Positions 1 through 64,000 of a DNA stretch of 64,000 nucleotides are shown here, in pieces. The notes below the pieces were generated by a model. It was not told the DNA's origin and did not search any database. It saw nothing but the letters and a program-made list of their open reading frames with translations. Origin of the DNA: Parcubacteria group bacterium (GTDB taxonomy: Bacteria > Patescibacteriota > Minisyncoccia > JACPHC01); contig JACPHC010000006.1 of the NCBI GenBank assembly GCA_016188775.1, positions 618 to 64,617 on the forward strand, given 5' to 3'. Both the position numbers and the translations under genes were made by a program. Within the stretch, counting starts at the first letter, position 1; each line of letters starts with the position of its first letter.

Positions 1-240
1 ACGAGTCAAACTGAACGTATTCGCGTAGATGCTTCCGGCAACGTCGGCATCGGGACCACGACGCCTCAAAGTCTTTTGCAGGTAGCCAGCAACTACATTC
101 AGTTTCCTGCGATATCTGGAGCTGCGCCGGCGGCCGTGGACTGCGATGCGACTGCTGAAGCCGGCCGGATGGTGGTTCGAACCGATGGAGCAGCCAATCT
201 CTATATTTGCGCGGGCGTGGGCGGCTGGATTAGTAAATAA
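1..240 (+). CDS. 3' end of a truncated upstream ORF, product unknown. Its ...SGNVGIGTTTP... Gly/Thr/Ala-rich C-terminus resembles fibre or surface-protein tails
   Basis: The open frame runs from the window edge to TAA at 238-240. GC content is about 55%, far above the rest of the window. The motif identification is from memory only. Confidence 0.3.
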   Translation, partial: TSQTERIRVDASGNVGIGTTTPQSLLQVASNYIQFPAISGAAPAAVDCDATAEAGRMVVRTDGAANLYICAGVGGWISK

Positions 241-302
241 AGCCTCTAATCAAAAATGCGCTATAATATCGCGCGACTATTTATAGCAAGTAAAGTCGAG
301 CT

Positions 303-1193
303 ATGCCCAATATTCAAACATTATTTAAAGACTATCTTGACTATTTAGAAATTGAAAAAAACCGCTCTATTAAAACGCGGGAAAATTACGAACATTATTT
401 AAATCGTTTTTCAGAATTCACCAAAATCCAAAATCCGGAAAATATCACTGACGAGGAGGTCAGAAAATACCGAATAGAATTAAATCGCCTTTCTCCGCCG
501 CTTTCCAAAATCACTCAAAATTATCATATTATCGCTTTAAGAAATTTTCTCAAATATCTCGCCAAGCGAGAAATCAAAACTTTAAGTCCGGAAAAAATCG
601 AGCTGGCGCGAATTCCGCAAAGAGAAATAGATATTTTGGGCTACGCGGATTTGGAGCGATTGCTCAAGACGCCACAAAGCGGCGATCTTTTTGCTCTCCG
701 AGACAAAGCGATTTTGGAAACTTTATTCTCCACCGGTCTTCGCGTCTCAGAGCTAGTGCGTTTAAACAGAGATTCAATCGATTTAAAAAGAAAAGAATTT
801 AGCGTCCGGGGAAAAGGCGGAAAAATCCGAGTGGTATTTCTATCGCCTCAGGCCGTTTCCGCCATTAAAAATTATCTGGAAAAAAGAGGGGATATCGAAG
901 AATCTCTTTTTGTCAGCGCCAATGAAAAAAATAAAACGCCGAGCCGACTGACCAGCCGCACGATTGAAAGACTGATTAAAAAATACGCGACTCAGGCCGG
1001 CATTGCCAAGAAAGTCACGCCTCACTCCCTGCGCCACCTTTTCGCCACTGATCTTTTGCAAAACGGCGCGGATTTAAGGTCGGTCCAATCCCTTTTGGGC
1101 CACGCCAATGTTTCCACTACCCAAATTTACACTCATTTTACCGATCGAGAACTCAAAGAAATCCATCAAGCTTTTCACGGAAAAAAAAGATAA
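303..1193 (+). CDS. tyrosine site-specific recombinase, XerC/XerD family
   Basis: 296 aa. The C-terminal catalytic signature ...HSLRHLFATDLLQNGADLRSVQSLLGHANVSTTQIYTH is present. The N-terminal SAM-like core-binding region is present (YLDYLEIEKNRS). Confidence 0.85.
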   Translation: MPNIQTLFKDYLDYLEIEKNRSIKTRENYEHYLNRFSEFTKIQNPENITDEEVRKYRIELNRLSPPLSKITQNYHIIALRNFLKYLAKREIKTLSPEKIELARIPQREIDILGYADLERLLKTPQSGDLFALRDKAILETLFSTGLRVSELVRLNRDSIDLKRKEFSVRGKGGKIRVVFLSPQAVSAIKNYLEKRGDIEESLFVSANEKNKTPSRLTSRTIERLIKKYATQAGIAKKVTPHSLRHLFATDLLQNGADLRSVQSLLGHANVSTTQIYTHFTDRELKEIHQAFHGKKR

Positions 1194-1213
1194 GAATATA
1201 CAAAATTCAATCA

Positions 1214-1426
1214 TTTGTCATTGCGAGAAGCGAAGCGACGAAGCAATCTTATTTGTCATTGCGAGAAGCGAATCGACGAAGCAATCTTATTTGTCATTGC
1301 GAGAAACTGAAAGGAGCGTGGCAACCTCATTTGTCGTTGCGAGAAACTGAAAGGAGCGTGGCAATCTCATAATTTGAACTAAATATTTATTAGATTGCTT
1401 CGGCGATTTCATCGCCTCACAATGAC
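1214..1426. repeat. Composite copy of the family-1 miniature palindromic element. Four tandem left halves (TTTGTCATTGCGAG...GCAATC) are followed by one right half (GATTGC...CACAATGAC)
   Basis: Read directly from the sequence. The termini are GTCATTGCGAG / CTCGCAATGAC, with a subterminal GCAATC/GATTGC pair. The predicted ORF 1108..1350 lies wholly inside the repeat and is judged spurious. Confidence 0.7.
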
Positions 1427-1493
1427 GATTGGTTCGCAATATTTCAAAAATCCATTTTCTTCGCTTTTTAAAAACAAAATTATTTTACAAACA

Positions 1494-1526
1494 AAAACCT
1501 GCTATTCGCGCAGGTTTTTTAAAATT
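1494..1526. terminator. Hairpin (AAACCTGC..GCAGGTTT) with a T tract, overlapping the stop of the minus-strand gene. It is probably a bidirectional terminator
   Basis: aaaacctgctattcgcgcaggtttttt. Confidence 0.4.
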
Positions 1527-2836
1527 AAATCTTTGAGAATTAAGCCTTGAAGACTATCGTAAACAATATCGCCGATTTCCGGCCCGACGGAAACTCTCAT
1601 TTGATAAGGATATTTTTTTGCTTGCCAATCGTTTTTGAAAATTATATAACCCAACTCGTCATTGACCAACCCTAAAATAAATCGGCGTTTAACTTTATGG
1701 ATAGCGAGAACTTGGCGCAATGCTTGGCCGATATTCGGCATGGCTTCGCCGGGAATTGTCAAAAATACGGCTTGGCCAATTCTGATAGAATTTACCTCGG
1801 TCTCAATTTTTCCTTCATTGTCCCTCCTTTCTTCAATCACGCCCAAAAAAATCATCATTTTAAATTTCCAGTCTTCCATCGGAACTTTAATTAATTTCTG
1901 CCGAACGACAATTTCCGGATTTTTTTCTTCTTCTTTATTCTTTAAAGCGGAAAAAATTTTTTCCGATAAAAGCTGGCCGTTAATTTCAACCGTGCCCCAA
2001 TCGTTACGATTGCCTTCGTGATGATTGACTATAGCCCCGACTCCACCTTGGGCGCCGTTGATAAAAACAGGCGTTCCGCCTAATTCTTTTTCCAATCTCT
2101 CATAAACCGGCCAAAGAATATCCGCGCTGACGTAATTGCCATAAATCAAATTGGGATGCATGGCGTAATTAAATAATAAAGCGATATTTTTGCCGCCGGC
2201 ATCGTCGAGCGACATAATTTCCAGAGGAGCGTTGTTTAATATTTCGGACCCGAAAGAGATTTTAGCTTTTTTAAAATTATCCCAGGAAGAACGAATACAA
2301 GATGCGGCCCGCTTTTTCACGCTCGCGATGTAATTATTATCTTTGCCGGAGATAAAAAATATCGGCCCCCAAAGACCCATTGTGTCCGGGGCCGCATGAG
2401 TATGCGTAAAAGCTAAAAACAAATGAGAAGGGGGGATAATGTCAGCAACGCTTTTTTTAATTTCATTGATATCACCTCGGCCCATACCGATTAAATCAAA
2501 GGAGGCGAAAACTAATCCGTTTTGGCCGTCGTGTATTGATAAACACCGAACCCAAATATCGTCATGAATGTCTTCGGCCACCCGAAAATTGATTCCAAAT
2601 CCGTAGCCGGCCAAATAAAATCTGTTCGCCTTGATGTCCGGCGTAATTTTTTCTTTAGCCGCGCCGGCCAAAACTTCGTTGTTGCCAAGCCGGCCGGATA
2701 AAATCGGCGGATCGTAATGATTGGGATTGAATTCCGGCCTGTTGAAAAAATCATTTTTAATGGCCATTTCTTTGGCGCAGCCGAAACAAAATAAAATCAT
2801 GAAAAAACCGATTATTCGTTTCACTTTATCCTCCAA
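1502..2836 (-). CDS. Secreted or lipoprotein hydrolase with an N-terminal domain resembling neutral/alkaline ceramidase
   Basis: 444 aa. It has a signal peptide with a lipobox-like LFCFGC. The motifs GYGFGINFRVAEDIHDDIWVRCL and FTHTHAAPD recall the conserved GYA...GxHxRL..RAF and HTHSGP motifs of neutral ceramidase. This match is recalled, not searched. Confidence 0.4.
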   Translation of the reverse strand: MEDKVKRIIGFFMILFCFGCAKEMAIKNDFFNRPEFNPNHYDPPILSGRLGNNEVLAGAAKEKITPDIKANRFYLAGYGFGINFRVAEDIHDDIWVRCLSIHDGQNGLVFASFDLIGMGRGDINEIKKSVADIIPPSHLFLAFTHTHAAPDTMGLWGPIFFISGKDNNYIASVKKRAASCIRSSWDNFKKAKISFGSEILNNAPLEIMSLDDAGGKNIALLFNYAMHPNLIYGNYVSADILWPVYERLEKELGGTPVFINGAQGGVGAIVNHHEGNRNDWGTVEINGQLLSEKIFSALKNKEEEKNPEIVVRQKLIKVPMEDWKFKMMIFLGVIEERRDNEGKIETEVNSIRIGQAVFLTIPGEAMPNIGQALRQVLAIHKVKRRFILGLVNDELGYIIFKNDWQAKKYPYQMRVSVGPEIGDIVYDSLQGLILKDLILKNLRE

Positions 2837-3030
2837 AACAAGTTTTTAAAGTGCTTCTAATTTGAAGATAATACTTAAAAATAAAATTGGCAAATAAAAA
2901 TAAATATTATACATTGCATTTTAATTTATCACGATAATTGGCCATGGCTTAATAGCTCAATAGCTTAATAGCTTAATAAAACTTAAGCGCTTGATGTAAT
3001 TACTAAAAATTAAATAAAGAATAATAAAAA

Positions 3031-3109
3031 ATCAAAAAATCTTTATCAAAAAATCTTTATCAAAAAATCTTTCTACATACTTTCAAACGATCGTTTGAAA
3101 GTATGTAGA
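3031..3109. repeat. Three tandem 14-bp repeats (ATCAAAAAATCTTT), immediately followed by a perfect 38-bp palindrome (TCTACATACTTTCAAACGATCGTTTGAAAGTATGTAGA)
   Basis: Read directly from the sequence. The feature lies in the intergenic region upstream of the minus-strand ceramidase-like gene. A further 8-bp AATAGCTY x3 tandem lies at 2951-2978. Confidence 0.8.
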
Positions 3110-3139
3110 ATATAACATAATTAAAAATAATTAAAACAT

Positions 3140-3172
3140 AAAAGACCTGAAAAATTTTTCAGGTCTTTTAAT
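3140..3172. terminator. Rho-independent terminator hairpin (AGACCTGAAAAA/TTTTTCAGGTCT) flanked by A/T tracts
   Basis: aaaagacctgaaaaatttttcaggtctttt. It lies just downstream of the minus-strand gene ending at 3195. Confidence 0.6.
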
Positions 3173-3194
3173 AAAATTTTACTGCGTAAAATTT

Positions 3195-3587
3195 TTATCG
3201 TTTTCTTTCCGCTTCTCTCGCGGCATCATACATATTTTTTTGACTCAGCCACAACTGACAGCTTGGCCAGCCTGGCTTTTCCCAACAATGCGAAGGCATT
3301 GGGCCGGGGTGAGGCACTGAAAATTCCAAATAGTACCGTTTCTCAACCCGGGCGCAATCCGTATGGGGATAGGGATTGCGATTATAATCGCATTTATACT
3401 CCCAAGTTCGCCACATTGGCCACCAGCCGGCAATCGCGCGCTGTCTGGCATTATAATCGTCCTTTTGAACCTCAACCGGTATCGGTTGATAATAGCCAAT
3501 ACAGCCGCTGAGAAAAATCGCCATTAGCAATACGGTAAAAATATTCAATCCGAATCCTATCGCGTCGTCTATTTTCTGATAATTCAT
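3195..3587 (-). CDS. Small Cys/Trp-rich putative lipoprotein of unknown function
   Basis: 130 aa. It has an N-terminal hydrophobic segment ending in LSGC (lipobox-like) and a W/C/P/Y-rich mature part. Confidence 0.5.
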   Translation of the reverse strand: MNYQKIDDAIGFGLNIFTVLLMAIFLSGCIGYYQPIPVEVQKDDYNARQRAIAGWWPMWRTWEYKCDYNRNPYPHTDCARVEKRYYLEFSVPHPGPMPSHCWEKPGWPSCQLWLSQKNMYDAAREAERKR

Positions 3588-3821
3588 TTCTCCTCCTTTT
3601 AAAAGTGAAAAAACAATTTTTCCAATAATCCAATGAATTTAAAATTTTTAAACACCTAATATATAATATATCAAAAAATATAATATTGAGTAATGAAGAG
3701 TAAAAACACAATTTATTTTAAAATAACTGATAATACAATAACTCTAAAATAGGTTTTTGTCAAATTTTTTTCATTATTACGTCTCCATGCAGGCATAACG
3801 CAATAAAGGATATTTTTTTGT

Positions 3822-3862
3822 CTTACTAAACTTAATTGGACGGCCGTTTAATTAGTTTAGTA
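3822..3862. promoter_or_regulatory. Copy 1 of a ~40-bp palindromic motif centred on GACGGCCGTC (CTTACTAAACTTAATTGGACGGCCGTTTAATTAGTTTAGTA)
   Basis: Seen directly. Two further copies lie at 30109-30149 and 48696-48735. The arms ACTAAAC/GTTTAGT are inverted repeats around a perfect GACGGCCGTC palindrome. Confidence 0.6.
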
Positions 3863-4011
3863 TGAATATCAATTGCTTAAGTTTAGAAAAGTTTATAAAT
3901 TAAAGAATTTACACCTTTAGCGACGATCGTAAATAAAAGTGTAAATTTCAAAAAATAAACGCATATAGAGCAATCAATGGGGAGTTGAACTCTCATAAAT
4001 TACTCTAAAAA

Positions 4012-4020
4012 TTATCCACA
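4012..4020. promoter_or_regulatory. Perfect DnaA-box consensus TTATCCACA upstream of the first gene of the T4SS-like cluster
   Basis: Exact 9-mer match. It is followed by TGTATAAT (-10-like) at 4047-4054. A single box has uncertain significance. Confidence 0.3.
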
Positions 4021-4111
4021 ATTTGTTTCTTGTTTAATTAAAATATTGTATAATACTGACACAACCGTGAATAATAATTTTTTCAACTCAAAAAAGAGGG
4101 TTATTTTGGGA

Positions 4112-5824
4112 ATGGTTTTTGTTATTTTATTTTTGGCGCTGATTGTTCCTTTAAAAACCGAGGCTTCTATATGGAATCCACTTGACAATCTTTTAGACGC
4201 TATCATAACTGCTATTGTTCAAATATCTAATTTTCTAGTTGGATGGATTCTCTATATTATTCTTACCCCATTAGGCATATTCGCCGGCTGGCTTCTTGAT
4301 CCGACACTGATCCCGATTATTAACAGCGATGTTGTGACAACCGGTTATAAAATCACTTTGGATTTAGCCAATATGTTTTTTGTTTTGATTATTATAGTTA
4401 TCGCGTTCGCGACAATTTTTCGAATTAAAAGTTATGGCGCGGAGAGTCTTTTACCGAACTTAATTATCACCGCGGTCCTAATTAATTTCAGTAAAGTGAT
4501 TGCCGGAGTGGTCATTGATTTTTCCAATGTTTTAACCTCTTTTTTCCTCGAGAGAATATCAAGCAATTCCAGCGGCGTCTCGGCATCAATCGCCAACGCT
4601 CTTAAAGCGGCGGCTCTTTTTCCCACAAATCTTCCATCGGGCACCGGATCAAGTTTAGCGGGCTGGTTGAATGTTCTGGGCGGAATAATAGTCACTTGGA
4701 TTTTCGCTTTAGTAACCATCGCCGTCTTTGCTTCTTTTGTAGTTTTATTATTTTCCAGGGTTTTTGCCTTATGGATGCTTCTGATCGGAGCGCCTTTGGC
4801 TTGGCTTTTTCGAATCTTGCCTAAAACCCAAAAATATTGGAATGATTGGTGGGAAAAATTAATCAGCTGGTCTTTTGTCGCTCCTGTTTTTTCTTTTTTT
4901 CTTTATTTAGCCCTTAAAACCAATCAAACCATGAAAGATGCGCTTGGAAATCCACTTACGGACAACACTGGAGCGGGCGCTGAATTATCAAAAACTAATC
5001 CTATGCTTGAGCCGACTTTTTTGCTCAATTACATAGTTTTAATAGGCCTTCTATTGTATGGCGTTAAAACTTCCAAAAAAATGGCCGATTATATGCCTCA
5101 AGCCTTGTCAGCCGGCTGGCAAAGCGCCAAGGGCGGTTTTAAAAAAGCCGCTGGCATAAAAAGCCTTCAAGAACGAGCTAAAGAATTTGGGGGGAAAGTT
5201 GGCGAAAAAACCTCGCAAATCGCTTCTCGTTTACCCGGGGCCGGTCTTGTTTTACCCAAAGCCGGGGAAATAAGAACTGCCAGAAAAATAGAAAAAGGAG
5301 CCAAAAAAACGGGAGAACAGGCCAAACAAGAAATGGATGTTATTAAAAAACGAGCTCGAGGAGCAGTGTTAACCAAGGAAGAACAAAAAATAGCCGATAA
5401 TCCTCAATATTTAGCAAAAACGGAACAAACAGCGTTAGAAAAACAAGCTCGAGGAGCAGTGATGACTCCGGAAGAACAAAAAACAGCTGCAAGGCTTGAT
5501 GCTGCTTACGCTACCAGCGATCTTGATTTTGGCCGTAATGTTATTGAACAAAAAGCAAAAAATATCGCCCAACGCAGCACTATTGGTCAAAGATTAAAAA
5601 TAAGAGCCAAAAGCGTAATACGCCCGTCGGGAATCCTTACACCCACTCCCACCGCTGATGAGGCCGCGCTTCTTTTAGCCACTTCGCATAAAACTTATAA
5701 AAAAGAGTTTGAAAAACGCAAAAAAATAAATCAATGGCCTTATTCTGAAGGACAAAAAACTGCAAAAGAAAAAGCTTTGGAATCACTGGAAGAGTATTTT
5801 AAACCGCCGCCAACTTCGCCATAA
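4112..5824 (+). CDS. Polytopic membrane protein resembling VirB6/TrbL/PrgH-like T4SS channel components, with a Lys-rich hydrophilic C-terminal domain
   Basis: It has about 6 or more predicted TM helices after a signal-like N-terminus, then a roughly 200-aa charged tail. The start at ATG 4112 is preferred because it is preceded by AAGAGGG (Shine-Dalgarno). The ORF-track start 4046 is the alternative. The family call rests on topology and context only. Confidence 0.4.
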   Translation: MVFVILFLALIVPLKTEASIWNPLDNLLDAIITAIVQISNFLVGWILYIILTPLGIFAGWLLDPTLIPIINSDVVTTGYKITLDLANMFFVLIIIVIAFATIFRIKSYGAESLLPNLIITAVLINFSKVIAGVVIDFSNVLTSFFLERISSNSSGVSASIANALKAAALFPTNLPSGTGSSLAGWLNVLGGIIVTWIFALVTIAVFASFVVLLFSRVFALWMLLIGAPLAWLFRILPKTQKYWNDWWEKLISWSFVAPVFSFFLYLALKTNQTMKDALGNPLTDNTGAGAELSKTNPMLEPTFLLNYIVLIGLLLYGVKTSKKMADYMPQALSAGWQSAKGGFKKAAGIKSLQERAKEFGGKVGEKTSQIASRLPGAGLVLPKAGEIRTARKIEKGAKKTGEQAKQEMDVIKKRARGAVLTKEEQKIADNPQYLAKTEQTALEKQARGAVMTPEEQKTAARLDAAYATSDLDFGRNVIEQKAKNIAQRSTIGQRLKIRAKSVIRPSGILTPTPTADEAALLLATSHKTYKKEFEKRKKINQWPYSEGQKTAKEKALESLEEYFKPPPTSP

Positions 5825-5852
5825 CAAAAATTATTAAAACTAACTACTAAAT

Positions 5853-6248
5853 ATGCCAATACCAAACACAATTTACGGCTTAAGTCATTTTTCCAGCGAC
5901 CAAATTAAAGCTTTGGCCCATGCCTTGGAGGCCGAGGAATTAAATCCGTACACTATTTACAAACAAAGACCGGACGCTCTGCCGGAACGGGAACTGGAAG
6001 ATGTTATAAAAAAAATGAGTCCGGAAGAAGCCTCGGACATTGTGCCGGACAGTTTTAGCGGAGAGAAAGGGATAGAAATAGTTTCTTCCCTGTCTCTGCG
6101 CCAACTTGAAAAAATAGGCTCGGATGGCGACCCGATTCTAAAAGAAACGATTAAAATCAGTCTGGAAAAAGCTATTGAAAAAAAACCGGGCGATTTCAAT
6201 CTTCAAAAAATTTTAAATTATATTAATAACAGCCCAGCCTGGCAATAA
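5853..6248 (+). CDS. Hypothetical acidic soluble protein
   Basis: 131-aa ORF with no recognisable motif. Confidence 0.45.
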   Translation: MPIPNTIYGLSHFSSDQIKALAHALEAEELNPYTIYKQRPDALPERELEDVIKKMSPEEASDIVPDSFSGEKGIEIVSSLSLRQLEKIGSDGDPILKETIKISLEKAIEKKPGDFNLQKILNYINNSPAWQ

Positions 6249-6278
6249 AACTATGCCTATCCAAAAACTCAACCAACT

Positions 6279-6369
6279 GTCATTGCGAGGAGCGGAGCGA
6301 CGAAACAATCTAATAAATATTAGTTCAAATTATGGGATTGCCACGCTCCTTTCAGTCTCTCGCGATGAC
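6279..6369. repeat. Copy B of the family-1 miniature palindromic element
   Basis: CTGTCATTGCGAGGAGCGGAGCGACGAAACAATC ... GATTGCCACGCTCCTTTCAGTCTCTCGCGATGAC. Its right-half core is the reverse complement of the core of the third and fourth tandem units of copy A. Confidence 0.75.
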
Positions 6370-6400
6370 AAAAAAGTTTTCGAACGGACTAAATAAAACT

Positions 6401-7090
6401 ATGGAAGAATTAAAAAAATCCAATCCTTTAATAGCCGAGGAAGAAGAAATGGTTCCCAAACCATCCAAGGATCAAATTGTCTTATGGGAAGAATTGGAAA
6501 AAAGAGTGCCGGAGGAAAATGTCATTGTCTGGACCGAAGGATTCTACCAACTGCCCCAAAATATCCGCGATTATTTAGCTCGCGAAGATACGAGTTTAAA
6601 AATAAAAAATCTCGCCATAAATTTTAATTTCAATCAAGCCGAAACCCAATATTTAAACCGCCTGATTAACGGCTTTTTTATCGGCGCTATTAATCCCTCC
6701 AATTTCTTTGATTATCTCAAAAAGGGCTTTAAAAATTTAAAGGACGAGGAAGTCAAAAAATTAGCGGAAAATATCCGCGAGGCCATATTTCTGCCTCAAA
6801 GAGATTTTCTCCGTCAAAAACATAATTTGGAAGAAACTAAAACTTCTCAACCGGCTCCGGCGCCAAAACAATTGCCAATTGATCAAGATATTTATCGGGA
6901 ACCGGCCGACGAAGAGCCAAAAATCCCGCCTCAAGCCAACGGCGTGGTTTTTCTCTCCGATGACATAAAAATCAAACTGGATGATCCTCAACGTCTGAAA
7001 AAATTAGGCAAATTTTTAATTGATCTGGGTGAAAAAACTATTGAAAAAAAGAGGAAAAAAGACGCGGAAAACGAGATTTTTAAAATTTAA
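6401..7090 (+). CDS. Hypothetical Lys/Glu-rich soluble protein
   Basis: The ORF-track start at 6332 lies inside repeat copy B and is probably not used. In-frame ATGs at 6365 and 6401 are more plausible. Confidence 0.45.
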   Translation: MEELKKSNPLIAEEEEMVPKPSKDQIVLWEELEKRVPEENVIVWTEGFYQLPQNIRDYLAREDTSLKIKNLAINFNFNQAETQYLNRLINGFFIGAINPSNFFDYLKKGFKNLKDEEVKKLAENIREAIFLPQRDFLRQKHNLEETKTSQPAPAPKQLPIDQDIYREPADEEPKIPPQANGVVFLSDDIKIKLDDPQRLKKLGKFLIDLGEKTIEKKRKKDAENEIFKI

Positions 7091-7102
7091 TTTTTTATAA
7101 AT

Positions 7103-7573
7103 ATGGCGCATTCTCCAATAGACAAGGCGGCATTAGCGATTGCCCAGCGGATAGCTAATAAATTAAATAATTTAATTGAACAAGGCCATGATACAATAGC
7201 TTTTTTATTAGCTATTCTTTTAGCTTTTTTGAAAGACGGAATGGATGTGATTCTAGATTTGATGCTGATAGGAGAAATTCCAATTATTGGTCAAATGCCA
7301 GGAATTCTAATTTCCGCGATTTTAATGTATTTTTTATGGGGGAAAGGATGGTTTAATACGACAAAAGTAAAAATAATATTATGGGGACTTGGGGTTTTTG
7401 CTGATAATCTGCCTTTTTTGATAAATGATTTACCATTAACTGTCTTGACAGTTTTGATGGCTTGGCATGTTGTGCGTAAAAGAGCCAAAAAAGCCAAAAA
7501 AGATTTAGACAAATTAAGTAAAAAAACAATAAAAGAATTAGAACAAATTGATAAAGAATTAGAAACAGCTTAA
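7103..7573 (+). CDS. Small integral membrane protein (3-4 TM helices) with a Lys-rich C-terminus
   Basis: 156 aa, hydrophobic core. No family assignment is possible by eye. Confidence 0.45.
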   Translation: MAHSPIDKAALAIAQRIANKLNNLIEQGHDTIAFLLAILLAFLKDGMDVILDLMLIGEIPIIGQMPGILISAILMYFLWGKGWFNTTKVKIILWGLGVFADNLPFLINDLPLTVLTVLMAWHVVRKRAKKAKKDLDKLSKKTIKELEQIDKELETA

Positions 7574-7623
7574 TAAATATAGAGCGATTAATAAAAAAAT
7601 GATATAATAAAAAATACTAATCA

Positions 7624-8511
7624 ATGAGATTAGCTTTAAATCCAAAAATAAATTCAATGATTTTACCGGCGGTTAGCCTGCTGACCGTTTTAGGTATTGG
7701 TTTAATCGGTTTTGGTGTTTTTAAATCCGGCAATAAATTGGAAATAGAATTTAAAAACGGCCGGCTGACTCCTCAAAGCACCCAAAATATCAGCGAAATT
7801 TTTTCTCAAAATCTCAAAAAGGCGATTTCCCAAAACGTCGCTCCGGAAAAAATTTTTGAAAACACAAAGTTGAATTTCAAAAGCGACGAAACTTTAACCG
7901 CGCTTTTATCTCAAAATTTTCTTTCCGAAATAACCAAAAAAAATCCGGCCCAAATTCAAGATCCGTCTTTTATAGAAGCTCTTAAAGATTCATCTGATCC
8001 GGCAAGTTTTCTGGGAATCAGCGATTTAAATCCGGCTTTTGCCGATAAATCAAAAGAAATTATGAATTCATTGATTTACAACCCGCCGAGCTTTACTACC
8101 AAAAATAACGCCAGTTTGAAAGATAAAGTAAATTATTTCTCCGCTCTTAAAAATTTAATCTTGCCGTTTCAAAAAACAAACCCTTTAATTATCCAGGCAG
8201 CGCTGCAAACAAAAAATTACGCCGAACTGGATAGACGGATTGAAAAATTAAAAACCTCTCTCTTGAGCTTTGAAAAATTAGAAGCGCCGAAAGAATACAT
8301 CGATCTTCATAAAAAAATAATCAGTTTTAACGGCTATCAAATCAACGTTTTTGAAGAAATAAAAAAAGCCGGGGAAAATAACGATCCTTTAAAGCAATAT
8401 CTGATTATAATTTCTTACGATGAAATTTTAAATAATAATTATAAAACAACTATTTTAGAAACAATAAACGAAGCTAAAAAAATGATTAGCGAGATTAAGA
8501 AACTAAAATGA
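7624..8511 (+). CDS. Bitopic membrane protein, with an N-terminal TM helix and a ~250-aa extracytoplasmic domain. The topology is VirB8-like
   Basis: 295 aa with one TM helix near the N-terminus. The VirB8 comparison rests on topology and context only. Confidence 0.4.
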   Translation: MRLALNPKINSMILPAVSLLTVLGIGLIGFGVFKSGNKLEIEFKNGRLTPQSTQNISEIFSQNLKKAISQNVAPEKIFENTKLNFKSDETLTALLSQNFLSEITKKNPAQIQDPSFIEALKDSSDPASFLGISDLNPAFADKSKEIMNSLIYNPPSFTTKNNASLKDKVNYFSALKNLILPFQKTNPLIIQAALQTKNYAELDRRIEKLKTSLLSFEKLEAPKEYIDLHKKIISFNGYQINVFEEIKKAGENNDPLKQYLIIISYDEILNNNYKTTILETINEAKKMISEIKKLK

Positions 8512-10535
8512 AAAAACTCCTCACAATTATATTAATTTTTTCTCTCATCGTTTCTTCTTTTATTTTCAGCTTTCAAAAAACTTACGCTGGAGAACCTGTG
8601 ACCGATCCCCTCACTGAATTTATGACAGGTCTCACGTCTTTTGTAACAACTGTCTCGTCAATATATGACCAGATAGCTAACGAAGATAGCATTTTTGCCA
8701 CAGCGGCTAAATACGCATTATTGGTAGCTGGAACGCTTATTATGAACCAGATAACTAATGATATGATAAATTGGATTAACAACGGATTTGACGGCAAGCC
8801 GGGTTTTGTTCAAAATCCTGAAGGATTAATTAAAAAAGTCGGAGACCAAGCGGCCGGTTCTATTTTAACGACTCTGGCCGGCAATCAACTCTGCGAGCCG
8901 TTCAAATTAAATATTCAGATACCGTTGCAGGAAGTCTCGTCTTTTAACGATGAAGTTCAATGCACCCTCACGAAAATAGTTGAAAATATTGATTCTTTTT
9001 ATGACGATTTTTCAACCGGCGGCTGGCTCGCTTGGGTTCATTTAACCAAACCGCAAAATAACGCCATTAGCTCTTATTTAATGATCCAAGATGAATCGGC
9101 GCGCCAAGAGAGCAAATCCACAAAAAATACTTTTGACGAAATAAACCGCAATCAAGGATATTATTCCGTCAAAGAATGCAGCGCGAGCTTTGATTCTATA
9201 GATGTCCCCACCGGAGAAAAAAACGGAGTCAGAACGTTAACCGGTAAAACCCAAGAGAATATCTGGGATCAAGTCGCTAAAGCTGTCACTGATAGCGGCG
9301 GTGAAACGGTTTATCGCATAAAAGGTGAAATTCAATGTTCAACTAAAACTCCGGCGCAAGTTGTTTCAGGCACCTTAAATGAAACTATTACCGGAGGAAA
9401 TAAAATAATGCAACAATCAATATCCGATTTAACCGCGTCTTTAGGACTGCAAGGCAGTTTTTTTCAACCATTTATTACAGCGATGTTGAACGCCTTAATT
9501 AATAAAGGCGTTATGGAAGGATTGGCCGCGGCCCAAACAGCTTTAACCAACACGGAATCTTCGCCAATTAACTCTGTTCCCTCCGACGAAGCGGTTGATG
9601 ACTCTACTTTAGTAGACACAACCAGATCCGATATAGCCCAAGTTGAAAGCATTAAAAGATCCCTTAATCCGGGTTTAAAACAACAACTTTCATTAGTCTC
9701 TGACGCTTTAATTCCCGCAATTGATGTGGCCGGCCAAATTCAACAAACCGAAATTAATATATTAGAAACTGAAGGAAAAATGGCCGCTATAAACGAGGCT
9801 TTAGTTAAAGGCGGTCGAGCCGCGTCCTGCGTTTTTCCAACTGATACTACTGACAGAACAATTACCACTATTATAACTTCTACCAATGCCACTTATCCCA
9901 ATGCCACTGCTCTTGATGATAAAATGGCAAGAACTATAGACGTTAATGTTACTGACAGTAAATATGGAAAAGGAACGCCAGCTACAACTTTGCGTATTAT
10001 CACCGCCACTGCTCAAACAACCGATCTCTTCGGCAATACTTTTGTTAATGTAGGCGTCAATTCAGTGACAGCAATTTCGTCTCCTCAATATCAAACTCCT
10101 ATTGACGCTGCGCTTAGCAATTATACCACTGAAAAAACCAGCGCTGATAACGCTTTAAATAATATTGATCCGACAATGACTAGTCTTCAAATTTATTTAG
10201 ACAACGCTGATTCATTTATTGAAATTGGCAACGCCAATGTTCAAGCCGGGACCACAATTGCCCAATCTGACAAAGATACGCTCCAGCAAAATAAAGATAA
10301 TGCCCTTAATAGTCTAGCGCCGATTATAAGCCCAGAAACTGCCAATGATTTTTCCAGTTATAATTCAAAAATTTCCGATTTAAACGTGGAGACGTTTGAC
10401 CGCGCCGACAATATTAATCGCGAAGTCGGCTCATCCAGTTCAACCGATCCCCTAACTCTTTACGGACAATTAAACGACGCCAGCGGCGCTCTCGCTTCAA
10501 TTCAATCTTCTTACGCCGCTTGCGCCGCCTTTTAA
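8508..10535 (+). CDS. Large secreted Thr/Ser/Asn-rich protein, a candidate surface, adhesin or pilus-associated protein
   Basis: 675 aa with a cleavable-type signal peptide (MKKLLTIILIFSLIVSSFIFSFQKTYA). Its start overlaps the upstream stop by 4 nt, suggesting translational coupling. Confidence 0.5.
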   Translation: MKKLLTIILIFSLIVSSFIFSFQKTYAGEPVTDPLTEFMTGLTSFVTTVSSIYDQIANEDSIFATAAKYALLVAGTLIMNQITNDMINWINNGFDGKPGFVQNPEGLIKKVGDQAAGSILTTLAGNQLCEPFKLNIQIPLQEVSSFNDEVQCTLTKIVENIDSFYDDFSTGGWLAWVHLTKPQNNAISSYLMIQDESARQESKSTKNTFDEINRNQGYYSVKECSASFDSIDVPTGEKNGVRTLTGKTQENIWDQVAKAVTDSGGETVYRIKGEIQCSTKTPAQVVSGTLNETITGGNKIMQQSISDLTASLGLQGSFFQPFITAMLNALINKGVMEGLAAAQTALTNTESSPINSVPSDEAVDDSTLVDTTRSDIAQVESIKRSLNPGLKQQLSLVSDALIPAIDVAGQIQQTEINILETEGKMAAINEALVKGGRAASCVFPTDTTDRTITTIITSTNATYPNATALDDKMARTIDVNVTDSKYGKGTPATTLRIITATAQTTDLFGNTFVNVGVNSVTAISSPQYQTPIDAALSNYTTEKTSADNALNNIDPTMTSLQIYLDNADSFIEIGNANVQAGTTIAQSDKDTLQQNKDNALNSLAPIISPETANDFSSYNSKISDLNVETFDRADNINREVGSSSSTDPLTLYGQLNDASGALASIQSSYAACAAF

Positions 10536-10664
10536 ATTAGAAAATTAATCCCGTTAAAAATCGCGGATACGTAATTAAAATATGATATATATAAAAAATA
10601 AAATTTATAAATAATAAAATAGAGCCTCGGATGCTTTTTGCGCCCGCATTCTATTTTTAACGGG

Positions 10665-11387
10665 ATGAAAAAATTTTTTCTTACAATTTTCATTTCTTTG
10701 TTAATGCCTTTTTTAACATTGGCTATCGTAGCTAAATCAAAACCTCAACTTAATCAGCCGCTTCAAATCATTCTTTCTTGGACGGTTCCCTCTTCAATAC
10801 CTTCTCTTTACAAAGGCCGAGCCTTGCCGACTTTAAATTCATTTGTCCAAGTCAATGCCGATGCAATAAATGGAACGGATAAAAAAGAAAATCTCATCTT
10901 TAAATGGTTTGTTGATAACGACTATCAGCCTTTAGTTTCGGGCCGAAATAAAAATAATTTTAAATTTCAAATTAAAAAAGGGGTGGACGACCTTTATAAT
11001 ATCAAGCTGGAACTTCGCAAAACCGACTCCAGTCAAACGCTCTTGGCGACCAAAAATATTTTTATTCCCATCACCAATCCGGAAATTATCTTTTATAAAT
11101 TAAATAATGAAACGGCGATTAATAAAGAAATAAATATGTCCATTGGCCAATCTATTGATATAACAGCTGAACCTTATTTTTTCAACTCGCCGAAAGGAAA
11201 TTTAAAATATGAATGGACGATAAACGGAGGAAAAGCGAAAACGGAAAAACCGGATATTTTGAATTTAACGGCTCCGGAAGGAAAACTGCTCTCTCCGGTC
11301 TTAAAATCCATTGGGCTTAAAATCAGCAAAACCTTTTTTCCGGCCCAGCAAACGGAAGAATCTTTTAATTTAAAAATTTCCCAATGA
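10665..11387 (+). CDS. Secreted hypothetical protein
   Basis: Signal peptide MKKFFLTIFISLLMPFLTLAIVA. The start at ATG 10665 is preferred over the track start at 10638. Confidence 0.5.
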   Translation: MKKFFLTIFISLLMPFLTLAIVAKSKPQLNQPLQIILSWTVPSSIPSLYKGRALPTLNSFVQVNADAINGTDKKENLIFKWFVDNDYQPLVSGRNKNNFKFQIKKGVDDLYNIKLELRKTDSSQTLLATKNIFIPITNPEIIFYKLNNETAINKEINMSIGQSIDITAEPYFFNSPKGNLKYEWTINGGKAKTEKPDILNLTAPEGKLLSPVLKSIGLKISKTFFPAQQTEESFNLKISQ

Positions 11388-12271
11388 AAAAAATCATTAT
11401 TGTTGTTATATTTTTAGTTTTTTTCGTTAATTTAGCTCAAGCGGTTGAATTGACCTATCCGTCCGTTGGGCAAGGCATAACCACTCCCGCCGGCGCCACC
11501 AGCGATTTAGGAAATTATCTCGCATATGTTTACACTCTCGGCTTAGGCGCTTCCGGCATTGCCGCTTTGGCAATGATTGTCTGGAGCGGCATCAAATATA
11601 TGACTTCGGAAATTGTCACTTCCAAAGAAGAAGCGCGCAAAGATATTCAAGCCGCTCTTTTTGGACTGGCTTTGCTTCTGGGCGCTTATTTGATCTTAAA
11701 CACCATTAATCCTAATTTAGTCAGCTTAACTAATCCTGAGCTTGAAAGGCCGGCTGCGGTTCAAGGATATTGCGGCACGTCCGGACAAAAACAATCTGAA
11801 TTTACTCCGCCAAGTTGTTGCTCTGGCTATCAATCTGATAATGAAGGTATATGTAGATACGTCGGTCTAACTGAAGGCAGCGCTTGCCCTGCCACGATAA
11901 CAAACGGCGTTAACTGCTCAAGCGACCAGGTTTGCTCTAATAACAAATGCAAAGTTAAAGCATCATTCAATGAAACCTGCAGCGATGTGAAAAATAGTTC
12001 AGATTGCCTTTCAGGCCTCACCTGCATATCAACAGGGATAATTGGCGGTAATTGTCATAAGCCAACGGGCCAAAGAGTCGAAAGCGAATATTGCGGAGAT
12101 AATATTAATAGTTGCGGTTCCGGATTAAAATGTTCTGCCGGTATTTGCGTGGTCAGTACTTCTACCACAGCAAAAACAACTAACGAAGCCTGCACCAGTG
12201 GTCCTGAATGCCAAAGCAATCGATGCGAATACCCTGATAGCAGATCAACTAGTAGAACGTGCCAACCTTAA
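11384..12271 (+). CDS. VirB2/TrbC-like T4SS pilin domain (signal peptide plus two hydrophobic helices) fused to a ~180-aa Cys-rich C-terminal extension
   Basis: Signal MKKIIIVVIFLVFFVNLAQA. Helix 1 is LGASGIAALAMIVWSGIKYM, followed by a polar turn TSEIVTSKEEARKDIQ, then helix 2 AALFGLALLLGAYLILNTINP. The C-terminus has four C-x(5-7)-C-x-SG-x-C-x(3-8)-C-like modules. Confidence 0.5.
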   Translation: MKKIIIVVIFLVFFVNLAQAVELTYPSVGQGITTPAGATSDLGNYLAYVYTLGLGASGIAALAMIVWSGIKYMTSEIVTSKEEARKDIQAALFGLALLLGAYLILNTINPNLVSLTNPELERPAAVQGYCGTSGQKQSEFTPPSCCSGYQSDNEGICRYVGLTEGSACPATITNGVNCSSDQVCSNNKCKVKASFNETCSDVKNSSDCLSGLTCISTGIIGGNCHKPTGQRVESEYCGDNINSCGSGLKCSAGICVVSTSTTAKTTNEACTSGPECQSNRCEYPDSRSTSRTCQP

Positions 12272-12277
12272 TAGACT

Positions 12278-12676
12278 ATGCAATTTCAAGTCCCCCAATT
12301 CATTGAAGTGGAAGATAAAATCATCGGCCCTCTCACGCTCAAACAATTTCTTTATATCGCCGCTCCCGTAGGCTTTACTTTTCTTTTAAAATTTTTCTTA
12401 AGTCTGCCGTTTATGATTCTTTTAGGCGGGCCGACCGTGCTTTTCGGTTTCGCTCTGGCGTTTTACAAACCCGGCGGCCGGCCTTTTATCGTAATGATAA
12501 AATCTTTTTTTAATTTTCTGTCCAAGCCCCGTCTTTATATGTGGCAGCATCCGCGAACAAAAGAAATCACTCTGGAAAAAGAACTTATTCCCCAAACTAA
12601 AAGATTAAAAGAGCAAAAATGGAAATTGAACATATTTTCCGCCAAAGGCGGATCCGCCTCTGGCGGGAAAAAATAA
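12278..12676 (+). CDS. PrgI/VirB3-like small membrane protein of Gram-positive-type T4SS
   Basis: 132 aa. The N-terminus MQFQVPQFIEVEDKIIGPLTLKQFLYI is followed by two TM helices, and the gene sits immediately upstream of VirB4. The family is recognised from memory. Confidence 0.5.
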   Translation: MQFQVPQFIEVEDKIIGPLTLKQFLYIAAPVGFTFLLKFFLSLPFMILLGGPTVLFGFALAFYKPGGRPFIVMIKSFFNFLSKPRLYMWQHPRTKEITLEKELIPQTKRLKEQKWKLNIFSAKGGSASGGKK

Positions 12677-12798
12677 ATTTTGACAATTTGTTATTTAAAT
12701 TAAAATTAAAGTATGGCACCCGCCTTCGCTAAAAGCTTCGGCGGATGCTCATAATTGTAGCGAAATTTATTTCGCTATAATTATAAATTTCGACAATT

Positions 12799-13449
12799 AT
12801 GGCAAAACCTGAAGCGTCGACTCAACAATTTGTTATAATAGATCAAATCCGCGATAACGTGGTGTTTTTAAAAGACGGACAAATGCGCGGAATTTTAGCC
12901 GCCTCTTCTCAAAATTTCGCCCTAAAAACCGAAGAAGAACAGCAAGCGACTCTTTATCAATTCCAAAATTTTCTAAACACTTTGGATTTTTCTTTGCAAA
13001 TTGTCGTTCATTCCCGCAAATTGGATATCGCTCCTTATCTTTCCTATTTGGAAGAGGCGACCAGAAAAGAAGACAACGAACTGATGAAAATTCAAACACA
13101 AGAATACACGGAATTTATCCGTTCTTTTGTCCAAGGCTCAACGATTATGACTAAAAGTTTTTATGTTGTGGTGCCATTCGCTTTACTGGCCGGCGCGAAA
13201 AAAACCGGCGGAATTTTGAGCCTTTTCAAAACCGCGGCTGCTCCGGCCAAAACCTTGGCTAAAATGTCCGAAAAAGAATTCCAGGCTTATAAAAACCAGC
13301 TGGATCAAAGAATGGATCAGGTGGCGGCCGGGCTGACCAGGACCGGCACTCGGACCATTTCGCTCGACGCCGACAGCCTGACGGAACTTTTTTATGAAAT
13401 TTATAATCCCGGCGAAGTCAAACAAAAACCGAGAGAAATACCGGAGTAA
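12799..13449 (+). CDS. N-terminal ~216 aa of a Gram-positive-type VirB4 (TcpF/PrgJ/TrsE-like), separated from the ATPase body by an in-frame 219-bp insert
   Basis: The motif FVIIDQIRDNVVFLKDGQMRGILAASSQNFALKTEEEQQATLYQFQNFLNTLDFSLQIVV matches the conserved start of VirB4-like proteins. It is in the same reading frame as 13669..15444. Confidence 0.5.
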   Translation: MAKPEASTQQFVIIDQIRDNVVFLKDGQMRGILAASSQNFALKTEEEQQATLYQFQNFLNTLDFSLQIVVHSRKLDIAPYLSYLEEATRKEDNELMKIQTQEYTEFIRSFVQGSTIMTKSFYVVVPFALLAGAKKTGGILSLFKTAAAPAKTLAKMSEKEFQAYKNQLDQRMDQVAAGLTRTGTRTISLDADSLTELFYEIYNPGEVKQKPREIPE

Positions 13450-13485
13450 TGAATGGACATATAATAAAAATATTCTACAATCGAA

Positions 13486-13567
13486 GTCATTGCGAGGCGA
13501 TTAAATCGCCGAAGCAATCTCTCGACAATTGAGATTACTTCGTCGGCTTATGCCTCCTCATAATGAC
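13486..13567. repeat. Copy C of the family-1 miniature palindromic element, lying inside the gap that splits VirB4
   Basis: GTCATTGCGAGGCGATTAAATCGCCGAAGCAATC ... CTCATAATGAC. Confidence 0.7.
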
Positions 13568-13668
13568 AAACAAATTATTTATTTGATTTGAGAATAGTAA
13601 TAGTTACTTATAGGATATTTGGCGAATGCATAATAATGCTATCAAATCTCACAATTAAAATTTGAACC

Positions 13669-15444
13669 ATGACTAATAATACTGAAACAATCCTAACTGA
13701 AGGAACGGTTTCAATCAAAGATATTATCGCCCCTTCGGCTCTGGAAGTTAACGCCAATTTTATAAAAATCGGCGGCAAAATCGCCCGCACTTTTTTTGTT
13801 ATTTCCTACCCAAAATTTTTAACCACGAATTGGCTTTCGCCGATTATAAATCTGGATAAAATTTTGGATGTTTCTTTATTTTTTCACCCGGTTGACACCG
13901 CTATAGTTTTAAAAAACCTCCGCAAAAAAGCCGCCCAAGTCGAATCCCAATTAATGGCTCGGGAAGAAAAAGGCCAAACCCGGGATCCGGTGCTGGAAGC
14001 CGCCATTGCCAACATTGAAGAATTAAGGGATCGGTTGTCGCAGGCCACGGAAAAACTTTTTAAATTTGGACTTTATTTTACTTTATGGGGAGAATCTTTG
14101 GAAGAATTGGAAAAAACAGAAAATGAAATTCGGACAATGCTGGAAGGCCGACTGATAATGACCAAAACAGCCACTTATCAGCAGGAAGAAGGATTTAATT
14201 CAGCTCTGCCAACCAATGACGACCAACTCCAAATCACTATGCCTATGAACACCGACACCATTTCCAGCGCTTTTCCTTTTGTTTCTTTTGACCTAACTTC
14301 CAATAAAGGCATACTTTACGGCATCAACCGGCACAATAACAGCCTGATAATTTTTGACCGGTTTTCTTTGCCTAATTACAACTCTCTGATTTTTGCCACC
14401 TCGGGCGCGGGCAAATCTTACACCACCAAACTAGAAGTTTTGCGAGCAATGATGCTGGGCTCGGACGTGATGATTTTAGATCCGGAAAATGAATACGAAT
14501 ATCTATCCCAGACAGTCGGAGGAAGTTTTTTTCGCATATCTCTGACGTCTAAACATCATATTAATCCTTTTGATCTGCCAAGACCGCGATCGGACGAAAA
14601 TCCGGCTGATGTTTTAAGATCCAATATTATTAATCTGGTCGGCCTGCTTCGCATTATGCTGGGCGGCCTGAGCCCGGAAGAAGACGGCTTGATTGACCGG
14701 GCCATCACTGAAACTTACGCCGCGCGAAACATTACCGTGGAAAGCGATTTTTCCAACGCCGAGCCGCCTTTGATGTCCGATCTTCAAACAGTTTTAGAAA
14801 GCCTGGAAGGCGGAAAAAATTTAGCCACGAGACTGGAAAAATACACCCGAGGCAGTTACGCCGGATTTCTTAATCAGCCGTCCAATGTTGATATCGGCAA
14901 CCGCCTGGTTGTTTTTTCTATTCGGGATATGGAAGACGAGCTCCGTCCAATCGCGATGTATATTATTCTCCATTTCATCTGGAACGAAATCCGTCGGGAA
15001 ATTAAAAAACGAATTTTAATAGTGGATGAAGCCTGGGTTTTAATGAAACATGAAGACGGCGCTTCTTTCCTTTTTGGGATTGCCAAAAGAGGAAGGAAGT
15101 ATTATTTGGGACTTACCATTATCACGCAAGACGTGGCGGATCTTATGAATAGCCCTTACGGTAAGCCCATTGTCACCAATTCCTCTATGCAACTTTTGTT
15201 AAAACAATCGCCGGCCACGATTGAAACGGTTGTTAAAACATTTAATCTGACGGATGAAGAAAAATTCCTGCTGCTGGAATCAAACGTCGGGGAAGGAATA
15301 TTTTTTGCCGGACTCAAGCACGCGGCTATAAAAGTAATCGCCTCCTACGCCGAAGATCAAATTATCACATCGGATCCTTCTCAACTACTGGCGATTCAAA
15401 AAGCCAAAGAGCAATTAGTCCAAGCTGAAGAAAAAGTGATTTAA
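13669..15444 (+). CDS. VirB4/TrbE/CagE-family T4SS ATPase (central and C-terminal parts)
   Basis: Walker A is LIFATSGAGKSYT and Walker B is RILIVDEAW. The N-terminal region IIAPSALEV..IGGKIARTFFVISYPKFL..WLSPII is typical of VirB4. Walker A sits at residue ~243 of this ORF. That only fits the usual position if the 216 aa of the upstream ORF are added. Confidence 0.85.
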   Translation: MTNNTETILTEGTVSIKDIIAPSALEVNANFIKIGGKIARTFFVISYPKFLTTNWLSPIINLDKILDVSLFFHPVDTAIVLKNLRKKAAQVESQLMAREEKGQTRDPVLEAAIANIEELRDRLSQATEKLFKFGLYFTLWGESLEELEKTENEIRTMLEGRLIMTKTATYQQEEGFNSALPTNDDQLQITMPMNTDTISSAFPFVSFDLTSNKGILYGINRHNNSLIIFDRFSLPNYNSLIFATSGAGKSYTTKLEVLRAMMLGSDVMILDPENEYEYLSQTVGGSFFRISLTSKHHINPFDLPRPRSDENPADVLRSNIINLVGLLRIMLGGLSPEEDGLIDRAITETYAARNITVESDFSNAEPPLMSDLQTVLESLEGGKNLATRLEKYTRGSYAGFLNQPSNVDIGNRLVVFSIRDMEDELRPIAMYIILHFIWNEIRREIKKRILIVDEAWVLMKHEDGASFLFGIAKRGRKYYLGLTIITQDVADLMNSPYGKPIVTNSSMQLLLKQSPATIETVVKTFNLTDEEKFLLLESNVGEGIFFAGLKHAAIKVIASYAEDQIITSDPSQLLAIQKAKEQLVQAEEKVI

Positions 15445-15455
15445 AAAAATAATTT

Positions 15456-16580
15456 ATGTCTAGACGCAATCTAATAATTTTAATATCGGCGGTGATTTTG
15501 ATAATAATAACTATTATTTTAATCCTGACAGTTTTTTTGCGCCGGCCCGGCCCATTACCAACGCCCGCGCCTTCAGGAGGGGGGTTTATTATCCCCGAAG
15601 AACCGACTCTTCCAACGGTTTCTAAAGAAAAGGTTCGCGCTTTGAGCGAAAATCCGGCCGGCGCTTTGCATATAGTCAATGATCGGCCGCGATTCTGGGA
15701 TAAAGAAACCGGCTTCATTTTCGAAACCAGCCCTGACGGCGCCGAACCAAAAAGAATTTCTCGCGATCAACTGGCCGATGTTGTCAATATCCTGCCGCTT
15801 TCCGACAATGAAAAAATTGTTTTGGCGGAGAAAGAAAATAACCAAATAAAATATTCAATCTACAACCTTGTTTCTGGGACAAAAAATCTTCTGCCAAACG
15901 GGATTAAATCAATCGCCGTTTCACCAGACGGGAAAAAAATCGCTCTCTATTTAACTGACGGCCAAAAAAATAAACTGGTTATTACCGACGCGGACGCCAT
16001 AAACGCTAAAACAGTCGCGGAACTTAACCTGGATAAAATAAATCTCTCCTGGACCAACGCCAATATGATTTTAATGGCTGAACCGGCCTCAGGTCTGGCC
16101 TCAAGCAGTATTTTAAGTTTTAACGCGGAAAAAAAGCAACCGGATTTGATTGTTGATAATTTATTCGGACTGGAAGCTATTACCTCTTCTGATTTCTCAA
16201 AAATGATTTATTCAAAAACTAATCAAGCCGGCGGCGGCCTTTCTCTTAATCTTCTGGATTTAAGCACAAGAGAAGCGAAAAGCCTGGCTATCGGCACTTT
16301 CGCTTCCAAATGCGTTTTTTCGAAATCTAATCGAGAAATTTTTTGCGCCGTTCCGTCTGAACTGAAATCTTCAATATTGCCGGATGATTACTATAAAGGA
16401 ATATTGAGAACCAATGATTCTTTATTTAAAATCAACCTGGAAACAGCGGAATTTAGCGAAATAATAAACGGCTTTGAACGTCCGTCTTTCGATATTGTCA
16501 AACCTCTTTTAAATTCGTCAGAAGACTTTTTATTCTTTATAAATAATTTGGACGACAAGCCTTACTCAATTAAACTTTAA
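15456..16580 (+). CDS. Membrane-anchored protein with a TolB-like/beta-propeller-like extracytoplasmic domain
   Basis: N-terminal TM helix, then repeated SPDGKKIALY-type blades. Confidence 0.4.
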   Translation: MSRRNLIILISAVILIIITIILILTVFLRRPGPLPTPAPSGGGFIIPEEPTLPTVSKEKVRALSENPAGALHIVNDRPRFWDKETGFIFETSPDGAEPKRISRDQLADVVNILPLSDNEKIVLAEKENNQIKYSIYNLVSGTKNLLPNGIKSIAVSPDGKKIALYLTDGQKNKLVITDADAINAKTVAELNLDKINLSWTNANMILMAEPASGLASSSILSFNAEKKQPDLIVDNLFGLEAITSSDFSKMIYSKTNQAGGGLSLNLLDLSTREAKSLAIGTFASKCVFSKSNREIFCAVPSELKSSILPDDYYKGILRTNDSLFKINLETAEFSEIINGFERPSFDIVKPLLNSSEDFLFFINNLDDKPYSIKL

Positions 16581-17022
16581 TCACGGGTTTAATAATAACA
16601 TAACGCTCCGGCTCATTTCCTTCGCTTTCGGTTGTCAAATCAACTTCTCCGGCCAGCGCCAAATGAGCCGTTCTTCTCTCATAAGCGGACATTGAAGGCA
16701 AAGCAACGACTTTTTTAAAAAAGCGCGCTTCTTTCGCTTTTTCCAAAACCATTTCTTTAATCTCTTTCTCTCTGAATTCGCGCCAATTATTCACGTCAAT
16801 TATAAATGAAGGAGCTTCGCCCATCCGTTTCCGAATCACCAGATAAATCAGGTGATTAAAAGCCGCCAAAACTTCCGGCTTATTATTTGTCCAGCGATCG
16901 AGATCGCCGATAAAAATATTATATTTATTTTTATCGGCGTCTTGAGATAATTCAATCGTATGCTCAAAGCCCAAAACATTGATAAATTCTCTGATTAAAT
17001 TTTTTAATTGGTCTTCGTTCAT
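16570..17022 (-). CDS. jag: Jag/KhpB-like R3H-domain RNA-binding protein
   Basis: 150 aa in the conserved position downstream of yidC. The C-terminus has R3H-like ...YERRTAHLALAGEVDLTTESEG. Confidence 0.6.
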   Translation of the reverse strand: MNEDQLKNLIREFINVLGFEHTIELSQDADKNKYNIFIGDLDRWTNNKPEVLAAFNHLIYLVIRKRMGEAPSFIIDVNNWREFREKEIKEMVLEKAKEARFFKKVVALPSMSAYERRTAHLALAGEVDLTTESEGNEPERYVIIKPVIKV

Positions 17023-17151
17023 CTCGCACGATGCAGATCGCGATCGAAAGACGCAATCCGCTTGTATTAATTTTTTATAATTTCAAATTTATAATATTCG
17101 CGTATATCCCGAGAAGAAGCGATCGCGACTTCGTACGGGATAAAACTAAAT

Positions 17152-17898
17152 TCAATTCTTCTGTATTTTAGATTCTAGATTCTGATTATTGACGTGTTTT
17201 TCTTTATAAGGAAACCGTAAGGACAGATACTGCTGTAAAATAGCAAAGAGATTAAAAGTTGTCCAGTAAAGAGCAATAGCCGCTGGCCAAGATAAAGAAA
17301 TAAAGCCGATCAGGGCCGGAAAAACATAGACCATCTGTTTGTTTAATATATTGGAAAGATCGCCGGGGCTGGTGGTTTTTTGATCTTTCGGCAACATCAT
17401 TTTTGACTGCCAAAATTGAGAAACGCCGGCTAAAGCCGCGAGCGCTATATTGCGAGTCTGACTCAAATCAATAAAGCCGAGAAAAAGGGGATTGATTTGA
17501 CCCGGATTTTTCACGAAATCGTACAAAAAATTTAAAGAAGACTGATCAAGTCCGACGCGAAAAACCTTCAAAAGAGCGAATAAAACCGGAATTTGAATCA
17601 AAATAGTTAAAAAACCGGAAAAAGGATTAACTCGATGTTCTCGATAAAGATTGAGCAATGCCCGGCTTTGTTCTTCTTTGCTTTCTTTAAAATTTTTTTG
17701 AATTTCCTTAATTTTCGGCTGCAGCAAAGTCATTTCTCTTTGTGACTTTAACGCTTTTTGAGAAAGAGGATAAAGAATCAAACGGACAAAAATTGTCAGT
17801 AAAATAATTGCCACGCCAATATCGGGAACAAGGTCGTAAAAAAATATTAATAAATTAAATAGCGGCAGAAAAAGAAAATTATTGAATAATGAAGACAT
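17152..17898 (-). CDS. yidC: Membrane protein insertase YidC/Oxa1 (short form)
   Basis: 248 aa with 5 TM helices, in the rnpA-yidC-jag context. Confidence 0.75.
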   Translation of the reverse strand: MSSLFNNFLFLPLFNLLIFFYDLVPDIGVAIILLTIFVRLILYPLSQKALKSQREMTLLQPKIKEIQKNFKESKEEQSRALLNLYREHRVNPFSGFLTILIQIPVLFALLKVFRVGLDQSSLNFLYDFVKNPGQINPLFLGFIDLSQTRNIALAALAGVSQFWQSKMMLPKDQKTTSPGDLSNILNKQMVYVFPALIGFISLSWPAAIALYWTTFNLFAILQQYLSLRFPYKEKHVNNQNLESKIQKN

Positions 17899-17906
17899 TT
17901 TTATTA

Positions 17907-18254
17907 TTAATTAATGATGTTATTTTGTTTTAAAATTAATTCAAAAGTTTTTTGAATATCTTTAAAATTTGCTTTGGCCGCTTCCGGAGTCAAGCTAATC
18001 ACAATATCGAAACTTTTTGAAAATGCGGATGATTTAAGAATCGCCCGAGCCGCTTCTCTCATCTTTCTTTTTAAGCGATTCCTTAAAGTTGATTTTTTAG
18101 ACACTTTGGTTGAAATAATAAAACCAAATCGGCTTTCCGGCAGATAATTCGGCGAATATCTTAAAATTAAAAAGCCGCTCTTAAAAATCCGACCGCGCTG
18201 AAAAACATTATCAAAATCTTTTTTTTCAGTTATCCGATTGCGTCGAGCTAACAT
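17907..18254 (-). CDS. rnpA: Ribonuclease P protein component
   Basis: 115 aa basic protein lying between rpmH and yidC. Confidence 0.75.
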   Translation of the reverse strand: MLARRNRITEKKDFDNVFQRGRIFKSGFLILRYSPNYLPESRFGFIISTKVSKKSTLRNRLKRKMREAARAILKSSAFSKSFDIVISLTPEAAKANFKDIQKTFELILKQNNIIN

Positions 18255-18389
18255 TTAAACCGTGATATTCCAGCGCCCTTTTTTCTGGCGGCGTTTTAAA
18301 ACTTTTTTACCCCCGGCCCGGCTTTTTCTTTTTAAAAATCCGTGCGTCTTTTTACGTTTTTTCTTTTTAGGCTGATAAGTAATGGACAT
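18255..18389 (-). CDS. rpmH: 50S ribosomal protein L34
   Basis: Hand translation of the minus strand gives MSITYQPKKKKRKKTHGFLKRKSRAGGKKVLKRRQKKGRWNITV. It is absent from the ORF track because it is shorter than 60 aa. Confidence 0.85.
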   Translation of the reverse strand: MSITYQPKKKKRKKTHGFLKRKSRAGGKKVLKRRQKKGRWNITV

Positions 18390-18502
18390 ATTTTAATTAT
18401 TTAATTAAGATTAGCCTAGCATTAAATTCATCAACAATCAATCCACACTTTATTCACTAAATTTATTCTTGACTATATATATTCACAGCTTATTATAAAA
18501 AT

Positions 18503-19891
18503 ATGGGGGACGAAAAAATATTTTCAAAAGAAGAATTATGGCAAGCGGCCCTTGGCGAAATAGAGCTTAATATTTCAAAAGCGAATTTTTTAACTTGGCT
18601 TAAAAATACTTCCATTGATTCCATTAAAGAAGGAGTAGTGGTGATTAGCGTGCCTAATCATTTTTCAAAAGAATGGCTGGAAAATAAATATCATAAATTT
18701 ATTTTCCAAGCTTTAAAAAAATTAATTTCGGAAATCAATAAAATTGATTATATTATCAACGCCAATGCGGAAAATAAAAATACCGCCGCTCCGGAAAAAG
18801 AAAAAACTAAAAAAATCAATGAAACAGCCTTATTAAAAGAGCAACTTAGTCTCGCTGAAATTGAAATCAATCCAGAAACAAATCTTAATCAACGCTATAT
18901 GTTTGATACTTTTATTGTCGGATCTTCCAACGAACTGGCGCACGCGGCGGCCTTAAGCGTGGCTAAAAATCCCGGTCAGACCTACAATCCTTTGTTTATT
19001 TATGGAGGAGTGGGGCTTGGCAAAACTCATCTTTTGCAGGCAATCGGCAATGAAGCCCAAAAAAAAGAGAAATTAAGAGTAAAATACGTCACTTCGGAAA
19101 AATTTACCGAAGAAGTGGTAACCGCTATTCAAAACCACACAATGAATCAATTAAAAAATAACTATCGTAAAACCGATATTTTAATTGTCGATGATATTCA
19201 ATTTTTAGTCGGTAGAGAAAAAACTCAAGAAGAATTTTTTCATCTTTTTAATACTTTATACGAAAAAAATAAACAAATTATTCTTTCCTCGGATCGACCT
19301 CCTAAATCTATTGCCACGCTCGAAGACCGTCTGCGGTCGCGTTTTTCCGGTGGAATGATCGCGGATATCGGATATCCGGATTTTGAAACGCGTCTCGCTA
19401 TTTTAAAAACGAAAGTCGCGGCTCATAATTTTAAAATAAATGAAAATATTTTAATTTATATCGCCAACGCTATTACTCAAAATATTAGAGAAATTGAAGG
19501 CTGCCTAACACGACTAATCGCTTTTACTCGTCTAACTAAAAAAGAACCCACCGAAGAAGAAGCTATTAGAATACTTAATGAAGTGATAAAAACTCCTAAA
19601 AAAATTTTTAACATTAAGCAAATAATAAAAACAGTGGCTAATTTTTATGATATTGAGGAAAAAGATTTAATAGCTAAAAACCGACAAAAAGAAATTGTTA
19701 AACCCCGGCAAGTCGCGATGTATCTTTTAAGAGAAGATTTAAAGTCTTCTTTCCCGTATATCGGAAAAAAATTTGGCAATCGCGATCACACGACAGTTAT
19801 TTACGCTTGCGAAAAAATTAATGATTTAATTAAAACAAATGAAACAATAAAACAGGAAATTGGGATAATTCGCGAACGTTTAAATAACTAG
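18503..19891 (+). CDS. dnaA: Chromosomal replication initiator DnaA
   Basis: AAA+ Walker A GGVGLGKTHLL. The C-terminal DNA-binding domain is present. The gene is divergent from rpmH and upstream of dnaN. Confidence 0.95.
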   Translation: MGDEKIFSKEELWQAALGEIELNISKANFLTWLKNTSIDSIKEGVVVISVPNHFSKEWLENKYHKFIFQALKKLISEINKIDYIINANAENKNTAAPEKEKTKKINETALLKEQLSLAEIEINPETNLNQRYMFDTFIVGSSNELAHAAALSVAKNPGQTYNPLFIYGGVGLGKTHLLQAIGNEAQKKEKLRVKYVTSEKFTEEVVTAIQNHTMNQLKNNYRKTDILIVDDIQFLVGREKTQEEFFHLFNTLYEKNKQIILSSDRPPKSIATLEDRLRSRFSGGMIADIGYPDFETRLAILKTKVAAHNFKINENILIYIANAITQNIREIEGCLTRLIAFTRLTKKEPTEEEAIRILNEVIKTPKKIFNIKQIIKTVANFYDIEEKDLIAKNRQKEIVKPRQVAMYLLREDLKSSFPYIGKKFGNRDHTTVIYACEKINDLIKTNETIKQEIGIIRERLNN

Positions 19892-20099
19892 GAATAAATT
19901 GTGGAAAAAATATTGAATAAATAGTTGAAAATTATTTTTAAAAAATTATTTTTAAAAATATCCACAATTAAAATATATATTATTCACTGAATAACATATT
20001 AAAAATTAGCTAATAAAAAGCATTTTTGGAAAAAAATAAATAAAAAGTCATCTTAATAATAATAAATTTAATTAATAATAATAATAAAATTTAATTATA
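19892..20099. promoter_or_regulatory. Putative oriC segment: an AT-rich dnaA-dnaN intergenic region with DnaA-box-like 9-mers
   Basis: TGTGGAAAA at ~19901 and ATATCCACA at ~19961 are each one mismatch from TTATCCACA. A long AT-rich tract (AATAATAATAAATTTAATTAATAATAATAATAAAATTTAATTATAATGG) precedes dnaN, whose ATG is its final three bases. More boxes (AATCCACAC, ATTCACAG) lie upstream of dnaA at 18440-18480. Confidence 0.45.
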
Positions 20100-21200
20100 A
20101 TGGAAATAATTTGTTTGCGAGAAAATTTATTAAAAGCGATAAATCAAACGGAAAAAATTATTGGAAAAAATTTTTCTCTTCCGATTTTAAATAATCTTTA
20201 TTTTAAAACCGAAAAAGGAAGATTGAAGATTACCGCTACTAATCTCGAAATCGCTATTTCCAGCTGGGTGCCGGGAAAAATAAATGAGGAAGGAGAAACG
20301 ACTATTCCGGCGAAAATTATTTCCGGTATTATTTCCGGTCTGTCCGATGATAAAATAAACCTTAGATTTAAAGATAATTTATTAATAGTTAAAACAGATA
20401 ATTATCAGGCTCAAATTAATACTATTAACCCGAAAGAATTTCCTTTAATTCCTAAAATAAAAAGTGAAAATAAAATAAAAATTAATCAAAAAATTTTAAA
20501 AAAACATCTTTCGCGGGTTATAAAAGTCGTTAGTGAAAGCACTATTAATTCCGTTCTTTCGGGAATTTTAGTGGATAATAAAAAAAAGGAAATTAAATTT
20601 GTGGCTACGGATAGTTTTCGTCTGGCCGTCAGTATTGAAAAAAAAGAGAATGAAAATGAAGAAATTTCTTTCATTATTCCTTTTAGAACCGCGCTGGAAA
20701 TTATTAGATTAAGTTCTGACAAAGATTTTGACGTTGAAATTAATATAGGAGAAAATCAGGCGGTATTTATTTTTGAACAGTCGGAAATTATTTCCAGACT
20801 AATTGAAGGGAAATTTCCCGATTACGAAAAAATAATTCCCAATAATTTTGAAACAAAAATATTTCTTGATAAAAACGATTTTTTAAAAAATATTAAATTA
20901 GTCGGTCTATTTTCCGCCCGTCTTGGTGAAATAAAAATTAATCCTTTAAATGATAAAGAAAATCTAGAAATAAAAGCTGAAGAAAATAATTTAGGAACAA
21001 ATAAATCCGTTATTTCAGCTCAAATTCAAGGAAAAACAGAAGAAGTTGTTTTTAATTATCGTTATCTTTTAGATGGTCTTGATAATTTAGAAGAAAATAA
21101 AATTATTTTTTCTTTAAATGGAAATTCCGGCCCGTCTTATTTGAATTCATTAAATAAAGCCGATTATTTTTATCTTTTGATGCCAATTAGGAATCAATAA
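20100..21200 (+). CDS. dnaN: DNA polymerase III beta sliding clamp
   Basis: 366 aa immediately after dnaA, with a three-domain clamp-like length and pattern. Confidence 0.85.
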   Translation: MEIICLRENLLKAINQTEKIIGKNFSLPILNNLYFKTEKGRLKITATNLEIAISSWVPGKINEEGETTIPAKIISGIISGLSDDKINLRFKDNLLIVKTDNYQAQINTINPKEFPLIPKIKSENKIKINQKILKKHLSRVIKVVSESTINSVLSGILVDNKKKEIKFVATDSFRLAVSIEKKENENEEISFIIPFRTALEIIRLSSDKDFDVEINIGENQAVFIFEQSEIISRLIEGKFPDYEKIIPNNFETKIFLDKNDFLKNIKLVGLFSARLGEIKINPLNDKENLEIKAEENNLGTNKSVISAQIQGKTEEVVFNYRYLLDGLDNLEENKIIFSLNGNSGPSYLNSLNKADYFYLLMPIRNQ

Positions 21201-23691
21201 ATAAAGTTAAAGATGCTTCCGCTTGATTGCCGAATTTATCAAATATTCTGATTTGAATTAAATATTGGCCGGCCGGTCCTTGAAAATTTGCCTGCCAAGG
21301 CGAATTTTTTAATGACTCGAAAATTTCTCCGTTGGCGAAAAAATCAATTTTAGAAATTTCAAATAGAGATTCAACCGCGACCGAGATTGGAATGTTTATT
21401 CCGCCAAAAAAGCGAGAATTTGAAAAAGGAGAAACTGAAATAATTTTAGGCCTATTTTCTTCCGTGTGAATATTATCGAAGTCTTGAGGAGGAAGATTAA
21501 TAATAAATCCTCCTCGAGAAGCCAGCCATTTTTTAATTCCCGCTTCCCAATTCTCAAATTGCGAATCTTGTGATGGATTTTCCTGAACTGGGCCTAAAAT
21601 ATCATCTTTATTTATAAAATAAAGAATTGAATGAGGTTCGTCTTGATAGGCGCGTTCTTCTATAAATTCCGGAGGAGTTAAGGATGTTGCTATAAGTCCG
21701 GAAATAGTATCGATGGATATTTTTTTGATGTTTTGATAGGAGCCGGAAAGAATTGGCTTTTGAATTTCTTTTTCCATTGGCTTAGGTAAAAAAGTGGTTT
21801 GCTTGTCTTTTAAGACTTCTTTTAAAAAATTATGCCAAATTGGAGCGGCGGCCATAGCTCCTCCTCCGCTTTTAACCAAGGGACTGTTGTCATTATTTCC
21901 AACCCAAACTCCGACAACTATTTCCGGCGTGTAGCCGACAGTCCAAGCGTCGCGGTAGTCTTGGGAGGTGCCGGTTTTAGCCGCCACTTGGCGGTCTTCG
22001 AAATAAAGAGGGCTAGCCGGTCCAAAAATAGGCGTTCGGGCGTTGTTGTCGGAAAGGATATCGGAGATGGTTCGAGCAATTTCCGGATCAATTATTTGAA
22101 AAGAATTATTTTTATATTCTTCTATGATATTTCCGTTTTTATCTTCTATTTTTAAAATAGCGGTTTTAGGATGTTTGGAGCCGTCATTGGCAAAAACGCC
22201 GTAAGCGGCCACCAAATCAATCAGTTTTACTTCTCCGCCTCCTAAAACTAAAGATAGGCCGTAGCGGTCCCGATTTTTTAAAGTGGTAATCCCCATATCT
22301 TGAGCCAGATTAATGGTTTTATTAATGCCGGCGATGTAGAGAGTTTTGACCGCTGGAACGTTGATTGATTGAGCTAGGGCTTCTCGGAGAGAAATAGGTC
22401 CCCGATATTTTTCATCGTAATTTTGAGGATGATAACATTTTTCTTGGCTAATTAAAACTCCTTCTTTTGGTTTACCGTCCGAGTCGCAGAGGGGATTAAA
22501 TTCGGTAAAAACATCAAAAAGAGTTGTTTCCGGCCTTAATCCTTTTTTAAAAGCCAGAGTGTAAGCGAACGGCTTGAAGGCCGAACCGGGCTGACGGTTA
22601 GCAGTGGCCACATTAAAATTTCCTTCATTTTTTAAATCAAAATAATCACGAGAGCCGACCATAGCCAAAATTTGGCCGGTTTTTGGATCGATGGCCGTCA
22701 AGGCGGCGTTTTTAGCTTTAAATAATTTTTCGTTCTGAGCCGCCCCTTCTTTGATTGTTTTTTCGGCTATTTTTTGAAGGTCAGTATCAATGGTCGTGTG
22801 AACTTTAAGACCGCCTTGTTCAAGAAAATTTTCGCCGTAACGCTCGGTCAAATAATCGCGCACATACATAATAAAATGAGGGGCCTGAATTTTTTCTCTT
22901 TGAGGCAAAAAATTTATTTTGATCGCGCTGTTTTTTCGGTAATCCTCCTCATTGATATATCCGAATTCTTTCATCCTTTCCAAAATAAATTCCTGCCGAT
23001 TTTTTAGTTCCTTAAAATTAGAGCCGTAAGGCGAATAGTAAGTTGGCGCTTTTGGCAGGCTTGCCAGTAAAGCCGCTTCTGAAACAGAAAGAGATTCGGT
23101 CTTTTTCCCGAAAAAAGTTTCAGCCGCCGCTTCAATGCCGTAGGCGTTGGATCCGTAAGATATTTGATTCAAATAAAGTTCCAGTATTTCTTCTTTGGAA
23201 AAATTTTTTTCAATTTCGTAAGCAAGCATTACTTCTTTGATTTTTCTGGCGATGGTTTTCTGCCGTCCCAAAAAAGCGTTTTTAACCAGTTGCTGGGTGA
23301 TAGTCGATCCTCCCTGGGTAAATTTACCTTCCAAAATATTAACTACTAAAGCCCGCAAAATGGATTTGACGGAAAAACCGGAATGATTCCAGAAATTCGC
23401 GTCTTCGGCGACTACCGTCGCCGCTTTGACATAGGAAGGAATTTCATCCCGCGAAATAACGGTTCGCTTTTCTTCGCCGTGGATTTCATAAAGAATTTGC
23501 TCGCCGGAGCGATCATAAATTTTTGTGGATTCATGAAGCGCTATTTTGCTTATTTGGGTCGGATCGGGAAGATCGCGGCGAAAATACAAAAAGACCCCCG
23601 CCAAGGAGACTGCTGAGGTAAAAATAAAAAACAAAAAGAAAACAAAAATAAATTTTAATATCGATTTCATTGAAAAAATAATTCCCCTCAT
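21187..23691 (-). CDS. Class A penicillin-binding protein (transglycosylase plus transpeptidase, PBP1A-like) with a C-terminal extension
   Basis: TM anchor. The GT51 motifs EDANFWNHSGF and GGSTITQQLVKN are present, as are the TP motifs SAFKP and KTGTS. Confidence 0.85.
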   Translation of the reverse strand: MRGIIFSMKSILKFIFVFFLFFIFTSAVSLAGVFLYFRRDLPDPTQISKIALHESTKIYDRSGEQILYEIHGEEKRTVISRDEIPSYVKAATVVAEDANFWNHSGFSVKSILRALVVNILEGKFTQGGSTITQQLVKNAFLGRQKTIARKIKEVMLAYEIEKNFSKEEILELYLNQISYGSNAYGIEAAAETFFGKKTESLSVSEAALLASLPKAPTYYSPYGSNFKELKNRQEFILERMKEFGYINEEDYRKNSAIKINFLPQREKIQAPHFIMYVRDYLTERYGENFLEQGGLKVHTTIDTDLQKIAEKTIKEGAAQNEKLFKAKNAALTAIDPKTGQILAMVGSRDYFDLKNEGNFNVATANRQPGSAFKPFAYTLAFKKGLRPETTLFDVFTEFNPLCDSDGKPKEGVLISQEKCYHPQNYDEKYRGPISLREALAQSINVPAVKTLYIAGINKTINLAQDMGITTLKNRDRYGLSLVLGGGEVKLIDLVAAYGVFANDGSKHPKTAILKIEDKNGNIIEEYKNNSFQIIDPEIARTISDILSDNNARTPIFGPASPLYFEDRQVAAKTGTSQDYRDAWTVGYTPEIVVGVWVGNNDNSPLVKSGGGAMAAAPIWHNFLKEVLKDKQTTFLPKPMEKEIQKPILSGSYQNIKKISIDTISGLIATSLTPPEFIEERAYQDEPHSILYFINKDDILGPVQENPSQDSQFENWEAGIKKWLASRGGFIINLPPQDFDNIHTEENRPKIISVSPFSNSRFFGGINIPISVAVESLFEISKIDFFANGEIFESLKNSPWQANFQGPAGQYLIQIRIFDKFGNQAEASLTLFIDS

Positions 23692-24037
23692 TTTGCCCTT
23701 TTAAATTTTTTCACCCGCTAAAAATGGGCGGATAAAAATTCTGGGCGCGTCAATGAGGGGAATATCTATATTCTATATCTTAATATCCTTCTTCTTCCTC
23801 TTCTTCTTCAAAATTTTCTTCTGTTTCTTCCGGCGTTTTTTTTTCGTCTATATCGGCGTCAGGGTCCAGTTCGGTTTTATCATCGCTGGGATATCCCGTA
23901 GCGTCGTCGTTTTGAAGACGGTAGCGATTGTAAGAACCTATTGATTCTTCAAGCATTATAAATTAGAGATGACCTCGTTCTTATTTTTTTTAAGACACAT
24001 ATTCGACCTTTGGGTTTTAAAGATTATTTTTAAGATT

Positions 24038-24071
24038 GTCTCAGGGGAGCGGGATTTGAATCCTGCTCCCC
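24038..24071. terminator. Strong hairpin (TCAGGGGAGC..GCTCCCCTGA) downstream of ruvC
   Basis: tcaggggagcgggatttgaatcctgctcccctga. Confidence 0.45.
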
Positions 24072-24242
24072 TGATTATATTTTTATTGTTTTTGTCTTGT
24101 CAAGCCCCGTAGAGCAACTTCGAAAAAATTTCTTGCTGTCGTTATTTTAAATGTTTAAAAAATTATTAAAACTGAATAATTAGAGCAGATTTAATATCTA
24201 AAAGATGAAATTTTAGACAGCATTCGAAGTTGTCTTACGGGG

Positions 24243-24704
24243 TCAAGCCCAAGCCGCGATGGCTATGGCTAAAGCGTCGGCGGCGTCATCCGGCTTTGGG
24301 ATTTTTTTTAAATTCAGTAATTTTTGAACCATAAGGCTAACTTGTTTTTTATCGGCTCGGCCGTAAGAAGTCAAGGATTGCTTGACTTGAATCGGCGTCA
24401 CTTCTTTTATTTTTAAATTCATTTTTTGGGCCAAAAGTAAAATAACTCCTCTGATTTCGGCGATATTCAAAGCGGTTTTTGCGTTTTTGGCAAAAAAAAG
24501 CCGCTCAATGGCCAAAAAATTTGGATTTTGTTTTTGAATAATTTTTGAAAGGGAATCATGGAGAATCATTAGCCGCTCCGATTGCGCGAGCGTTTTGGCG
24601 GTTTCCAAACAGCCATAATCCAGGCAGGAGATTCGACTGTTATTTTTTAATATAATGCCGTATCCCAACCGGGCGATTCCTGGATCAATTCCTAAAATAA
24701 TCAT
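24243..24704 (-). CDS. ruvC: Holliday junction resolvase RuvC
   Basis: MIILGIDPGIARLGYGII... with catalytic Asp/Glu pattern. Confidence 0.85.
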   Translation of the reverse strand: MIILGIDPGIARLGYGIILKNNSRISCLDYGCLETAKTLAQSERLMILHDSLSKIIQKQNPNFLAIERLFFAKNAKTALNIAEIRGVILLLAQKMNLKIKEVTPIQVKQSLTSYGRADKKQVSLMVQKLLNLKKIPKPDDAADALAIAIAAWA

Positions 24705-24744
24705 AAAACTTTTTTACGAAATAATTTTTCGGAATAATAACAAG

Positions 24745-24831
24745 AAGTCATTCTAAAATTTTTTAGGCACCCTCGGCGGATTATATAATTTGATTAAAGA
24801 GCCTCGACCTTAAAAATTTTTAGAATAACTT
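24745..24831 (-). repeat. Family-2 ~86-bp element, with termini AAGTATYCTAAAAATTTTT / AAAAATTTTTAGRATACTT and a core containing TTATATAAT. It lies 40 bp upstream of ruvC in the same orientation
   Basis: The reverse complement aligns with the copies at 38299-38384 and 39737-39822, with a few mismatches. Confidence 0.7.
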
Positions 24832-24934
24832 CTTTAATTATTATAAGCGAAAGAAAGGGGTTTTTGAAAATCGTCTTTAAAAATCCCTTTCGCTTATTTT
24901 AAAAAAATATTTCGCAAGAGGCCTATAATATTAT

Positions 24935-25675
24935 TCAATTTTTTATGTTTGAATATATTTCCTGAACGTCTTCCTGATCGTCTAAGGCTTCAAAAAGCTC
25001 TTCAATTTTCTTTTTTGCCGCCTGATTAGTTATTTGAACGGGATTTTTAGCCACCAAATCAATCGAAGCCGAGATTATTTCAACCCCTTTTTTAATAAGC
25101 CTGTTTTTTATATTTTCAAGATTTTCCGGTTTCGCGTAAACGTCAATTTTTTCTTCGTGCGATTCTAAATCTTCGGCTCCGGCCTCGATAATATCCAATT
25201 CCTTGTTTTCGTCAATTTTATTTTTTTTAATTTCAATAACGGCCCTTTTTTCAAACATCCAGGAAACCGATCCCGGCTCGGCCAACTTGCCTTCGTATTG
25301 GGAAAGAATGTGTTTGATTTCTGCCACGGTTCTATTGCGGTTATCCGTGATCGCTTCCAGCATTAGAGCCGTTCCTCCCGGTCCGTAAGCTTCATAGATT
25401 ACTTCTTCAAAATTAGACGTTTCTTTTTCGCCCACTCCCTGCCTTGTCGGCAGGGAGGCTTTTTTAATCGCCCGGTCAATCGAATCATTGGGCATATTGA
25501 AGGTTTTGGCTTTTTCAATCGCCAATTTCAGCTGATAGTTAATGTTTGGGTTATCTCCTTTTTCTTTGACCGCCAGAATGATGTTTTTTGAAAGTTTGGA
25601 AAATAGCTGACCTCTTTTTTGATCAGCTATGCCTTTTTTATGTTTAATTTGAGACCACTTAGAATGCCCGGACAT
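24935..25675 (-). CDS. YebC/PmpR-family probable transcriptional regulatory protein
   Basis: MSGHSKWSQIKHKKG... is the canonical N-terminus. The gene is linked to ruvC as in many bacteria. Confidence 0.85.
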   Translation of the reverse strand: MSGHSKWSQIKHKKGIADQKRGQLFSKLSKNIILAVKEKGDNPNINYQLKLAIEKAKTFNMPNDSIDRAIKKASLPTRQGVGEKETSNFEEVIYEAYGPGGTALMLEAITDNRNRTVAEIKHILSQYEGKLAEPGSVSWMFEKRAVIEIKKNKIDENKELDIIEAGAEDLESHEEKIDVYAKPENLENIKNRLIKKGVEIISASIDLVAKNPVQITNQAAKKKIEELFEALDDQEDVQEIYSNIKN

Positions 25676-25678
25676 TTT

Positions 25679-26191
25679 TTAGTGTTTAGTTTTTAGCGCC
25701 TCTTCCCACCAATAATTGATAATTTTTTTGACTTCATTTGGATGAGGAATTGAATTGAAAATAAAAGGCTCTTTTTCAGCGGCAGTATAAATTTTTAAAT
25801 CGCCAAAGTCAAGCCAGGTGGCGATAAAACCGTTAATCTCGATATTGATATTCTGAATAGTTGAAAGGCGAAATTCGTGAGTTTCTTGATTAAAATATCC
25901 TTTTTGCTCAACTTCTAAAATTCTTTCATTAGTAAGAACCAGGTAATCTAAAAGATAATCAAAGATAATAAAAAAAGCTGTTCCAATCAAAAAAAGAGCA
26001 TAAAGAGATGAAGACAAGAAAAAAAATTTGAGAAATATCCCCCCTGTTTCAAGAGGAAGGGATTTAATTATCAGCCAGATAAAAATCGGCATAAAAATTA
26101 AAACAACTAAAACGGCCAGTTTTGCGTATATCGTGAAATAATGCCGTCTGGAGATCAAAAGTATTTTTTCATCGGAAGGAATATCTATCAT
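25679..26191 (-). CDS. Membrane protein with two N-terminal TM helices and a C-terminal PH-like domain, function unknown
   Basis: 170 aa. Confidence 0.4.
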   Translation of the reverse strand: MIDIPSDEKILLISRRHYFTIYAKLAVLVVLIFMPIFIWLIIKSLPLETGGIFLKFFFLSSSLYALFLIGTAFFIIFDYLLDYLVLTNERILEVEQKGYFNQETHEFRLSTIQNINIEINGFIATWLDFGDLKIYTAAEKEPFIFNSIPHPNEVKKIINYWWEEALKTKH

Positions 26192-26236
26192 AAAAAATTT
26201 TAATTTTCAATTTCTAATTTCTAAATAGTTTTAAAA

Positions 26237-26449
26237 TTACGCGTTGAAAATTTCACTCCAAGGGATATTTAAAAAAGCAAAAATTGATATCAAGATAGAG
26301 ACAATAGAGATAATTGAGAAAATAAAAATTACTTTATTGACGATGGAATCGCCTTTGACGGCGAATTTTTTTAAATGCCAGACATTAAGAGAGAAAAAAA
26401 CCGCGTAAATTCCGAGAATAAAAATATAGATTAAAAGTGGCAGCAGCAT
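26237..26449 (-). CDS. Small hydrophobic protein, 70 aa
   Basis: Two TM helices. It lies between ruvB and the 170-aa membrane protein. Confidence 0.3.
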   Translation of the reverse strand: MLLPLLIYIFILGIYAVFFSLNVWHLKKFAVKGDSIVNKVIFIFSIISIVSILISIFAFLNIPWSEIFNA

Positions 26450-26454
26450 ATTTA

Positions 26455-27492
26455 TTACAGCAATTTATTTTGTCTTTCTTGATCAGTGAGAGAATTTAGT
26501 CCCAGATGTTTGTAGGCCATTGTGGTAGCTAATCGGCCCTTGGGAGTTCTTTCAATAAAACCGCGCTGAAGTAAAAAAGGTTCGTAGATATCGGCGATCG
26601 TGTCTTCTTCTTCAGCCGTGGCCGCGGCCAGGGCTCTTAAGCCGACCGGCCCGCCTTTGAAACGGTGAATTATAGTTTCCAAAAGTTTTCGGTCCGTCGG
26701 CTCAAGCCCTTTTTCGTCAATTTCCAGCATTTTTAAGGCTTCTTGAGCGACGTTTTCATCAATAATATTTAAATTTTTTACTTGCGCGAAATCGCGAGAT
26801 CGTTTGAGCAGGCGGTTGGCGGTTCTGGGGGTGGCGCGGCTGGATTTGGCAATGATATTCTTCGCTTCTTTTGAGACATTGACGTTTAAAATTTTAGCCG
26901 ATCGGGCGATAATATTTTCAATATCTTCTATTTCATAAAAACCAAGGCGAAAAGTGACGCCGAAGCGCGATCTTAAAGGGCCGGATAAAAGATCGATTCG
27001 GGTCGTTGCCGCCACTAATGTAAAAGGAGGAAGGTCGAGTTGGATACTTCGGGCGCCCGGGCCTTTGCCGATAATGATATTTAAATGACGGCTTTCCATG
27101 GCCGGATAAAGAATTTCTTCAACCAGTTTATTTAAACGATGAGCCTCGTCAATAAAAAGAATTTCATTGGGTTCCAGATTGGTTAAAATAGCGGCCAGAT
27201 CCCCGCCGCGTTCAATAGCCGGACCGGAAGTCACTCGGCAGAGAGCGGACATTTCTTTGGCGATTAAATGAGCCAAAGTTGTTTTGCCCAACCCGGGCGG
27301 GCCGTATAAAAGCACGTGCTCAATGGTTTCATTCCTTTTTTTGGCCGCCTCGGTCAGAATTTTGACGTTTTCTTTTATTTTTTTTTGGCCAATAAAATCG
27401 TTCCAGCTTTTGGGCCGTAAAGCCAGATCTATTTCTTTATCTTTAACCTCTTTTTCTTTAGGTCTTGACAAATCTTCGTCTTTCATATACAA
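26455..27492 (-). CDS. ruvB: Holliday junction branch-migration helicase RuvB
   Basis: AAA+ Walker [15 protein letters not shown], Walker [11 protein letters not shown], plus a winged-helix C-terminus. Confidence 0.95.
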
Positions 27493-27665
27493 TATATAAG
27501 CATCAATTATGCTCTCATCAACCTCTAGGCAATTAAGGCATTACCATGACTTAAAGGGATTTTTCTTAGTTTTGGGTAATTGGGCCGCGGCGCGATTATT
27601 CCTCGGGAAAATCTTTAACTCCGAGAGACTTCGGAGTCTTGCCTAGAGATTGATGGGATCATAAT

Positions 27666-29324
27666 TCAACCGACCACGCTTTCTACTTCATTGATTGAAG
27701 TTAATCCTTGAAGTATTTTCAAAAATCCGTCTTGTTTTAAAGTGATCATTCCTTTTTTGATGGCCAAATCTTGAATGGCGAATTGGGAAGGGGAAGAGAG
27801 AATCAAATTTTTCATTTTCTCGTTCATTTCCAGAATTTCCACTATGGCTACTCGGCCCTTATATCCCGTGTTATTGCATTCCGGGCAGCCAGTCTCCCGG
27901 AATATTTTTGTTTGGGCGTTTAAAGGTTGGGAGAGAAAATTAGCCGGAACGTTTTTGAGAATCGTTTTGATTTTTTTTAATTCTTCTTGAGTCAATTTAT
28001 CTTCTTTTTTGCATTCTTGGCAGAGTTTGCGGACCAGACGTTGGGCAACGGCAAGATTGAAAGCCGCGGCAATAATGGCCGGATTCATGTCCATTTCAAT
28101 CAAGCGGGGAATGGTGCCGGCCGCGTCATTGGTATGCAGAGTGGAAAAAACCAGATGGCCAGTCAGGGCGGATTGCAGAGCGATTTCAGCCGTTTCTTTA
28201 TCCCGCATTTCGCCGATTAAAATCACGTCCGGGTCTTGGCGTAAAATTGAGCGCAGAGCCGTGGCGAAAGTGTAACCTTTGTCCGGCGCGACTTGAGTTT
28301 GAGTGATGCCGGCCAAATGGTATTCCACCGGATCTTCAACTGTGATGATTTTCATTTCCGGCGAATAGACTCTTTTTAAAAAAGCGTAGAGCGTGGTGGT
28401 TTTTCCCGAACCGGTCGGCCCGGTCATAACAATCATGCCGTTGGGTTTGACTATTTCTCTCTCAAATGTTTTCAAGGCGTCGGGACGAAAACCCAGTTCG
28501 TTTAATTCGACATTTATCGCTTTGGGATTTAAAATTCTCAAGACGATGTTTTCGCCCCAGGCGCCCGGAGCTAGCGCGACTCTGACTTCCACGGATTCGT
28601 CAGCCAGCAAAATGGTGAAACGGCCGTCTTGAGCCCGGTCCCGAATATTGATTTTTAAACCGGCCAAAAGCTTTATTCTGGAAAGGATTTGATTGTAAAT
28701 TTTGGGATTAAAAAAGAAAATATCCTGCAAAGAGCCGTCGATGCGAAGCCTTAACCGCACTTCTTTTTCCTGGGCTTCAAAATGGATATCCGAAGCGTTT
28801 AAAGTGACCGCGCCGGCGAAAGCGAATTCCAGTATTTTAACGAGTTGAAATCCCTCGAGAGTTTTAAATTTTTTTTCTAAAACTTCAAGATTATTGATTT
28901 TTGTTTTGAATTCTTCCAGTTCTTCTTTATGAATGATAATTTTTCCGGTGATGCTTTCAACGGGTTTTCTGATTCTTTCGTAAACCCGCCAAGCTTTATT
29001 GAGACTGGTCAAAGAAACGACTAAAAGTTGAATGGCGTATCCTTGATTTTTAAGTTCGGAAATAATTATTTTTGTTTCGGCGTTTTCCGGATCAAAAACG
29101 GCTATTTTTAAATTTTTGGCAGTTTTGCCGATGACGGCCAGATAGCCTCGCCGCGATTTATCTTCAGGAATAAGACCGATGGCCTCGGGGCCCGGGGCCA
29201 ATATTGCGAGATTGGCGTAATTGGCGCCGCTTTTAGCGGCTTTTCTTTCAGCTTCTCTTTCCTCGGCTCCCAGGCGCAAGGTCGCCAGTTTTTCTTGTTG
29301 TGTTTTGTCGGAAAAAGTAACCAT
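27666..29324 (-). CDS. GspE/PilB-family secretion or type IV pilus assembly ATPase
   Basis: Walker A MTGPTGSGKTTTLYA. The C-terminal tetracysteine is CQEC...CPEC. An N-terminal GspE_N-like domain is present. Confidence 0.85.
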   Translation of the reverse strand: MVTFSDKTQQEKLATLRLGAEEREAERKAAKSGANYANLAILAPGPEAIGLIPEDKSRRGYLAVIGKTAKNLKIAVFDPENAETKIIISELKNQGYAIQLLVVSLTSLNKAWRVYERIRKPVESITGKIIIHKEELEEFKTKINNLEVLEKKFKTLEGFQLVKILEFAFAGAVTLNASDIHFEAQEKEVRLRLRIDGSLQDIFFFNPKIYNQILSRIKLLAGLKINIRDRAQDGRFTILLADESVEVRVALAPGAWGENIVLRILNPKAINVELNELGFRPDALKTFEREIVKPNGMIVMTGPTGSGKTTTLYAFLKRVYSPEMKIITVEDPVEYHLAGITQTQVAPDKGYTFATALRSILRQDPDVILIGEMRDKETAEIALQSALTGHLVFSTLHTNDAAGTIPRLIEMDMNPAIIAAAFNLAVAQRLVRKLCQECKKEDKLTQEELKKIKTILKNVPANFLSQPLNAQTKIFRETGCPECNNTGYKGRVAIVEILEMNEKMKNLILSSPSQFAIQDLAIKKGMITLKQDGFLKILQGLTSINEVESVVG

Positions 29325-29545
29325 AAATCCTGATTGGATTATTAGACTTTTTTCTAAAGACCTTTTGCAAAATAATTTTTCGTAACGAAATTCGCAAATT
29401 TCGAGCGAAAATTATGAAGAGCGACGAAGCGTATTTTAATTAAAATACGTTGAGGAGCTCTGAATAATTTGTAGCCGAAATTTGAAGATTGCAGTAGAAA
29501 GAATTATTTTACAAAAGGTCTTATAATTATTTTACTTTAAAGGCG

Positions 29546-30052
29546 CTACTTTAACAAGCTAAAAAGCCTGATCGCGGTTTCTTTTAAATCGCCGGTTCGG
29601 CTTTGAAAAAAAGCCGTTTCCCTGCTTTCAGTTTTTATTTCGTCCAAGCGGCTGATTTTTCCGATTTTCAAAAATTGATCAACAATATTTTTATTTTCAG
29701 CTTGAATAAATCCTCTGGGTTCTTTTTTGGCGGTTTCGTAGACAACCAGCTGAGTCTTGGCCGGGATAACGTTGGAAAATTTTTTAAAAATTTCAACCAG
29801 ATGAGAGGGTCCGGTGTTGGTTTTTTGAAAATCTTCGTTTTTTAAAATTGAAAAAAAGAATTTTTTTTGCGGGTGATAGGAAGCGCGGGAGGCGATTCGG
29901 CCGAAAAGACGAAGTAAAGGTTGAGAAATTAAAGAGTTTTCTTCTTGATCGAGATAAAGCATCAGGCACTCGCCTTCTTTTTCATAGCGGACTTTATCAA
30001 TTATCGGCATATTGGCGCCTAATTTGATAATGAGTTTTTCTTGAGTTTCCAT
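29546..30052 (-). CDS. Hypothetical protein
   Basis: 168-aa ORF with no recognisable motif. Confidence 0.4.
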   Translation of the reverse strand: METQEKLIIKLGANMPIIDKVRYEKEGECLMLYLDQEENSLISQPLLRLFGRIASRASYHPQKKFFFSILKNEDFQKTNTGPSHLVEIFKKFSNVIPAKTQLVVYETAKKEPRGFIQAENKNIVDQFLKIGKISRLDEIKTESRETAFFQSRTGDLKETAIRLFSLLK

Positions 30053-30108
30053 CTTTGCGTCCTACACTAACGCCGGATTTTTAAGCCGTCAAGTGGATAA
30101 GCGATACG

Positions 30109-30149
30109 CTTACTAAACTAATTGGACGGCCGTCAAATCAGTTCAGTAA
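30109..30149. promoter_or_regulatory. Copy 2 of the GACGGCCGTC-centred palindromic motif (CTTACTAAACTAATTGGACGGCCGTCAAATCAGTTCAGTAA)
   Basis: It lies in the divergent region between the minus ORF starting at 30052 and tsaE at 30205. A partial direct repeat TAAGCCGTCAAG lies just upstream at 30083. Confidence 0.6.
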
Positions 30150-30204
30150 AGTTTGAAATTGATTATCCCTTTTTTTATTATAAATAAATCTGATAAAATT
30201 AATT

Positions 30205-30654
30205 ATGCGTTTAAAAATTATTTCCCAAAACGCGAAAGAGACTCAAAAAATCGCTTTTATTTTAGGCCAAGCAATACGCAAAGAAAAAGGCCGCCGAACT
30301 GCTCGGGTAATCGCCCTGGAGGGCAATTTAGGCAGCGGTAAAACTATTTTTACGCAAGGGTTGGCCAAGGGGTTAAAAGTGAAAGGGCGAGTTCTTTCTC
30401 CGACTTTTATTTTGATGAGGCCGCACCAGTTAGGGAAATTTCAAGGCTGTTTTTATCACATTGACAGTTATCGCTTAAAAGGAGAAACTGATCTTTTAAA
30501 TTTGGATTTTGAAACTATTTTCAAAGAGCCGAAAAATATTATTGTTATTGAATGGCCGGGCCGGGTCAAAAAAATTCTGCCCCAAGACGCGATTTGGATT
30601 AAATTTAAAATAATTGGAAAATTAAAGAGAGAGATTTCTTTTTTAATAAAATAA
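30205..30654 (+). CDS. tsaE: tRNA threonylcarbamoyladenosine biosynthesis protein TsaE
   Basis: P-loop LEGNLGSGKTIFTQGLAKGL and the expected ~150 aa size. Confidence 0.8.
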   Translation: MRLKIISQNAKETQKIAFILGQAIRKEKGRRTARVIALEGNLGSGKTIFTQGLAKGLKVKGRVLSPTFILMRPHQLGKFQGCFYHIDSYRLKGETDLLNLDFETIFKEPKNIIVIEWPGRVKKILPQDAIWIKFKIIGKLKREISFLIK

Positions 30655-30661
30655 AATCGCT

Positions 30662-33256
30662 ATGCCTAAATTAATTCTAATTGATTCTCACGCCCTGATT
30701 CATCGGGCCTATCACGCCTTGCCGCCTTTGATTACTAAAAAAGGCGAAGTGGTCGGCGCGGTTTACGGTTTTTCCAGTCTTTTGATTAAAATTATTAAAG
30801 AGATGAGACCGGATTATCTGGTCGCGGCTTTTGACAGGCCGGAGCCGACTTTTCGGCACGAAGAATATAAAGAATACAAAGCTCAAAGACCCCCTACGCC
30901 ATCGGATTTGGAATCCCAGTTCGTCGTCGTGAAAGATGTTTTAAGGGCTTTTTCTATTCCGGTTTTGGAAAAATCCGGCTATGAGGCTGACGACATTATC
31001 GGCGCGATTGCCCAGAAAATAAAAAAAGAGAAACCGAATATTGAAATAATTATTTTAAGCGGCGATTTGGATTTGCTTCAATTGGTTGATTCCAACGTTT
31101 CGGTTTTGGCTTTAAAAAAAGGAATTTCCGAGACAATTCTTTACGATCTCAAGGCTATTAAATTAAGATACGACCTTTTACCCGAAGAGTTGGTGGATTA
31201 TAAAGCGTTGGTCGGCGATCCATCCGATAATATTCCCGGGGTTCGAGGCATTGGCCCTAAAAGAGCGACGGAACTCGTTAAAAAATACGGCCCAGTTGAA
31301 AATATGAAAGATTTTTTGAAAGAGGAAGAATACAAAATAGCTCTTTTTTCAAAAAAATTAACCAAGATAAATCGAGACGTTCCGATGGAATTTGACTTGG
31401 AAAAAGCGCGTTTTTCTTTGACGGTCACAACCAAAATTAAAGAAATTTTTCACGAATTAGGCTTTAAAACATTAATGGCGCGCCTGGAGCCTCAAAAAAC
31501 GCTTTTTGAGATAAATCAAGAAAAAATGGCTGGTCAAAAAAATAACGGGCTAAAAAATGAATTTAGACCGCTGGGAAGTGAAAATATCCAGGATTTCGCA
31601 AACACGGCTAAAAAACGGGGGAATTTACTAATTATTTACGATGAAAAGGAGGCGGAATTTTTTGTTTCAGCGGATAATCAAAATTTTTTCCAGTTGGATA
31701 AAAATAATGCCACTTTTGATAAAAGAGTTTTAGAAATTATTTGGCCATTATTAAAAGATGAAAAAATCGAAAAATGGGGCTGGGATTTAAAGCCGTTTTT
31801 GAAGATAATAATGAAGCCAAACGAGCCAAGCAACGATTTTTTGTCATGGTTGGACAAGAATCGGTTTATTGATCTTAAAATCGTTGCCTGGCTTTTAGAT
31901 TCGGGCCGGAGATCTTACAATTTAAAAGAAATTTTATCGTTTGAAACCGGCCAAGAAACTTATGAAGGACTTTTGATTTTGAAAAATATTTTTTTGGCCA
32001 ATATCAAAAAATTGGGATTGGAAAAAGTTTTTTTTGAAATTGAGACGCCTCTTATTCCGATTTTAGCTAAAATGGAAAACCGGGGGATTTCAGTCAATCA
32101 AAAGCAACTGGCCCAAATGGCTCAAAAATTTGAAAAAGAAACAGCTGATTTAAAAAATAAAATTTTTTATCTGGCCGGCGGCAATTTTAATCCCAATTCC
32201 GGCCGGGAACTCAAAGAGGTTCTTTTTGAACGTTTAAAAATTTCAAAAGCCGGACTTAAAAAGACTCCCAAAGGAGAAATTTCCGTCGCGGCCGATGAAC
32301 TTTTAAAACTGGAACAGGCGCATCCGATTGTTCCTTTGATGTTAAAATTGCGGGAGTTGACGAAATTAAAATCCACCTATATCGACCCTTTGCCTGATTT
32401 AATAGATAAAAAAGATAATCGGATCCATACCGCATTTTTTCAGACAGGCACCGCCACCGGTCGGTTGAGTTCGGCCAGTCCCAATTTGCAGAATTTGCCG
32501 GCTCGTTCGGAATTTTCAAAAGATATCAGGAGTATTTTTGAAGCCAGTCCGGGTTTTGAGTTCGCGGCTTTTGATTATTCCCAGCTTGAACTTCGCATTA
32601 TCGCTTCTTTGGCCAATGATGAAAAAATGATCGCCGCTTTTAAAAAAAACGAAGATATTCATGTCCGAGTGGCGGCGGAAATTAATAATGTTCCCGTTGA
32701 GAAAGTGAGCGGCCAGATGCGTCAGGCGGCCAAAGCCCTGAATTTCGGCTTGATTTACGGCATGGGGATTTTAGGCTTTGCCAAAAGCGCCGGCATTTCC
32801 CGGGAGGAAGCCGAGTCTTTTATGGCCGAATATTTCGCTGATTTTGCCGGCCTCGCCCATTATATTGAATTTTTTAAAGAAGAAGCGCGTAAAAACGGAT
32901 TGGCCAGAACCGTTTTTGGGCGGGTTCGATTTTTGCCGGAGATTAATTCGCCTCGGGAAAATTTACGGAAAGAAGCGGAGCGAATGGCCGTGAATATGTC
33001 GGTGCAGGGACTGGCCGCGGATATAATGAAGCTCGGCATGAATAAAATCGAACAACAATTGGGCGGATCCGAGGAAGTATTTTTGATTCTTCAAATTCAC
33101 GACGAATTGGTGTTTGAAATAAAATCTGATAAAATAAAAGAAAATGTCGCCATTATCAAAAATATAATGGAGAATATCTATGATTTGAAATCCGGTCTTA
33201 AGGTTGATATCGAATCCGGCAATAATTTAGGAAATTTAAAAAGCGTAAATATATGA
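30662..33256 (+). CDS. polA: DNA polymerase I
   Basis: The 5'-3' exonuclease N-terminus (LILIDSHALIHRAYHAL) is present. Polymerase motif A is DYSQLELRI, motif B is RQAAKALNFGLIYG and motif C is LQIHDELVFE. Confidence 0.95.
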   Translation: MPKLILIDSHALIHRAYHALPPLITKKGEVVGAVYGFSSLLIKIIKEMRPDYLVAAFDRPEPTFRHEEYKEYKAQRPPTPSDLESQFVVVKDVLRAFSIPVLEKSGYEADDIIGAIAQKIKKEKPNIEIIILSGDLDLLQLVDSNVSVLALKKGISETILYDLKAIKLRYDLLPEELVDYKALVGDPSDNIPGVRGIGPKRATELVKKYGPVENMKDFLKEEEYKIALFSKKLTKINRDVPMEFDLEKARFSLTVTTKIKEIFHELGFKTLMARLEPQKTLFEINQEKMAGQKNNGLKNEFRPLGSENIQDFANTAKKRGNLLIIYDEKEAEFFVSADNQNFFQLDKNNATFDKRVLEIIWPLLKDEKIEKWGWDLKPFLKIIMKPNEPSNDFLSWLDKNRFIDLKIVAWLLDSGRRSYNLKEILSFETGQETYEGLLILKNIFLANIKKLGLEKVFFEIETPLIPILAKMENRGISVNQKQLAQMAQKFEKETADLKNKIFYLAGGNFNPNSGRELKEVLFERLKISKAGLKKTPKGEISVAADELLKLEQAHPIVPLMLKLRELTKLKSTYIDPLPDLIDKKDNRIHTAFFQTGTATGRLSSASPNLQNLPARSEFSKDIRSIFEASPGFEFAAFDYSQLELRIIASLANDEKMIAAFKKNEDIHVRVAAEINNVPVEKVSGQMRQAAKALNFGLIYGMGILGFAKSAGISREEAESFMAEYFADFAGLAHYIEFFKEEARKNGLARTVFGRVRFLPEINSPRENLRKEAERMAVNMSVQGLAADIMKLGMNKIEQQLGGSEEVFLILQIHDELVFEIKSDKIKENVAIIKNIMENIYDLKSGLKVDIESGNNLGNLKSVNI

Positions 33257-33660
33257 CAAAAAACATTATTTTAATTTTAGCGATTATTTTGGTTGTCGGC
33301 GGTTTGGGTTATTACAGTTTTTACGGCTCATCGTCTTCGCCGTCTTCTTCCGCGACGACTCCTTTGACAAGCCCGGAATCCTCCGCTAAAGAATGGAATG
33401 TTATTTACGAGAATAATAAATTTAATCCCGATTCTCTGAAAATTAAATTCGGAGATATTGTTATTTTTGAAAATCTCGGCGATTTTCCAATGTGGCCGGC
33501 TTCCAATCCTCATCCGGCTCACAGCGATTTGGCCGGCTTTGACGCTCTTCGAGGCTATATTCAAAACGAATCTTATAAATTTGTTTTTACTCAAAAAGGC
33601 GCTTGGAGCTATCACAATCATTTAAATCCCGAAGCCGGCGGTAAAATCATCGTGGAATAA
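33253..33660 (+). CDS. Secreted small protein with a cupredoxin-like beta-sandwich pattern. No Cys ligand is present
   Basis: Signal or TM helix, Ser-rich linker, then ...KIKFGDIVIFEN...YKFVFTQKGAWSYHNHLNPEAGGKIIVE. Confidence 0.35.
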   Translation: MTKNIILILAIILVVGGLGYYSFYGSSSSPSSSATTPLTSPESSAKEWNVIYENNKFNPDSLKIKFGDIVIFENLGDFPMWPASNPHPAHSDLAGFDALRGYIQNESYKFVFTQKGAWSYHNHLNPEAGGKIIVE

Positions 33661-33884
33661 TGCGTAAGAATTAACAGCGTTATTTACATCATAATATCGT
33701 CTTTGATAATTCGCCAAGAAAACCCTTCGCGGGCCGAGCGGGCATGGTTTCGCCAAAGGCGAAGAGCGAGGCCGAGATGGAGCGCAATTTCCCGCCGGGG
33801 AAATTGATAGCGTGTTTTCGAGCGAATCGTCAAAAGCGATAGAATATTTAAAAATGAAAACAGCGCTATGAAATTTTACAAATA

Positions 33885-35135
33885 ATGCAAATTCTTTTAA
33901 CCATCGCTCCTCTGATTTTAGGGGCGGCTATTATATTTTCCGGCATTCTTTTTTTGGTTTTTCTGCTTTTATTTTTTCGCAGCGTCAATAAGCGTGAACG
34001 GGTTATTAAAACCGAGAGAGATTTTTTTGAAAATTTGATTGACAGCCTTGAAGACGGCGCGATTTTTATTAATCGGGAGAATAAAATGACGGTTATTAAC
34101 AAAACCTCGGAATCGCTTTTAGAAATTCAAAGAGCCGATACTTTAGGCCTGGATATTGAAGCCGAAATTTTGGAAAGAGAGAAATTTCGCACGCTTCGCC
34201 AAGTTTTAACTCCGGCCTTGGCTTCTTCTTTTCGAATCCTTTCAAAATCGGAAGATAGAGAGGAGATAGTTGAAATTTTAATCAAAGAGCCCCGGGAAAA
34301 AACTTTTTTAGTCACGAGTTTGCCGATTTACGCGGCTGGGACAGCTGATCGGATCGGATACTTAAAAATTATTAGAGACATATCTCGGGAAAAAGCCCTG
34401 GAGCGGGTGCGTTCGGAATTCATTACTATCGCCGCTCATCAGCTTCGGACGCCTCTCGCGGCCATTAAATGGTCTTTAAAAATGCTTCTTGATGAAGATT
34501 TGGGAGGTATAAGCGGCGAGCAAAAAGACATTCTTCAAAAAGGCTATGATTCCAATGATCGAATGATTCAACTGGTTTCCGAGCTTTTAGACGCGGCCAG
34601 AATCGAGGAGGGCCGGTTCGGCTACGAATTCATCGAAACTGATTTTATTTCTTTTATGGAAGATGTTGTTAATAATTTAAAAAAACAAGCCGAAGAAGCC
34701 GGCGTAAAACTTTTTTTGCGTAAACCTAAAGAATCAATTCGGCCGATTAAATTTGATCCGAATAAATTAAGACTGGTGGTGGAAAATTTGATCGATAACG
34801 CGATTCGTTACACCTTGTCGGGCGGCCAGATTGATGTTATGATTGAAAAAGACCCCTCTTTTATTAAAGTTAAAATCGAAGATACGGGAGTGGGTATTCC
34901 GGCTCATCAATTAAGCCGCCTTTTTACGAAATTTTTCCGCGGCGAAAATGTTATGCGGCTTCAGACTGAAGGCAGCGGCCTTGGGCTTTTCATTTCCAAA
35001 AATATTATCGAAGGACATAACGGAGAAATTTGGGCCGAATCTCAGGAAGGCAAAGGCAGCAGTTTTTATTTCACGATTCCAATCGAATCCCAGATGACTT
35101 CCAAAAAGGGCGTTTCTTTTGGTAAAATTGTGTAG
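33885..35135 (+). CDS. Sensor histidine kinase (two TM helices, PAS-like, HisKA and HATPase_c domains)
   Basis: H-box IAAHQLRTPLAAI, N-box LIDNAIRYT, and G-boxes DTGVGIP and GSGLGL. Confidence 0.9.
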   Translation: MQILLTIAPLILGAAIIFSGILFLVFLLLFFRSVNKRERVIKTERDFFENLIDSLEDGAIFINRENKMTVINKTSESLLEIQRADTLGLDIEAEILEREKFRTLRQVLTPALASSFRILSKSEDREEIVEILIKEPREKTFLVTSLPIYAAGTADRIGYLKIIRDISREKALERVRSEFITIAAHQLRTPLAAIKWSLKMLLDEDLGGISGEQKDILQKGYDSNDRMIQLVSELLDAARIEEGRFGYEFIETDFISFMEDVVNNLKKQAEEAGVKLFLRKPKESIRPIKFDPNKLRLVVENLIDNAIRYTLSGGQIDVMIEKDPSFIKVKIEDTGVGIPAHQLSRLFTKFFRGENVMRLQTEGSGLGLFISKNIIEGHNGEIWAESQEGKGSSFYFTIPIESQMTSKKGVSFGKIV

Positions 35136-35163
35136 TGGAAAAATATATGATATAATTTCAAAT

Positions 35164-35946
35164 ATGCCGAAACGGATACTTATTATAGAAGACGAGGAAA
35201 TACTTCTCGACCTTTTGCAAAATAAATTGGAAAAGTCCGGCTACGAAGTAATGGCCGCGCGAGACGGAATGGAGGGCCTTTCGGCCATGGAAAAAGAAAA
35301 ACCGGATTTGATTCTGCTCGATATCCTGATGCCGGTAATGAACGGAATGGAGGTTTTGAAAATAATGCATCGGAATAAAATTTTGTCCGAGATTCCCGTC
35401 ATCATTCTTTCCAATTCGGGACAGGAAGTGGAAGTGGATGAAGCCGTCAAATTAGGCGCGAAAGATTATTTAATCAAGGCGGAATTTGACCCCGACGAAG
35501 TTTTGGAAAAAGTTAAAAAACAATTAAGCGAAGATCCAATGCCCAACGAAGAAAAATTGCCAACCGAATCAACGCGTATTTTGCTCGTTGAAGACGACAA
35601 GTTTTTGCGCGATTTAATTTCGCAAAAATTAATTAAAGAGGGATTTAATTTGTCCGTGGCCATTGACGGCGAAGAAGGATTGAAAAAAACCTTGGAAGAA
35701 AAGCCTCAATTGGTTCTGCTGGATATTATTTTGCCCGGCATAGACGGTTTTGAAGTTTTAAGCAAAATTCGCGCCAACGCCGAAACGGCCAAAACGCCGG
35801 TGATTCTTTTGTCTAATCTCGGAGCCAAAGATGATGTTGAGAGGGGATTGCAGTTGGGCGCGGACGATTATATGATCAAGGCTCATTTCACGCCCGGGGA
35901 AATTATCGCCAAAGTGAAAAATATCATCCAATTGAAGCATTCGTAA
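35164..35946 (+). CDS. Response regulator with two tandem receiver domains and no output domain
   Basis: REC1 runs RILIIEDEE...LILLDILMP...KAEF and REC2 runs RILLVEDDK...LVLLDIILP...KAHF. The start at 35164 is preferred over 35119. Confidence 0.85.
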   Translation: MPKRILIIEDEEILLDLLQNKLEKSGYEVMAARDGMEGLSAMEKEKPDLILLDILMPVMNGMEVLKIMHRNKILSEIPVIILSNSGQEVEVDEAVKLGAKDYLIKAEFDPDEVLEKVKKQLSEDPMPNEEKLPTESTRILLVEDDKFLRDLISQKLIKEGFNLSVAIDGEEGLKKTLEEKPQLVLLDIILPGIDGFEVLSKIRANAETAKTPVILLSNLGAKDDVERGLQLGADDYMIKAHFTPGEIIAKVKNIIQLKHS

Positions 35947-35954
35947 AAAGTTTT

Positions 35955-36830
35955 ATGCCCGAGTTGCCAGAAGTGGAAACAATCGTTCGGGATTTAAAGA
36001 AAAAAATCATCGGCCGGAAAATTATCGACGCTTGGGTCGATACGCCGAAATTGATCAAAAATCCGAAAAATTTTTCCGATTTTAAAGAAAAAATAAAAAA
36101 CAGAAAAATTCTGGACGCTTGGCGAAGAGGCAAGAATATTATTTTAAGTTTATCGGGCGGAAAAACTTTATTGATTCATCAGAAAATGACCGGCCATCTT
36201 TTGGTGGGTCAATGGAAATGGCAAAAAAATAATTGGCAGCCAATTGGCGACGGCTATCTTAAAGAAAAGGTGAACAATTATATTCATCTTTTATTTTTTT
36301 TAGATGACAACCGGATGTTCGCGTTGTCGGACGTAAGAAAATTTGCCAAAGCGATTTTAATTGATTCGGAAAACTTAAATCAACTTTCGGATATAAAAAA
36401 TCTCGGTCCGGAGCCGCTGGATAAAAAATTTACTTTTGCTAAATTCAAAGAAAGATTAAAAAATAAAAAAGGAAAAATTAAACAAATTTTATTGAATCAG
36501 GAAATTATCGCCGGATTGGGCAATATTTACGCCGACGAAACTTTGTTCTTGGCTCGCCTTCATCCAACGCGGCGACTGGAGAGCCTAAATAACGCAGAGC
36601 TGGCGCGGATTTATAAATCCAGCCGATTGGTTTTAAAAAAAGCCATCCGTTTGAGGGGAACTTCCATCAGCGATTACCGCGATACCGCGGGCAAACCCGG
36701 CGGCTATGATAAAGTCCGCTTGGTTTATCGCAGAGAAGGCGAAAAATGCCCCAGGCCTTGCCAAGGTCTGGTTCAACGGATTAAAATCGGAAACAGATCC
36801 GCTCATTTTTGCCCAAAATGCCAGAAATAA
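35955..36830 (+). CDS. mutM: Formamidopyrimidine-DNA glycosylase
   Basis: N-terminal MPELPEVE and a C-terminal zinc finger C..C...C..C. Confidence 0.9.
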   Translation: MPELPEVETIVRDLKKKIIGRKIIDAWVDTPKLIKNPKNFSDFKEKIKNRKILDAWRRGKNIILSLSGGKTLLIHQKMTGHLLVGQWKWQKNNWQPIGDGYLKEKVNNYIHLLFFLDDNRMFALSDVRKFAKAILIDSENLNQLSDIKNLGPEPLDKKFTFAKFKERLKNKKGKIKQILLNQEIIAGLGNIYADETLFLARLHPTRRLESLNNAELARIYKSSRLVLKKAIRLRGTSISDYRDTAGKPGGYDKVRLVYRREGEKCPRPCQGLVQRIKIGNRSAHFCPKCQK

Positions 36831-36835
36831 ATAAT

Positions 36836-36870
36836 TTACGAGGCTTAGCCTCGTAAATTAATATTTTTTC
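36836..36870 (+). terminator. Rho-independent terminator after mutM
   Basis: tttacgaggcttagcctcgtaaa followed by a T tract. Confidence 0.55.
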
Positions 36871-36897
36871 AAACTTATCTCATCATCTTTAATTTAA

Positions 36898-37827
36898 ATG
36901 CTTTATTTTCTTTACGGCGAGGACTCGTACCGGGCTCGCCAAAAATTAAACGAAATTATCAACGAATATCAAAAGAAAAATTCCGGCCTTTTGAATTTTT
37001 CCCGTTTTGATCTCGAAGAAGATCTTATAAATAAAATTTTTGATGAGTCGCGGAATGCCAATTTATTGGGTAAAAAATTAACGGTTGTTGAAAATATTTC
37101 TTTTTTACCGAAAAATTTCGAGGAAAAATTTATCAAAACTTTGGATTTTTTAAAAAACGATAAAGAAATAATTATTGTTTTATTTGAGCCTGGGAAACTG
37201 GACGCTAAAAAGAAAATCTTTAAAGAGCTGAAAGAAATCGCTAAAAATCAGGAATTTAAAAAAATAACCGGCCGAGAATTGGCGGTTTGGACCAAAAAAG
37301 AAATTAAAGCCGAAGGAGGCGAGATTGACAGCCAAGTCCTTGATCTACTGATCGGACTTTTTCAGAACTCATGGGAAATCGCTTCGGAGATTAAAAAACT
37401 TGTCAATTATTCGCCGAAAATCAGCGAAGAGAGTATTTTAACTTTGTCGCAGAATCGAGCGGAGGTCAGCGTTTTTAAATTCATTGATTCGATACTGGCA
37501 AAACAAAAATATCAGTCTTTAATTTTATTGGAAAAAATTTTAAAAAATGGAGAATCGGAGCTTAATGTTTTGGGTCTTTTGGCTTATTATTTTCGCAATC
37601 TTTTAAGATTAAATTCTTTAAATCAAAAAGGATTGAGCGGGCGAGAAGCGGCGGCCGCGGCCGGTCTTCATCCCTACGCCGCTTCCAAAATGACCGCGGC
37701 TTTTAGATTTTTCGGCCTTCAAGAATTAAAAAAATTCTATTCTCAAATTTTGAAAATAGAATTTTTGATTAAAAGCGGTCAAATCGATCCTCGCGACGGT
37801 CTTTGGCAGTTCTTGCTTGATGTTTAA
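36898..37827 (+). CDS. holA: DNA polymerase III delta subunit
   Basis: MLYFLYGEDSYRARQKLNEI N-terminus and the expected ~310 aa size. Confidence 0.75.
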   Translation: MLYFLYGEDSYRARQKLNEIINEYQKKNSGLLNFSRFDLEEDLINKIFDESRNANLLGKKLTVVENISFLPKNFEEKFIKTLDFLKNDKEIIIVLFEPGKLDAKKKIFKELKEIAKNQEFKKITGRELAVWTKKEIKAEGGEIDSQVLDLLIGLFQNSWEIASEIKKLVNYSPKISEESILTLSQNRAEVSVFKFIDSILAKQKYQSLILLEKILKNGESELNVLGLLAYYFRNLLRLNSLNQKGLSGREAAAAAGLHPYAASKMTAAFRFFGLQELKKFYSQILKIEFLIKSGQIDPRDGLWQFLLDV

Positions 37828-37884
37828 AAATTTACTTTATTATGTGCTCGTTTAATATTTTATGACTGACGATGCTGTTAAAAT

Positions 37885-37973
37885 GTCATTGCGAGCGACC
37901 GAAGGAAGCGAAGCAATCTCAAAAACTCGCATAAATATAAGATTGCCACGGCGTCTTCGACGCCTCGCAATGA
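37885..37973. repeat. Copy D of the family-1 miniature palindromic element
   Basis: GTCATTGCGAGCGACCGAAGGAAGCGAAGCAATC ... GATTGCCACGGCGTCTTCGACGCCTCGCAATGAC. Confidence 0.8.
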
Positions 37974-38009
37974 CAAAAAGCGAATTCTCTAATGGTTTGC
38001 GGAATAAGT

Positions 38010-38276
38010 CTATTTGACTGATTTATTCAAAGAAAGCGAGAGACGGGACTTTAAACGGCTGGCTCGGTTTTTTTTAATGAGATTAATTTTGGCGGATTTA
38101 TCCAAGATTTTAAAAACCGCTGGTAAATTTTTTTTAGCCTCGGCTATTTTTTTGCCTTTAACGAAAGAGCGAAAAATCTTGATCGCGTCTTTAAGGGCGT
38201 TTAATTTCTTTAAATTTTTTATTCTGTTTCTTTGGCTTTTTCTTAAAGCTTTTTTGGCTGATTTTGTGATTGGCAT
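38010..38276 (-). CDS. rpsT: 30S ribosomal protein S20
   Basis: MPITKSAKKALRKSQRNRIKN... Confidence 0.85.
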   Translation of the reverse strand: MPITKSAKKALRKSQRNRIKNLKKLNALKDAIKIFRSFVKGKKIAEAKKNLPAVFKILDKSAKINLIKKNRASRLKSRLSLSLNKSVK

Positions 38277-38298
38277 ATTTGTTAAAATAATGATAAAT

Positions 38299-38384
38299 AA
38301 GTATCCTTAGAAATTTTTGAGGTCGAGGCGCTTTAATGAAATTATATAATCCGCCGAGGGTACCTAAAAATTTTTAGGATACTT
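38299..38384 (+). repeat. Family-2 ~86-bp element upstream of the ccdA-like gene
   Basis: AAGTATCCTTAGAAATTTTTGAGGTCGAGGCGCTTTAATGAAATTATATAATCCGCCGAGGGTACCTAAAAATTTTTAGGATACTT. Confidence 0.8.
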
Positions 38385-38473
38385 ATTGAAAATATCATAT
38401 TCCAAAATAGGAAGTCAAATCAATCAAATTCGTAAATTTTGTTTGCAAAATAAAATTATGGTATAATTTTTAT

Positions 38474-39715
38474 ATGGAACAAAATCCAATGCCCCAAAAC
38501 TTAACTAATCAAACCGAAGCCAGATGGCGCTATTTGTTTGTTATTTTGGCTATTTTGCTTTTTCTTATTTTTATAGGTGGCCTTTTTTGGATTTTTACGG
38601 TTTTCAAGGGTTCGCCCATAGGTTTGGGCTGGTTTTTATTCAGTTTTGCCGCCGGGCTTTCAATGATCGTTCTTCCTTGCACTTTGCCTTTGGCCTTTGT
38701 GATCGTGCCTCTTTCAATGGGCAAGGGCTACGTCAAGGGATTTTTAATCGCCTTGAGTTTTGGTTTGGGCGTGGCCATTACTTTAAGTTTTTACGGGGTT
38801 TTGGCCGCGATTTTAGGCAAGGCGATTTTGGGAGCGGCGGCTGGAATCGAGGTGGTTAAAAATATTTTTTACGTTATTGCCGGTATTTTCGCCATTATTT
38901 TTTCTTTGGGCGAGCTGGGATTTTTAAAAATTCGTCTGCCGAGCTACACGGGCGCGGCCCCGGGGTTTATTCAAAGAAAAAATGATATTTTGAAAGCTTT
39001 GCTTTTGGGGCTGTTTTTGGGTAATATCGGCATTGGCTGTCCGCATCCGGCCACCCCGATTATTTTGGGGCAAATTGGCATCGTGGGCAATGTTTTTTAC
39101 GGCTGGCTTTTATTTTTTATTCACGCTATTGGCCGAATCATTCCGCTTTTACTGCTCGCGGTTTTAGGAATTTTGGGCATTAACGCGACCAAGGGCTTGC
39201 TCAAGCATAAAGACGCGATTGGCCGAGCCACGGCTTGGGGAATGGTTTTTGTCGGCGCTTTTCTTTTCACTTTGGGATTTTTTTCTCACGATTGGTGGGT
39301 CGCCTCCGGCACTCATTCGCTTTTGGAAGTTGTGACACAAGAAGAGCGGATTATTGATATTTTAGGCCAACGCTTAGGAGCCGGCCGCGGTCATGCCCAC
39401 GGTTTTGAAGAAATCATTGGCAAGGCCGGATTTTTCGGATTGCCGTTATGGCTGGGCAACTGGGTTTTTGTAGCTTTGATGGTTATTCCTATCTGGTGGC
39501 ATTGGCGGCGGGAAAAAAAACGAGTGGCGATTTTGCCGGAGCCGGAAAAAATCAATGAGAACAAGGTATTATTATGGAAAAAATGGTTTTTTATCGCTCT
39601 GACCATTCTTTTAGCCGTCTTATTTATTTGGGCGATTCCTCTTTGGTTCCGGCATCAGGCTGACGAACATAAGGAGATGATTGATAATCACGTTGGCCGG
39701 ATTGAAAATAAATAA
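38474..39715 (+). CDS. CcdA/DsbD-family thiol-disulfide transfer membrane protein (extended)
   Basis: Polytopic. The motifs are Cys1 in LSMIVLPCTLPL and Cys2 in GIGCPHPATP. Confidence 0.55.
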   Translation: MEQNPMPQNLTNQTEARWRYLFVILAILLFLIFIGGLFWIFTVFKGSPIGLGWFLFSFAAGLSMIVLPCTLPLAFVIVPLSMGKGYVKGFLIALSFGLGVAITLSFYGVLAAILGKAILGAAAGIEVVKNIFYVIAGIFAIIFSLGELGFLKIRLPSYTGAAPGFIQRKNDILKALLLGLFLGNIGIGCPHPATPIILGQIGIVGNVFYGWLLFFIHAIGRIIPLLLLAVLGILGINATKGLLKHKDAIGRATAWGMVFVGAFLFTLGFFSHDWWVASGTHSLLEVVTQEERIIDILGQRLGAGRGHAHGFEEIIGKAGFFGLPLWLGNWVFVALMVIPIWWHWRREKKRVAILPEPEKINENKVLLWKKWFFIALTILLAVLFIWAIPLWFRHQADEHKEMIDNHVGRIENK

Positions 39716-39736
39716 TTTTTAGTTTTTTAATTTAAT

Positions 39737-39822
39737 AAGTATTCTAAAAAATTTTTGAGGTCGAGGCGCTTTAATGAAATTATATAATCCGCCGAGGGTA
39801 CCTAAAAATTTTTAGGATACTT
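39737..39822 (+). repeat. Family-2 ~86-bp element upstream of the thioredoxin-like gene
   Basis: It is nearly identical to 38299-38384. Confidence 0.8.
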
Positions 39823-39849
39823 ATTGAACATTATTTTATCAAAAAGTTT

Positions 39850-40104
39850 ATGATTCTTTTAGAAGAAGTGGTGGCGCCGGGCTGCCACATTTGCAAAGAA
39901 TTTGAAAAATTTTGGGAAACGATCAAGGGAGATTTTCCCAATGTTGAGTTTAAAAAAATTGACGTTACCGCGCCTGAAGGAATGGCCATAGCCCAAAAAT
40001 ATATGATTTTCGCTTCCCCGGGAATTATTATCAATAATGAACTTTTTTCCACCGGCGGGTTTGACAAAGAAAAAATCGTGAAAAAATTGAAAGAGCTGTC
40101 GTAA
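39850..40104 (+). CDS. Small thioredoxin/glutaredoxin-like protein (CxxC = CHIC)
   Basis: 84 aa, APGCHICKEF. Confidence 0.5.
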   Translation: MILLEEVVAPGCHICKEFEKFWETIKGDFPNVEFKKIDVTAPEGMAIAQKYMIFASPGIIINNELFSTGGFDKEKIVKKLKELS

Positions 40105-40124
40105 GAATTGTTATCATTTTAAAT

Positions 40125-40562
40125 ATGTTTACCTTTTCCGAAAATTCAAAAAAATACGCCCCGCTTATTTTAAGAATGGGATTGGCTATTGTTTTTTTGC
40201 TTTTTGGCTACCACAAATTGGTTCAGCCCGGACAAGCGCAGGCCGAAGTTCAGCTTTTGCTTGATATTGGACTCGGAACGGCCGCGGCTTTGAATTATTA
40301 TCTTGGCATTATGGAGATTCTTATTGGTCTTTCGCTGCTTTTGGGCTGGCAGATTAAATATTTCGCGCCAGTCTCGGGGTTTTTAGTGATAATCATTTTT
40401 GGCTCAATTTTATGGAAATATGGCTTTACTCTTAGTCCGGAGCGCGTTGATCCGACGCTTTTTCGGGACGCGGGATTGATTGGCGCCTGTTTTGCTTTAT
40501 GGATTTTGGGAGCCGGAGCTTGGAGTATAGATGAATGGCTAGAGGAAAGAAAAAAGCGCTAG
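40125..40562 (+). CDS. DoxX-family membrane protein
   Basis: 145 aa with 4 TM helices and the DoxX-like LILRMGLAIVFLLFGYHKL. Confidence 0.55.
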   Translation: MFTFSENSKKYAPLILRMGLAIVFLLFGYHKLVQPGQAQAEVQLLLDIGLGTAAALNYYLGIMEILIGLSLLLGWQIKYFAPVSGFLVIIIFGSILWKYGFTLSPERVDPTLFRDAGLIGACFALWILGAGAWSIDEWLEERKKR

Positions 40563-40565
40563 ATA

Positions 40566-40967
40566 TTATTCCGTGACGATGAATTCGCCGGTTTGTTGGT
40601 AATGACCTTGGCCGCAGGGAACCGAGCAGTAAAAATTAAAAGTTCCGATTTTGGAAGCGATAAAATCAATTGTCGTTTCCCTTTTAGGAAAAAGACGTTT
40701 GTTGATGCCAAAAGTTTCCATGGCAAAGCCGTGATCGTAAGCGTCTTCGTTGAAAATTTTTAAAATCACCCGGTCGCCGATTTTAGCTTGAATGACGCGA
40801 GGATCCCATTTCCATTGATTTTCTAAAACCCTCATTTTGATTTCCAGAATTTTGCCCGAAGCCTGAACCGGCGCTATTTCCGGCGGCCGATAATATTTTT
40901 GATAAATTACGCCGGTGACGATTAAAAATCCGGCAAAAAGAAGTATTGTGACAAATTTATTTTGCAT
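40566..40967 (-). CDS. Membrane-anchored cupredoxin with a CuA-type (COX2-like) Cys-x3-Cys-Gly-x2-His site
   Basis: N-terminal TM helix. The motif FYCSVPCGQGHYQQ matches C-x-x-x-C-G-x-x-H. Confidence 0.5.
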   Translation of the reverse strand: MQNKFVTILLFAGFLIVTGVIYQKYYRPPEIAPVQASGKILEIKMRVLENQWKWDPRVIQAKIGDRVILKIFNEDAYDHGFAMETFGINKRLFPKRETTIDFIASKIGTFNFYCSVPCGQGHYQQTGEFIVTE

Positions 40968-41186
40968 AATTATACATAATAATCCGAATATTATTTACAT
41001 TATTTAAAGAAATGGATACCTATTCGCGGAACCGCTGTCGGCTCGCTCCTGCGGCTCGCCGCAGCTTAACTCTCGGCGTCAAAACTTTTGCTTCGCAAAA
41101 GACCAATCTTTTGACGCCTCCGAGATATTCCGCTTGATAGGCATCCATTTCTTTGGATTAATTTTTAAAAATTAATTTCTATAAAT

Positions 41187-43616
41187 ATGGAAAACGGTAA
41201 ATTAGAAAGAAAAATTTTTAAAGTCAGGGGCATGCATTGCGCCGCCTGCAAAAATTTGATTGAAAAAATTATTTCCAAACAGCCGGGCGTGAAACAGGCC
41301 GAGGCGAATTTCGGTTCGGAATCGTTGAACATCGCTTACGATCCGACTCAATCGACGCCGGAAAAAATGAACGCGCTTTTATCAAAAGCCGGCTATTCTT
41401 TAATTATAGCAGACGAAGAAGCGAAAAGCGAAGAGCTTTTTGAAAAGGAGCATGAGGCGGAAATTCAAAGCCTGAAAAAACGGACCATTATCAGTTTTAT
41501 TTTAGCCTCGCCGATCATTCTCTATTATATGTATGTTCATATGTTCAATGTCGAACATATCCACGCTTTTTGCTGGGGAGGCGGAGGGCTGATTGAGGGA
41601 TTAAAAACAGGCTGTTTGGGAGGCTCTTTGATTGATCTTAACTGGATTTTCTTTTTGTTGACCACGCCGATTCAGTTGGGCGTGGGCTGGATTTTTTATC
41701 GGAATTCCTGGACCGCCATTCGGGTTGGATCGGCTTCAATGGATGTTTTGGTGGCGCTGGGCACCAGCGCGGCTTACGCGATTTCCGCTGTCGGATTTCT
41801 TTTTTCCGATATTGCTTTTTTGAATCAATATTGGCAGGGATTGGATCATCCGTTTTGGGAGTCGTCAGCCGCTCTTCTTTCTTTTATCATTTTAGGCCGG
41901 TATTTTGAGGCTCGGTCAAAAGGCCAAGTGACTTCGGCGATCAGAAAATTGATGAATTTGGCGCCAAAAACAGCGATTGTCGTCAGGGACGGGAAAGAGA
42001 TTGAAATTCCGATTAAAGATATTCAAATAGGCGATGTGTTTTTAGTAAAACCCGGGGCCAATGTGCCGACCGATGGCGTTATTATGGAAGGCGAGTCGTC
42101 CATTGACGAGAAAGTCGTTACCGGCGAATCAATGCCGGTTGGAAAAAAAGCCGGCGATCAAGTCATCGGCGCGACTAATAACACTTACGGATTTTTGAAA
42201 TGCAGAGCCGTTAAGGTCGGCCAAGACACGCTTCTTTTTCAAATTATTAAAATGGTGCGCGAGGCCCAATCTTCAAAAGCCGAGATTCAGGACGTGGCCG
42301 ATCAAGTTTCGGAAAGATTTGTGCCGATCGCCATTATTATTTCTCTTTTAGCTTTTTCATTTTGGTATTTTGTTATGGGATTGGAAGTAATCCCGTCGCT
42401 TTTATTTATGATCGCGGTTTTAGTGATTTCTTGTCCTTGCGCTTTGGGGCTGGCCACGCCCACGGCTTTAATGGTCGGCACGGCTCGGGGCGCCCAGTTC
42501 GGCATTTTAATCAAAGGAGCGCAGGCCTTAGAAAATTCTTATAAAATTAACGCCGTGGCTTTTGATAAAACCGGAACCTTGACCAAAGGTAAACCGGCGG
42601 TCACCGATGTTATTCCAATTGGCAATATGACGCGCGAAGAAGTTTTAAGAATCGCCGCCATTGCCGAGCGGGGCTCGGAGCATCCATTGGCCAAAACCAT
42701 CGTGGCAGCGGCTGAAAATCCTCCTGAGCCGAAAAAGCTTGTCGCTTTGGGCGGCCGAGGGATAGAAGCGGAATATGAAGGCAAACAGATTTTGGTTGGC
42801 AATGAAGTTTTAATGGATGAGCGCGGCATTAATATTTCGTCTTATCAAAAAGATTATGAAAAACTTCAAGACGAAGCTAAAACCGTTGTTTTCGCGGTTT
42901 ATGACGGTCGGCCGATTGGCATTATCGCTTTGGCCGACACTTTGAAAGATTATGTTAAAGAGGCGATCACTGAACTTAAAAAAATGAAAAAAGAGGTAAT
43001 GATGATCACCGGCGATAATGAAAAAACCGCCAAAGCCATCGCCGCCAGTCTTGGCATTGACGCGTATTTTGCCAAAGTTTTGCCGGAGAAAAAAGAGGAG
43101 CTGATTGCCAATCTTCAGCAAAAAGGGAAAATTGTGGCTATGGTCGGCGACGGTATCAATGACGCGCCGGCTTTGGCTAAAGCCAATCTTGGCATCGCGG
43201 TCGGGTCCGGCACGGATGTGGCGATTGAAACCGGCGATATAATTTTGATTAAAGACGATCTTCGGGACGTGGTGACGGCCATTGATCTTTCCCGCCGAAC
43301 TATTGTAAAAATCTGGCAAAATTTTTTCTGGGCCTTTGTTTACAATATCGTGGCCATTCCGATCGCGGCCGGGTTTCATCTTTTAATAACCCAAACCGCG
43401 GGTCAAGCCTCGCCTTGGGTGGTCGGCTTTGCTCAAACTCTTCATTCTTTCCTGGGGCCGACAGTCTCGCAGATATTTTTAAATCTTTCCCAATCGTCTT
43501 TGAGGCCGGAAATCGCCGGTTTTGCCATGGCCTTTTCATCGGTTTCAGTCGTCACTAATTCGCTTTTATTAAATCGCTACAAAGAGCCGAAATTCGCGAG
43601 AGTGGAAAATAAATAG
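41187..43616 (+). CDS. copA: Copper-translocating P1B-type ATPase
   Basis: N-terminal HMA domain GMHCAACKN, the CPC motif, DKTGTLT, and GDGINDAPAL. Confidence 0.9.
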   Translation: MENGKLERKIFKVRGMHCAACKNLIEKIISKQPGVKQAEANFGSESLNIAYDPTQSTPEKMNALLSKAGYSLIIADEEAKSEELFEKEHEAEIQSLKKRTIISFILASPIILYYMYVHMFNVEHIHAFCWGGGGLIEGLKTGCLGGSLIDLNWIFFLLTTPIQLGVGWIFYRNSWTAIRVGSASMDVLVALGTSAAYAISAVGFLFSDIAFLNQYWQGLDHPFWESSAALLSFIILGRYFEARSKGQVTSAIRKLMNLAPKTAIVVRDGKEIEIPIKDIQIGDVFLVKPGANVPTDGVIMEGESSIDEKVVTGESMPVGKKAGDQVIGATNNTYGFLKCRAVKVGQDTLLFQIIKMVREAQSSKAEIQDVADQVSERFVPIAIIISLLAFSFWYFVMGLEVIPSLLFMIAVLVISCPCALGLATPTALMVGTARGAQFGILIKGAQALENSYKINAVAFDKTGTLTKGKPAVTDVIPIGNMTREEVLRIAAIAERGSEHPLAKTIVAAAENPPEPKKLVALGGRGIEAEYEGKQILVGNEVLMDERGINISSYQKDYEKLQDEAKTVVFAVYDGRPIGIIALADTLKDYVKEAITELKKMKKEVMMITGDNEKTAKAIAASLGIDAYFAKVLPEKKEELIANLQQKGKIVAMVGDGINDAPALAKANLGIAVGSGTDVAIETGDIILIKDDLRDVVTAIDLSRRTIVKIWQNFFWAFVYNIVAIPIAAGFHLLITQTAGQASPWVVGFAQTLHSFLGPTVSQIFLNLSQSSLRPEIAGFAMAFSSVSVVTNSLLLNRYKEPKFARVENK

Positions 43617-43619
43617 CAT

Positions 43620-44732
43620 ATGCTTCATCAACTCTCAGATAAAAAACTTTATCTCGCTAGCGTTTTAGCCACTAGCGTTATCTCCGCCACGGTTTTATTT
43701 TCTCAATCTCCTTCATCTAAACCTTTTCGCAATATCGAAGATTTTATTCTCTTTGGCAAAGAAGGTATTCACTTGGCTGAAGATGTCCAGAGTTTAAGCG
43801 GTAATATTGGTTCAGACAAAATTATAGAAATTCAAGAAAGATCAAAGATAATCGGCCATCTTTTTTCTCAAGAGATTAAATTAGCTGAAAATACGGAAAT
43901 AGATGGCAATATCATCACTCAACAATTAGAACAAACTCCAACAACTAAAATACTTGGCACCACATCAAAAGAAATAACTTTTCCCGTAGCTAAGATTCCA
44001 GATATTCCTGATTTTCAAATAGGCGTCCAAGATATTGAAATAACTCAAAAAGATTTTATTCTCCCAGCCGGATTGTTTCGCGATATCAAAGTCAAAGAAA
44101 ATGCCAGCCTGATTATGGCTGGCATTTATAATTTTCGCTCTCTTCGCGCTGATGACAACAGCGCTATTCTTTTTGATGGTCCAATTACAATCAATATTCA
44201 ATCCTCGTTTAGATTGGGTCAAGGTACCATTGTTACTCCTAAACTTTCTAACCTTTCTGTAAAAGAAATTAAAATCAATTTTACCGGCACTGAAACAATT
44301 CAGATTGGTAATCGTTTTATTTTAGGTTTTCGACTTGTGGCTCCCAATACAAGCGTAGATGTTGGCGAAGAAGCGCTTTGGCGAGGCTCAATTTGGGCAA
44401 GGGAGGTGAGGGTAGGAGAAAATTCTTTGATAAGCAAAGAAGATAGTTTTGAGAAAGAAAGCGATTTAACAAAAGTTATTGAGGATCAAGGATTGAAATT
44501 TATTAGTAATGAAATTTTGATTCTTTTTAAAAACGAAGCAACACAATTTGATATTCAACAAGTTGTTAATTTAATAAACGGTAAAGTAGTTGGATTTATT
44601 CCTAATCCGCTCATTGTTAAAATAGAGGTACCAATTCTTACTATTCAAGACTTAAATGATAAAATTCAACTAATTAAAAATTCAAATAATCCGTTGATTG
44701 TGGAAGTTATACAAAATTTAATTGGTAGATAA
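43620..44732 (+). CDS. Membrane-anchored hypothetical protein
   Basis: 370 aa with an N-terminal TM helix. Confidence 0.4.
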   Translation: MLHQLSDKKLYLASVLATSVISATVLFSQSPSSKPFRNIEDFILFGKEGIHLAEDVQSLSGNIGSDKIIEIQERSKIIGHLFSQEIKLAENTEIDGNIITQQLEQTPTTKILGTTSKEITFPVAKIPDIPDFQIGVQDIEITQKDFILPAGLFRDIKVKENASLIMAGIYNFRSLRADDNSAILFDGPITINIQSSFRLGQGTIVTPKLSNLSVKEIKINFTGTETIQIGNRFILGFRLVAPNTSVDVGEEALWRGSIWAREVRVGENSLISKEDSFEKESDLTKVIEDQGLKFISNEILILFKNEATQFDIQQVVNLINGKVVGFIPNPLIVKIEVPILTIQDLNDKIQLIKNSNNPLIVEVIQNLIGR

Positions 44733-45033
44733 ATTTATGGAGAAGAAATACCTTTTAATGTCGATTATTATTAATATTTTCTATTGGCTTATTATTTTAT
44801 TTGATATTATTGGAGATAAATACAATATTAGTAATATTTCAACTTTTGTCTCTATTTTTATAGTCTGGATTATATTTGTATTATTTATATTAATACCATT
44901 ACTAATAATTGTTGGTTTCATCTACATTTTTTTTTCTAAAAACAAAAAAATTGTTTTGTTGGGATTATTAATTAATTTAATTACCGTTAGTTTTTTAATT
45001 TTTTCATTATTCACTCTCCAGGTTCGAAGATAA
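44722..45033 (+). CDS. Small membrane protein
   Basis: 103 aa with 3 TM helices. Confidence 0.35.
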   Translation: MVDKFMEKKYLLMSIIINIFYWLIILFDIIGDKYNISNISTFVSIFIVWIIFVLFILIPLLIIVGFIYIFFSKNKKIVLLGLLINLITVSFLIFSLFTLQVRR

Positions 45034-45037
45034 AAAT

Positions 45038-46558
45038 ATGAAAAGATATTTTCAAAAATTGATATTTCCAATTATTATAATGCAATTATTAACTGCTTAT
45101 CCTATTTTTGCTCAACAATTTATTTTAACAAAAGATTTTTTAAATCTTGAAAAAATCAATCCTAATTTATTCAGTTCTTACAAGAATATAAAAATAAGTG
45201 AAGCGTGGAATATAGTAGAAAGCATAAACCCAATTTTTATTCGGCCAATCAAAATTGGAATTATTGATTCGGGTATTGATGATAAGCATCCAGAATTTCA
45301 TAATGTGAATTTAGGAAATACACCCTTAAGCGCTAAATTTGATCATGATCTACTTGGTCATGGGACTCAAATTTCTGGTATTATCGGCGCGAATAATATT
45401 TCGATAATATCTTCTCAAAATTATATAACTCCACAGATGAATGGTATTGTCAGTGGAATTAAAAATCTAGATTACGTTATCGAACATCGTTATGACGGCG
45501 GTCTTAATCTATTTAAAATTCTATTTAATATTTTTGAATTAGCAGCAATTGAGAATGTAGATGTTATTAATATTAGTTCGGCGGCTAGCCATTCTATATG
45601 TAATGCCATTTTATTAAATTCTGCGGAGGGCATATTTTTTGCAGCCATTGCCCCTTATATTCATACTTTATTTATTACAAGCGCCGGTGAAACCTTGCCT
45701 AACGTTTCTGACGCAGAATGTTTTCTTCCCGGCGCTTTAGGCGGTGGTTTATTATCATTATCCAATGTAATCAATGTTGGCGGTTTAGATTCCACGGTAA
45801 ATAATCGTTGGCCTAATTCGCCGTTTGGTTCAGCGGTTAATATATCTGCTCCGGCAGTTAATGTTTACGCTCCTCGTCCGCCACAAATAAGAGAATTAGA
45901 GGGGCAATATGATCAAAATTTCAGCGGCACCTCTGCTTCCGCTCCTATGGTCGCCGGTGTCGCTGCCATCCTTAAAGCTATTAAACCCGAATTAACTCCG
46001 AGTGAAATTAAAGATATTCTTCAAAAATCTGCCGATCCGATTATTACTGATAAACCTTTAGGCAGTGGCTGTTTTGATCCTAATAATAACCCTCAAGGAT
46101 TTAATGGCTGCAGATTGAACGCTTTAGAGGCGGTTTGTCATTTTAAAGTTTTAAACTGTCTTCGAGCTGGCAGCCCTTTAATTAGAAATTTGCCGTTAGG
46201 CTATATTACCACAGTGGCTGGAAGCGGTGGTTTTGGTCTTAGTTTAGAAGGGTTTAGTGGAGATGGAGGTCCAGCGATTGCCGCTCGTTTTTTTCAGCCA
46301 GTCGCTGTAGTTTTGGATAAATCAGGTAATCTTTTTGTCGCTGATTGGATAAATCATCGAATACGAAAAGTCGATGCTAAAACAGGCATAATTACCACAG
46401 TGGCTGGAAGCGGGAATACCGGTCAAAAAGGCGATAATGGTCCGGCCATAGAAGCGGAATTAGCAGGTCCTTTTGGAGTAGCTATTGATTCAGCGGGTAA
46501 TCTTTTTATTGCGGATACATTCAACCATCGTGTTCGTGCTGTCCGTTTAGTTCCATAA
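45038..46558 (+). CDS. Secreted subtilisin-like (S8) serine peptidase with C-terminal NHL repeats
   Basis: Asp is in IGIIDSGID, His in GHGTQISGIIGA, and Ser in GTSASAPMVAGVAAIL. The NHL-like repeats are NHRIRKVD and NHRVRAV. Confidence 0.7.
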   Translation: MKRYFQKLIFPIIIMQLLTAYPIFAQQFILTKDFLNLEKINPNLFSSYKNIKISEAWNIVESINPIFIRPIKIGIIDSGIDDKHPEFHNVNLGNTPLSAKFDHDLLGHGTQISGIIGANNISIISSQNYITPQMNGIVSGIKNLDYVIEHRYDGGLNLFKILFNIFELAAIENVDVINISSAASHSICNAILLNSAEGIFFAAIAPYIHTLFITSAGETLPNVSDAECFLPGALGGGLLSLSNVINVGGLDSTVNNRWPNSPFGSAVNISAPAVNVYAPRPPQIRELEGQYDQNFSGTSASAPMVAGVAAILKAIKPELTPSEIKDILQKSADPIITDKPLGSGCFDPNNNPQGFNGCRLNALEAVCHFKVLNCLRAGSPLIRNLPLGYITTVAGSGGFGLSLEGFSGDGGPAIAARFFQPVAVVLDKSGNLFVADWINHRIRKVDAKTGIITTVAGSGNTGQKGDNGPAIEAELAGPFGVAIDSAGNLFIADTFNHRVRAVRLVP

Positions 46559-46560
46559 AT

Positions 46561-47802
46561 ATGAAAATTATATTCAACAATTTTTATTCTCAATCACTTT
46601 TTCGGGCTTTATCGGCTCTAATCATAGCTATTCTTTTTATGCCTTTGGTATTTTTTCTCGGAGCAAGAAATGATCTTTTATTTCCAAAAGCGATTTATTT
46701 TGAAATTTTAGTCGAAGTCGCTTTAGCTGTTTTTATTAGTCTTATTTTAATTGATCGGCGTTTTTTTCCAAAAGCTAGTCATCTTACGGTTACGCTTTTT
46801 ATTTTTTTTATTTTTTTAACCTTATCGGCTATTTTTGGCGTTGATCCTTATCGAAGTTTTTTTGGCGATATTTTTCGGATGGAGGGTTTGATTACTCTTT
46901 ATCATTTTTTTATTTTTTTCTTAATTGTAAGTTCTCTTTTTAAAGTTAAACCCGATTTTATTTGGACATTATTAAAAATATCTTTTGGGGTTGGAATTTT
47001 GGCTGGATTGAGCGCGATAATTGAGCTAATGAGAAGAAAAGTGGAAATCAGCAGCTTTCGGGGCGGAGGATTGATTGGTAATCCAGCAGTTTTAAGCAGT
47101 TATCTTATTTTTATAATTTTTTTTGGAGGAATTTTAGCGTTTAAATCGAGAAATATCGCGGCGCGCTATTTCTTCGTCGTCGGTTCTCTTTTTTTGACCG
47201 CTATTTTATTTTTAACTCAAACTAGAGGCGCTTTCGTCGGATTTATTTCTGGAATAATCGCTACTCTCTTTTTTATTTTTTTATTTGAACCGCGAAAAAA
47301 GTTCGGTTTAATTGCCGGCGGAATTTTAATTGTTTTTTTTCTTGTCGGATTTTTGATTTTTATTAATCCCGATTCATTATTTGTTCAAAAAATTCCTCTA
47401 ATTAATCGCCTGACCAAGATTAATCGGGAGGATCCGACCACTAAAACGCGTCTTTTATCAATTAAAACTTCCTGGAACGCCATTAAAGAAAGGCCAATTT
47501 TGGGTTTTGGCCAAGAGCACTATGATTTTGCATATTTCCGACACTTTAATCTCGGTTTTACTTCTATTAGCGAATATTTTAATTTTGATCGATCGCACAA
47601 TAAACTTTTAGATATTGCGGTCATGAACGGCGTTCCGGCTTTGATTATTTATTTGACGCTTTTCTTCTTTATTTTTAAAATTATTTTTTCCGAGCGGTTC
47701 AAAAAAGAGGAATCGCCGGTTACGAGAAGTTTTTTTTCGGATTACCCATTGCTTATTTTGTTCAAAATTTATTTCTTTTTGACTCTCTGGTTGTTTATTT
47801 AA
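46561..47802 (+). CDS. O-antigen ligase (Wzy_C)-like polytopic membrane protein
   Basis: Multiple TM helices and the ...LTQTRGAFVGFISG... Wzy_C-like motif. Confidence 0.5.
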   Translation: MKIIFNNFYSQSLFRALSALIIAILFMPLVFFLGARNDLLFPKAIYFEILVEVALAVFISLILIDRRFFPKASHLTVTLFIFFIFLTLSAIFGVDPYRSFFGDIFRMEGLITLYHFFIFFLIVSSLFKVKPDFIWTLLKISFGVGILAGLSAIIELMRRKVEISSFRGGGLIGNPAVLSSYLIFIIFFGGILAFKSRNIAARYFFVVGSLFLTAILFLTQTRGAFVGFISGIIATLFFIFLFEPRKKFGLIAGGILIVFFLVGFLIFINPDSLFVQKIPLINRLTKINREDPTTKTRLLSIKTSWNAIKERPILGFGQEHYDFAYFRHFNLGFTSISEYFNFDRSHNKLLDIAVMNGVPALIIYLTLFFFIFKIIFSERFKKEESPVTRSFFSDYPLLILFKIYFFLTLWLFI

Positions 47803-48446
47803 TGTTTTTTTTATTTTTAGCTATTTTGGATAATTTTTATACGCCAAAAGCGGTCTCAAAAATAACCTCGATTAATTTATCTTTCGTCAGTTTTAAAACT
47901 TCCGCTATTTTTATTTTCATTTTTTTAATTATTACCGGCTTATTTATTTACAAATTTCACTGGCAACCTTTTTTAGCTTCTCTGGAAGCAGGCGGAAAAG
48001 CGCAGGGAGTAAAATATGTTAGTAAAGAAATGTTAGATTGGTATAAAAAAGCTTATGAGCGAAACACATATTTAAGCAGTCAAATTGCCGAAGATGTGGC
48101 TCAAAACACGATGAGTTTAGCCGAAGCCGGAATTTATGATGAACAGTTTTTTAAAGAATCCAGTCGAATTATCGAAGAAGCTTTTTTGAAAGAACCAAGC
48201 TATATTCGTTTAGGTATTCGAATTGAGAGAATTTATCTGTTATTATTTAATTACGACAAGAGTTATTTAGATCGAGCAGAAAAAATTTTAAATATTCTTA
48301 TAGCTGAAGCGCCGGCCTTTCCTTATCTTAAAAATGATTTAGGCAGGGTAAAACTCGCTAAAGGCGAAAACAAAGAGGCATTTGAATTTTTTCGCCAGTC
48401 AGCTGAACAGGCGCCGAATATTAATCTGGACTTAAAAATCCAGTGA
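47802..48446 (+). CDS. TM plus TPR-like domain protein, possibly the frameshifted C-terminal continuation of the O-antigen-ligase-like gene
   Basis: It starts exactly where the upstream ORF stops, next to a T8 homopolymer. Wzy_C proteins often carry C-terminal TPR extensions. Confidence 0.4.
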   Translation: MFFLFLAILDNFYTPKAVSKITSINLSFVSFKTSAIFIFIFLIITGLFIYKFHWQPFLASLEAGGKAQGVKYVSKEMLDWYKKAYERNTYLSSQIAEDVAQNTMSLAEAGIYDEQFFKESSRIIEEAFLKEPSYIRLGIRIERIYLLLFNYDKSYLDRAEKILNILIAEAPAFPYLKNDLGRVKLAKGENKEAFEFFRQSAEQAPNINLDLKIQ

Positions 48447-48461
48447 GGGTATAATTTAAAA

Positions 48462-48677
48462 ATGGTCAAAAAATTATTCACAATCGAAGGGATGCATTGC
48501 GGCGCTTGCGCCGCCGGCATTGAACTGATTCTTTCTAACACCGAAGGAATCAAATCCGTTAAAGCTGATTACGAAGGCAAAAAAGCCGAGGTGGAATACG
48601 ATGAGGCGAAATTGAGCGCGGATGATGTAATCAACGCCATCGCGGACGCCGGCTTTGGAGCGAAAGCCGTATCGTAA
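48462..48677 (+). CDS. copZ: Copper chaperone CopZ (HMA domain)
   Basis: 71 aa, GMHCGACAAGIE. Confidence 0.8.
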   Translation: MVKKLFTIEGMHCGACAAGIELILSNTEGIKSVKADYEGKKAEVEYDEAKLSADDVINAIADAGFGAKAVS

Positions 48678-48695
48678 AAAACTTTTCCAGCCACT

Positions 48696-48735
48696 CACTA
48701 AACTTATTTGACAGCCGTCTCAATAGCTTAGTAAG
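48696..48735. promoter_or_regulatory. Copy 3 of the GACGGCCGTC-family palindromic motif (ACTAAACTTATTTGACAGCCGTCTCAATAGCTTAGTAAG), lying between convergent copZ and uvrB
   Basis: The reverse complement aligns with copies 1 and 2. Here the centre reads GACAGCCGTC. Confidence 0.5.
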
Positions 48736-50670
48736 TTAATTATTATTTTTTTTCTTAATTTCATCTCTTAAAACAGCGGCTTGTTCGAAATTAAGATCAA
48801 TAATAGCTTTTTTCAATTCTCGTTTGAGCGTTTTCAGATTATGATTTTCAAAAGCGTCCGTTAAGATCGTTTTTTCTTGTTTTGATTTATGAGCTTTGGA
48901 AAATAAATCTTCACTGATTATTTTGCTGATTGTTTGAGGAATAACGCCGAATTTTTTATTGTGCGCCTCTTGATACTGACGACGCCTTTTTGTTTCCTCG
49001 ATCGCTTTTCGCATTGAGCCAGTGATATTGTCCGCGTACATTATGACTTGGCCGGCCGAATGCCGAGCCGTCCGGCCGATAATTTGAATTAAAGAAGTTT
49101 CGCCCCTCAAAAATCCTTCTTTATCCGCGTCCAAAATGATAACTAAAGAAACCTCGGGCAAATCCAACCCTTCCCGCAAAAGATTGACGCCGACAATGGC
49201 GTCGTATTTTCCCCGTCTTAAATCATTGAGAATTTTTGGCCGTTCCAAGGTTTTTATTTCCGAATGAATATAATTGACGTTAATATCGCGTTCTTTTAAA
49301 AATTCGTTTAAATCTTCAGCCAAGCGTTTGGTGATGGTTAAAATTAAAACCCGCTCATTATTATTTTTTCTTTTTTTGACTTCTTCAATCAGATTTTCAA
49401 CTTGATTTTTAGTCGGCCGGATTTCTATTTTTGGATCAAGCAGTCCCTGCGGTCTTATCAACTGCTCCGCGATATTTTCGCTTTTTTTGAGCTCATAAGG
49501 CCCGGGGGTGGCCGAGACATAAATCGCCTGACTGACTTTTTTTTCAAATTCATCAAATTTAAGCGGGCGATTGTCCAGGGCCGAAGGCAGGCGAAAGCCG
49601 TAGTCAACCAAAATTTGTTTTCTTTGGCGATCTCCTTCATGCATTCCTCGAATTTGCGGGATTGATAAATGCGATTCGTCAATGACGGTTAAAAAATTTT
49701 CGGGAAAATAATCCAGCAGGGTAAAAGGCGGTTCGCCCGGGGCGCGGAAAGAAAGATGCCGGGAATAATTTTCAATTCCGTGAGCGTAGCCGATTTTTTC
49801 CAAAAGTTCCAAGTCGTATTTTGTTTTTTGTTCCAATCTTTGAGCTTCCAGAAATTTTTTTTCACTTTTAAATTGTTCAAGACGTTTTTTTAATTCTTTT
49901 TTAATGTTTAAAATCGCGATTTTTATTTTTTTTTGCGGAGTGACGAAATGTTTGGCCGGAAATATCCTAATCTTGATTTTATTCGTTCTTTTTTCGTTTT
50001 CTTTCGAGGTAATTCTAACGATTTGATTTTTATTAATTTCAATTAAAATAATATTTTGGCCGGTCGGCGAACCGATTTCGATTTCATCGCCATAAGCCCG
50101 AACCAGCCCCGGTCCGATTAAAAGCGAACGTTCGTATTGCAATATGGCCAGCTGTTTTAAAAGAGAGCGCTGCGAGATTTTTTCCCCGACTTTTAAATTT
50201 AGAGAAATTTTTTCATATTCGGCCGGATCGCCGATGCCGTAAATGCAAGAGACCGAAGCGATAATAATCGTGTCCGGCCGCTCAAACAAAGAAGCGGTGG
50301 CAGCGTGCCGAAGATGATCGATAAATTCGTTTATTTTGGCGTCTTTTTCAATATAAGTGTCGGTGGGCGGCAAATAAGCCTCGGGCTGGTAATAATCATA
50401 GTAACTGACAAAATAATGGACTGCGTTGGCGGGGAAAAATGATTTTAATTCCTGAAAAAGTTGGGCCGCCAGAGTTTTGTTGGGCGAAATTATCAAGGCC
50501 GGCCTTTGTTCTGCTTCAATAATTTTAGCCATCGTGAATGTTTTACCCGAGCCGGTGACGCCCAAAAGAGTTTGGTGTTTTCGGCCGGCTTTTAATCCTT
50601 CAATCAATTTTCGGCCGGCTTTTTCTTGATCAATAGTCGGTTTAAATTTTGAGACGATTTGAAATCGCAT
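48736..50670 (-). CDS. uvrB: Excinuclease ABC subunit B
   Basis: Walker A GVTGSGKT and a C-terminal UVR domain. Confidence 0.95.
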   Translation of the reverse strand: MRFQIVSKFKPTIDQEKAGRKLIEGLKAGRKHQTLLGVTGSGKTFTMAKIIEAEQRPALIISPNKTLAAQLFQELKSFFPANAVHYFVSYYDYYQPEAYLPPTDTYIEKDAKINEFIDHLRHAATASLFERPDTIIIASVSCIYGIGDPAEYEKISLNLKVGEKISQRSLLKQLAILQYERSLLIGPGLVRAYGDEIEIGSPTGQNIILIEINKNQIVRITSKENEKRTNKIKIRIFPAKHFVTPQKKIKIAILNIKKELKKRLEQFKSEKKFLEAQRLEQKTKYDLELLEKIGYAHGIENYSRHLSFRAPGEPPFTLLDYFPENFLTVIDESHLSIPQIRGMHEGDRQRKQILVDYGFRLPSALDNRPLKFDEFEKKVSQAIYVSATPGPYELKKSENIAEQLIRPQGLLDPKIEIRPTKNQVENLIEEVKKRKNNNERVLILTITKRLAEDLNEFLKERDINVNYIHSEIKTLERPKILNDLRRGKYDAIVGVNLLREGLDLPEVSLVIILDADKEGFLRGETSLIQIIGRTARHSAGQVIMYADNITGSMRKAIEETKRRRQYQEAHNKKFGVIPQTISKIISEDLFSKAHKSKQEKTILTDAFENHNLKTLKRELKKAIIDLNFEQAAVLRDEIKKKNNN

Positions 50671-50834
50671 AAAATAAGAATTAAAAGCGAAGGAAATGGA
50701 TTTTTAAAATCGCAGGCGTGGTCGGCTAAATTTGCGAAGCAAATTTAGGGCTACGGCGATTTTAAAAAATCCGTTTCCGAAGAGTTATAATTTTGCGTTG
50801 CGTTTTATTTTTTAAGATTATATGATTAAATGTA

Positions 50835-51908
50835 ATGTTGGAAATCGAACAAATTACAAGCGATGATTTTAAAAATCAATGGAATGAGTTTGCGTTGAGC
50901 CAACAAACTAAAGAGTCTTTTGGATCGTTTGCCGGCTCTTTTTTTCAGTCTTGGGAATGGGGCGAATTCCAGGTCCTTTTAGGCCGGCCGATTTTACGTT
51001 TGGCTGTCAGAGACGAGGATAAAAAAATAATCGCTCTGGCGTCATTTATACATTATTCATTGCCATTTGGCAAGGCCCAGATTTACGCTCCCAGAGGCCC
51101 GATTTTGCGTCAGGATTTATGGAATACGAAAAAGAGCCAAGAAATTTTTTTAGCGATTTTAGAGGCAATTAAGACTGCCAGGGTTGAAAATAACAGCATT
51201 TTTTTAAGGACTGAACCGAGCCTAACTGCCCAGCCCGATTTTTTTAAAAAAGCCGGTTTTCAACCTTTTGCCGACGACGTCCAGCCGCGGGAAAACCAAA
51301 TTTTGGATTTAAAGAAATCCGAAGAAGAACTTTTATCCGAAATGCATCCGTCCGCCCGGCATAATATTCGTCTGGCCAAAAAGAGAGGCGTTATTATCAG
51401 GGAATTAACTCAAAAAAGCGAAAACGATCAAAAGATTTTTTTCGATTTAATGAAGAAAACCTTGCAAAGGCAGCGATTTCGATCGCAGCCAAAACAATAT
51501 TACAATTTGATGCTGGATTTTTTTCAAAGAAGGGGAGAAAATCAAAATCGCCAGAGCGTGAAAATCGCTTTTTTTGAAGCGATCTGGAATGGAAAAACCG
51601 TCGCGGCCAATATCGTTTTTCTTTTCGGCTCTCACGCGACTTATCTTTTCGGCGGCTCGGATTTGGCTTTTAGCGGCATTAAAGCCCCGATTTTGCTTCA
51701 TTGGGAATCAATGCTTCGTTTGAAAAAAGACGGCTATTTAAGTTATGATCTGGGCGGGATTTCCCGTCAAAAATGGCCCGGCCTGACTGATTTTAAAACT
51801 CGGTTCGGCGGTCAGACTATTAAACTCATTGGCTCATACGATTTTGTTTTTAGCCCGTTTTGGTATTATATTTATAAATACGGGAGAAGACTTAAAAGAT
51901 CGCTATGA
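50835..51908 (+). CDS. FemAB-family peptidoglycan interpeptide-bridge aminoacyltransferase
   Basis: 357 aa with the FemAB-like ...FLFGSHATYLFGGS... motif. Confidence 0.6.
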   Translation: MLEIEQITSDDFKNQWNEFALSQQTKESFGSFAGSFFQSWEWGEFQVLLGRPILRLAVRDEDKKIIALASFIHYSLPFGKAQIYAPRGPILRQDLWNTKKSQEIFLAILEAIKTARVENNSIFLRTEPSLTAQPDFFKKAGFQPFADDVQPRENQILDLKKSEEELLSEMHPSARHNIRLAKKRGVIIRELTQKSENDQKIFFDLMKKTLQRQRFRSQPKQYYNLMLDFFQRRGENQNRQSVKIAFFEAIWNGKTVAANIVFLFGSHATYLFGGSDLAFSGIKAPILLHWESMLRLKKDGYLSYDLGGISRQKWPGLTDFKTRFGGQTIKLIGSYDFVFSPFWYYIYKYGRRLKRSL

Positions 51909-52474
51909 TTTCTACTATTGAAGGACAACTCAAAGAAAAGAATGGCAAGTCCGTTATTTTGGAAACGGGCGGCATTGGTTACGAAATTTTTGTTTCAAGT
52001 CGGACGCTCAAAGAATTAAACGAATTTAACCATTCGATCAAGCTTTGGACATTTTTAAGCATTCGGGAGGATCGCATGGAACTTTATGGATTTTTAAACA
52101 AGGAAGAACTGGATTTTTTTCATCTTTTGGATTCAGTGGCTGGCGTCGGGCCAAAAGGAGCTCTGGCTATTTTGGGGTTATCCGACTTGACCCGTTTGAA
52201 AGCCGCTGTTTTTCAGGAAGACAGCAAATTTTTGACCAAAGTCGCCGGCATCGGGAAAAAAACGGCGGAACGGATTATTCTGGAACTCAAAAATAAAATT
52301 AAAGATATTGAAAATCTGCCGGCCCTTGAATCCGATCACGAAATTCTTGACGCTTTGGTTGAGTTGGGATATAGCGCCAGAGAAGCCAAGGCCGCGATTG
52401 AAAAAATCCCCGACGAGGCCCAGGGGCTTGAACCAAGATTAAAATCCGCCTTAAAATCGCTGTCGAAAAAATGA
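51905..52474 (+). CDS. ruvA: Holliday junction DNA helicase RuvA
   Basis: MISTIEGQLKEK...GGIGYEIFVS and the HhH motifs. Confidence 0.9.
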   Translation: MISTIEGQLKEKNGKSVILETGGIGYEIFVSSRTLKELNEFNHSIKLWTFLSIREDRMELYGFLNKEELDFFHLLDSVAGVGPKGALAILGLSDLTRLKAAVFQEDSKFLTKVAGIGKKTAERIILELKNKIKDIENLPALESDHEILDALVELGYSAREAKAAIEKIPDEAQGLEPRLKSALKSLSKK

Positions 52475-53088
52475 TACCAAACATCCTTATTAATTTATCC
52501 CGTTTAGGTTTTTTGATTTTTTTGATTTTTCAGGCGCTAAACTTAAAAGGTATTTTGAATTTCCAGCCGACTTTCAGTTGGGAAGGATTAATCACTACTT
52601 CGCTTTTTATCTGGTTTAGCGTTGAGTTCATCCATTATTATTTAAAAAATCGGAATTTGCGGTCTTTAAGCTCGTTTGTTTTTGTTTTAGGTTTTATTCC
52701 CACTTCCGTTGATTTTTTCGGCGATATCCTGCATTTTTACGATCGTTTTTATTGGTATGATCGGGCCGCTCATTTTTCCGCCGCTTCCAGTTTGGCCATC
52801 CTGGCTTTGATAATTTTATCAAATCTTAGAAAAAAAAATTATTTCAATTGGAGTTTGGTCATGCTTCTTTTTATAGTTTTTTCCGTCACCCTCATCGGCG
52901 GCGTTTTTTATGAAATTGAAGAATATTTGGAAGATCGATTGTACTGGAGCCGTCAGCTTCGTTTGGGAGACGGTCCGGACACGGTCGAAGATATTATGTT
53001 TGACGCTTTCGGCGGCTTGTTCGTGACTTGGACGGCGTTTATTTATCAGAAAGTGAAAAATGCTCGAAAAAATTCTTCGGCTTCTTAA
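52471..53088 (+). CDS. Polytopic membrane protein, unknown
   Basis: 205 aa with 5 TM helices. Confidence 0.4.
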   Translation: MIPNILINLSRLGFLIFLIFQALNLKGILNFQPTFSWEGLITTSLFIWFSVEFIHYYLKNRNLRSLSSFVFVLGFIPTSVDFFGDILHFYDRFYWYDRAAHFSAASSLAILALIILSNLRKKNYFNWSLVMLLFIVFSVTLIGGVFYEIEEYLEDRLYWSRQLRLGDGPDTVEDIMFDAFGGLFVTWTAFIYQKVKNARKNSSAS

Positions 53089-54316
53089 AACTTATATTAT
53101 TCCGAAATCTATTTTTAATCTGGCTCGGCCGAGCTATCATTATTTTCTGGCGGGTTTGTCCGCTTTTTTTTACGGCTTCCCGTCAAAAAAATTAAAAGTT
53201 ATCGGCGTCACCGGCACTAAAGGAAAATCTTCCACGGTTTATCTTTTAAGCCGGATTTTTGACGCGGCTCGTCTCAAAAATGCCGTTTTATCTTCAATTG
53301 AAATAAAAATCAACGGTGAAATTCAGCCCAATTTTCAAAAAATGACTATGCCGGGCCGGTTTTTTATTCAGAAATTTTTAGCCGAAGCGGTTTCTTCTGG
53401 ATGCGAGTTTGCGATTTTAGAAACGACTTCGGAAGGCATTAAACAGTTTCGGCATAAATTTATTGATTTTGAAGCCGCGGTTTTCACGAATTTGAGTCCG
53501 GAGCATATTGAATCGCACGGCTCTTTTGAAAAATACCGCCAGGCGAAATTGGAACTTTTTCAAGCCGTTAAAAAAATTCATATTATTAACGCGGACGATC
53601 CGTCAGCGAAATATTTTTTGGAAATCCCGGCGGCTAAAAAAATTCAATACGGAAAAAATAATAATTCTTTCGGCTCTTTGGATTTAAAATTGGAAGGAGA
53701 GTTTAATTATTACAACGCTTTGGCCGCCGGTGAAACCGCGCTTGCTTTGGATGTTGATAAAGAAATCATTAAAAAAGCCCTCGCAAGCGTGGAAACTATT
53801 TCCGGCAGATTTGAATATATTAACGCCGGGCAAGATTTTAAAGTAGTTGTTGATTATGCTCATACGCCGGATTCTTTGGAAAAAGTTTATCAGACGATTA
53901 AGGTAAAAGATAAAGACGCGAGGTTGATCTGCGTTTTGGGCGCGGCTGGCGGCGGCCGAGATAAATGGAAAAGACCGGTGATGGGAGAAATTGCCGCAAA
54001 ATATTGCGATAAGATTATTTTGACCAATGAAGACCCGTATGACGAAAATCCAAGCCGGATTTTATCGGAGATAAAATCCGGAATTTCCAATTCCCCCGCC
54101 AGTCGGACAGGCAGGCAATTTCTATTTTCCAATTTATTTGAAATTTTAGATCGGAAAAAAGCGATTCAAAAAGCTTTGGGATTGGCGAAAAAAGACGATT
54201 TTGTTATTATTATTGGTAAAGGTTCGGAAAAATGGATGATGCTGGAAAATGGCAAAAAAATTCCTTGGGATGAACGGGAGACGGTTAAAGAAATTTTAAA
54301 AGGTCGAAAAATATGA
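53060..54316 (+). CDS. Mur ligase, MurE-like UDP-MurNAc-tripeptide synthetase
   Basis: P-loop VIGVTGTKGKSST and DYAHTPDSLEKVY. The protein is short (418 aa) and carries ENPS where mDAP-type MurE has DNPR. Confidence 0.6.
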   Translation: MLEKILRLLKTYIIPKSIFNLARPSYHYFLAGLSAFFYGFPSKKLKVIGVTGTKGKSSTVYLLSRIFDAARLKNAVLSSIEIKINGEIQPNFQKMTMPGRFFIQKFLAEAVSSGCEFAILETTSEGIKQFRHKFIDFEAAVFTNLSPEHIESHGSFEKYRQAKLELFQAVKKIHIINADDPSAKYFLEIPAAKKIQYGKNNNSFGSLDLKLEGEFNYYNALAAGETALALDVDKEIIKKALASVETISGRFEYINAGQDFKVVVDYAHTPDSLEKVYQTIKVKDKDARLICVLGAAGGGRDKWKRPVMGEIAAKYCDKIILTNEDPYDENPSRILSEIKSGISNSPASRTGRQFLFSNLFEILDRKKAIQKALGLAKKDDFVIIIGKGSEKWMMLENGKKIPWDERETVKEILKGRKI

Positions 54317-54357
54317 AAATTAAACAGCTCAAAATATAATACCTTGAATTGCAAAAT

Positions 54358-54458
54358 GTCATCGCGAGCGAGCCCTAAGGCGAGCGCGGCGATCTCGCGT
54401 TTATATACAGAAGCGTAGGATTGCCGCGTCGCTCGCTTTGTTCGCTCCTCGCAATGAC
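54358..54458. repeat. Copy E of the family-1 miniature palindromic element (GC-rich core variant)
   Basis: GTCATCGCGAGCGAGCCCTAAGGCGAGCGCGGCGATC ... GATTGCCGCGTCGCTCGCTTTGTTCGCTCCTCGCAATGAC. Confidence 0.75.
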
Positions 54459-54493
54459 ATCTTTTTGAGAATTTCGTAATTCATAGATAATAT

Positions 54494-54706
54494 ATGGATA
54501 ACTATCTTCACAATTTAATTCATCAGCTTTCCGAGGACTTGGACAGTCTTTGGAGATACGATACGTACAAAGACGATTCTAAAAATTTTTGCGACCATTG
54601 CCACGGACTTTGGGATAAAATGAGAAAAATGGACGAAGACAAAGCCCAGCTTTTGATTGACGAACTTTTAATGCACGTTAAGGAAGGCAAGGTTAAAATT
54701 AAATAA
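54494..54706 (+). CDS. Small hypothetical protein
   Basis: 70 aa, Cys/His-containing. Confidence 0.3.
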   Translation: MDNYLHNLIHQLSEDLDSLWRYDTYKDDSKNFCDHCHGLWDKMRKMDEDKAQLLIDELLMHVKEGKVKIK

Positions 54707-54717
54707 ATCCCGTTAAA

Positions 54718-55569
54718 GTGAAATTAAAGTTTTTAAAAATTCCTTTATTTTTAGAGGAAGCCGCTTTTTTTGGTCTGGCTCAAGTTTTGGGAATTTTATC
54801 CGCCTGGAAAACCTCTATTTTTTTAAATGAATCGGTTCCTCAAATTAAAACGGAAGAATCTTTTTCCGGACTCCAATTTATTATTTATTTTTTGATCGGC
54901 ACGCTAGTTATTTTCATTTTTTTGCGTTTTTTTAAATCAAACATTCCTTTTAAATTTTTCTTTTATCTGACGGTTTTTAGCGGAATGAATTTAATTTTTT
55001 CTTCTTTTTTTAGCGCCAATCTAGCTCTGATTTTATCCTTTGCTTTGGTTGTTTTTTTGTTTATCCATCCCCGAGTCTGGCTTCACAATTTGGTTTTTAC
55101 TTTGGGAGTCGGCGGTCTGGGCGGGCTGTTGGGTATTAGCTTAACGCCTTGGACCGCTGTTTTGATTTTAATCGTTTTATCTATTTACGATTGGATCGCG
55201 GTTTATAAAACCAAGCATATGGTTAAACTCGCCAAGGAGATGATTCAACGGGGAGCGATTTTCGCCCTGATTCTGCCGGAAAAAATTCGGGATTTATTTA
55301 TACTTCCCAATTATGAAGTTAAGCCCGGAGAAGGGAGGGCTTTTTTTCTGGGCGGCGGAGACGTGGCTTTGCCTCTGCTTCTTTCCGCCTCGGTTTTAAC
55401 TTTTTATGGATTAAAAATCAGCGCTCTGACCGCGGTTTTTTCTTTATTCGGTCTTTTGGCCACTCATTTATTGTTTATTCTTCAGGAGAGGAAAAAACCT
55501 ATGCCGGCTTTGCCGCCAATCGCCCTTTTTACGATTGCGGGATTTTTGATTGGCAGATTGATTTTCTAA
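54718..55569 (+). CDS. Presenilin/signal-peptide-peptidase-family intramembrane aspartyl protease (A22-like)
   Basis: Polytopic, with the YD motif (SIYDWIAVY), the GxGD motif (FLGGGDVALP) and a C-terminal PAL motif (MPALPPIA). Confidence 0.6.
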   Translation: MKLKFLKIPLFLEEAAFFGLAQVLGILSAWKTSIFLNESVPQIKTEESFSGLQFIIYFLIGTLVIFIFLRFFKSNIPFKFFFYLTVFSGMNLIFSSFFSANLALILSFALVVFLFIHPRVWLHNLVFTLGVGGLGGLLGISLTPWTAVLILIVLSIYDWIAVYKTKHMVKLAKEMIQRGAIFALILPEKIRDLFILPNYEVKPGEGRAFFLGGGDVALPLLLSASVLTFYGLKISALTAVFSLFGLLATHLLFILQERKKPMPALPPIALFTIAGFLIGRLIF

Positions 55570-55712
55570 TTTTTTACTACAATGCGATTACGATCGTGAG
55601 CTCATTGTAGTGAGAAAATAGAAAAGAAAGAAAAAAACGAAAAGATTGATTTTCCAAAAAAGTTTTGATAAAGTCATTTGAATAAAAAATCGATCTTTAA
55701 AAAGGAGGAAAA

Positions 55713-55871
55713 ATGCCTGTTTGCTGTCAAGAATTAGAAGAGAAAAAAAGTTTTTTAAAAATGGAATTTGTGAATGTTTGTCCTTTTTGTGGAACTGTTT
55801 TAAGCCCGGAAAGGTTTAAAACAATAATAAAAGAAATTGAAAAGGAGAAAAAAGATGCAATGCAAGGATAA
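55713..55871 (+). CDS. Small zinc-ribbon protein, 52 aa
   Basis: Strong SD AAAGGAGG upstream, with CC..C..CPFC. It is absent from the ORF track because it is shorter than 60 aa. Confidence 0.45.
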   Translation: MPVCCQELEEKKSFLKMEFVNVCPFCGTVLSPERFKTIIKEIEKEKKDAMQG

Positions 55872-56073
55872 GAAATGCGGAGGTGAAGTAGATTTTAAAT
55901 TGATGAATGGAATAATGGTGAGACTTGGGCCTAGCGAATTGGATCAAGGTTTTCCTTGCAAAAAGTGCGGCCAATTATACAAAAATCACGGCGGATTGGT
56001 TTCTAGGGAAATCAAGGGGAAAATTAAATTTCTGTATTTAAATAAAAAAACTCTTGAAATAGAGCTTAGATGA
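55855..56073 (+). CDS. Small zinc-ribbon protein, 72 aa
   Basis: SD AAGGAG at 55842-55847. The motifs are C..C....C..C. It overlaps the upstream small ORF by 17 nt. Confidence 0.45.
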   Translation: MQCKDKKCGGEVDFKLMNGIMVRLGPSELDQGFPCKKCGQLYKNHGGLVSREIKGKIKFLYLNKKTLEIELR

Positions 56074-56078
56074 AGACT

Positions 56079-56108
56079 TGTCCCCATTATGGGGACTTTT
56101 TCTTTTTT
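56079..56108 (+). terminator. Rho-independent terminator
   Basis: gtccccattatggggac followed by ttttcttttttt. Confidence 0.7.
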
Positions 56109-56138
56109 AAAAAAATTGCTAATTTATTTATAGTATTA

Positions 56139-56213
56139 GCCCTCGTAGCTCAACGGATAGAGCGTAGGCCTCCGGAGCCTAAGACAGGGGTTCAATTCCT
56201 CTCGAGGGCACCA
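56139..56213 (+). tRNA. tRNA-Arg (anticodon CCG)
   Basis: Folded by hand. The acceptor stem is GCCCTCG/CGAGGGC, the D arm GCTC-AACGGATA-GAGC, the anticodon arm TAGGC-CTCCGGA-GCCTA, and the T arm AGGGG-TTCAATT-CCTCT. The discriminator is A and the CCA end is encoded. Confidence 0.85.
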
Positions 56214-56216
56214 AAA

Positions 56217-56407
56217 TAAAAAACCCGCGCCCGGGTTTTTTATTTTGGTGTATATTTACGACCGCGCTCGAACTTGCTTTAACCCCACACCTAAATTTTA
56301 GGTATGGGGGTTTATCAAAAATTCCTGAACTAAGGAAGTCCGCCGCCAGCCGCCGCTCTGAACGAGTAGGCAGCGGGGCTTCACTTGCGGCTCGTGGGGA
56401 AAATTCT
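56217..56407. repeat. Left copy of a ~190-bp near-perfect inverted repeat, beginning 4 nt after the tRNA CCA end
   Basis: Its reverse complement matches 59756-59946 with only 2 mismatches. It includes the hairpin AAAACCCGCGCCCGGGTTTT and a GC-rich block. Confidence 0.9.
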
Positions 56408-56447
56408 TGACATGACACAAATTTATTTAGGTGATATAATCAAAATC

Positions 56448-56909
56448 ATGAATAAAAAAGTTTTATTTTTTGTTGTTATAATAATCGCTGTTATTTCAAT
56501 CAGTGCATATTTTTGGCTACAGAAGGCAGATGTTCTTATTTCTACTCCTGCTTCACGAAAAACATCGCCTACACCAACTTCAAATGAGCTGACTACAAAA
56601 GTAAAGAACCCCACTATTGCTAATTCGGCAAACGATCTTGTCGGCAACAACAACCTTGAAAGTATCGGCTTAATTTGGGATAGAGAAGAAGGCGCGGTAG
56701 AATATGTTATTTTCCGCTCCGATTTCATAAGCGGCCCCTTTGTGGAATTTAGACGTATTCGTGCAGGTATTGAGATACGCGCAAACACCGAGGATATTAC
56801 ACCGGATGCTAGGACAAAAACGCTTTGCTATAAAATTGAAGCAAGAGACATTGCCGGAAAGATCATTAGAATTTATGAACCGATATGCGTGCCAAAGTGG
56901 CAAGAATAA
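56448..56909 (+). CDS. Membrane-anchored or secreted protein that is a single-domain paralog of a domain within the downstream large protein
   Basis: The start at ATG 56448 is preferred. It is preceded by ATGACA, 17 nt, then TATAAT ending 7 nt upstream. The track start 56385 lies inside the inverted repeat. Residues ~60-150 duplicate residues ~160-245 of ORF 56931..59684. Confidence 0.55.
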   Translation: MNKKVLFFVVIIIAVISISAYFWLQKADVLISTPASRKTSPTPTSNELTTKVKNPTIANSANDLVGNNNLESIGLIWDREEGAVEYVIFRSDFISGPFVEFRRIRAGIEIRANTEDITPDARTKTLCYKIEARDIAGKIIRIYEPICVPKWQE

Positions 56910-56930
56910 ATCATCAGAATAAATTTAATT

Positions 56931-59684
56931 ATGGACAGTACCGAAGTTAATCAGACAAAAATTTCAGTTAAGCACGTTGCTACTGCAATTGTGGGCTTAG
57001 TTTTTATTGTTTTTGCCAGCCAGATTCCACAACCTACGAGCAGTTCAACAGTAATTCCGCCTGGAGGAATTGCTTTTGGGCCGGAAACATTTATCCGTTC
57101 AACGGATAAACCGGCAACAATAATTAGAAACTTTAGTGTTGCAAATCCAGATGCAAATTATTTCATCCAGATTCAAAATGGGGAAAATAGCACAAATCGA
57201 GTAAGTAGCGCAATTATAAAACTGAATGATCAAACCATTGTACCGCCCAACGAGTTTAACCAAAATGTTCCAGGATTAAGCAAGGGCATTGTTTTACAAC
57301 AAACCAATACTCTTGAAGTAGAACTCAGAAGTATGCCAAATAGCAGATTAACAGTTACGATCCGGCGAGAGATGATTAATACGACGATACAAAATAAAAG
57401 AAACGATCTTGTCGGCAACAACAACCTTGAAAGTATCGGCTTAGTTTGGGATAGAGAAGAAGGCGCGGTAGAATATGTTATTTTCCGCTCTGATTTCATA
57501 AGCGGCCCCTTTGTGGAGATCGGGCGAGCACCAACTGGCCTGGATAGAAGAACTAATGCAGAAGATATAACGGCCGACGCTAGAAAAAAGACACTCTGTT
57601 ATAAAGTTGAGGCGAGAGATATCGCCGGGAAAACAATACGAACCTACGAGCCAGTGTGCGTTTCCTCGCATGTTGCCAATCCTCATGAACTGGATGATTT
57701 AAGCAAAAGAATTTCCCCGGAGACTTTTTGCTTGAACGAACAACAACTCACTGATACATCCACAATGTCTCTAAGCGATATAGGGGTCTTTTTGCAAAAA
57801 TGGGACAGCTTCTTGATCCGCCAAGATAAAGATGTCGATGGCGTTCCGATTGACCCAGCCACAATTATTGCCAGTTCATCGGCGTCATTCGGGATTAATC
57901 CGCAAGCTATTCTTGGAACCCTCGAAAGAGAATCTGCAGCGATTACGAGGACATCTCCTCCACCGGAAACAACATTGAGGTTAATTATGGGTTTTGATTT
58001 AGCGCACCCAACTACAATCAGGCAACAAATTCAAGACGGAACAGCGCAATATCGTAGAGACTTTGATAGGTTAACGGGAGGCGAACCAACTGCCGGCGGT
58101 TGGCAGTTAGGTATTTCTAAAACTACTCTTGATGGTGTTGCTGTTGTGCCGCGCACAAAAGTATCTGCTGGAATGTTTTCGTACGATCCAGAAGTGGGTA
58201 TCGGTTGGGGTGGTAATACTGGCGCGGGAGGAAATTTTTTCCTTTGTCGAAGATGGGCCTCATTCAATTTTCCCATCCCACCCCAAGCGGTTACTCTGGA
58301 CCAACCCGCTGATGTCACTGCGACTTCATTAAAACTTTCTTGGGCGTTGCCCGCCTTCCCCGACCCCGACTTTTTACACTATAAAATTTTCCGCTCCACC
58401 AGCCCCAATGTTACCGAGAATGACACATTGGTAGCTACCATCACCAACCAATCCCAAACAGTACTTGCTAATACCGGACTTACACCAAACACCACTTTTT
58501 TCTATCGCGTCTTTGCGGTTGATCAAGATAATCTTTCCACCGGCAGCAATGAAGTATCTGCAAAAACGTCATTAGCTGTCGGATTAGCTAATACTCCCTG
58601 GCCAATGCTTAGGCATGACATGCAGCACTCAGGAAAATCTGTCTTTGTTGGCATAGATACTCCGGTATCAAAGTGGTTTCTCAATCTTCCAGATTTTGTA
58701 TTTTTTGAACTCGCTATTGGCAACGAGGGTGTTCTTTTCGGAAAAACAAGAAGCGATCAACTCCTTGCTATCAATCCAGACGGAACATTAAAATGGCAAT
58801 TGCAGTTAGAGCCGTCTCCTATTTTTACGCTTGGTTCAACTCCTGCCATTGCGGCTGATGGTGCCATTATTATAGGGGCTAAAAAGATCTACGCGGTGAA
58901 CCCGGATGGTTCAATTCGATGGTCTTTTGAATCTCCAGCTGATGAATTTTCACGTTCTTCCCCGGCGATCGGTTCCGATGGCACCATTTATATTGCCTCG
59001 ACCAATCTTTCGGTAGCAAAACTTTTCGCAATTAACCCGGATGGTACATTAAAGTGGCAGCAACCAGTCGGCTTTTTAAGTTTTGACTCTCCGGCGGTTG
59101 CTAATGACGGCACAATCTATATTCGAGCCCGAGGGAGTTCAAGCGCTTTTGATGCGCAGCTTTTAGCTTTTAATTCTGACGGATCACTTCGCTGGAGTTT
59201 CTTGCTTCCAGACGGAGAATCTAATCCATTGGTCGCTCAGGATGACACTGTATACCACATTGGCTACGACAACTTCTTGTACGCGATTAGTTCCAACGGC
59301 AATCTAAAATGGAAACAACGGATTAGCCCGGGATCAACTTCAGTATTTTCTAAAATTGGCTTAGACAATGATAGCAATGTTTATGTGGGGGCACACAGAG
59401 AAGGGAAAATTGTTTCCTATAATTCCTCTGGCAATCTCCGCTGGACATTGTCAATTGGTTTTCCGGTCAATTGCATCGGAGTAATGGACGCAAGTGAAAC
59501 TTTATATATAGGCACTAATAGTCACGGAGGAGTCTTTGCTGTTACGAAAGATGGTACTATAAAATGGCATTTTGTTTCCCCAGATAACCCTTTAGATATC
59601 GTTGGTTGTCCAATACTTGATCAAAACAGAACGCTTTATGTTGCCACTAATTCTCCGACACGAGTTTATGCGATCACGCAGTAG
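56931..59684 (+). CDS. Large membrane-anchored surface protein with a conserved N-proximal domain, an FN3 domain and a C-terminal PQQ-like beta-propeller repeat region
   Basis: N-terminal TM helix. The FN3 signature is LKLSWALP...FFYRVFAVDQDN. At least 7 repeats of the type DGT(L/I)KWQ, DGS(I/L)RWSF, NGNLKWK and SGNLRWT are present. Confidence 0.65.
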   Translation: MDSTEVNQTKISVKHVATAIVGLVFIVFASQIPQPTSSSTVIPPGGIAFGPETFIRSTDKPATIIRNFSVANPDANYFIQIQNGENSTNRVSSAIIKLNDQTIVPPNEFNQNVPGLSKGIVLQQTNTLEVELRSMPNSRLTVTIRREMINTTIQNKRNDLVGNNNLESIGLVWDREEGAVEYVIFRSDFISGPFVEIGRAPTGLDRRTNAEDITADARKKTLCYKVEARDIAGKTIRTYEPVCVSSHVANPHELDDLSKRISPETFCLNEQQLTDTSTMSLSDIGVFLQKWDSFLIRQDKDVDGVPIDPATIIASSSASFGINPQAILGTLERESAAITRTSPPPETTLRLIMGFDLAHPTTIRQQIQDGTAQYRRDFDRLTGGEPTAGGWQLGISKTTLDGVAVVPRTKVSAGMFSYDPEVGIGWGGNTGAGGNFFLCRRWASFNFPIPPQAVTLDQPADVTATSLKLSWALPAFPDPDFLHYKIFRSTSPNVTENDTLVATITNQSQTVLANTGLTPNTTFFYRVFAVDQDNLSTGSNEVSAKTSLAVGLANTPWPMLRHDMQHSGKSVFVGIDTPVSKWFLNLPDFVFFELAIGNEGVLFGKTRSDQLLAINPDGTLKWQLQLEPSPIFTLGSTPAIAADGAIIIGAKKIYAVNPDGSIRWSFESPADEFSRSSPAIGSDGTIYIASTNLSVAKLFAINPDGTLKWQQPVGFLSFDSPAVANDGTIYIRARGSSSAFDAQLLAFNSDGSLRWSFLLPDGESNPLVAQDDTVYHIGYDNFLYAISSNGNLKWKQRISPGSTSVFSKIGLDNDSNVYVGAHREGKIVSYNSSGNLRWTLSIGFPVNCIGVMDASETLYIGTNSHGGVFAVTKDGTIKWHFVSPDNPLDIVGCPILDQNRTLYVATNSPTRVYAITQ

Positions 59685-59755
59685 TAAAGCAGGGATATAA
59701 GAAGGAATTCTTCCAAATCAAAATTGTTGGGGATGAATAAAGCAATGTATTAAAG

Positions 59756-59946
59756 AGAATTTTCTCCACGAGCCGCAAGTGAAGCCCCGCTGCCTACTCG
59801 TTCAGAGCGGCGGCTGGCGGCGGACTTCCTTAGTTCAGGAATTTTTGATAAACCCCCATGCCTAAAATTTAGGTGTGGGGTTAAAGCAAGTTCGAGCGCG
59901 GTCGTAAATATACACCAAAATAAAAAACCCGGGCGCGGGTTTTTTA
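59756..59946. repeat. Right copy of the ~190-bp inverted repeat
   Basis: See the left copy. An extended -10 element TGGTATAAT at 59957-59965 follows immediately. Confidence 0.9.
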
Positions 59947-59972
59947 AAATTATTTGTGGTATAATTTCTTTG

Positions 59973-61325
59973 ATGTCTCATCTTTCTTTTTTCGGCGGAG
60001 TTGAAGAAGTGACCGGTTCAAATTATCTTTTGGAACATAAAGATAAAAAGATTTTGATTGATTGCGGAATGTTTCAGGGTTCGCGTTTTGCCGAAGAAAA
60101 AAATTTCGAACCTTTTCCTTATAATCCTAAAAAAATCGATTTTTTAGCCATTACTCATTCGCACATTGATCATATCGGCCGCATTCCAAAACTTTATCGG
60201 GAAGGTTTTCGAGGCAAAATTTTTTCCACCCGGCCGATCAAAGATTTCGCGGAACTTTTTTTATCCGACAGTCTTAAACAGTTGGAAGATATAGCGAGAG
60301 ATTTTAAAAAAGAACCCTTTTTTGACGAAAAAGATTTAATCGGCGCGATGAATCTTTTTGAAACCTACGACTACGGAGAAAAAATCGATCTGGGAGAAAA
60401 TTTTTATTTGATTTTTCGCGATGCCGGCCATATTTTGGGCTCCAGTATTATTGAAGTTTTTATAAACGGACAAAAATTGGCCTTTACCGGCGATTTAGGC
60501 AATCCGCCAACGCCGATTTTGAAACCAACCGAACGAATTTCTAACGCCGATTGGCTGATTATGGAGGCGACTTACGGCAATCGTTTGCACGAGGATAAAT
60601 TAAAAAGAAAGACGTTGTTGGAACGGGCCATTGAAGACACGGTGACCCAGGGCGGAGTTTTAATGATTCCGGCTTTTGCCATGGAAAGAACGCAGGAGAT
60701 ACTTTACGAATTGGACGAGCTGGTGAAAAATCATCGAATTCCCCGGATTCCCATTTTTATTGACAGTCCCTTGGCTATTAAAGCCACGAATATTTATAAA
60801 AAATACACCGATTATTATAATCAGGAGGCGATTAGCCTGATTCGTTCCGGCGAAGATTTTTTCCGTTTTTCCGGACTTAAATTCACCGAAACAAAAGAAG
60901 AATCAAAAAAAATCAACGATGTTCCGGCGCCAAAGATTATTATTGCCGGTTCCGGCATGTCCAACGGCGGCCGGATTTTGCATCATGAGCGCCGATACCT
61001 GGCCGATCCCAAAAGCCTTCTTTTGATTATCGGCTATCAAGCTTTTGGTTCGCTTGGCCGGAGATTGCTTGACGGAGAGAAAGAGGTCCGGCTGTTTGGC
61101 GAAACTATTCCGGTTCGGGCTCGGGTTCGGGCGATTGGCGGCTATTCGGCTCACGCGGACCAAGAAGGGCTTTTGGAATTCGTTTCCAATATGCGCGAAA
61201 CTTTAAAAAAAGTTTTTTTGGTGCACGGTGAATTCGGAGCCGCGGAAACTCTGGCTTTAAAAATCAAAGACGAAATGGCAATTGAGGCGATTATACCAAA
61301 ATTTGGAGAAAAATTTGAAATTTGA
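59973..61325 (+). CDS. MBL-fold beta-CASP family ribonuclease (RNase J / CPSF-like)
   Basis: HxHxDH motif in ITHSHIDHIGRIP, plus DAGH, EATYGN and a C-terminal His. The ATG at 59973 lies only 7 nt after the -10 hexamer, which suggests a leaderless transcript. Confidence 0.6.
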   Translation: MSHLSFFGGVEEVTGSNYLLEHKDKKILIDCGMFQGSRFAEEKNFEPFPYNPKKIDFLAITHSHIDHIGRIPKLYREGFRGKIFSTRPIKDFAELFLSDSLKQLEDIARDFKKEPFFDEKDLIGAMNLFETYDYGEKIDLGENFYLIFRDAGHILGSSIIEVFINGQKLAFTGDLGNPPTPILKPTERISNADWLIMEATYGNRLHEDKLKRKTLLERAIEDTVTQGGVLMIPAFAMERTQEILYELDELVKNHRIPRIPIFIDSPLAIKATNIYKKYTDYYNQEAISLIRSGEDFFRFSGLKFTETKEESKKINDVPAPKIIIAGSGMSNGGRILHHERRYLADPKSLLLIIGYQAFGSLGRRLLDGEKEVRLFGETIPVRARVRAIGGYSAHADQEGLLEFVSNMRETLKKVFLVHGEFGAAETLALKIKDEMAIEAIIPKFGEKFEI

Positions 61326-61343
61326 TACAATATTTATACAACT

Positions 61344-61430
61344 GTCATTGCGAGTCCCGCTTTAGCGGGGCGTGGCAATCTCTTCTTTTGACTAATTTTA
61401 GAGATTGCTTCGCTTTCAGCTCGCAATGAC
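61344..61430. repeat. Copy F of the family-1 miniature palindromic element
   Basis: GTCATTGCGAGTCCCGCTTTAGCGGGGCGTGGCAATC ... GATTGCTTCGCTTTCAGCTCGCAATGAC. Confidence 0.8.
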
Positions 61431-61478
61431 AAAATATGCTTTTATATAAATTCTATTAATGAAGTTAAAATTATTTTT

Positions 61479-62099
61479 ATGTCTAAATTATCGAACGCTC
61501 AAAAATATCATTTAAAATATAAAATCGCGGTTTCCGGCGCGGCCGAATCCGGCAATTGTTCGGATTACGCCTTGGAAAAAGCTAGGGAAATCGGCAAAGA
61601 AATCGTCAAACAAGGCGCGGTTTTAGTCACTGGCGCCACTACCGGCATTCCTTATTGGGCCGCGAAAGGAACTAAAGAAGAAGGAGGTATTAGCATCGGT
61701 GTTTCGCCGGCGGCCTCGGAAAGGGATCATGTTAAAAAATATCGGCTGCCTATAGATTATTTTGACATTATGATTTATACCGGCTTTGAATATTCCGGCC
61801 GGAATTTATTGATGACTCGGGCGGCCGATGCCGTGATTGTCATCTGCGGCCGGATGGGCACGTTAAACGAGTTCACTATCGCCTTTGAAGATCATAAAGC
61901 CATCGGCGTGCTTTTGGGCACCGGCGGGACCGCCGATATGCTTCGGGAAATCGTGGCCAGAGCTCATCGGGGTCCGGGGAAAATTGTCTACGACGACAAT
62001 CCTAAAAAATTAGTGGAGCGGCTTTTGAAAATTATTAAAAAAGAAAAAATGGCCGATGTTGTCAAGCAAAGAATTTTGGCTCGACAAGGGAAAATTTAA
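61479..62099 (+). CDS. Rossmann-fold nucleotide-binding protein of the TIGR00725 / SLOG (LOG-DprA-like) family
   Basis: IAVSGAAESGNCSDYALEKAREIGKEIVKQGAVLVTGATTGIPYWAAKG...GISIGVSP. Confidence 0.45.
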   Translation: MSKLSNAQKYHLKYKIAVSGAAESGNCSDYALEKAREIGKEIVKQGAVLVTGATTGIPYWAAKGTKEEGGISIGVSPAASERDHVKKYRLPIDYFDIMIYTGFEYSGRNLLMTRAADAVIVICGRMGTLNEFTIAFEDHKAIGVLLGTGGTADMLREIVARAHRGPGKIVYDDNPKKLVERLLKIIKKEKMADVVKQRILARQGKI

Positions 62100-62131
62100 A
62101 GGTCCGAATAATTTATTAATAAAATAAAATA

Positions 62132-62389
62132 ATGGAAGCCGAAGAAAAATTAGTCGGTGTCATTACCCATTATTATCCGAAAATAAAAGTGGGCGTCATT
62201 GAATTGGCGGATAATTTGAGCGTTGGCGACAAAATTCGGATCAAGGGCAATTCAACCGATTTTGAGCAAATCGTTAGTTCAATTCAGGTTGAACATAGAG
62301 ACATTCAGCAGGCGAAAAAAAGCGAAGTAGTGGGGATCGGACTGGATCAGCCGGCGAGCGAAAATTACAAAGTTTATAAAGCCCAGTAA
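62132..62389 (+). CDS. Small hypothetical protein
   Basis: 85-aa ORF. Confidence 0.35.
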   Translation: MEAEEKLVGVITHYYPKIKVGVIELADNLSVGDKIRIKGNSTDFEQIVSSIQVEHRDIQQAKKSEVVGIGLDQPASENYKVYKAQ

Positions 62390-62390
62390 A

Positions 62391-62834
62391 ATGATTTTCA
62401 CCGATTTTAGTTATGAAATTTTAATTCAGCTTATTTTAGCCGTGATTCTTGGAGCGGTTATTGGTTTTGAGCGAACCGTTTCTGGCAAGGCCGCCGGTCT
62501 TCGAACTTACGCTTTAGTGACTTTAGGGTCAACGATTTTCACTATTCTTTCCCGTTTGGCTTTTCGGCCCGATGTTTTAAACAACCAATTTGACCCGACC
62601 AGAATCGCCGCTCAAATCGTTGTGGGTATCGGTTTTATTGGCGCCGGCTTAATCGTCATCAAAGAACAAAAACTTCAGGGACTGACAACCGCGGCCGGTC
62701 TTTGGACAGCCGCGGCCGTGGGAATGGCTATCGGCGCCAAGTTTTATTTTACCGCCCTGTCCAGCGTTTTTTTAATCGTTTTAATTTTAGCCATTTTAAG
62801 ATGGGCGAGAATTGAGGAACGATTTTCTAAATGA
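62391..62834 (+). CDS. MgtC/SapB-family membrane protein
   Basis: ILAVILGAVIGFERTVSGKAAGLRTYALVTLGSTIF. Confidence 0.65.
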   Translation: MIFTDFSYEILIQLILAVILGAVIGFERTVSGKAAGLRTYALVTLGSTIFTILSRLAFRPDVLNNQFDPTRIAAQIVVGIGFIGAGLIVIKEQKLQGLTTAAGLWTAAAVGMAIGAKFYFTALSSVFLIVLILAILRWARIEERFSK

Positions 62835-63967
62835 CCATCAGTCGTTTTTATTTGGCCATAAGCATTTTAGTCGGCGCGATTGTCGGAGTAGGAATTTTTA
62901 GCTTGCCCTATTTGGCTTCCCAGGCGGGTTTTTTTGTTTCTCTTTTTTGGCTGACTCTTTTGGCTTTAGTTTCTGCTTATCTTCACTTGATGTATGGCGA
63001 AATTATTTTACGGACTGGCCAAGAACATCGTTTCCCCGGTTACGTCCGTTATTATCTCGGAAAAATTTGGGGCCTTCTTTCGTCTTTTTCCACGATTTTT
63101 GGCCTTTGGCTGTCCCAACTTGTTTATATTATAGTCGGCGCGGGATTTTTAGAGCTGATTTTTAAAAATTTCGTGAAGCCTCCTCCCGGTTTTTGGGCTT
63201 TTTCTTTGTTTATTTTGGGCGCTTTTTTTATTTATCTTGATATTACTCGGTTAGCCAAAGGAGAATTATTTTTTAATTTTTTTTTAATTTTAATTTTTTT
63301 TTTGATATTTTTAGCCAGTTGGTCGTTGATTCGTTTTGAAAATTTTTACGGTTTTTCTCGGCAAAATTTTTTCCTTCCTTACGGCGCCACTCTTTTCACT
63401 CTCACCGGCCTGATGAGTATCGCGGAAGTCAAAGAAGTGTTGGCGCCGGATTTTTCGCTTTTCAAAAAAGCGATTAAGGCGGGTATTTTTATTTCGGCGT
63501 TAATTTCTTTGATTTTTTTAATAACCGTTTTGGGAGTCAGCGGCAACTTAACCAGCGAAAATTCTATTGCCGGTCTGGAAAAATTTTTGCCAAGATCAAT
63601 TATCGCGCTTCTGTCTGGGTTTGGCTTTCTAGCTGTTTTTACTTCATTTTTAACCACAGGATTTAGTTTGAAAAAAGTTTTTTGGTATGACTGGGCCGTT
63701 CCGAAAAATTTATCTTTTTTTTTCGCGGTCTTACCGCCGATTATTTTTTATTTTTCCAGCTTTAAAAATTTTATTGAGATTATCAGTTTTAGCGGAACTA
63801 TTTTTTTAGGCTTCGATGCTCTTCTTTTGCTTTTTATTTATCGAAAATCAAAAACCAAAGGAGATAGAAGTCCGGAATATAGCTTGCGATCTTCAATTCT
63901 CCCTCTTTTTATTGGTATAATATTGGTATTGGGAGTTTTAGCTTATTTTTTTAAAAATCCTATATAA
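62831..63967 (+). CDS. Polytopic transporter-like membrane protein, possibly an amino-acid permease
   Basis: 378 aa with about 11 TM helices and no diagnostic motif. Confidence 0.35.
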   Translation: MTISRFYLAISILVGAIVGVGIFSLPYLASQAGFFVSLFWLTLLALVSAYLHLMYGEIILRTGQEHRFPGYVRYYLGKIWGLLSSFSTIFGLWLSQLVYIIVGAGFLELIFKNFVKPPPGFWAFSLFILGAFFIYLDITRLAKGELFFNFFLILIFFLIFLASWSLIRFENFYGFSRQNFFLPYGATLFTLTGLMSIAEVKEVLAPDFSLFKKAIKAGIFISALISLIFLITVLGVSGNLTSENSIAGLEKFLPRSIIALLSGFGFLAVFTSFLTTGFSLKKVFWYDWAVPKNLSFFFAVLPPIIFYFSSFKNFIEIISFSGTIFLGFDALLLLFIYRKSKTKGDRSPEYSLRSSILPLFIGIILVLGVLAYFFKNPI

Positions 63968-63976
63968 TAATTAAAG

Positions 63977-64000
63977 AAGTTATTCTAAAAATTCTAGAAT
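63977..64000 (+). repeat. Probable 5' end of a fourth family-2 element, truncated by the window edge
   Basis: AAGTTATTCTAAAAATT matches the family-2 left terminus. Confidence 0.35.

Follow-up and report, generated by a model that had tools for sequence, protein, structure and literature searches.

Background

T4SSs of Patescibacteria are encoded near dnaA and are MPF-FATA-like (Quinonero-Coronel et al. 2025, PMC12102498). In Southlakia epibionticum, the one genetically tractable Patescibacterium that has been studied, the T4SS is essential for epibiotic life and its pilin array is likewise essential, according to the account of Wang et al. 2023 relayed in PMC12857230. A pilus has not been demonstrated experimentally for any Patescibacteria T4SS (PMC12857230), and a separate VirB1 is reported to be absent from most of them.

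The gene and its locus

The gene considered here, on the forward strand of a 64-kb stretch of DNA (termed the window, meaning the whole stretch analysed), is a real ORF whose ATG is at 11384 and whose stop ends at 12271, exactly the bounds given in a first-pass annotation made from the DNA letters; its frame is uninterrupted for 295 aa. The product is NCBI MBI2451097.1, a hypothetical protein of a Parcubacteria MAG, and the identical protein is present on 2 contigs, with NCBI, Logan and nr as the three sources. It lies in a T4SS operon, with PrgI, TrsD-like and VirB4 genes directly downstream. Genes of the locus relevant to what follows are:

4046..5824, + strand: polytopic membrane protein, VirB6/TrbL-like (its counterpart in related locus L003, a PF19590 TrbL_3 gene, is 33% identical at E 1e-18; without a Pfam match of its own)
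8508..10535, + strand: secreted protein of 675 aa, family unknown (conserved in related locus L001, 52% identity)
10638..11387, + strand: membrane or secreted protein of 249 aa, translationally coupled upstream partner (immediately precedes the pilin fusion in L001, with 47% identity, and likewise in L003, with 24%, E 4e-8)
11384..12271, + strand: VirB2-like pilin domain with Cys-rich C-terminal tail, complete ORF of 295 aa (sequence; identity to MBI2451097.1)
12278..12676, + strand: PrgI family (VirB3-like), its start 6 bp beyond the stop codon of the pilin gene (PF12666 at 29.9 bits, cut-off 27)
12799..13449, + strand: TrsD / VirB4-N-terminal-like (NCBIfam: N-terminal region of VirB4_plasma at E 7.9e-11 and TrsD at E 2.5e-5, neither reaching its cut-off)
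13669..15444, + strand: VirB4-type T4SS ATPase, CD1110 family (NF045971 383.6 bits, above the cut-off of 325; PF19044)
15456..16580, + strand: membrane-anchored protein of 374 aa, kept beside T4SS genes in relatives (homologous genes in L003, at E 1.6e-23, and at several GTDB loci)

The start ATG of the pilin-fusion gene overlaps the stop of the gene upstream by 4 bp (ATGA), and the L003 homologue of the 12799..13449 product is annotated as TraC-like (PF26593). With dnaA at 18503-19891, about 3 kb from VirB4, and dnaN at 20100-21200, the gene belongs to a chromosomal, oriC-proximal T4SS typical of Patescibacteria, and its product is a pilin-like membrane protein encoded inside the T4SS gene cluster of an ultra-small Parcubacteria bacterium. 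Neither a relaxase nor a coupling protein was found among the ORFs scanned, which were part of those in the window. By two independent profiles (111-127 bits; next best E 0.59) this is the only pilin-domain gene in the 64 kb; neither profile found a second, plain pilin gene in the window.

The same architecture of pilin domain followed by a Cys-rich part, with the same flanking genes, is found in the homologue P0002 at L001, which is on an independent contig from a different sample. At L003 the slot between homologues of the 10638..11387 and 15456..16580 genes is filled by a pilin with a peptidase-like tail.

The N-terminal pilin domain

A plan of the VirB2/TrbC type, with signal peptide and two hydrophobic helices on either side of a charged turn, had been proposed at the outset for the N-terminal part, and is seen in both hydropathy and AlphaFold2 (AF2) prediction. 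Its features are:

11384..11443, + strand: Sec-type signal peptide, aa 1-20, with MKKIIIVVIFLVFFVNLAQA before cleavage and VE after (sequence and hydropathy; cleavage site predicted by the A-x-A rule)
11444..11737, + strand: mature pilin domain, aa 21-118 (PF18895 match, alignment invariants, AF2, and a custom HMM at 111 bits)
11696..11713, + strand: LNTINP motif, aa 105-110, where helix 2 ends on the outer side (I-N-P invariant in 35/35 relatives)

The signal peptide is hydrophobic and has a cleavage-type site, AQA before VE, at aa 18-21. In the mature domain a conserved xYP motif near the new N-terminus is followed in order by helix 1, a basic loop, helix 2 and LNTINPxLxxLxxP, with A61, I108, N109, P110 and P118 being the invariants of the alignment. 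Hydropathy peaks at about aa 46-66 and 86-105, the charged turn KYMTSEIVTSKEEARKD lies between the two hydrophobic helices, and AF2 predicts a confident helical hairpin from helices at aa 39-74 and 78-108 (pLDDT 78-94).

As to family, the pilin HMM hit on which the initial reading of the N-terminus depended was obtained with Pfam PF18895 (T4SS_pilin), which aligns to aa 54-108 over model positions 17-71 of 71 (E=2.7e-4), at 21.4 bits and so under the gathering cut-off of 26.6 bits. All 35 of the sequence relatives match PF18895 at E<=0.01 (best E 2.8e-10), some of them above the cut-off (P0033 at 38.6 bits, P0006 at 27.6 bits). A profile made from the relatives' pilin domains scores the ORF at 111 bits, and a search with a domain profile brought back 289 proteins, almost all of which have a precomputed PF18895 assignment. 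By transitive homology through these relatives, the ORF is assigned on sequence grounds to the Patescibacteria VirB2-like family PF18895. The diderm family PF04956 (TrbC/VirB2) gave no match to the ORF at E<=1, and weak matches in 2 of the 35 relatives (best E 0.0017). A profile search of PDB sequences with the pilin domain returned nothing relevant, and no sequence link to solved VirB2/TraA pilins; Foldseek of the full-length model against the PDB retrieved unspecific helical hairpins (best E 0.35), none of the top 50 being a pilin.

The cysteine-rich tail

All the cysteines of the protein are in its C-terminal part (aa 130-293). There are 20, not the approximately 26 first estimated, and their density is well above chance (20 in 166 aa versus 0.53% in the other long ORFs of the window; binomial P ~5e-21). 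No other ORF in the window is Cys-rich. They form five 4-Cys units, namely one C-x14-CC-x10-C and then four 4-Cys modules, the last of which is degenerate. The repeating module is C-x(5-9)-C-x(4-5)-C-x(4-11)-C and occurs at aa 168-189, 199-224, 237-255 and 270-293:

11771..11854, + strand: first 4-Cys unit, C130-x14-C145C146-x10-C157, with a conserved 'CCSG', unlike the later modules (sequence; kept in P0002)
11885..11950, + strand: 4-Cys module M1, C168-x9-C-x5-C-x4-C189 (sequence, module HMM; beta-hairpin 182-185/188-191 in AF2 models)
11978..12055, + strand: 4-Cys module M2, C199-x8-C-x5-C-x9-C224 (sequence, module HMM)
12092..12148, + strand: 4-Cys module M3, C237-x6-C-x5-C-x4-C255 (sequence, module HMM; best-predicted part of the tail, pLDDT 67-82)
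12191..12262, + strand: degenerate 4-Cys module M4, C270-x5-C-x4-C-x11-C293 (sequence; weak module-HMM score; Cys align with those of P0002)

The first-pass annotation had at least four modules of the form C-x(5-7)-C-x-SG-x-C-x(3-8)-C; four 4-Cys modules there are, but a strict C-x(5-7)-C-x-SG-x-C occurs just twice (CLSGLTC and CGSGLKC). An HMM built from the six modules of P0002 alone finds the ORF at E=1.2e-7, three of its modules scoring individually (i-E 1e-4 to 7.5e-3) and the fourth weakly (i-E 2.6). Among other pilin tails the specific 4-Cys module is confined to P0001, P0002 and P0006, and other Cys-rich tails are of different types. Redox genes in the window specify a CcdA/DsbD-type membrane thiol-redox protein, a thioredoxin and a DoxX/MauE protein; a DsbA or VKOR-type oxidase was not found there.

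With the tail alone as query, phmmer against 1.84 billion representative proteins returned the protein itself and P0002, a word-indexed search returned the protein itself, and PDB sequences gave no match. At the sequence level the tail is nearly orphan, so that no functional transfer is possible. P0002 is a syntenic homologue that shares the tail, with 19 of the 20 Cys aligned, 35% overall identity and a conserved linker. It also passes the threshold of DUF7107 (PF23416), an uncharacterised Cys-rich domain for which no function or literature was found: 30.9 bits against a cut-off of 24.6, in 4 matched stretches, with one copy of the 48-position model covering two consecutive 4-Cys modules. The window protein scores 16.3 bits at full length and 9.8 bits with the tail alone, below the same cut-off of 24.6; because its homologue passes, a distant relationship of the tail to DUF7107 is likely.

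Structure prediction had been proposed in the first-pass annotation for the mature protein. The full-length AF2 model, from a 35-sequence alignment, is confident solely for the pilin hairpin and M3, and a model of the tail from a clean 2-sequence alignment has a mean pLDDT of 49; Foldseek with either gave nothing at E<=0.001. The top matches of the tail model, all non-significant, were double-ICK toxins, colipase/MIT1 and Dickkopf, and from a model at that pLDDT they are a hint at most. The single module of P0006 has a weak Pfam match to Huwentoxin-II (E 0.0019). The resemblance to knottin or EGF-like modules initially seen does not hold up, given four-Cys modules, no HMM support and matches that are non-significant and from a low-confidence model: a knottin needs six Cys, paired into three disulfides of knotted topology in a single unit of some 30-40 aa, where the repeat units have four, and there is no knottin Pfam match; EGF has a six-Cys pattern, and no EGF-family Pfam match on the tail was found at E<=10. 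The CCS motif in the first unit brought a hevein or chitin-binding domain into consideration. Hevein has the pattern C-C-S-x2-G-x-C-G, from which the spacing of the 'CCSG' unit differs, and with no Chitin_bind_1 match in Pfam that reading was also rejected.

Tails in related pilin-domain genes

A tail of more than 100 aa follows the pilin domain in 57 of 79 related LNTINP-type pilin-domain genes, a biased sample, and at least 20 of 65 tails scanned are peptidoglycan-acting enzymes, the domains carried on relatives' pilin modules being YkuD, NlpC/P60, SLT, M15 and amidases. Another family of tails, with the motif 'SHxNGYKxD...ExxHWD', gave no matches in a PDB profile search and is putatively LAS/M15-type by motif inspection. 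At least 10 Cys are present in the tails of 12 of 84 sampled pilin-domain genes, 10 of the 12 being within 6 kb of VirB4, PrgI or TrsD. Short pilins with the same LNTINP motif, equally invariant in them, are also abundant; database hits have a median of 130 aa, and a form of about 130 aa is the commonest. Domain-fused pilins are not mentioned in the T4SS papers that could be searched.

Proposed mechanism and its rivals

The interpretation that we favour, with moderate confidence, is of a T4SS pilin scaffold whose tail faces outward and serves as a module for contact with the host or the wall. The protein would be exported by Sec and lose its signal peptide after Ala20, and its two helices would enter the membrane as a hairpin, leaving the basic loop (K71, K81, R85, K86) on the cytoplasmic side. 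F-type TraA and TrbC/VirB2 pilins have an N-out/C-out topology, and here too both ends would be outside, which would make the tail extracytoplasmic. The 20 cysteines could there pair into about 10 disulfides, which would make a chain of small beta-hairpin modules rigid. Docking to the VirB3/VirB4/VirB6-like machine would be the task of the pilin domain, which would serve as a subunit of the T4SS pilus or conduit that has been proposed, or sit at the base of that structure, and the tail would project through or past the thin envelope and contact the host surface or the wall, in recognition or adhesion. It may be a swappable head: on this scaffold, and at the corresponding position of the locus, relatives have peptidoglycan hydrolases or different Cys-rich domains as heads. 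The positive-inside loop and the hydropathy profile agree with a topology in which both ends are outside. Relatives have their Cys modules C-terminal to helix 2 or, in the case of P0034, behind the signal peptide and ahead of helix 1, an arrangement that such a topology would predict. Where tails of relatives could be recognised, they are domains whose substrate is peptidoglycan, which lies beyond the cytoplasmic membrane. The window's redox genes also count in favour of this interpretation. The first-pass annotation advanced display on a pilus, along its length or at its tip, and an adhesin role; both are plausible candidates.

Counter-points to the contact-module interpretation are the protein's own sub-threshold PF18895 score (21.4 versus 26.6 bits), no link to solved VirB2/TraA pilins by sequence or specific structure, a tail without characterised homologue and with unpredictable fold (pLDDT 49), no DsbA or VKOR-type oxidase in the window, and no Patescibacteria T4SS pilus seen experimentally (PMC12857230). 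A domain of about 175 aa on every subunit would also, given the geometry of the F-pilus, crowd a VirB2-type filament.

The enzyme-fused relatives make a different account a serious rival to pilus display. The hairpin may be a two-helix membrane anchor and docking element of a monoderm T4SS that does not polymerise, with the Cys-rich tail acting in the bacterium's own envelope rather than on a filament, perhaps as a rigid spacer or a peptidoglycan-binding element where relatives hold a VirB1-like wall hydrolase domain. For the anchor speak the frequency of tails longer than 100 aa (the 57 of 79), the many peptidoglycan-acting enzymes among them, which would be bulky cargo for a filament subunit, the peptidase-like fusion in the slot at L003, and the lack of an experimentally seen pilus (PMC12857230). 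However, the abundance of short LNTINP pilins (median 130 aa), together with an array that is essential in Southlakia so far as the relayed account extends, indicates a role for the pilin domain beyond anchoring. Also, any filament from this locus must use the fused protein since no other pilin-domain gene is there, and the tail matches no known peptidoglycan-binding domain in Pfam. On balance such an anchor is possible, if rather unlikely.

An improbable alternative is that the INP...P boundary is a processing site at which the tail is cut free, to act as a soluble, disulfide-rich effector or a toxin-like polypeptide, with the pilin domain as its export carrier. The TrbC pilin of RP4 does undergo C-terminal processing, an invariant motif is exactly at the domain boundary, and in its favour are also the non-significant matches that the tail model has to toxins, colipase and Dickkopf, and the weak Huwentoxin-II match of P0006. 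Yet the motif is equally invariant in short pilins, which have nothing to release, and is therefore more simply explained as part of the pilin domain's structure; no protease gene conserved next to the pilin-fusion gene was found across the compared loci, and the structural matches come from the pLDDT 49 model, with none at E<=0.001. That the long ORF is a frameshift or an assembly mis-join of a short pilin gene, the commonest database form, with a separate Cys-rich gene, a worry raised in the first-pass annotation, can be dismissed as very improbable in view of the uninterrupted frame, the identical records on 2 contigs, the recurrence of the fusion in P0002 from another sample with the same flanks, conserved linker and Cys register, and the dozens of relatives with other tails in frame.

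Implications

Returning to the outward-facing contact module, an exposed, disulfide-stabilised and fast-evolving tail on a pilin-family component is a concrete candidate for a host-contact element, and so offers a handle for experiments. A broader proposal, conceivable though on present evidence doubtful, is that the Patescibacteria VirB2-like pilin domain is a modular display scaffold whose interchangeable outward heads, disulfide-rich binders or cell-wall hydrolases, let the epibiont recognise and locally breach the host envelope. If so, the apparent absence of a separate VirB1 from most of these T4SSs would be explained, and the present tail would be a lineage-specific, rapidly evolving host-recognition head. 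Among the LNTINP-type pilin-domain genes sampled, over half have a large C-terminal domain, in many cases a peptidoglycan-acting enzyme, a pattern that is not discussed in the T4SS papers that could be searched. Should the pattern of fused heads hold, it bears on the reported VirB1 absence, and the 'pilin' may be an anchoring or export platform and not a filament subunit alone.

Comparison with known systems

VirB1-type wall hydrolases of Gram-positive T4SSs include PrgK, TraG of pIP501 and CwlT. Such membrane-anchored proteins (PMC12102498) share with the window protein an N-terminal anchor and an extracytoplasmic domain encoded in a monoderm T4SS cluster, and in relatives of the latter the pilin-like anchor they share with it bears a YkuD, NlpC/P60, SLT, M15 or amidase domain. 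The window protein differs in that its tail is without any catalytic-domain signature and its anchor is a pilin-family hairpin, not a single TM helix.

With the TrbC/VirB2 and F-type TraA pilins of diderms (PF04956) the shared plan is a cleaved signal peptide and two hydrophobic helices joined by a short basic loop. Those pilins have diderm hosts, whereas the host here is monoderm and its T4SS of MPF-FATA-like type, and with so large a C-terminal domain head-to-tail cyclisation would be impossible unless the domain is cleaved off. The Mbov_0395-family pilin-like conjugal protein of Mycoplasma ICEs (NF045849) is weakly matched at aa 41-108 over nearly the whole 80-residue model (E 0.014), at a score far under its cut-off (15 versus 40 bits), and the model for the VirB4 of the same elements (Mbov_0397 family) is also matched by the window's VirB4 and TrsD-like neighbours. 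Judged by that 80-position model, the Mycoplasma Mbov_0395 proteins have no tail.

Closest are the systems of Patescibacteria. The monoderm-type VirB4, TrsD, PrgI/VirB3 and a VirB6-like protein encoded nearby match their MPF-FATA-like T4SS (PMC12102498), and with their VirB2-like pilins (PF18895; PMC12102498; the Southlakia epibionticum array) the window protein has in common a signal peptide, a helical hairpin, a C-terminal motif of LNTINP type, PrgI/TrsD/VirB4 neighbours and a chromosomal site near dnaA. The pilins described in the literature are small, and in Southlakia epibionticum they form an array; here a single gene specifies a protein that adds about 175 residues with 20 Cys.

Setting of the pilin-fusion gene

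The coordinates assigned to the pilin-like gene by the first-pass annotation, 11384..12271 (+), are exact, with an ATG start and 295 codons in an uninterrupted frame. Its start overlaps the stop of a 249-aa ORF upstream by 4 bp, and the gene downstream begins 6 bp past its own stop, which makes it part of a tightly packed operon. The product is 100% identical to NCBI MBI2451097.1, whose record title is ‘hypothetical protein HYV52_02035 [Parcubacteria group bacterium]’.

Features around the pilin-fusion gene (window coordinates)
4046..5824, upstream: polytopic membrane protein, homologous to the TrbL_3 (VirB6-like) gene of a related locus
8508-10535, upstream: secreted protein, 675 aa, family not recognised
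10638-11387, directly upstream: exported protein, 249 aa, family not recognised
Downstream: PrgI-family (VirB3-like) protein, above Pfam cut-off
12799-13449, downstream: TrsD / VirB4-N-terminal-like protein, 216 aa, matching the N-terminal region of VirB4 models
13669-15444, downstream: VirB4 ATPase, 591 aa (NF045971, 383.6 bits against a cut-off of 325)
18503-19891: dnaA
20100-21200: dnaN

VirB4 is thus split, with a 219-bp gap between the 216-aa TrsD-like part and the 591-aa ATPase part, an arrangement reported to be typical of Patescibacteria. In L001, the locus of the closest homologue, the pilin-fusion gene is likewise directly preceded by counterparts of the 675-aa and 249-aa genes, and the 249-aa protein is also conserved in L003, another related locus, and in several GTDB loci. 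The T4SS cluster abuts replication-origin genes (16570-21200); jag, yidC, rnpA, dnaA and dnaN come next, within ~5 kb, the jag-like gene, yidC and rnpA being on the minus strand, and a cumulative GC skew minimum at ~18-20 kb is consistent with an oriC there. A chromosomal, oriC-proximal, MPF-FATA-related T4SS with TrsD, PrgI and PF18895 ‘VirB2-like’ pilins has been described across Patescibacteria by Quinonero-Coronel et al. (PMC12102498), and that of the window is of this type. The remainder of the window consists of housekeeping genes, amid which (ruvA/B/C region, YebC) lies a lone T2SSE-family (PilB/GspE-like) secretion ATPase at 27666-29324 (-).

The pilin domain

The proposed signal peptide and two hydrophobic stretches around a charged turn are borne out by sequence and hydropathy. 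Residues 1-20 are a typical Sec signal peptide with AQA at its end, and the charged loop KYMTSEIVTSKEEARKD lies between hydrophobic stretches at ~aa 46-66 and ~aa 86-105. As to pilin-family membership, PF18895 (T4SS_pilin) is indeed found at the N-terminus (aa 54-108, E=2.7e-4), but at 21.4 bits the match is under the 26.6-bit cut-off, and NCBIfam offers merely a weak match to a Mycoplasma ICE ‘pilin-like conjugal transfer protein’ (E 0.014). However, database searching yielded 34 relatives whose region in common is the pilin domain, and since PF18895 is matched by all 35 sequences at E<=0.01, some of them exceeding the cut-off, membership is secure by transitivity despite the low score. The end of helix 2 is sharply conserved in the alignment (AYLILNTINPxLxxLxxP, with I108-N109-P110 invariant), and AlphaFold2 places helices at 39-74 and 78-108 with pLDDT 78-94.

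Profiles made from the relatives and from 120 short pilins score the ORF at 111 and 127 bits, respectively, and neither detects a second pilin-domain ORF in the 64-kb window (next best E 0.59). Neither a sequence profile nor Foldseek connected the domain with solved VirB2 or TraA structures; the label ‘VirB2-like’ derives from the Pfam family definition, weak PF04956 cross-matches in 2 of 35 relatives, and architecture. The match to NF045849 (Mbov_0395 pilin-like) is near full-length though weak (aa 41-108, E 0.014), and the model for VirB4 of Mycoplasma ICEs (Mbov_0397) is matched by the VirB4 and TrsD-like proteins encoded nearby, which hints that monoderm T4SSs may have had a pilin-like hairpin protein from early on and not have acquired it recently from diderms.

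The cysteine-rich tail

The count of ~26 cysteines made at first pass was too high: there are 20, all within residues 130-293, with successive spacings of 14, 0, 10, 10, 9, 5, 4, 9, 8, 5, 9, 12, 6, 5, 4, 14, 5, 4 and 11. The protein is the sole Cys outlier among the long ORFs of the window (6.7% overall vs a mean of 0.53%, with the runner-up at 1.3%); at the background rate, a 166-residue stretch would have at least 20 Cys with a probability of ~5e-21. Repeated 4-Cys modules, of which at least four of an ‘x-SG-x’ type had been proposed, are present, four in all with the last degenerate, but the strict motif occurs only twice; their consensus is (E/Q)xC-x4-9(..D)-C-x(S/T)(G/P)Lx-C-x4-10-C.

Cysteine units of the tail
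aa 130-157: different 4-Cys unit, C-x14-CC-x10-C, preceding the repeated modules
aa 168-189, 199-224, 237-255: 4-Cys modules (M1, M2, M3)
aa 270-293: degenerate copy (M4)

In a non-circular test, an HMM built solely from the six modules of P0002, the closest homologue, and run on 386 window ORFs singles out the pilin-fusion ORF (E=1.2e-7), three modules scoring on their own and the fourth weakly. P0002 (339 aa) comes from another sequencing run, and its genes are in the same order (674 aa, 237 aa, pilin, PrgI). Identity with it is 46% overall and 35% in the tail, where 19 of the 20 Cys positions are matched by Cys, and its two additional modules point to modules having been gained and lost. 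It passes the Pfam cut-off of DUF7107, a Cys-rich family not yet characterised; the 48-position model of this family covers two modules, and no publications on it were found in open-access text. The pilin-fusion protein is below that cut-off. With residues 121-295 as query, phmmer against 1.84 billion representatives returned self and P0002 only (E 4.8e-13 for the latter), a word-indexed search returned self only, and PDB sequences gave no match, so that by these comparisons the tail is nearly orphan. One copy of the module is present in a 168-aa pilin, P0006.

In the full-length model tail pLDDT is mostly <50, M3 (67-82) being the exception, and the tail modelled alone has a mean of 49. Both models have a beta-hairpin spanning the third and fourth Cys in M1 and in M3, and in the tail-only model M2 has one too. 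Foldseek with the tail model (pLDDT 49) gave nothing significant (best E 9e-3), the non-significant matches being to double-ICK toxins, colipase/MIT1, Dickkopf and hevein lectins. The suggested resemblance to knottin or EGF modules did not survive: the units have four Cys each and no HMM supports either fold, so neither identity is demonstrable. We conclude that the tail is probably a string of small disulfide-stabilised hairpin modules.

Elsewhere in the window (38474-40967 and 41187-43616) is a thiol-redox and copper cluster. Its products are a 413-aa membrane protein of DsbD_TM/CcdA-like type, a small thioredoxin with a CHIC motif, a member of the DoxX/MauE family, a heavy-metal P-type ATPase and, encoded on the minus strand, a cupredoxin-like protein. 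The cluster could help to handle exported proteins with many disulfides, such as the Cys-rich pilin. Neither a DsbA nor a VKOR oxidase was seen in the window.

Other tails on the same domain

Sequence comparison shows that the pilin domain carries tails of many kinds. The first 34 relatives include YkuD L,D-transpeptidase, NlpC/P60 and SLT_3 lysozyme-like fusions, and a large group has a conserved tail, ‘GTE...SHxNGYKxD...ExxHW(D/H)’, unrecognised by Pfam and by PDB profile search. It is ~130 aa long with invariant E, H, H, D, E and H (P0005, P0007, P0008, P0011, P0012, P0014, P0016, P0019, P0022, P0023), and we take its motif spacing to fit LAS/M15 zinc peptidases.

Species-representative genomes sampled for [YW][LAM][IL]LNTINP gave 494 confirmed matches, from which the best 80 loci were taken, a sample biased towards the LNTINP subfamily and the query alignment. 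In it, 57 of 79 ORFs complete at the 3′ end have >100 residues past the pilin domain (median 180); fusion to a large C-terminal domain is very frequent in this biased material (L003/L004 8001-8849, L005-L084, P0005-P0031). The 120 top matches of a protein-database search are 81-153 aa long, at least 95 of them with N-x-INP. Given these long tails and short pilins, both forms are common.

Pfam recognised 20 of 65 tails of at least 60 aa: YkuD and NlpC/P60 (5 each), SLT_2 and SLT_3 (2 each), and SLT, Peptidase_M15_4, VanY, Amidase_2, Amidase_5 and Extensin-like_C (1 each), all annotated as peptidoglycan-acting except the last. At least 10 tail Cys occur in 12 of 84 pilin-domain ORFs, 10 of the 12 within 6 kb of VirB4, PrgI or TrsD; some are disulfide-containing lysozyme-like enzymes, and others, such as those of L065 (26 Cys), L081 and L035, are truly Cys-modular, of types other than the window protein's. 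Mini-tails of 4-6 Cys end 5 of the 120 short pilins (P0038, P0044, P0048, P0068, P0140), and P0034 has similar modules (aa 37-100) between signal peptide and helix 1, which together suggest a graded series between bare pilins and those with multi-module tails, both ends being exposed.

In L003, a cluster with PrgI-TrsD-VirB4, homologues of two window genes flank the peptidase-like fusion P0016, that of the 249-aa gene directly before it and that of the 374-aa gene after it. A pilin scaffold bearing another head thus occupies the same T4SS slot; no other pilin-domain gene is within 8 kb. Two long pilin-domain genes of L002 (8001-9041 and 9920-11050, P0030), one with 22 Cys, lie outside any T4SS cluster; genes for subunits of pyruvate:ferredoxin oxidoreductase are interspersed with them, and a DsbA-like thioredoxin is encoded ~2 kb away.

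Possible role, and relation to known systems

To the observed family, locus, architecture, Cys conservation and tail variability a tentative role can be added. VirB2 and F pilins have N-out/C-out topology. The basic loop (positive-inside rule), the peptidoglycan-acting tails of relatives and the Cys modules at either hairpin end argue for the same here, which would put the tail outside the membrane, where oxidation is possible. It would there touch a host surface or a cell wall, a reading preferred because the tail would be exposed and is fast-diverging, as its single homologue and the gain and loss of modules indicate, and because of the part the T4SS is known to have in host-dependent lifestyle (PMC12857230). 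Identity and exposure, taken alone, we hold to be very probable; their combination with host or wall contact is somewhat favoured, and adhesion or recognition as the tail's function, which the first pass had thought plausible, is somewhat less likely than not. The 675-aa and 249-aa exported proteins are candidate partners.

The protein may be the filament subunit, if any filament exists, its gene being the only pilin-domain gene of the locus; alternatively it may be an anchor or minor subunit, to which the ~175-aa appendage that every subunit would otherwise carry, and the enzyme-fused relatives, point.

The Patescibacteria T4SS and its VirB2-like pilins are already published, and the open-access T4SS papers searched, which treat the pilins as small proteins, say nothing of fused domains or of Cys-rich tails on them. 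Few proteins have this Cys-rich tail, and it is uncharacterised; the general pattern of a pilin scaffold with a swappable head merits systematic study. The hydrolase-fused pilins bear on the reported lack of a separate VirB1 cell-wall hydrolase in most of these T4SSs, for which pilin-fused peptidoglycan-acting domains may account.

Follow-up and report, generated by a model that had tools for sequence, protein, structure and literature searches.

A conserved two-gene VirB4 with a REP/REPIN-like hairpin doublet in its spacer in a Parcubacteria genome

The window, i.e. the whole stretch of 64,000 nucleotides of Parcubacteria DNA that was analysed, contains a T4SS-like locus that lies on the chromosome of a Parcubacteria/Patescibacteria genome, close to dnaA. 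The local T4SS block begins with a gene (11384-12271, plus strand) for a Cys-rich secreted or membrane protein with a weakly T4SS-pilin-like (VirB2-like) N-terminal region (Pfam T4SS_pilin at E 2.7e-4, with 21.4 bits where 26.6 are required); a pilin-like gene is found at the same position in a Pontibacillus plasmid locus. It is followed on the same strand by a gene for a small PrgI/VirB3-like membrane protein (12278-12676; Pfam PrgI with 29.9 bits, the cut-off being 27), by ORF1 (12799-13449, plus strand) and by ORF2 (13669-15444, plus strand). ORF1 encodes a TrsD-like stand-alone protein of 216 aa with homology to the first ~210 residues of VirB4, and ORF2 encodes a VirB4-type ATPase of 591 aa, in which the second half of the N-terminal domain is joined to the C-terminal P-loop domain. 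The gene order PrgI, TrsD-like protein, ATPase was the same in relatives, and no relaxase gene was found near the locus in the window. ORF1 and ORF2 share one reading frame and are separated by an intergenic spacer of 219 bp (13450-13668, 32% G+C), which contains six in-frame stop codons (at 13450, 13462, 13465, 13561, 13564 and 13663) besides the TAA of ORF1 itself. In frame, distance and stop codons the locus was thus as described in the initial annotation.

ORF2 matched the NCBIfam model NF045971 (CD1110-family VirB4-like ATPase) with 383.6 bits, the cut-off being 325, over model positions 183-728 of 752. The Pfam models P-loop_TraG, AAA_10 and DUF87 were all above their cut-offs, and PDB entry 4ag5, the C-terminal domain of VirB4, was matched with an E value of 4.6e-39. 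The P-loop NTPase domain carries a Walker A motif (ATSGAGKS, residues 243-250, plus-strand positions 14395-14418), found where it had been expected at residue ~243, and a Walker B motif (ILIVDE, residues 449-454, plus-strand positions 15013-15030). A complete N-terminal domain is not part of this polypeptide, which starts at position 183 of 752 in the CD1110 model and at position 285 of 894 in the VirB4_plasma model; the missing N-terminal part is ORF1. ORF2 is full length, intact and, with a dN/dS of 0.05, under purifying selection.

ORF1 was homologous to the N-terminal ~200 residues of VirB4, and it is likewise intact and, with a dN/dS of 0.12, under purifying selection. It matched positions 13-142 of 201 in the NCBIfam TrsD/TraD model NF041427, but scored 24.2 bits and did not reach the curated threshold of 200. 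Its label PF26593 ('TraC-like') comes only from precomputed annotations; a local Pfam scan of ORF1 gave no match, and a sequence search of the PDB with ORF1 yielded nothing meaningful, so that a fold search was needed. That ORF1 represents the first ~200 aa of VirB4 and ORF2 the rest, as proposed earlier, was borne out by alignment to full-length VirB4, in which the two ORFs tile one protein without overlap. In a fused homologue of 797 aa (P0163), residues 1-215 correspond to ORF1 and residues 226-796 to ORF2 (56% identity for ORF2); one NCBIfam VirB4 model was covered consecutively, at positions 99-233 by ORF1 and at positions 285-893 by ORF2; and residues 445-735 of TrwK were aligned by residues 237-534 of ORF2, i.e. 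with an offset of 208 residues. The existence of the fused protein shows that this clade has seen at least one event of fusion or splitting.

In all 82 related loci compared, the ORF1 homologue lay downstream of prgI/virB3, ended with a stop codon and was directly followed by a separate ORF2, mostly at a distance of -4 to +20 bp; no uninterrupted gene was found among these loci. The same gene pair was present on plasmids of Pontibacillus and Geobacillus (Firmicutes). The best 120 of 2147 ORF1 homologues were 209-225 aa long, 149 of the best 150 representatives were stand-alone proteins, and among the 270 homologues listed the fused protein was the only exception. Homologues of 300-440 aa were considered as truncated fusions, but the nine that were inspected consisted of the N-terminal domain and a disordered Pro/Thr/Gln-rich tail, with no ATPase. 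As the two ORFs were in frame in only 19 of the 82 loci (23%), their shared frame in the window is uninformative; it is inherited and a matter of chance. Joining of the two ORFs by an intein, an intron, read-through or recoding was rejected in view of the six in-frame stops, the lack of an Rfam match in the gap and the low number of loci in frame. A pair of TrsD and VirB4 has been published as widespread in Patescibacteria and as essential in Ca. Southlakia epibionticum, and the T4SS of Patescibacteria has been reported to be essential for the epibiotic lifestyle (PMC12102498). The statement on TrsD rests on that article, as TrsD is not named in the main text of Guglielmini 2014 (PMC4027160). 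Judged from these sequence comparisons, a two-gene VirB4, consisting of a small TrsD-like N-terminal protein and an ATPase, is the normal, conserved form in Patescibacteria and an arrangement that was already known. Among the three options offered by the initial annotation, a genuinely two-polypeptide VirB4 was thereby upheld, while inactivation of the gene by a MITE was not.

The closest relative (L001; 81% aa identity for ORF1 and 90% for ORF2) has no insert and still carries two ORFs, its junction reading ORF1-TAA-TAA-ATG-ORF2. The start of ORF2 is ATGAyTAATA in both the window and this relative, and both flanks of the gap are collinear with it to the base. This points to an ancestral spacer of ~3 bp that gained ~216 bp by insertion in the lineage of the window, and the insert is a lineage-specific insertion of repeat hairpins into a short intergenic spacer, not a break in one gene. 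The view that VirB4 had been split in frame by the insert had to be abandoned, since the two-gene state is conserved and older than the insert. The spacer showed no similarity to any of 83 related loci, and an Rfam search of the gap gave no match at E <= 1. No terminator-like site was found in the gap and promoter-like sites were only weak, while the gap RNA folded better than shuffled sequences (z -2.8). As a target-site duplication, only ATG at both borders or a loose resemblance of ~14 nt to the start of ORF2 could be proposed; the former is too short and the latter unconvincing in AT-rich DNA. Spacers of at least 35 bp between ORF1 and ORF2 were observed in ~21 of the 82 loci, i.e. in about a quarter of the related species. 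What this junction held in other species was either palindromes of unrelated sequence or genes for 23S-IVS proteins between inverted repeats. Long spacers were about as common at the neighbouring junctions (19/78 upstream, 14/62 downstream) and co-occurred in the same genomes, and the trsD-virB4 junction was therefore rejected as an insertion hotspot.

Of the gap, only the hairpin modules of ~35 nt, such as the 35-nt hairpin at gap positions 37-71, are found again elsewhere in the window; its remaining ~150 bp are unique, AT-rich sequence. One module on the plus strand (13486-13519) is an exact match to the pattern and reads GTCATTGCGAG-GCGATTAAATCGCC-GAAGCAATC; it shares 94% identity with the copy at 1392-1426 and folds into an outer stem, ATTGC/GCAAT, and an inner hairpin (-13.9 kcal/mol). 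A degenerate inverted module on the minus strand (13533-13567) was found by a relaxed pattern search and forms a convergent doublet with the first, with a spacer of 13 nt; its outer stem is kept through two-sided changes (ATTAT/GTAAT). The repeat element noted earlier as copy C of family 1 is thus present in the gap, but in two copies instead of one. The pattern GTCATTGCGAG-N8-30-GCAATC occurred eight times in the window, with none expected, and the relaxed search yielded 15 copies in the window, all of them intergenic and arranged in seven clusters. In metagenome contigs, 65 of 111 copies had an inverted partner within 90 nt, and the motif was found in contigs of 28-70% G+C. The family thus comprises short, imperfect, intergenic palindromes in multiple copies, often in inverted doublets. 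The earlier designation as a MITE did not hold, as there were no terminal inverted repeats, no full-length copies and no convincing target-site duplication; because only the hairpin modules recur, the family looks REP/REPIN-like instead. The insert shows hairpin repeats colonising even operon junctions of 3 bp.

The REP, REPIN and BIME sequences of proteobacteria are strictly intergenic, multi-copy, imperfect palindromes of ~35 nt, which typically occur as inverted doublets and whose stems are kept by compensatory changes. The family in the window resembles them in all of these respects, while the range of 28-70% G+C is far broader than that of a typical REP family. To our knowledge, the hairpin sequence is unrelated to the REPs of E. 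coli or Pseudomonas. No RAYT (IS200/IS605-type Y1) transposase was detected among the 25 proteins of the 64-kb window that were scanned against Pfam. When the literature was searched for the repeat and for its spurious peptides, only unrelated primers were matched.

The locus is very probably a conserved two-gene VirB4 in which a REP/REPIN-like hairpin doublet was inserted in a tiny spacer and the coding sequences were left intact. The lineage would make VirB4 from two adjacent genes, one for a TrsD-like protein of ~215 aa, equivalent to the first ~210 residues, and one of ~590 aa for the rest with the P-loop ATPase domain, the ancestral junction presumably consisting of a stop codon, 0-20 bp and a start codon. 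In the lineage of the window, a convergent doublet of the ~35-nt hairpin and unique AT-rich sequence, ~216 bp in all, would have been inserted there without damage to either coding sequence or to the native ATG of the ATPase gene. The TrsD-like protein and the ATPase may then assemble into one VirB4-like unit, the former probably in contact with the PrgI/VirB3-like protein. Transcription of the operon would continue through the hairpins, and ORF2 might now be translated by independent initiation on an AT-rich leader without an SD motif, as most genes of the genome, and not by stop-start coupling. Such a leader is typical of the window, since only 8 of its 54 ORFs carry an SD-like motif.

A different reading accepts the insert as real and the genes as intact, but supposes that expression was changed, either by loss of coupling, with less VirB4 and a mildly deleterious polar effect, or by the doublet serving as an element of mRNA processing or stability, by which the ratio of TrsD to VirB4 is set. 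REP/BIME sequences between malE and malF in E. coli provide a parallel for the latter, and such an element would also resemble the RNase III-cleaved stems of rRNA intervening sequences. This reading draws on the coupling-compatible spacers of most relatives, which were lost in the window, on the folding of the gap RNA, on the unrelated palindromes and IR-flanked 23S-IVS-protein genes at the same junction in other species and on the two-sided changes by which the stems of the family were kept. However, the equal frequency of long spacers upstream and downstream in the same genomes speaks for a repeat load across the whole genome and against selection at the junction, and the gap contains neither a terminator-like site nor an Rfam match; a change in expression is therefore rather improbable. 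Slightly more doubtful still is the proposal that GTCATTGCGAG…GCAATC is a very widespread, unnamed REPIN-like element which, between trsD and virB4, would act at the level of the mRNA, through its processing or through protection of a 3' end, so that the two VirB4 halves are synthesised uncoupled from each other and in a ratio set by the element.

An origin of the 219 bp as an assembly artefact, by repeat-induced mis-joining or as a collapsed repeat, had been considered from the outset. In its favour, the repeat family in the gap occurs at seven sites of the contig, and short-read assemblers may be misled by repeats of this kind. However, a Logan contig of run SRR12113420, independent in assembler only as it may share reads with the MAG, showed no difference over 3702 bp that take in the whole gap. 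An artefact would also have to fall exactly in the 3-bp spacer of the closest relative, and long spacers at this junction are not peculiar to the window; this explanation is accordingly very unlikely. That a MITE was inserted in a once continuous virB4 of ~800 aa, splitting and inactivating it and leaving the T4SS dead, is effectively refuted: the tiling in one frame, the stops and repeat element in the gap and the single fused homologue speak for it, but the separate ORFs in every related locus and in the insert-free relative, the stand-alone homologues, the rarity of a shared frame, the full length and strong purifying selection of both ORFs and an insert without terminal inverted repeats or full-length copies stand against it. 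The concern that VirB4 had been inactivated was dispelled, since it is encoded in the two-gene form usual for Patescibacteria, by ORFs that are both intact and subject to purifying selection; as far as can be judged from sequence, VirB4 is not broken and there is no reason to doubt that the T4SS-like system can work. Where genome scans of Patescibacteria, or of some plasmids of Firmicutes and archaea, show a short ORF next to a VirB4 that lacks its N-terminus, this should not be taken for a pseudogene.

Full-length VirB4 proteins, such as TrwK of R388 (PDB 7o41/7o42), those of the CD1110 family and VirB4 of Mycoplasma ICEs, are wholly covered by ORF1 and ORF2 together, and the two ORFs agree with them in the ATPase motifs and in the fold of each part. 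They are single polypeptides of ~800-900 aa, whereas the window encodes two, with the break at about residue 208 of TrwK, inside the N-terminal domain. The locus is closest in arrangement to the MPF-FATA-like T4SS of Patescibacteria, in which (Microb Genom 2025, PMC12102498) a small, remote homologue of the VirB4 N-terminus is likewise encoded directly upstream of virB4, genes for a PrgI/VirB3-like protein and a VirB2-like pilin are adjacent, no relaxase gene is nearby and dnaA is close. It differs from that system in its trsD-virB4 spacer, which is 219 bp and not a few bp owing to the inserted hairpin-repeat doublet; inserts in this spacer are not discussed in the passages of that article that were consulted. 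Staphylococcal TrsD/TraD and TrsE/TraE (pGO1 subclass; NCBIfam NF041427) also consist of a stand-alone protein of ~200 aa followed by a shortened VirB4-type ATPase, as in the window. ORF1 is a remote relative of the pGO1-subclass TrsD and not a member by NCBI's criterion (24 bits vs 200), and pGO1 encodes a plasmid conjugation apparatus with a relaxase, whereas the locus in the window is chromosomal.

To determine whether the initial annotation of this locus holds, the two ORFs and the 219 bp between them were compared with VirB4 proteins, profile models and related loci. ORF1 (12799-13449, forward strand, 216 aa) encodes a TrsD-like protein and ORF2 (13669-15444, forward strand, 591 aa) a VirB4-type ATPase. 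As had been claimed, both lie in the same frame and are separated by a gap with stops (219 bp, 32% G+C, six in-frame stops in addition to the TAA of ORF1), and the Walker A motif, placed at residue ~243 of ORF2, was found at residues 243-250 (ATSGAGKS), with a Walker B motif (ILIVDE) at residues 449-454. Pfam analysis of ORF2 gave P-loop_TraG, AAA_10 and DUF87, and only the tail of the N-terminal models TraC_F_IV and CagE_TrbE_VirB. ORF2 also exceeded the curated threshold set for the CD1110-family VirB4 model, with a match beginning at model position 183 of 752, matched the structure of the VirB4 C-terminal domain (4ag5, E 4.6e-39) and aligned with TrwK, the residue numbering being shifted by 208. 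In the Mycoplasma-ICE VirB4 model (894 positions), ORF1 residues 3-125 matched positions 99-233 and ORF2 residues 6-566 matched positions 285-893. In a single fused homologue of 797 aa (P0163), residues 1-215 correspond to ORF1 (42% identity) and residues 226-796 to ORF2 (56% identity). These several independent lines of alignment indicate that ORF1 and ORF2 together tile VirB4, as the initial annotation had proposed.

Both genes are intact and constrained. Comparison with the nearest relative's locus, L001, gave dN/dS values of 0.12 for ORF1 and 0.05 for ORF2, and no frameshifts or stops were detected in either ORF. An SD-like motif, even loosely defined, was present at only 8 of the window's 54 ORFs, indicating that an AT-rich leader lacking an SD, as in ORF2, is normal for this genome. 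An assembly artefact, one of the explanations offered for the gap, is unlikely, since a Logan contig from run SRR12113420 matches the window without a single difference along 3702 bp that span the entire gap.

The initial annotation had read the locus as one virB4 gene split in frame by the insert. This reading was rejected in favour of its other option, a genuinely two-polypeptide VirB4. A locus comparison comprised 80 loci from separate species genomes and further loci from earlier searches; in all 82 loci analysed, the counterpart of ORF1 ended in a stop and that of ORF2 was a distinct gene directly downstream, mostly with a spacer of -4 to +20 bp. No fused ORF1-ORF2 gene was present among the 82. 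A word-indexed search yielded 2147 ORF1 homologues, the best 120 of which were all 209-225 aa long, and an exhaustive search of 50%-identity representatives gave 1892 matches, with ORF1-type proteins standing alone in 149 of the best 150. L001, which is 81% (ORF1) and 90% (ORF2) identical to the window, has two genes and no insert; its junction (...CCGGAA-TAA-TAA-ATG-ATTAAT...) consists of two stops and a 3-bp spacer, in the same frame. The start of ORF2 is retained in the window (ATGACTAATAAT vs ATGATTAATACT), which places the ~216 extra bases after the stop(s) and before this native start. The pair was in frame in only 19 of the 82 loci, and the shared frame reflects inheritance from an L001-like ancestor together with an insert length divisible by three. 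Nine representatives of 350-440 aa combined the ORF1-type domain with a Pro/Thr/Gln-rich low-complexity tail and lacked the ATPase. In this subset of the stand-alone TrsD-like proteins (P0225, P0201, P0220, P0188, P0146, P0180, P0212, P0237 and P0230) the low-complexity C-terminal tails are 100-230 residues long and rich in Pro/Thr/Gln/Ala.

VirB4 is therefore encoded here by two genes, and the hairpin insert lies between them. The repeat family expected in the gap was present, in two copies rather than the one described: a hairpin at 13486-13519 (+) and a degenerate inverted one at 13533-13567 (-). The exact pattern GTCATTGCGAG-N-GCAATC occurred eight times in the window (expected: 0), and the wider GTCATTGCGAG…GCAATC family comprised 15 copies in seven clusters, all between ORFs (including 1217-1426, 6279-6369, 13486-13567, 37885-37974, 54358-54458 and 61344-61430). 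The outer stem (ATTGC/GCAAT) is conserved in every copy and the inner hairpin varies; two-sided changes preserve the stems, e.g. ATCGC/GCGAT at 54358 and ATTAT/GTAAT at 13533. The best match to the gap hairpin was the copy at 1392-1426 (94%). Only this 35-nt hairpin recurs in the window, the remaining ~150 bp of the gap being unique; the gap showed no similarity to any related locus, no Rfam match and no terminator-like site. A scan of metagenome contigs for the GTCATTGCGAG…GCAATC motif gave at least 120 stretches, and the 80 loci analysed ranged from 28 to 70% G+C. Among the matches listed, 65 of 111 copies had an inverted partner within 90 nt, indicating that the convergent doublet of the gap is the usual unit. 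The motif is very common in metagenome contigs, mostly as convergent doublets. The element's behaviour is REP/REPIN-like and not, as initially suggested, that of a MITE. The window proteins scanned included no RAYT-type transposase, and no transposase was linked to the family; a search of the literature gave neither a name for the hairpin sequence nor a relevant mention of it. All that sets this locus apart is that, in its lineage, this widespread repeat was inserted into a 3-bp spacer.

About a quarter of the related species had long trsD-virB4 spacers (35-496 bp), containing unrelated palindromes. In three species the spacer held a gene for a 23S-rRNA-intervening-sequence protein (23S_rRNA_IVP, PF05635) with inverted repeats on either side; the gene is complete at L005:4315-4756 and L060:4643-5128 and broken at L057:4616-5111. 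'Empty' palindromes of similar style were observed at this junction in L018, L030, L035, L065, L066 and L070. A hotspot at the trsD-virB4 junction was rejected, since long spacers were as frequent at the neighbouring junctions (upstream 19/78, downstream 14/62) and tended to co-occur at all junctions within a genome; they reflect the genome-wide repeat load.

Other repeats were also observed in the window. The prgI-trsD spacer (12677-12798, 122 bp), in which the independent Logan contig L084 ends 51 bp upstream of ORF1, contains small hairpins, e.g. TAGCGAAAT-TT-ATTTCGCTA, and a TTGACA/TATAAT-like pair. Two inverted repeats of 191 nt (56217-56407 and 59756-59946, 99% complementary), just downstream of the window's only tRNA (56139-56210), enclose an ORF of 174 aa and the gene for an fn3/PQQ beta-propeller protein of 917 aa, and the segment between them may be invertible or mobile. 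Direct repeats of ~98 nt (38296-38393 and 39734-39831, 96% identical) flank a DsbD_TM-domain gene (38474-39715), and an inverted copy (24750-24840, ~86%) is found beside ruvC, at a distance of 13 kb.

VirB3 anchors VirB4 to the membrane in the T4SS structures of R388, according to the summary given in PMC12102498. From this, the TrsD-like protein and the ATPase would assemble into a VirB4-like unit, whose contact with VirB3/PrgI is expected to be made by the TrsD-like N-terminal piece. The hairpins would be read through in transcription and translation of ORF2 would be initiated independently. The hairpins could conceivably regulate how the mRNA is processed or how stable it is, but this idea is unsupported.

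According to PMC12102498 (2025), TrsD outnumbers every other T4SS component in Patescibacteria (2,272 homologues, 1,664 of them associated with virB4), its homologue in Ca. Southlakia epibionticum is listed among the essential genes, and T4SS loci often lie near dnaA. The window agrees with the systems described there in gene order (pilin-like, prgI, trsD-like, virB4) and in the vicinity of dnaA, as jag (R3H), yidC and dnaA follow within 3 kb (16570-19891); this places the T4SS block close to the presumed replication origin, a location described for many Patescibacteria. A tblastn search of plasmids revealed a separate ORF1 homologue in Pontibacillus and Geobacillus, where it is flanked by a PrgI-family gene and a gene for a VirB4-like ATPase and overlaps the latter by 11-14 bp. 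The haloarchaeal Salinibaculum plasmid NZ_CP129994.1 (L087:1517-4744) differs from the window in carrying a VirB4-like system with another domain partition: the TrsD-like domain makes up the C-terminal portion of a protein of 1075 aa, and an 843-aa DUF87 ATPase is encoded directly downstream. The trsD/virB4 split is an already described, conserved arrangement that extends beyond Patescibacteria.

Follow-up and report, generated by a model that had tools for sequence, protein, structure and literature searches.

Genomic setting of the repeat copies

The DNA analysed here (the window) is a 64 kb stretch from an uncultured Parcubacteria-group MAG, and it contains the only known copies of a short repeat, three of them full (A, B and C) and one partial (D). 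Copy A (24722–24853, minus strand; approximately 115–132 nt, as delimited by the core match, the hairpin fold and the extent of the arms) sits in the 230-nt spacer between yebC and ruvC. Copy B (38278–38408, plus strand) lies in the 197-nt spacer between the divergent rpsT (ATG at 38276) and a ccdA-like gene (ATG at 38474), and copy C (39716–39846, plus strand) occupies the entire 134-nt spacer from the ccdA-like gene to a thioredoxin-like gene. The identities proposed earlier for the flanking genes are confirmed, with products assigned as RuvC, a DsbD_TM/CcdA-like protein and Thioredoxin_3. A terminator-like hairpin is present between the yebC stop codon and copy A (24853–24891, no strand assigned).

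The sequence-only reading had described each copy as lying 20–80 bp upstream of a gene and co-oriented with it. The distance fails for copy B, the next start codons being at 40, 89 and 27 nt from A, B and C respectively. That the copies are upstream of, and co-oriented with, a gene stands as a description, but with short spacers and few informative copies it is next to uninformative. The median spacer in the window is 30 nt, such that every intergenic site is upstream of some gene, and because copy B is between divergent genes only A and C are informative as to orientation (chance 0.25).

Sequence organization of the repeat

The repeat has a 45-nt core, with 93–100% identity among the three full copies, and inverted, A/T-rich arms on either side. 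In copy A the left arm, core and right arm are at 24853–24811, 24810–24766 and 24765–24722; in copy B they are at 38278–38319, 38320–38364 and 38365–38408; the core of copy C is at 39758–39802. A 41-nt core pattern, in which the two positions that differ between A and B/C were set as N and for which the chance expectation is 0 matches, matches at 24769–24809 (minus), 38321–38361 (plus) and 39759–39799 (plus) with 0 mismatches at the specified positions, so that the three full copies are borne out where they had been proposed. Copies B and C share 96% identity over 98 nt, and A is 85–86% complementary to both. The unit is larger than the approximately 86 bp first estimated: although only the inner 24 nt of the arms form a nearly perfect inverted repeat, arm similarity reaches ∼35–45 nt on both sides of the core, for a total of ∼115–130 bp. 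The termini originally given are correct for B and C but not for A, which has AAGTTATTCT.../...AGAATGACTT with compensating changes.

A perfect 10-bp palindrome, ATTATATAAT, invariant across the three copies, can be read from the sequence near the middle of each (24780–24789 in A, 38341–38350 in B and 39779–39788 in C; no strand). The core is better conserved than the arms (42/45 versus 69/95 positions for A against B, p = 0.004; p = 0.04 if only the inner arms are considered). On both strands, stop codons interrupt every frame that runs through the core, and the sole ATG of the core is missing from copy A. A covariance model search with filters off found no further copies within the window.

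A fourth copy had been suggested to begin at 63977. Copy D (63963–64000, plus strand) does share a 31-nt exact match with A (63963–63993; TATAATAATTAAAGAAGTTATTCTAAAAATT), comprising A's left arm and 14 nt of A's flank, but it is not a standard full copy. After the match D reads CTAGAAT where the full copies read TTTAAGG or TTTGAGG, and it diverges 7 nt short of the window end, which truncates it. We therefore regard D as a partial or variant copy, and it may be a core-less hairpin (ATTCTA-AAAATTC-TAGAAT).

Absence of the repeat from related genomes

All three sites lack the element in related genomes with the same gene order; these are distant relatives (56–76% protein identity) rather than strains of the same species. 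The yebC to ruvC spacer is 20 nt in the related contigs L041–L043 compared to 230 nt here, the spacer upstream of ccdA is 37 nt in L037 compared to 197 nt here, and the ccdA to trx spacer is 9 nt in L035 compared to 134 nt here. In L037 the ccdA-trx region has spacers of 30 and 10 nt flanking an extra small gene, and the gene order ccdA-trx-DoxX-cupredoxin-ATPase is kept. Both yebC-ruvC and ccdA-trx are tight co-directional gene pairs in the relatives, and neither BLAST nor the covariance model finds copies of the element in them. From their short, empty spacers, the copies are recognizable as lineage-specific insertions and not as a conserved leader.

Outside these relatives, a 19-mer and a 17-mer of the core matched GTDB species genomes and JGI metagenomes no more than by chance, and matches are absent from phages and plasmids. 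Such a sparse, lineage-limited distribution would be expected for a young mobile repeat. Independent Logan assemblies of the same organism (k = 31, three runs) have contig breaks within all four copies, A to D; contig L036, for example, begins inside the right arm of copy B, and contigs L001 and L002 break at D.

In the nearest relative, the corresponding places behind trx and yebC are occupied by a palindromic repeat of another kind, suggesting that repeats of this sort turn over.

Folding of the repeat

As the proposed inverted termini predict, every copy folds as one long hairpin, with a minimum free energy of −29 to −32 kcal/mol (z = −4.7 to −6.4) that was matched by 0/200 shuffles, and with the ATTATATAAT palindrome at its apex. 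The sense strand folds better in all three copies, and a fold with DNA parameters likewise favours this strand. Within the contiguous stem, 5/5 transition-type mismatches are G.U on the sense strand (p about 0.03, with manual realignment). The G.U bias and the sense-strand fold are consistent with a unit that is tolerated or selected as transcribed RNA in that orientation.

These properties raise the question of whether the copies are members of a structured-RNA family, either a multi-copy small RNA gene or a cis-acting motif, with the core as a functional loop or internal loop on a covarying stem. Conservation of the core above the arms and the sense-strand G.U bias fit such an RNA, as do the promoter-like boxes that immediately precede the hairpin in copies A (10/12) and B (9/12). 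The outer stem also contains compensating changes between A and B/C (AAT/ATT versus AAG/CTT, and TATCC/GGATA versus TTATTC/GAATGA). However, the covariation comes from three sequences, two of them nearly identical, which is too few for statistics, and symmetric arm changes are equally expected for transposase-recognised terminal inverted repeats (TIRs) of different subfamilies. Moreover, copy A has lost the innermost base pair of the GGCG/CGCC helix, there is no terminator-like site after the hairpin, and Rfam 15 provides no match: at gathering thresholds only a tRNA-Arg is found in the window, and a permissive scan yields only sub-threshold matches to miRNA-type hairpins, with E above 1. It would also be unusual for a functional RNA to be missing from all the relatives examined and from the large collections that were scanned, and we consider a structured-RNA family quite unlikely. 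An intrinsic terminator was rejected as an explanation of the hairpin; the scan reported no terminator-like sites at any of the copies, and the A/U-rich stem is followed by AUUGAA or CUUGUU.

Promoter-like sequences

The perfect symmetry of the palindrome ATTATATAAT puts a TATAAT on each strand of the core, so that the box gives no direction. The bases preceding it are ATTA rather than TGn, and a consensus scan found no −35 box of at least 4/6 at 16–18 nt from the core −10 on either strand. The native promoters look different: TG-extended boxes of the type TGNTATAAT are enriched in the window (11 found versus 2.6 expected) at 5–16 nt before start codons. One of these native boxes belongs to ccdA, whose extended −10 box TGGTATAAT (38459–38467, plus strand) is downstream of copy B and 7 nt before the ATG; this TGnTATAAT promoter type is conserved, with equivalent boxes in L035 (TGCTATAAT) and L037 (TGGTATACT), both of which lack the element. 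The core does not qualify as a sigma-70-type promoter, as no core-centred site passed the consensus scan and the TG extension is missing.

Other promoter-like sites are close to the copies. Immediately upstream of copy A is TTCAAA-17-TATAAT (10/12; 24840–24868, minus strand), the TATAAT of which belongs to the 31-nt block common to A and D. To the right of the core of copy B, sites of the form TTGACT-16/18 and TTGATT-18 (38389–38423, minus strand) point toward rpsT across the copy. From the coordinates there appears to be no room for an rpsT promoter between the left arm of copy B, which starts at 38278, and the rpsT ATG at 38276.

The sequence-only reading favoured a portable promoter or leader, or a shared regulator-binding module. 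On this view, which could hold even with a MITE-like spread, the core TATAAT starts transcription of the downstream gene and the two palindromic CTAAAAATTTTTAG boxes on either side of it are operators for a common regulator. There is a perfect TATAAT in the most conserved part of the element, and the CTAAAAATTTTTAG palindrome is confined to the elements (4 matches versus 0.34 expected). A promoter would be useful where A and C interrupt former operon junctions, rpsT transcription must start in or beyond copy B, and Correia elements are known to carry functional promoters (PMC10969869). Nonetheless, the box is directionless, it has neither an adequately spaced −35 box nor the extension of the native promoters, and it falls in the apical loop of the folded hairpin; ccdA keeps its own conserved promoter downstream of B, and ruvC, ccdA/trx and rpsT are no obvious regulon. 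The relatives express the same genes without the element, which is therefore no ancestral leader for them. On this evidence the portable module is unsupported as what the element primarily is, whether promoter, leader or regulator site, and we regard a promoter and operator cassette as unlikely. A weak secondary promoter or an effect at the RNA level may nevertheless be associated with it, by analogy with those known for Correia and ERIC elements.

A probable mobile repeat inserted at gene junctions

The alternative offered in the sequence-only reading, a MITE that lands in 5′ or intergenic positions, fits the long TIRs, the lack of coding capacity, the dispersed copies, the empty junctions in relatives and the breaks of Logan contigs within the repeat. 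The element is non-coding and shorter than ∼500 bp, it has TIRs, it is found in multiple dispersed copies, and it is present or absent at orthologous sites, all features by which MITEs are recognized. We conclude that it is probably a MITE-like, non-autonomous palindromic repeat of the ERIC/Correia class forming a small lineage-restricted family, with the likeness to Correia and ERIC being a functional one that claims no sequence relationship or membership. Conservation in a classical MITE should be highest at the termini, whereas here the core is conserved above the arms and the arms have compensating changes, a pattern that sites bound by proteins and functional RNAs typically show as well. 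Both ends of the element are ragged and A/T-rich; a TA target-site duplication is conceivable at the left end of A and of D, with no counterpart at A's right end.

Movement would require a transposase supplied in trans. Of the window ORFs scanned against Pfam, all 130 aa or longer, none has a transposase domain, and the sole recombinase among them is a XerC/D-like integrase at 303–1193. This tyrosine recombinase gene is one reason for considering a REP- or attC-like hairpin, recognised as single-stranded DNA by a tyrosine recombinase or a Y1 (RAYT/IS200-type) enzyme, in place of a classical TIR transposon. A hairpin of single-stranded DNA, too, would gain stability from strand-asymmetric G.T pairing; the DNA-parameter fold favours the sense strand in 3/3 copies, and there are bulged bases as in attC sites. 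But the integrase is 23–38 kb away and looks like an ordinary XerC/D-type enzyme, the scanned window ORFs include no RAYT or IS200-type gene, and the element has neither a GTAG/CGTC-type REP head nor GTTRRRY attC core sites. Relatives have the genes between B and C as syntenic core genes rather than as cassettes, and we view such a single-stranded substrate as very improbable. An integron attC site or gene cassette was likewise rejected, with RYYYAAC/GTTRRRY core sites absent and the ccdA-trx-DoxX-cupredoxin-ATPase order conserved in L037.

The units were inserted into very short intergenic junctions and have probably become part of their neighbours' transcripts, A and C by read-through within the mRNAs of the adjacent genes and B within the rpsT 5′ UTR. 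As RNA, each unit is predicted to fold into a long hairpin of ∼40 bp, and a stem of this length is a plausible substrate for a double-strand RNase of the RNase III type, by analogy with Correia and ERIC. Alternatively it could act as an mRNA stability or decoupling element, a role documented for both of those families. If the palindromic TATAAT drives transcription at all, it would do so weakly, in both directions and as a secondary property.

Comparison with known palindromic repeats

Several characterized families provide points of comparison. The features of ERIC/IRU were reportedly set out by Hulton et al. in 1991. These ∼127-bp imperfect palindromes of Enterobacteriaceae and Vibrionaceae are of the same size class as the element (∼115–130 bp), and both are imperfect palindromes over their whole length with a well-conserved centre, strictly intergenic, often inside transcription units where RNA hairpins are expected, and of patchy, lineage-dependent copy number with no known transposase (PMC10969869). 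The element differs in being found in Parcubacteria (CPR), in having much more A/T-rich arms, and in having 3–4 known copies; orientation-dependent RNase E effects are documented for ERIC (PMC10969869), and for the element they are conjectured only.

Correia elements (CREE/NEMIS) of Neisseria are likewise ∼100–150-bp units with TIRs of ∼26 bp or longer, inserted close to or between genes and containing −10-like boxes (PMC10969869, PMC2229807). In Neisseria, RNase III acts on the mRNA hairpins formed by their long TIRs and cleaves at the TIRs (PMC10969869, PMC2229807), and the same effect may be supposed for the element. Correia elements, however, come with a defined TA target duplication, an IHF site and outward promoters that have been demonstrated by experiment (promoters and IHF sites are described in PMC10969869), whereas the sole perfect −10 box of the element is central and palindromic rather than terminal, no IHF-type site is recognised, and the copy number appears far lower.

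The pneumococcal RUP, BOX and SPRITE repeats and the Rickettsia palindromic elements (RPEs) are also short, non-coding hairpin repeats of small A/T-rich genomes, intergenic and co-transcribed with their neighbours (PMC3049150, PMC10969869). RUP has an IS630-family partner and a TA duplication, BOX is modular, SPRITE is terminator-like and RPEs lie in frame within genes, and none of these is seen for the element. REP/REPIN sequences, mobilised by RAYT, share with it the organization of extragenic palindromes whose inverted pairs can form larger hairpins (PMC3116915, PMC3733652). REPs, though, are G+C-rich stems of 20–40 bp with GTAG/CGTC heads and an associated RAYT gene, and the element is about four times longer, A/T-rich and without a RAYT nearby.

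Implications for Candidate Phyla Radiation genomes

Genomes of the Candidate Phyla Radiation are very small, with closely packed genes, and most descriptions have them poor in mobile DNA; a full-text literature search found no description of MITE-type repeats in them. In kind, the repeat belongs to a phenomenon known since around 1990 from the ERIC, Correia and RUP repeats. It has a practical effect in breaking short-read assemblies of this lineage, as the Logan contigs illustrate.

We also entertain, as a slim prospect, that purifying selection maintains the unit as a mobile structured-RNA (or promoter-plus-operator) module, its conserved 45-nt core presented on a covarying stem, and that this module has spread into the operon junctions of a reduced CPR genome. 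If so, it would rewire essential genes (rpsT, ruvC and the ccdA/trx thiol-redox pair), for example through processing sites or a bidirectional start, and would represent a riboregulatory MITE domesticated by an episymbiotic bacterium that has hardly any classical regulators. As a probable MITE-like repeat, it offers a handle on transcript processing in unculturable organisms, and by splitting former operon junctions and adjoining the rpsT start it indicates that CPR genomes are still undergoing small-scale insertional remodelling.

Copies and anatomy of the repeat

Three full copies of a hairpin repeat, referred to here as A, B and C, are present where the sequence-only reading had placed them. 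A 41-nt core pattern, with N entered at two positions where copy A differs, matches at 24769–24809 (minus strand), 38321–38361 and 39759–39799 with no mismatches at the specified positions in any of the three copies, against an expectation of 0 in shuffled sequence. Repeat finding aligns B and C over 98 nt at 96% identity, with A complementary to both at 85–86%. Each copy is predicted to form a single long hairpin (MFE −29 to −32 kcal/mol, z-scores −4.7 to −6.4), and a covariance model of the three copies, run over the whole window without filters, recovers A, B and C alone at 104–120 bits, all scores in the rest of the window being 20 bits or lower. There are no arm-only or solo copies in the window; a match at 54572, considered as a solo arm, sits in a coding-looking region and has 3 mismatches, which is chance-level. 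Nor is the partial match at the window end (D, 63963–64000) the fourth full copy that had been proposed there. D is 3′ of a Trp_Tyr_perm-like permease gene and has 31 nt identical to A (63963–63993), comprising 14 nt of the left flank of A and 17 nt of its arm, followed by CTAGAAT where the full copies have TTTAAGG or TTTGAGG, and the window stops at this point. Judged from this window-edge sequence, D could be a core-less hairpin (ATTCTA-AAAATTC-TAGAAT).

The unit is longer than the ~86 bp at first assigned to it. Similarity between the left arm and the reverse complement of the right arm runs ~35–45 nt from the core on each side, and the unit is therefore ~115–130 bp, with copy A at 24722–24853 (minus), copy B at 38278–38408 (plus) and copy C at 39716–39846 (plus), the last occupying the whole of the 134-nt ccdA-trx spacer. 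Read from its outer end inward, the arm consensus is TTTnG..(W)ATAATAAT..AATAAGTATCC TAAAAATTTTTAGG. The 45-nt core, AGGTCGAGGCgCTTTAATgAAATTATATAATCCGCCGAGGGTaCC, has a short GGCG/CGCC helix and an apical loop holding the 10-mer ATTATATAAT; because this is a perfect palindrome, both strands carry TATAAT and no direction can be read from the box. None of the copies has an open frame through the core, the sole core ATG is missing in copy A, and six-frame peptides were rejected as bait for more copies because the element-derived open stretch is at most ~21–26 aa in every frame.

The core is conserved above the arms in the comparison of A with B (42/45 versus 69/95, Fisher p = 0.004; p = 0.04 with the inner 24 nt of each arm alone), and where the arms of A depart from those of B and C, pairing is preserved. 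RNAalifold pair counts are uninformative with three sequences, and the MAFFT alignment misplaces the arms of copy A. The better-conserved core and compensated arms keep in play both a promoter/operator cassette and a functional RNA or protein-binding module; the latter we regard as unlikely overall.

Insertion into gene junctions

Copy A is located between the genes for YebC/TACO1 (24935–25675, minus) and RuvC (24243–24704, minus), copy B between those for ribosomal protein S20 (38010–38276, minus) and a DsbD_TM/CcdA-like protein (38474–39715, plus), and copy C between this CcdA-like gene and a Thioredoxin_3 gene (39850–40104, plus), such that the ruvC, ccdA-like and thioredoxin-like neighbors named previously are all confirmed. 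Gene packing is very tight in this genome (median spacer 30 nt), and every intergenic insertion therefore sits just 3′ of one gene and just 5′ of another. Because B is between divergent genes, orientation information comes from A and C alone; the proposed co-orientation of each copy with the gene that follows is seen in both of these informative copies, and has a probability of 0.25 by chance. The right flanks of A and C are similar, AAAAAGTTT(T)ATGATT.TTTTAG, and this is explained by native N-terminal coding sequence, since ATTATTTTAGAAGAAG is found in the trx gene of the related locus L035 and the RuvC N-terminus is MIILG.

Several related genomes have the same junctions without the element. 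In L035 (CcdA 76% identical) the thioredoxin gene begins 9 nt after ccdA and the element is absent, and in L037 (68% identical) the order ccdA-(small ORF)-trx-DoxX-cupredoxin-P-type ATPase is as in the window, with spacers of 30 and 10 nt, and with 37 nt upstream of ccdA. Loci L041–L043 (YebC 56% identical) conserve the order ruvB...yebC-ruvC-small ORF-PBP...dnaN with a yebC-ruvC spacer of 20 nt, compared to 230 nt in the window. Neither BLAST nor the covariance model finds a copy of the element in the L035, L037 or L041–L043 loci. On this comparative evidence A, B and C are insertions, the closest available relatives retaining the local gene order without the element.

The copy B region (38264–38423) is a synteny break, with rpsT and holA preceding ccdA here, a small ORF and rpsF-ssb-rpsR in L037, and an unrelated 334-aa gene in L035; the trx, DoxX, cupredoxin and Cu-type P-type ATPase genes 3′ of ccdA are conserved. 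Neighboring proteins place the host in the Parcubacteria group (CPR/Patescibacteria), YebC matching an NCBI entry from that group at 100% identity; the best relatives of the CcdA protein are Azambacteria/Wolfebacteria-like. Many of the CcdA/DsbD_TM homologues in related Parcubacteria (P0003–P0120) are 600–720 aa long, some with multicopper-oxidase domains, and a form of ~340–480 aa is found in a minority of relatives and here (413 aa).

The phylogenetic distribution of the element appears very narrow. Seed-length chance matches alone were returned by a core 19-mer against GTDB species genomes, a 17-mer against JGI metagenomes, and 16- and 18-mers against IMG/VR; the 133-nt unit had no BLAST match in phage or plasmid collections, and Rfam at gathering and permissive thresholds gave nothing meaningful for the element. 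In independent k=31 Logan assemblies, built from three sequencing runs of the same organism, contigs terminate within the repeat at each of the four sites. In two of these contigs, L038 and L036, the break points are earlier than the known copies alone predict, an indication that those samples may contain additional copies or allelic variants. A different palindromic repeat is present in the nearest relative (Logan runs SRR22387819/20), GTTTACAGTTT(A/T)TAATGATTAAAACTGTAAAC, at L035 2850–2888 and at 1040–1075 of L040, a further contig of that organism; it follows trx and yebC in opposite orientations, and the contigs end at it. Repeats of this kind therefore seem to be subject to turnover in the group.

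Transcription and the promoter question

The suggestion that the element is a portable promoter or leader, or a shared regulator module, fares poorly. The ccdA gene keeps its own extended −10 box, TGGTATAAT (38459–38467), which lies between copy B and the ATG, 7 nt from the latter, and equivalent boxes are 9–13 nt before ccdA in both element-free relatives (L035 and L037). The extended −10 TGNTATAAT occurs 11 times in the window compared to 2.6 expected, a four-fold enrichment, with several boxes 5–16 nt upstream of start codons (e.g. 7600, 38459, 56432 and 59957), and from these occurrences appears to be the native promoter design; its placing also suggests that mRNAs of this organism are leaderless or have very short leaders. 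The −10 of the element core is palindromic, has no TG extension, and has no −35 of at least 4/6 matches at 16–18 nt on either strand, and consensus scans at the element revealed no core-centred promoter site. Both the core and the retained ccdA box argue against a promoter/operator cassette, which we consider improbable. A secondary promoter role has some indications in its favor: a TATAAT is found 8 nt ahead of the hairpin in both A and D, with TTCAAA upstream of it at 17 nt in A (10/12 matches), and the left arm of copy B begins 2 nt from the start codon of rpsT, transcription of which must therefore either initiate inside the element or cross it, candidate −35/−10 pairs being located at 38389–38423 on the minus strand.

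The trx and ruvC genes are so near the preceding gene in the relatives that they must be co-transcribed with it, and read-through from yebC and ccdA would transcribe A and C in the sense orientation. In each of the three copies the sense strand, that matching the gene downstream, has the more stable fold (−36.5 versus −31.6, −35.2 versus −34.0, and −32.0 versus −24.4 kcal/mol), with the same direction when DNA parameters are used. The contiguous stem has five transition-type mismatches, every one of which is G.U on the sense strand and would read A.C on the opposite strand, among them a U.G that copy A has in its inner GGU/GCC helix; the sole A.C is confined to the ragged outer end of copy C. 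This bias, the count of which is based partly on manual realignment, has a one-sided p of ~0.03, or ~0.11 with the copy C A.C position counted. The sequences thus lend modest support to transcription of the units in the sense orientation, and to their being tolerated or selected in it.

Other repeats and features

A second and more abundant intergenic family consists of ~38–40-nt palindromic units, (T)GTCATTGCGAG...GCAATCT / AGATTGC...CTCGCAATGAC, at 1202–1426 (a tandem array), 6264–6379, 13485–13522, 37884–37975, 54350–54465 and 61325–61454. These occur in both orientations, sometimes in tandem, and look REP-like; one cluster is just 3′ of a XerC/D-like integrase gene. Unique long hairpins are present at 29357–29522 (a ~166-nt palindrome between a T2SSE ATPase gene and a 168-aa ORF) and at 50689–50782 (between uvrB and a FemAB-like gene). 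A terminator-like hairpin 3′ of yebC (24853–24891) is located upstream of copy A, and its similarity to the 50689–50782 hairpin is not significant.

A 191-nt inverted repeat (56217–56407 / 59756–59946, 99% identical), with a terminator-like GC hairpin in each arm, begins 4 nt after tRNA-Arg(CCG) (56139–56213) and encloses a 3.3-kb stretch with a 174-aa ORF and the gene for a 917-aa PQQ_2 beta-propeller/fn3 protein; this segment may be invertible or recently duplicated. The two ORFs have in common a 117-nt direct repeat (56630–56746 / 57401–57517, 98% identical), which was rejected as a DGR template/variable pair as its two differences, A/G and C/T, do not follow the adenine-specific pattern expected of such a pair. 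The region at 303–16580 contains a XerC/D-like tyrosine recombinase gene (303–1193) followed by ~15 kb of ORFs without Pfam matches, and also encodes PrgI-like and TraG/VirB4-like P-loop proteins; it could represent a type IV secretion-like region or an integrated element, and adjoins rnpA/yidC/dnaA/dnaN (17–21 kb), i.e. near the replication origin.

Nature of the element

The most likely explanation, and one that we favor without regarding it as secure, is that the element is a lineage-specific MITE-like repeat acting, if at all, through its RNA hairpin. The MITE-like assignment, which the sequence-only reading had offered as an alternative, fits because the element has long TIRs, is non-coding, has dispersed copies in junctions that are short and empty in relatives, and has a very narrow distribution. 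No partner transposase was found among those window ORFs of at least 130 aa that were scanned with Pfam, and the only recombinase among those scanned is the XerC/D-like integrase at 303–1193. That the unit is instead a hairpin of single-stranded DNA, of the REP or attC type, seems very unlikely.

The closest analogues are the ERIC and Correia elements, which are similar in size to this unit, ERIC also having a conserved center. These elements are co-transcribed and affect mRNA via RNase III or RNase E, and some elements of this type carry promoters (PMC10969869, PMC2229807, PMC3049150). It is doubtful that the unit has become a domesticated mobile module, riboregulatory or promoter-bearing, that remodels operon junctions in this reduced genome. 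In kind the element is a well-known phenomenon; a full-text literature search found no description of MITE-type repeats in Patescibacteria/CPR, and it would therefore represent a new family in an under-studied group.
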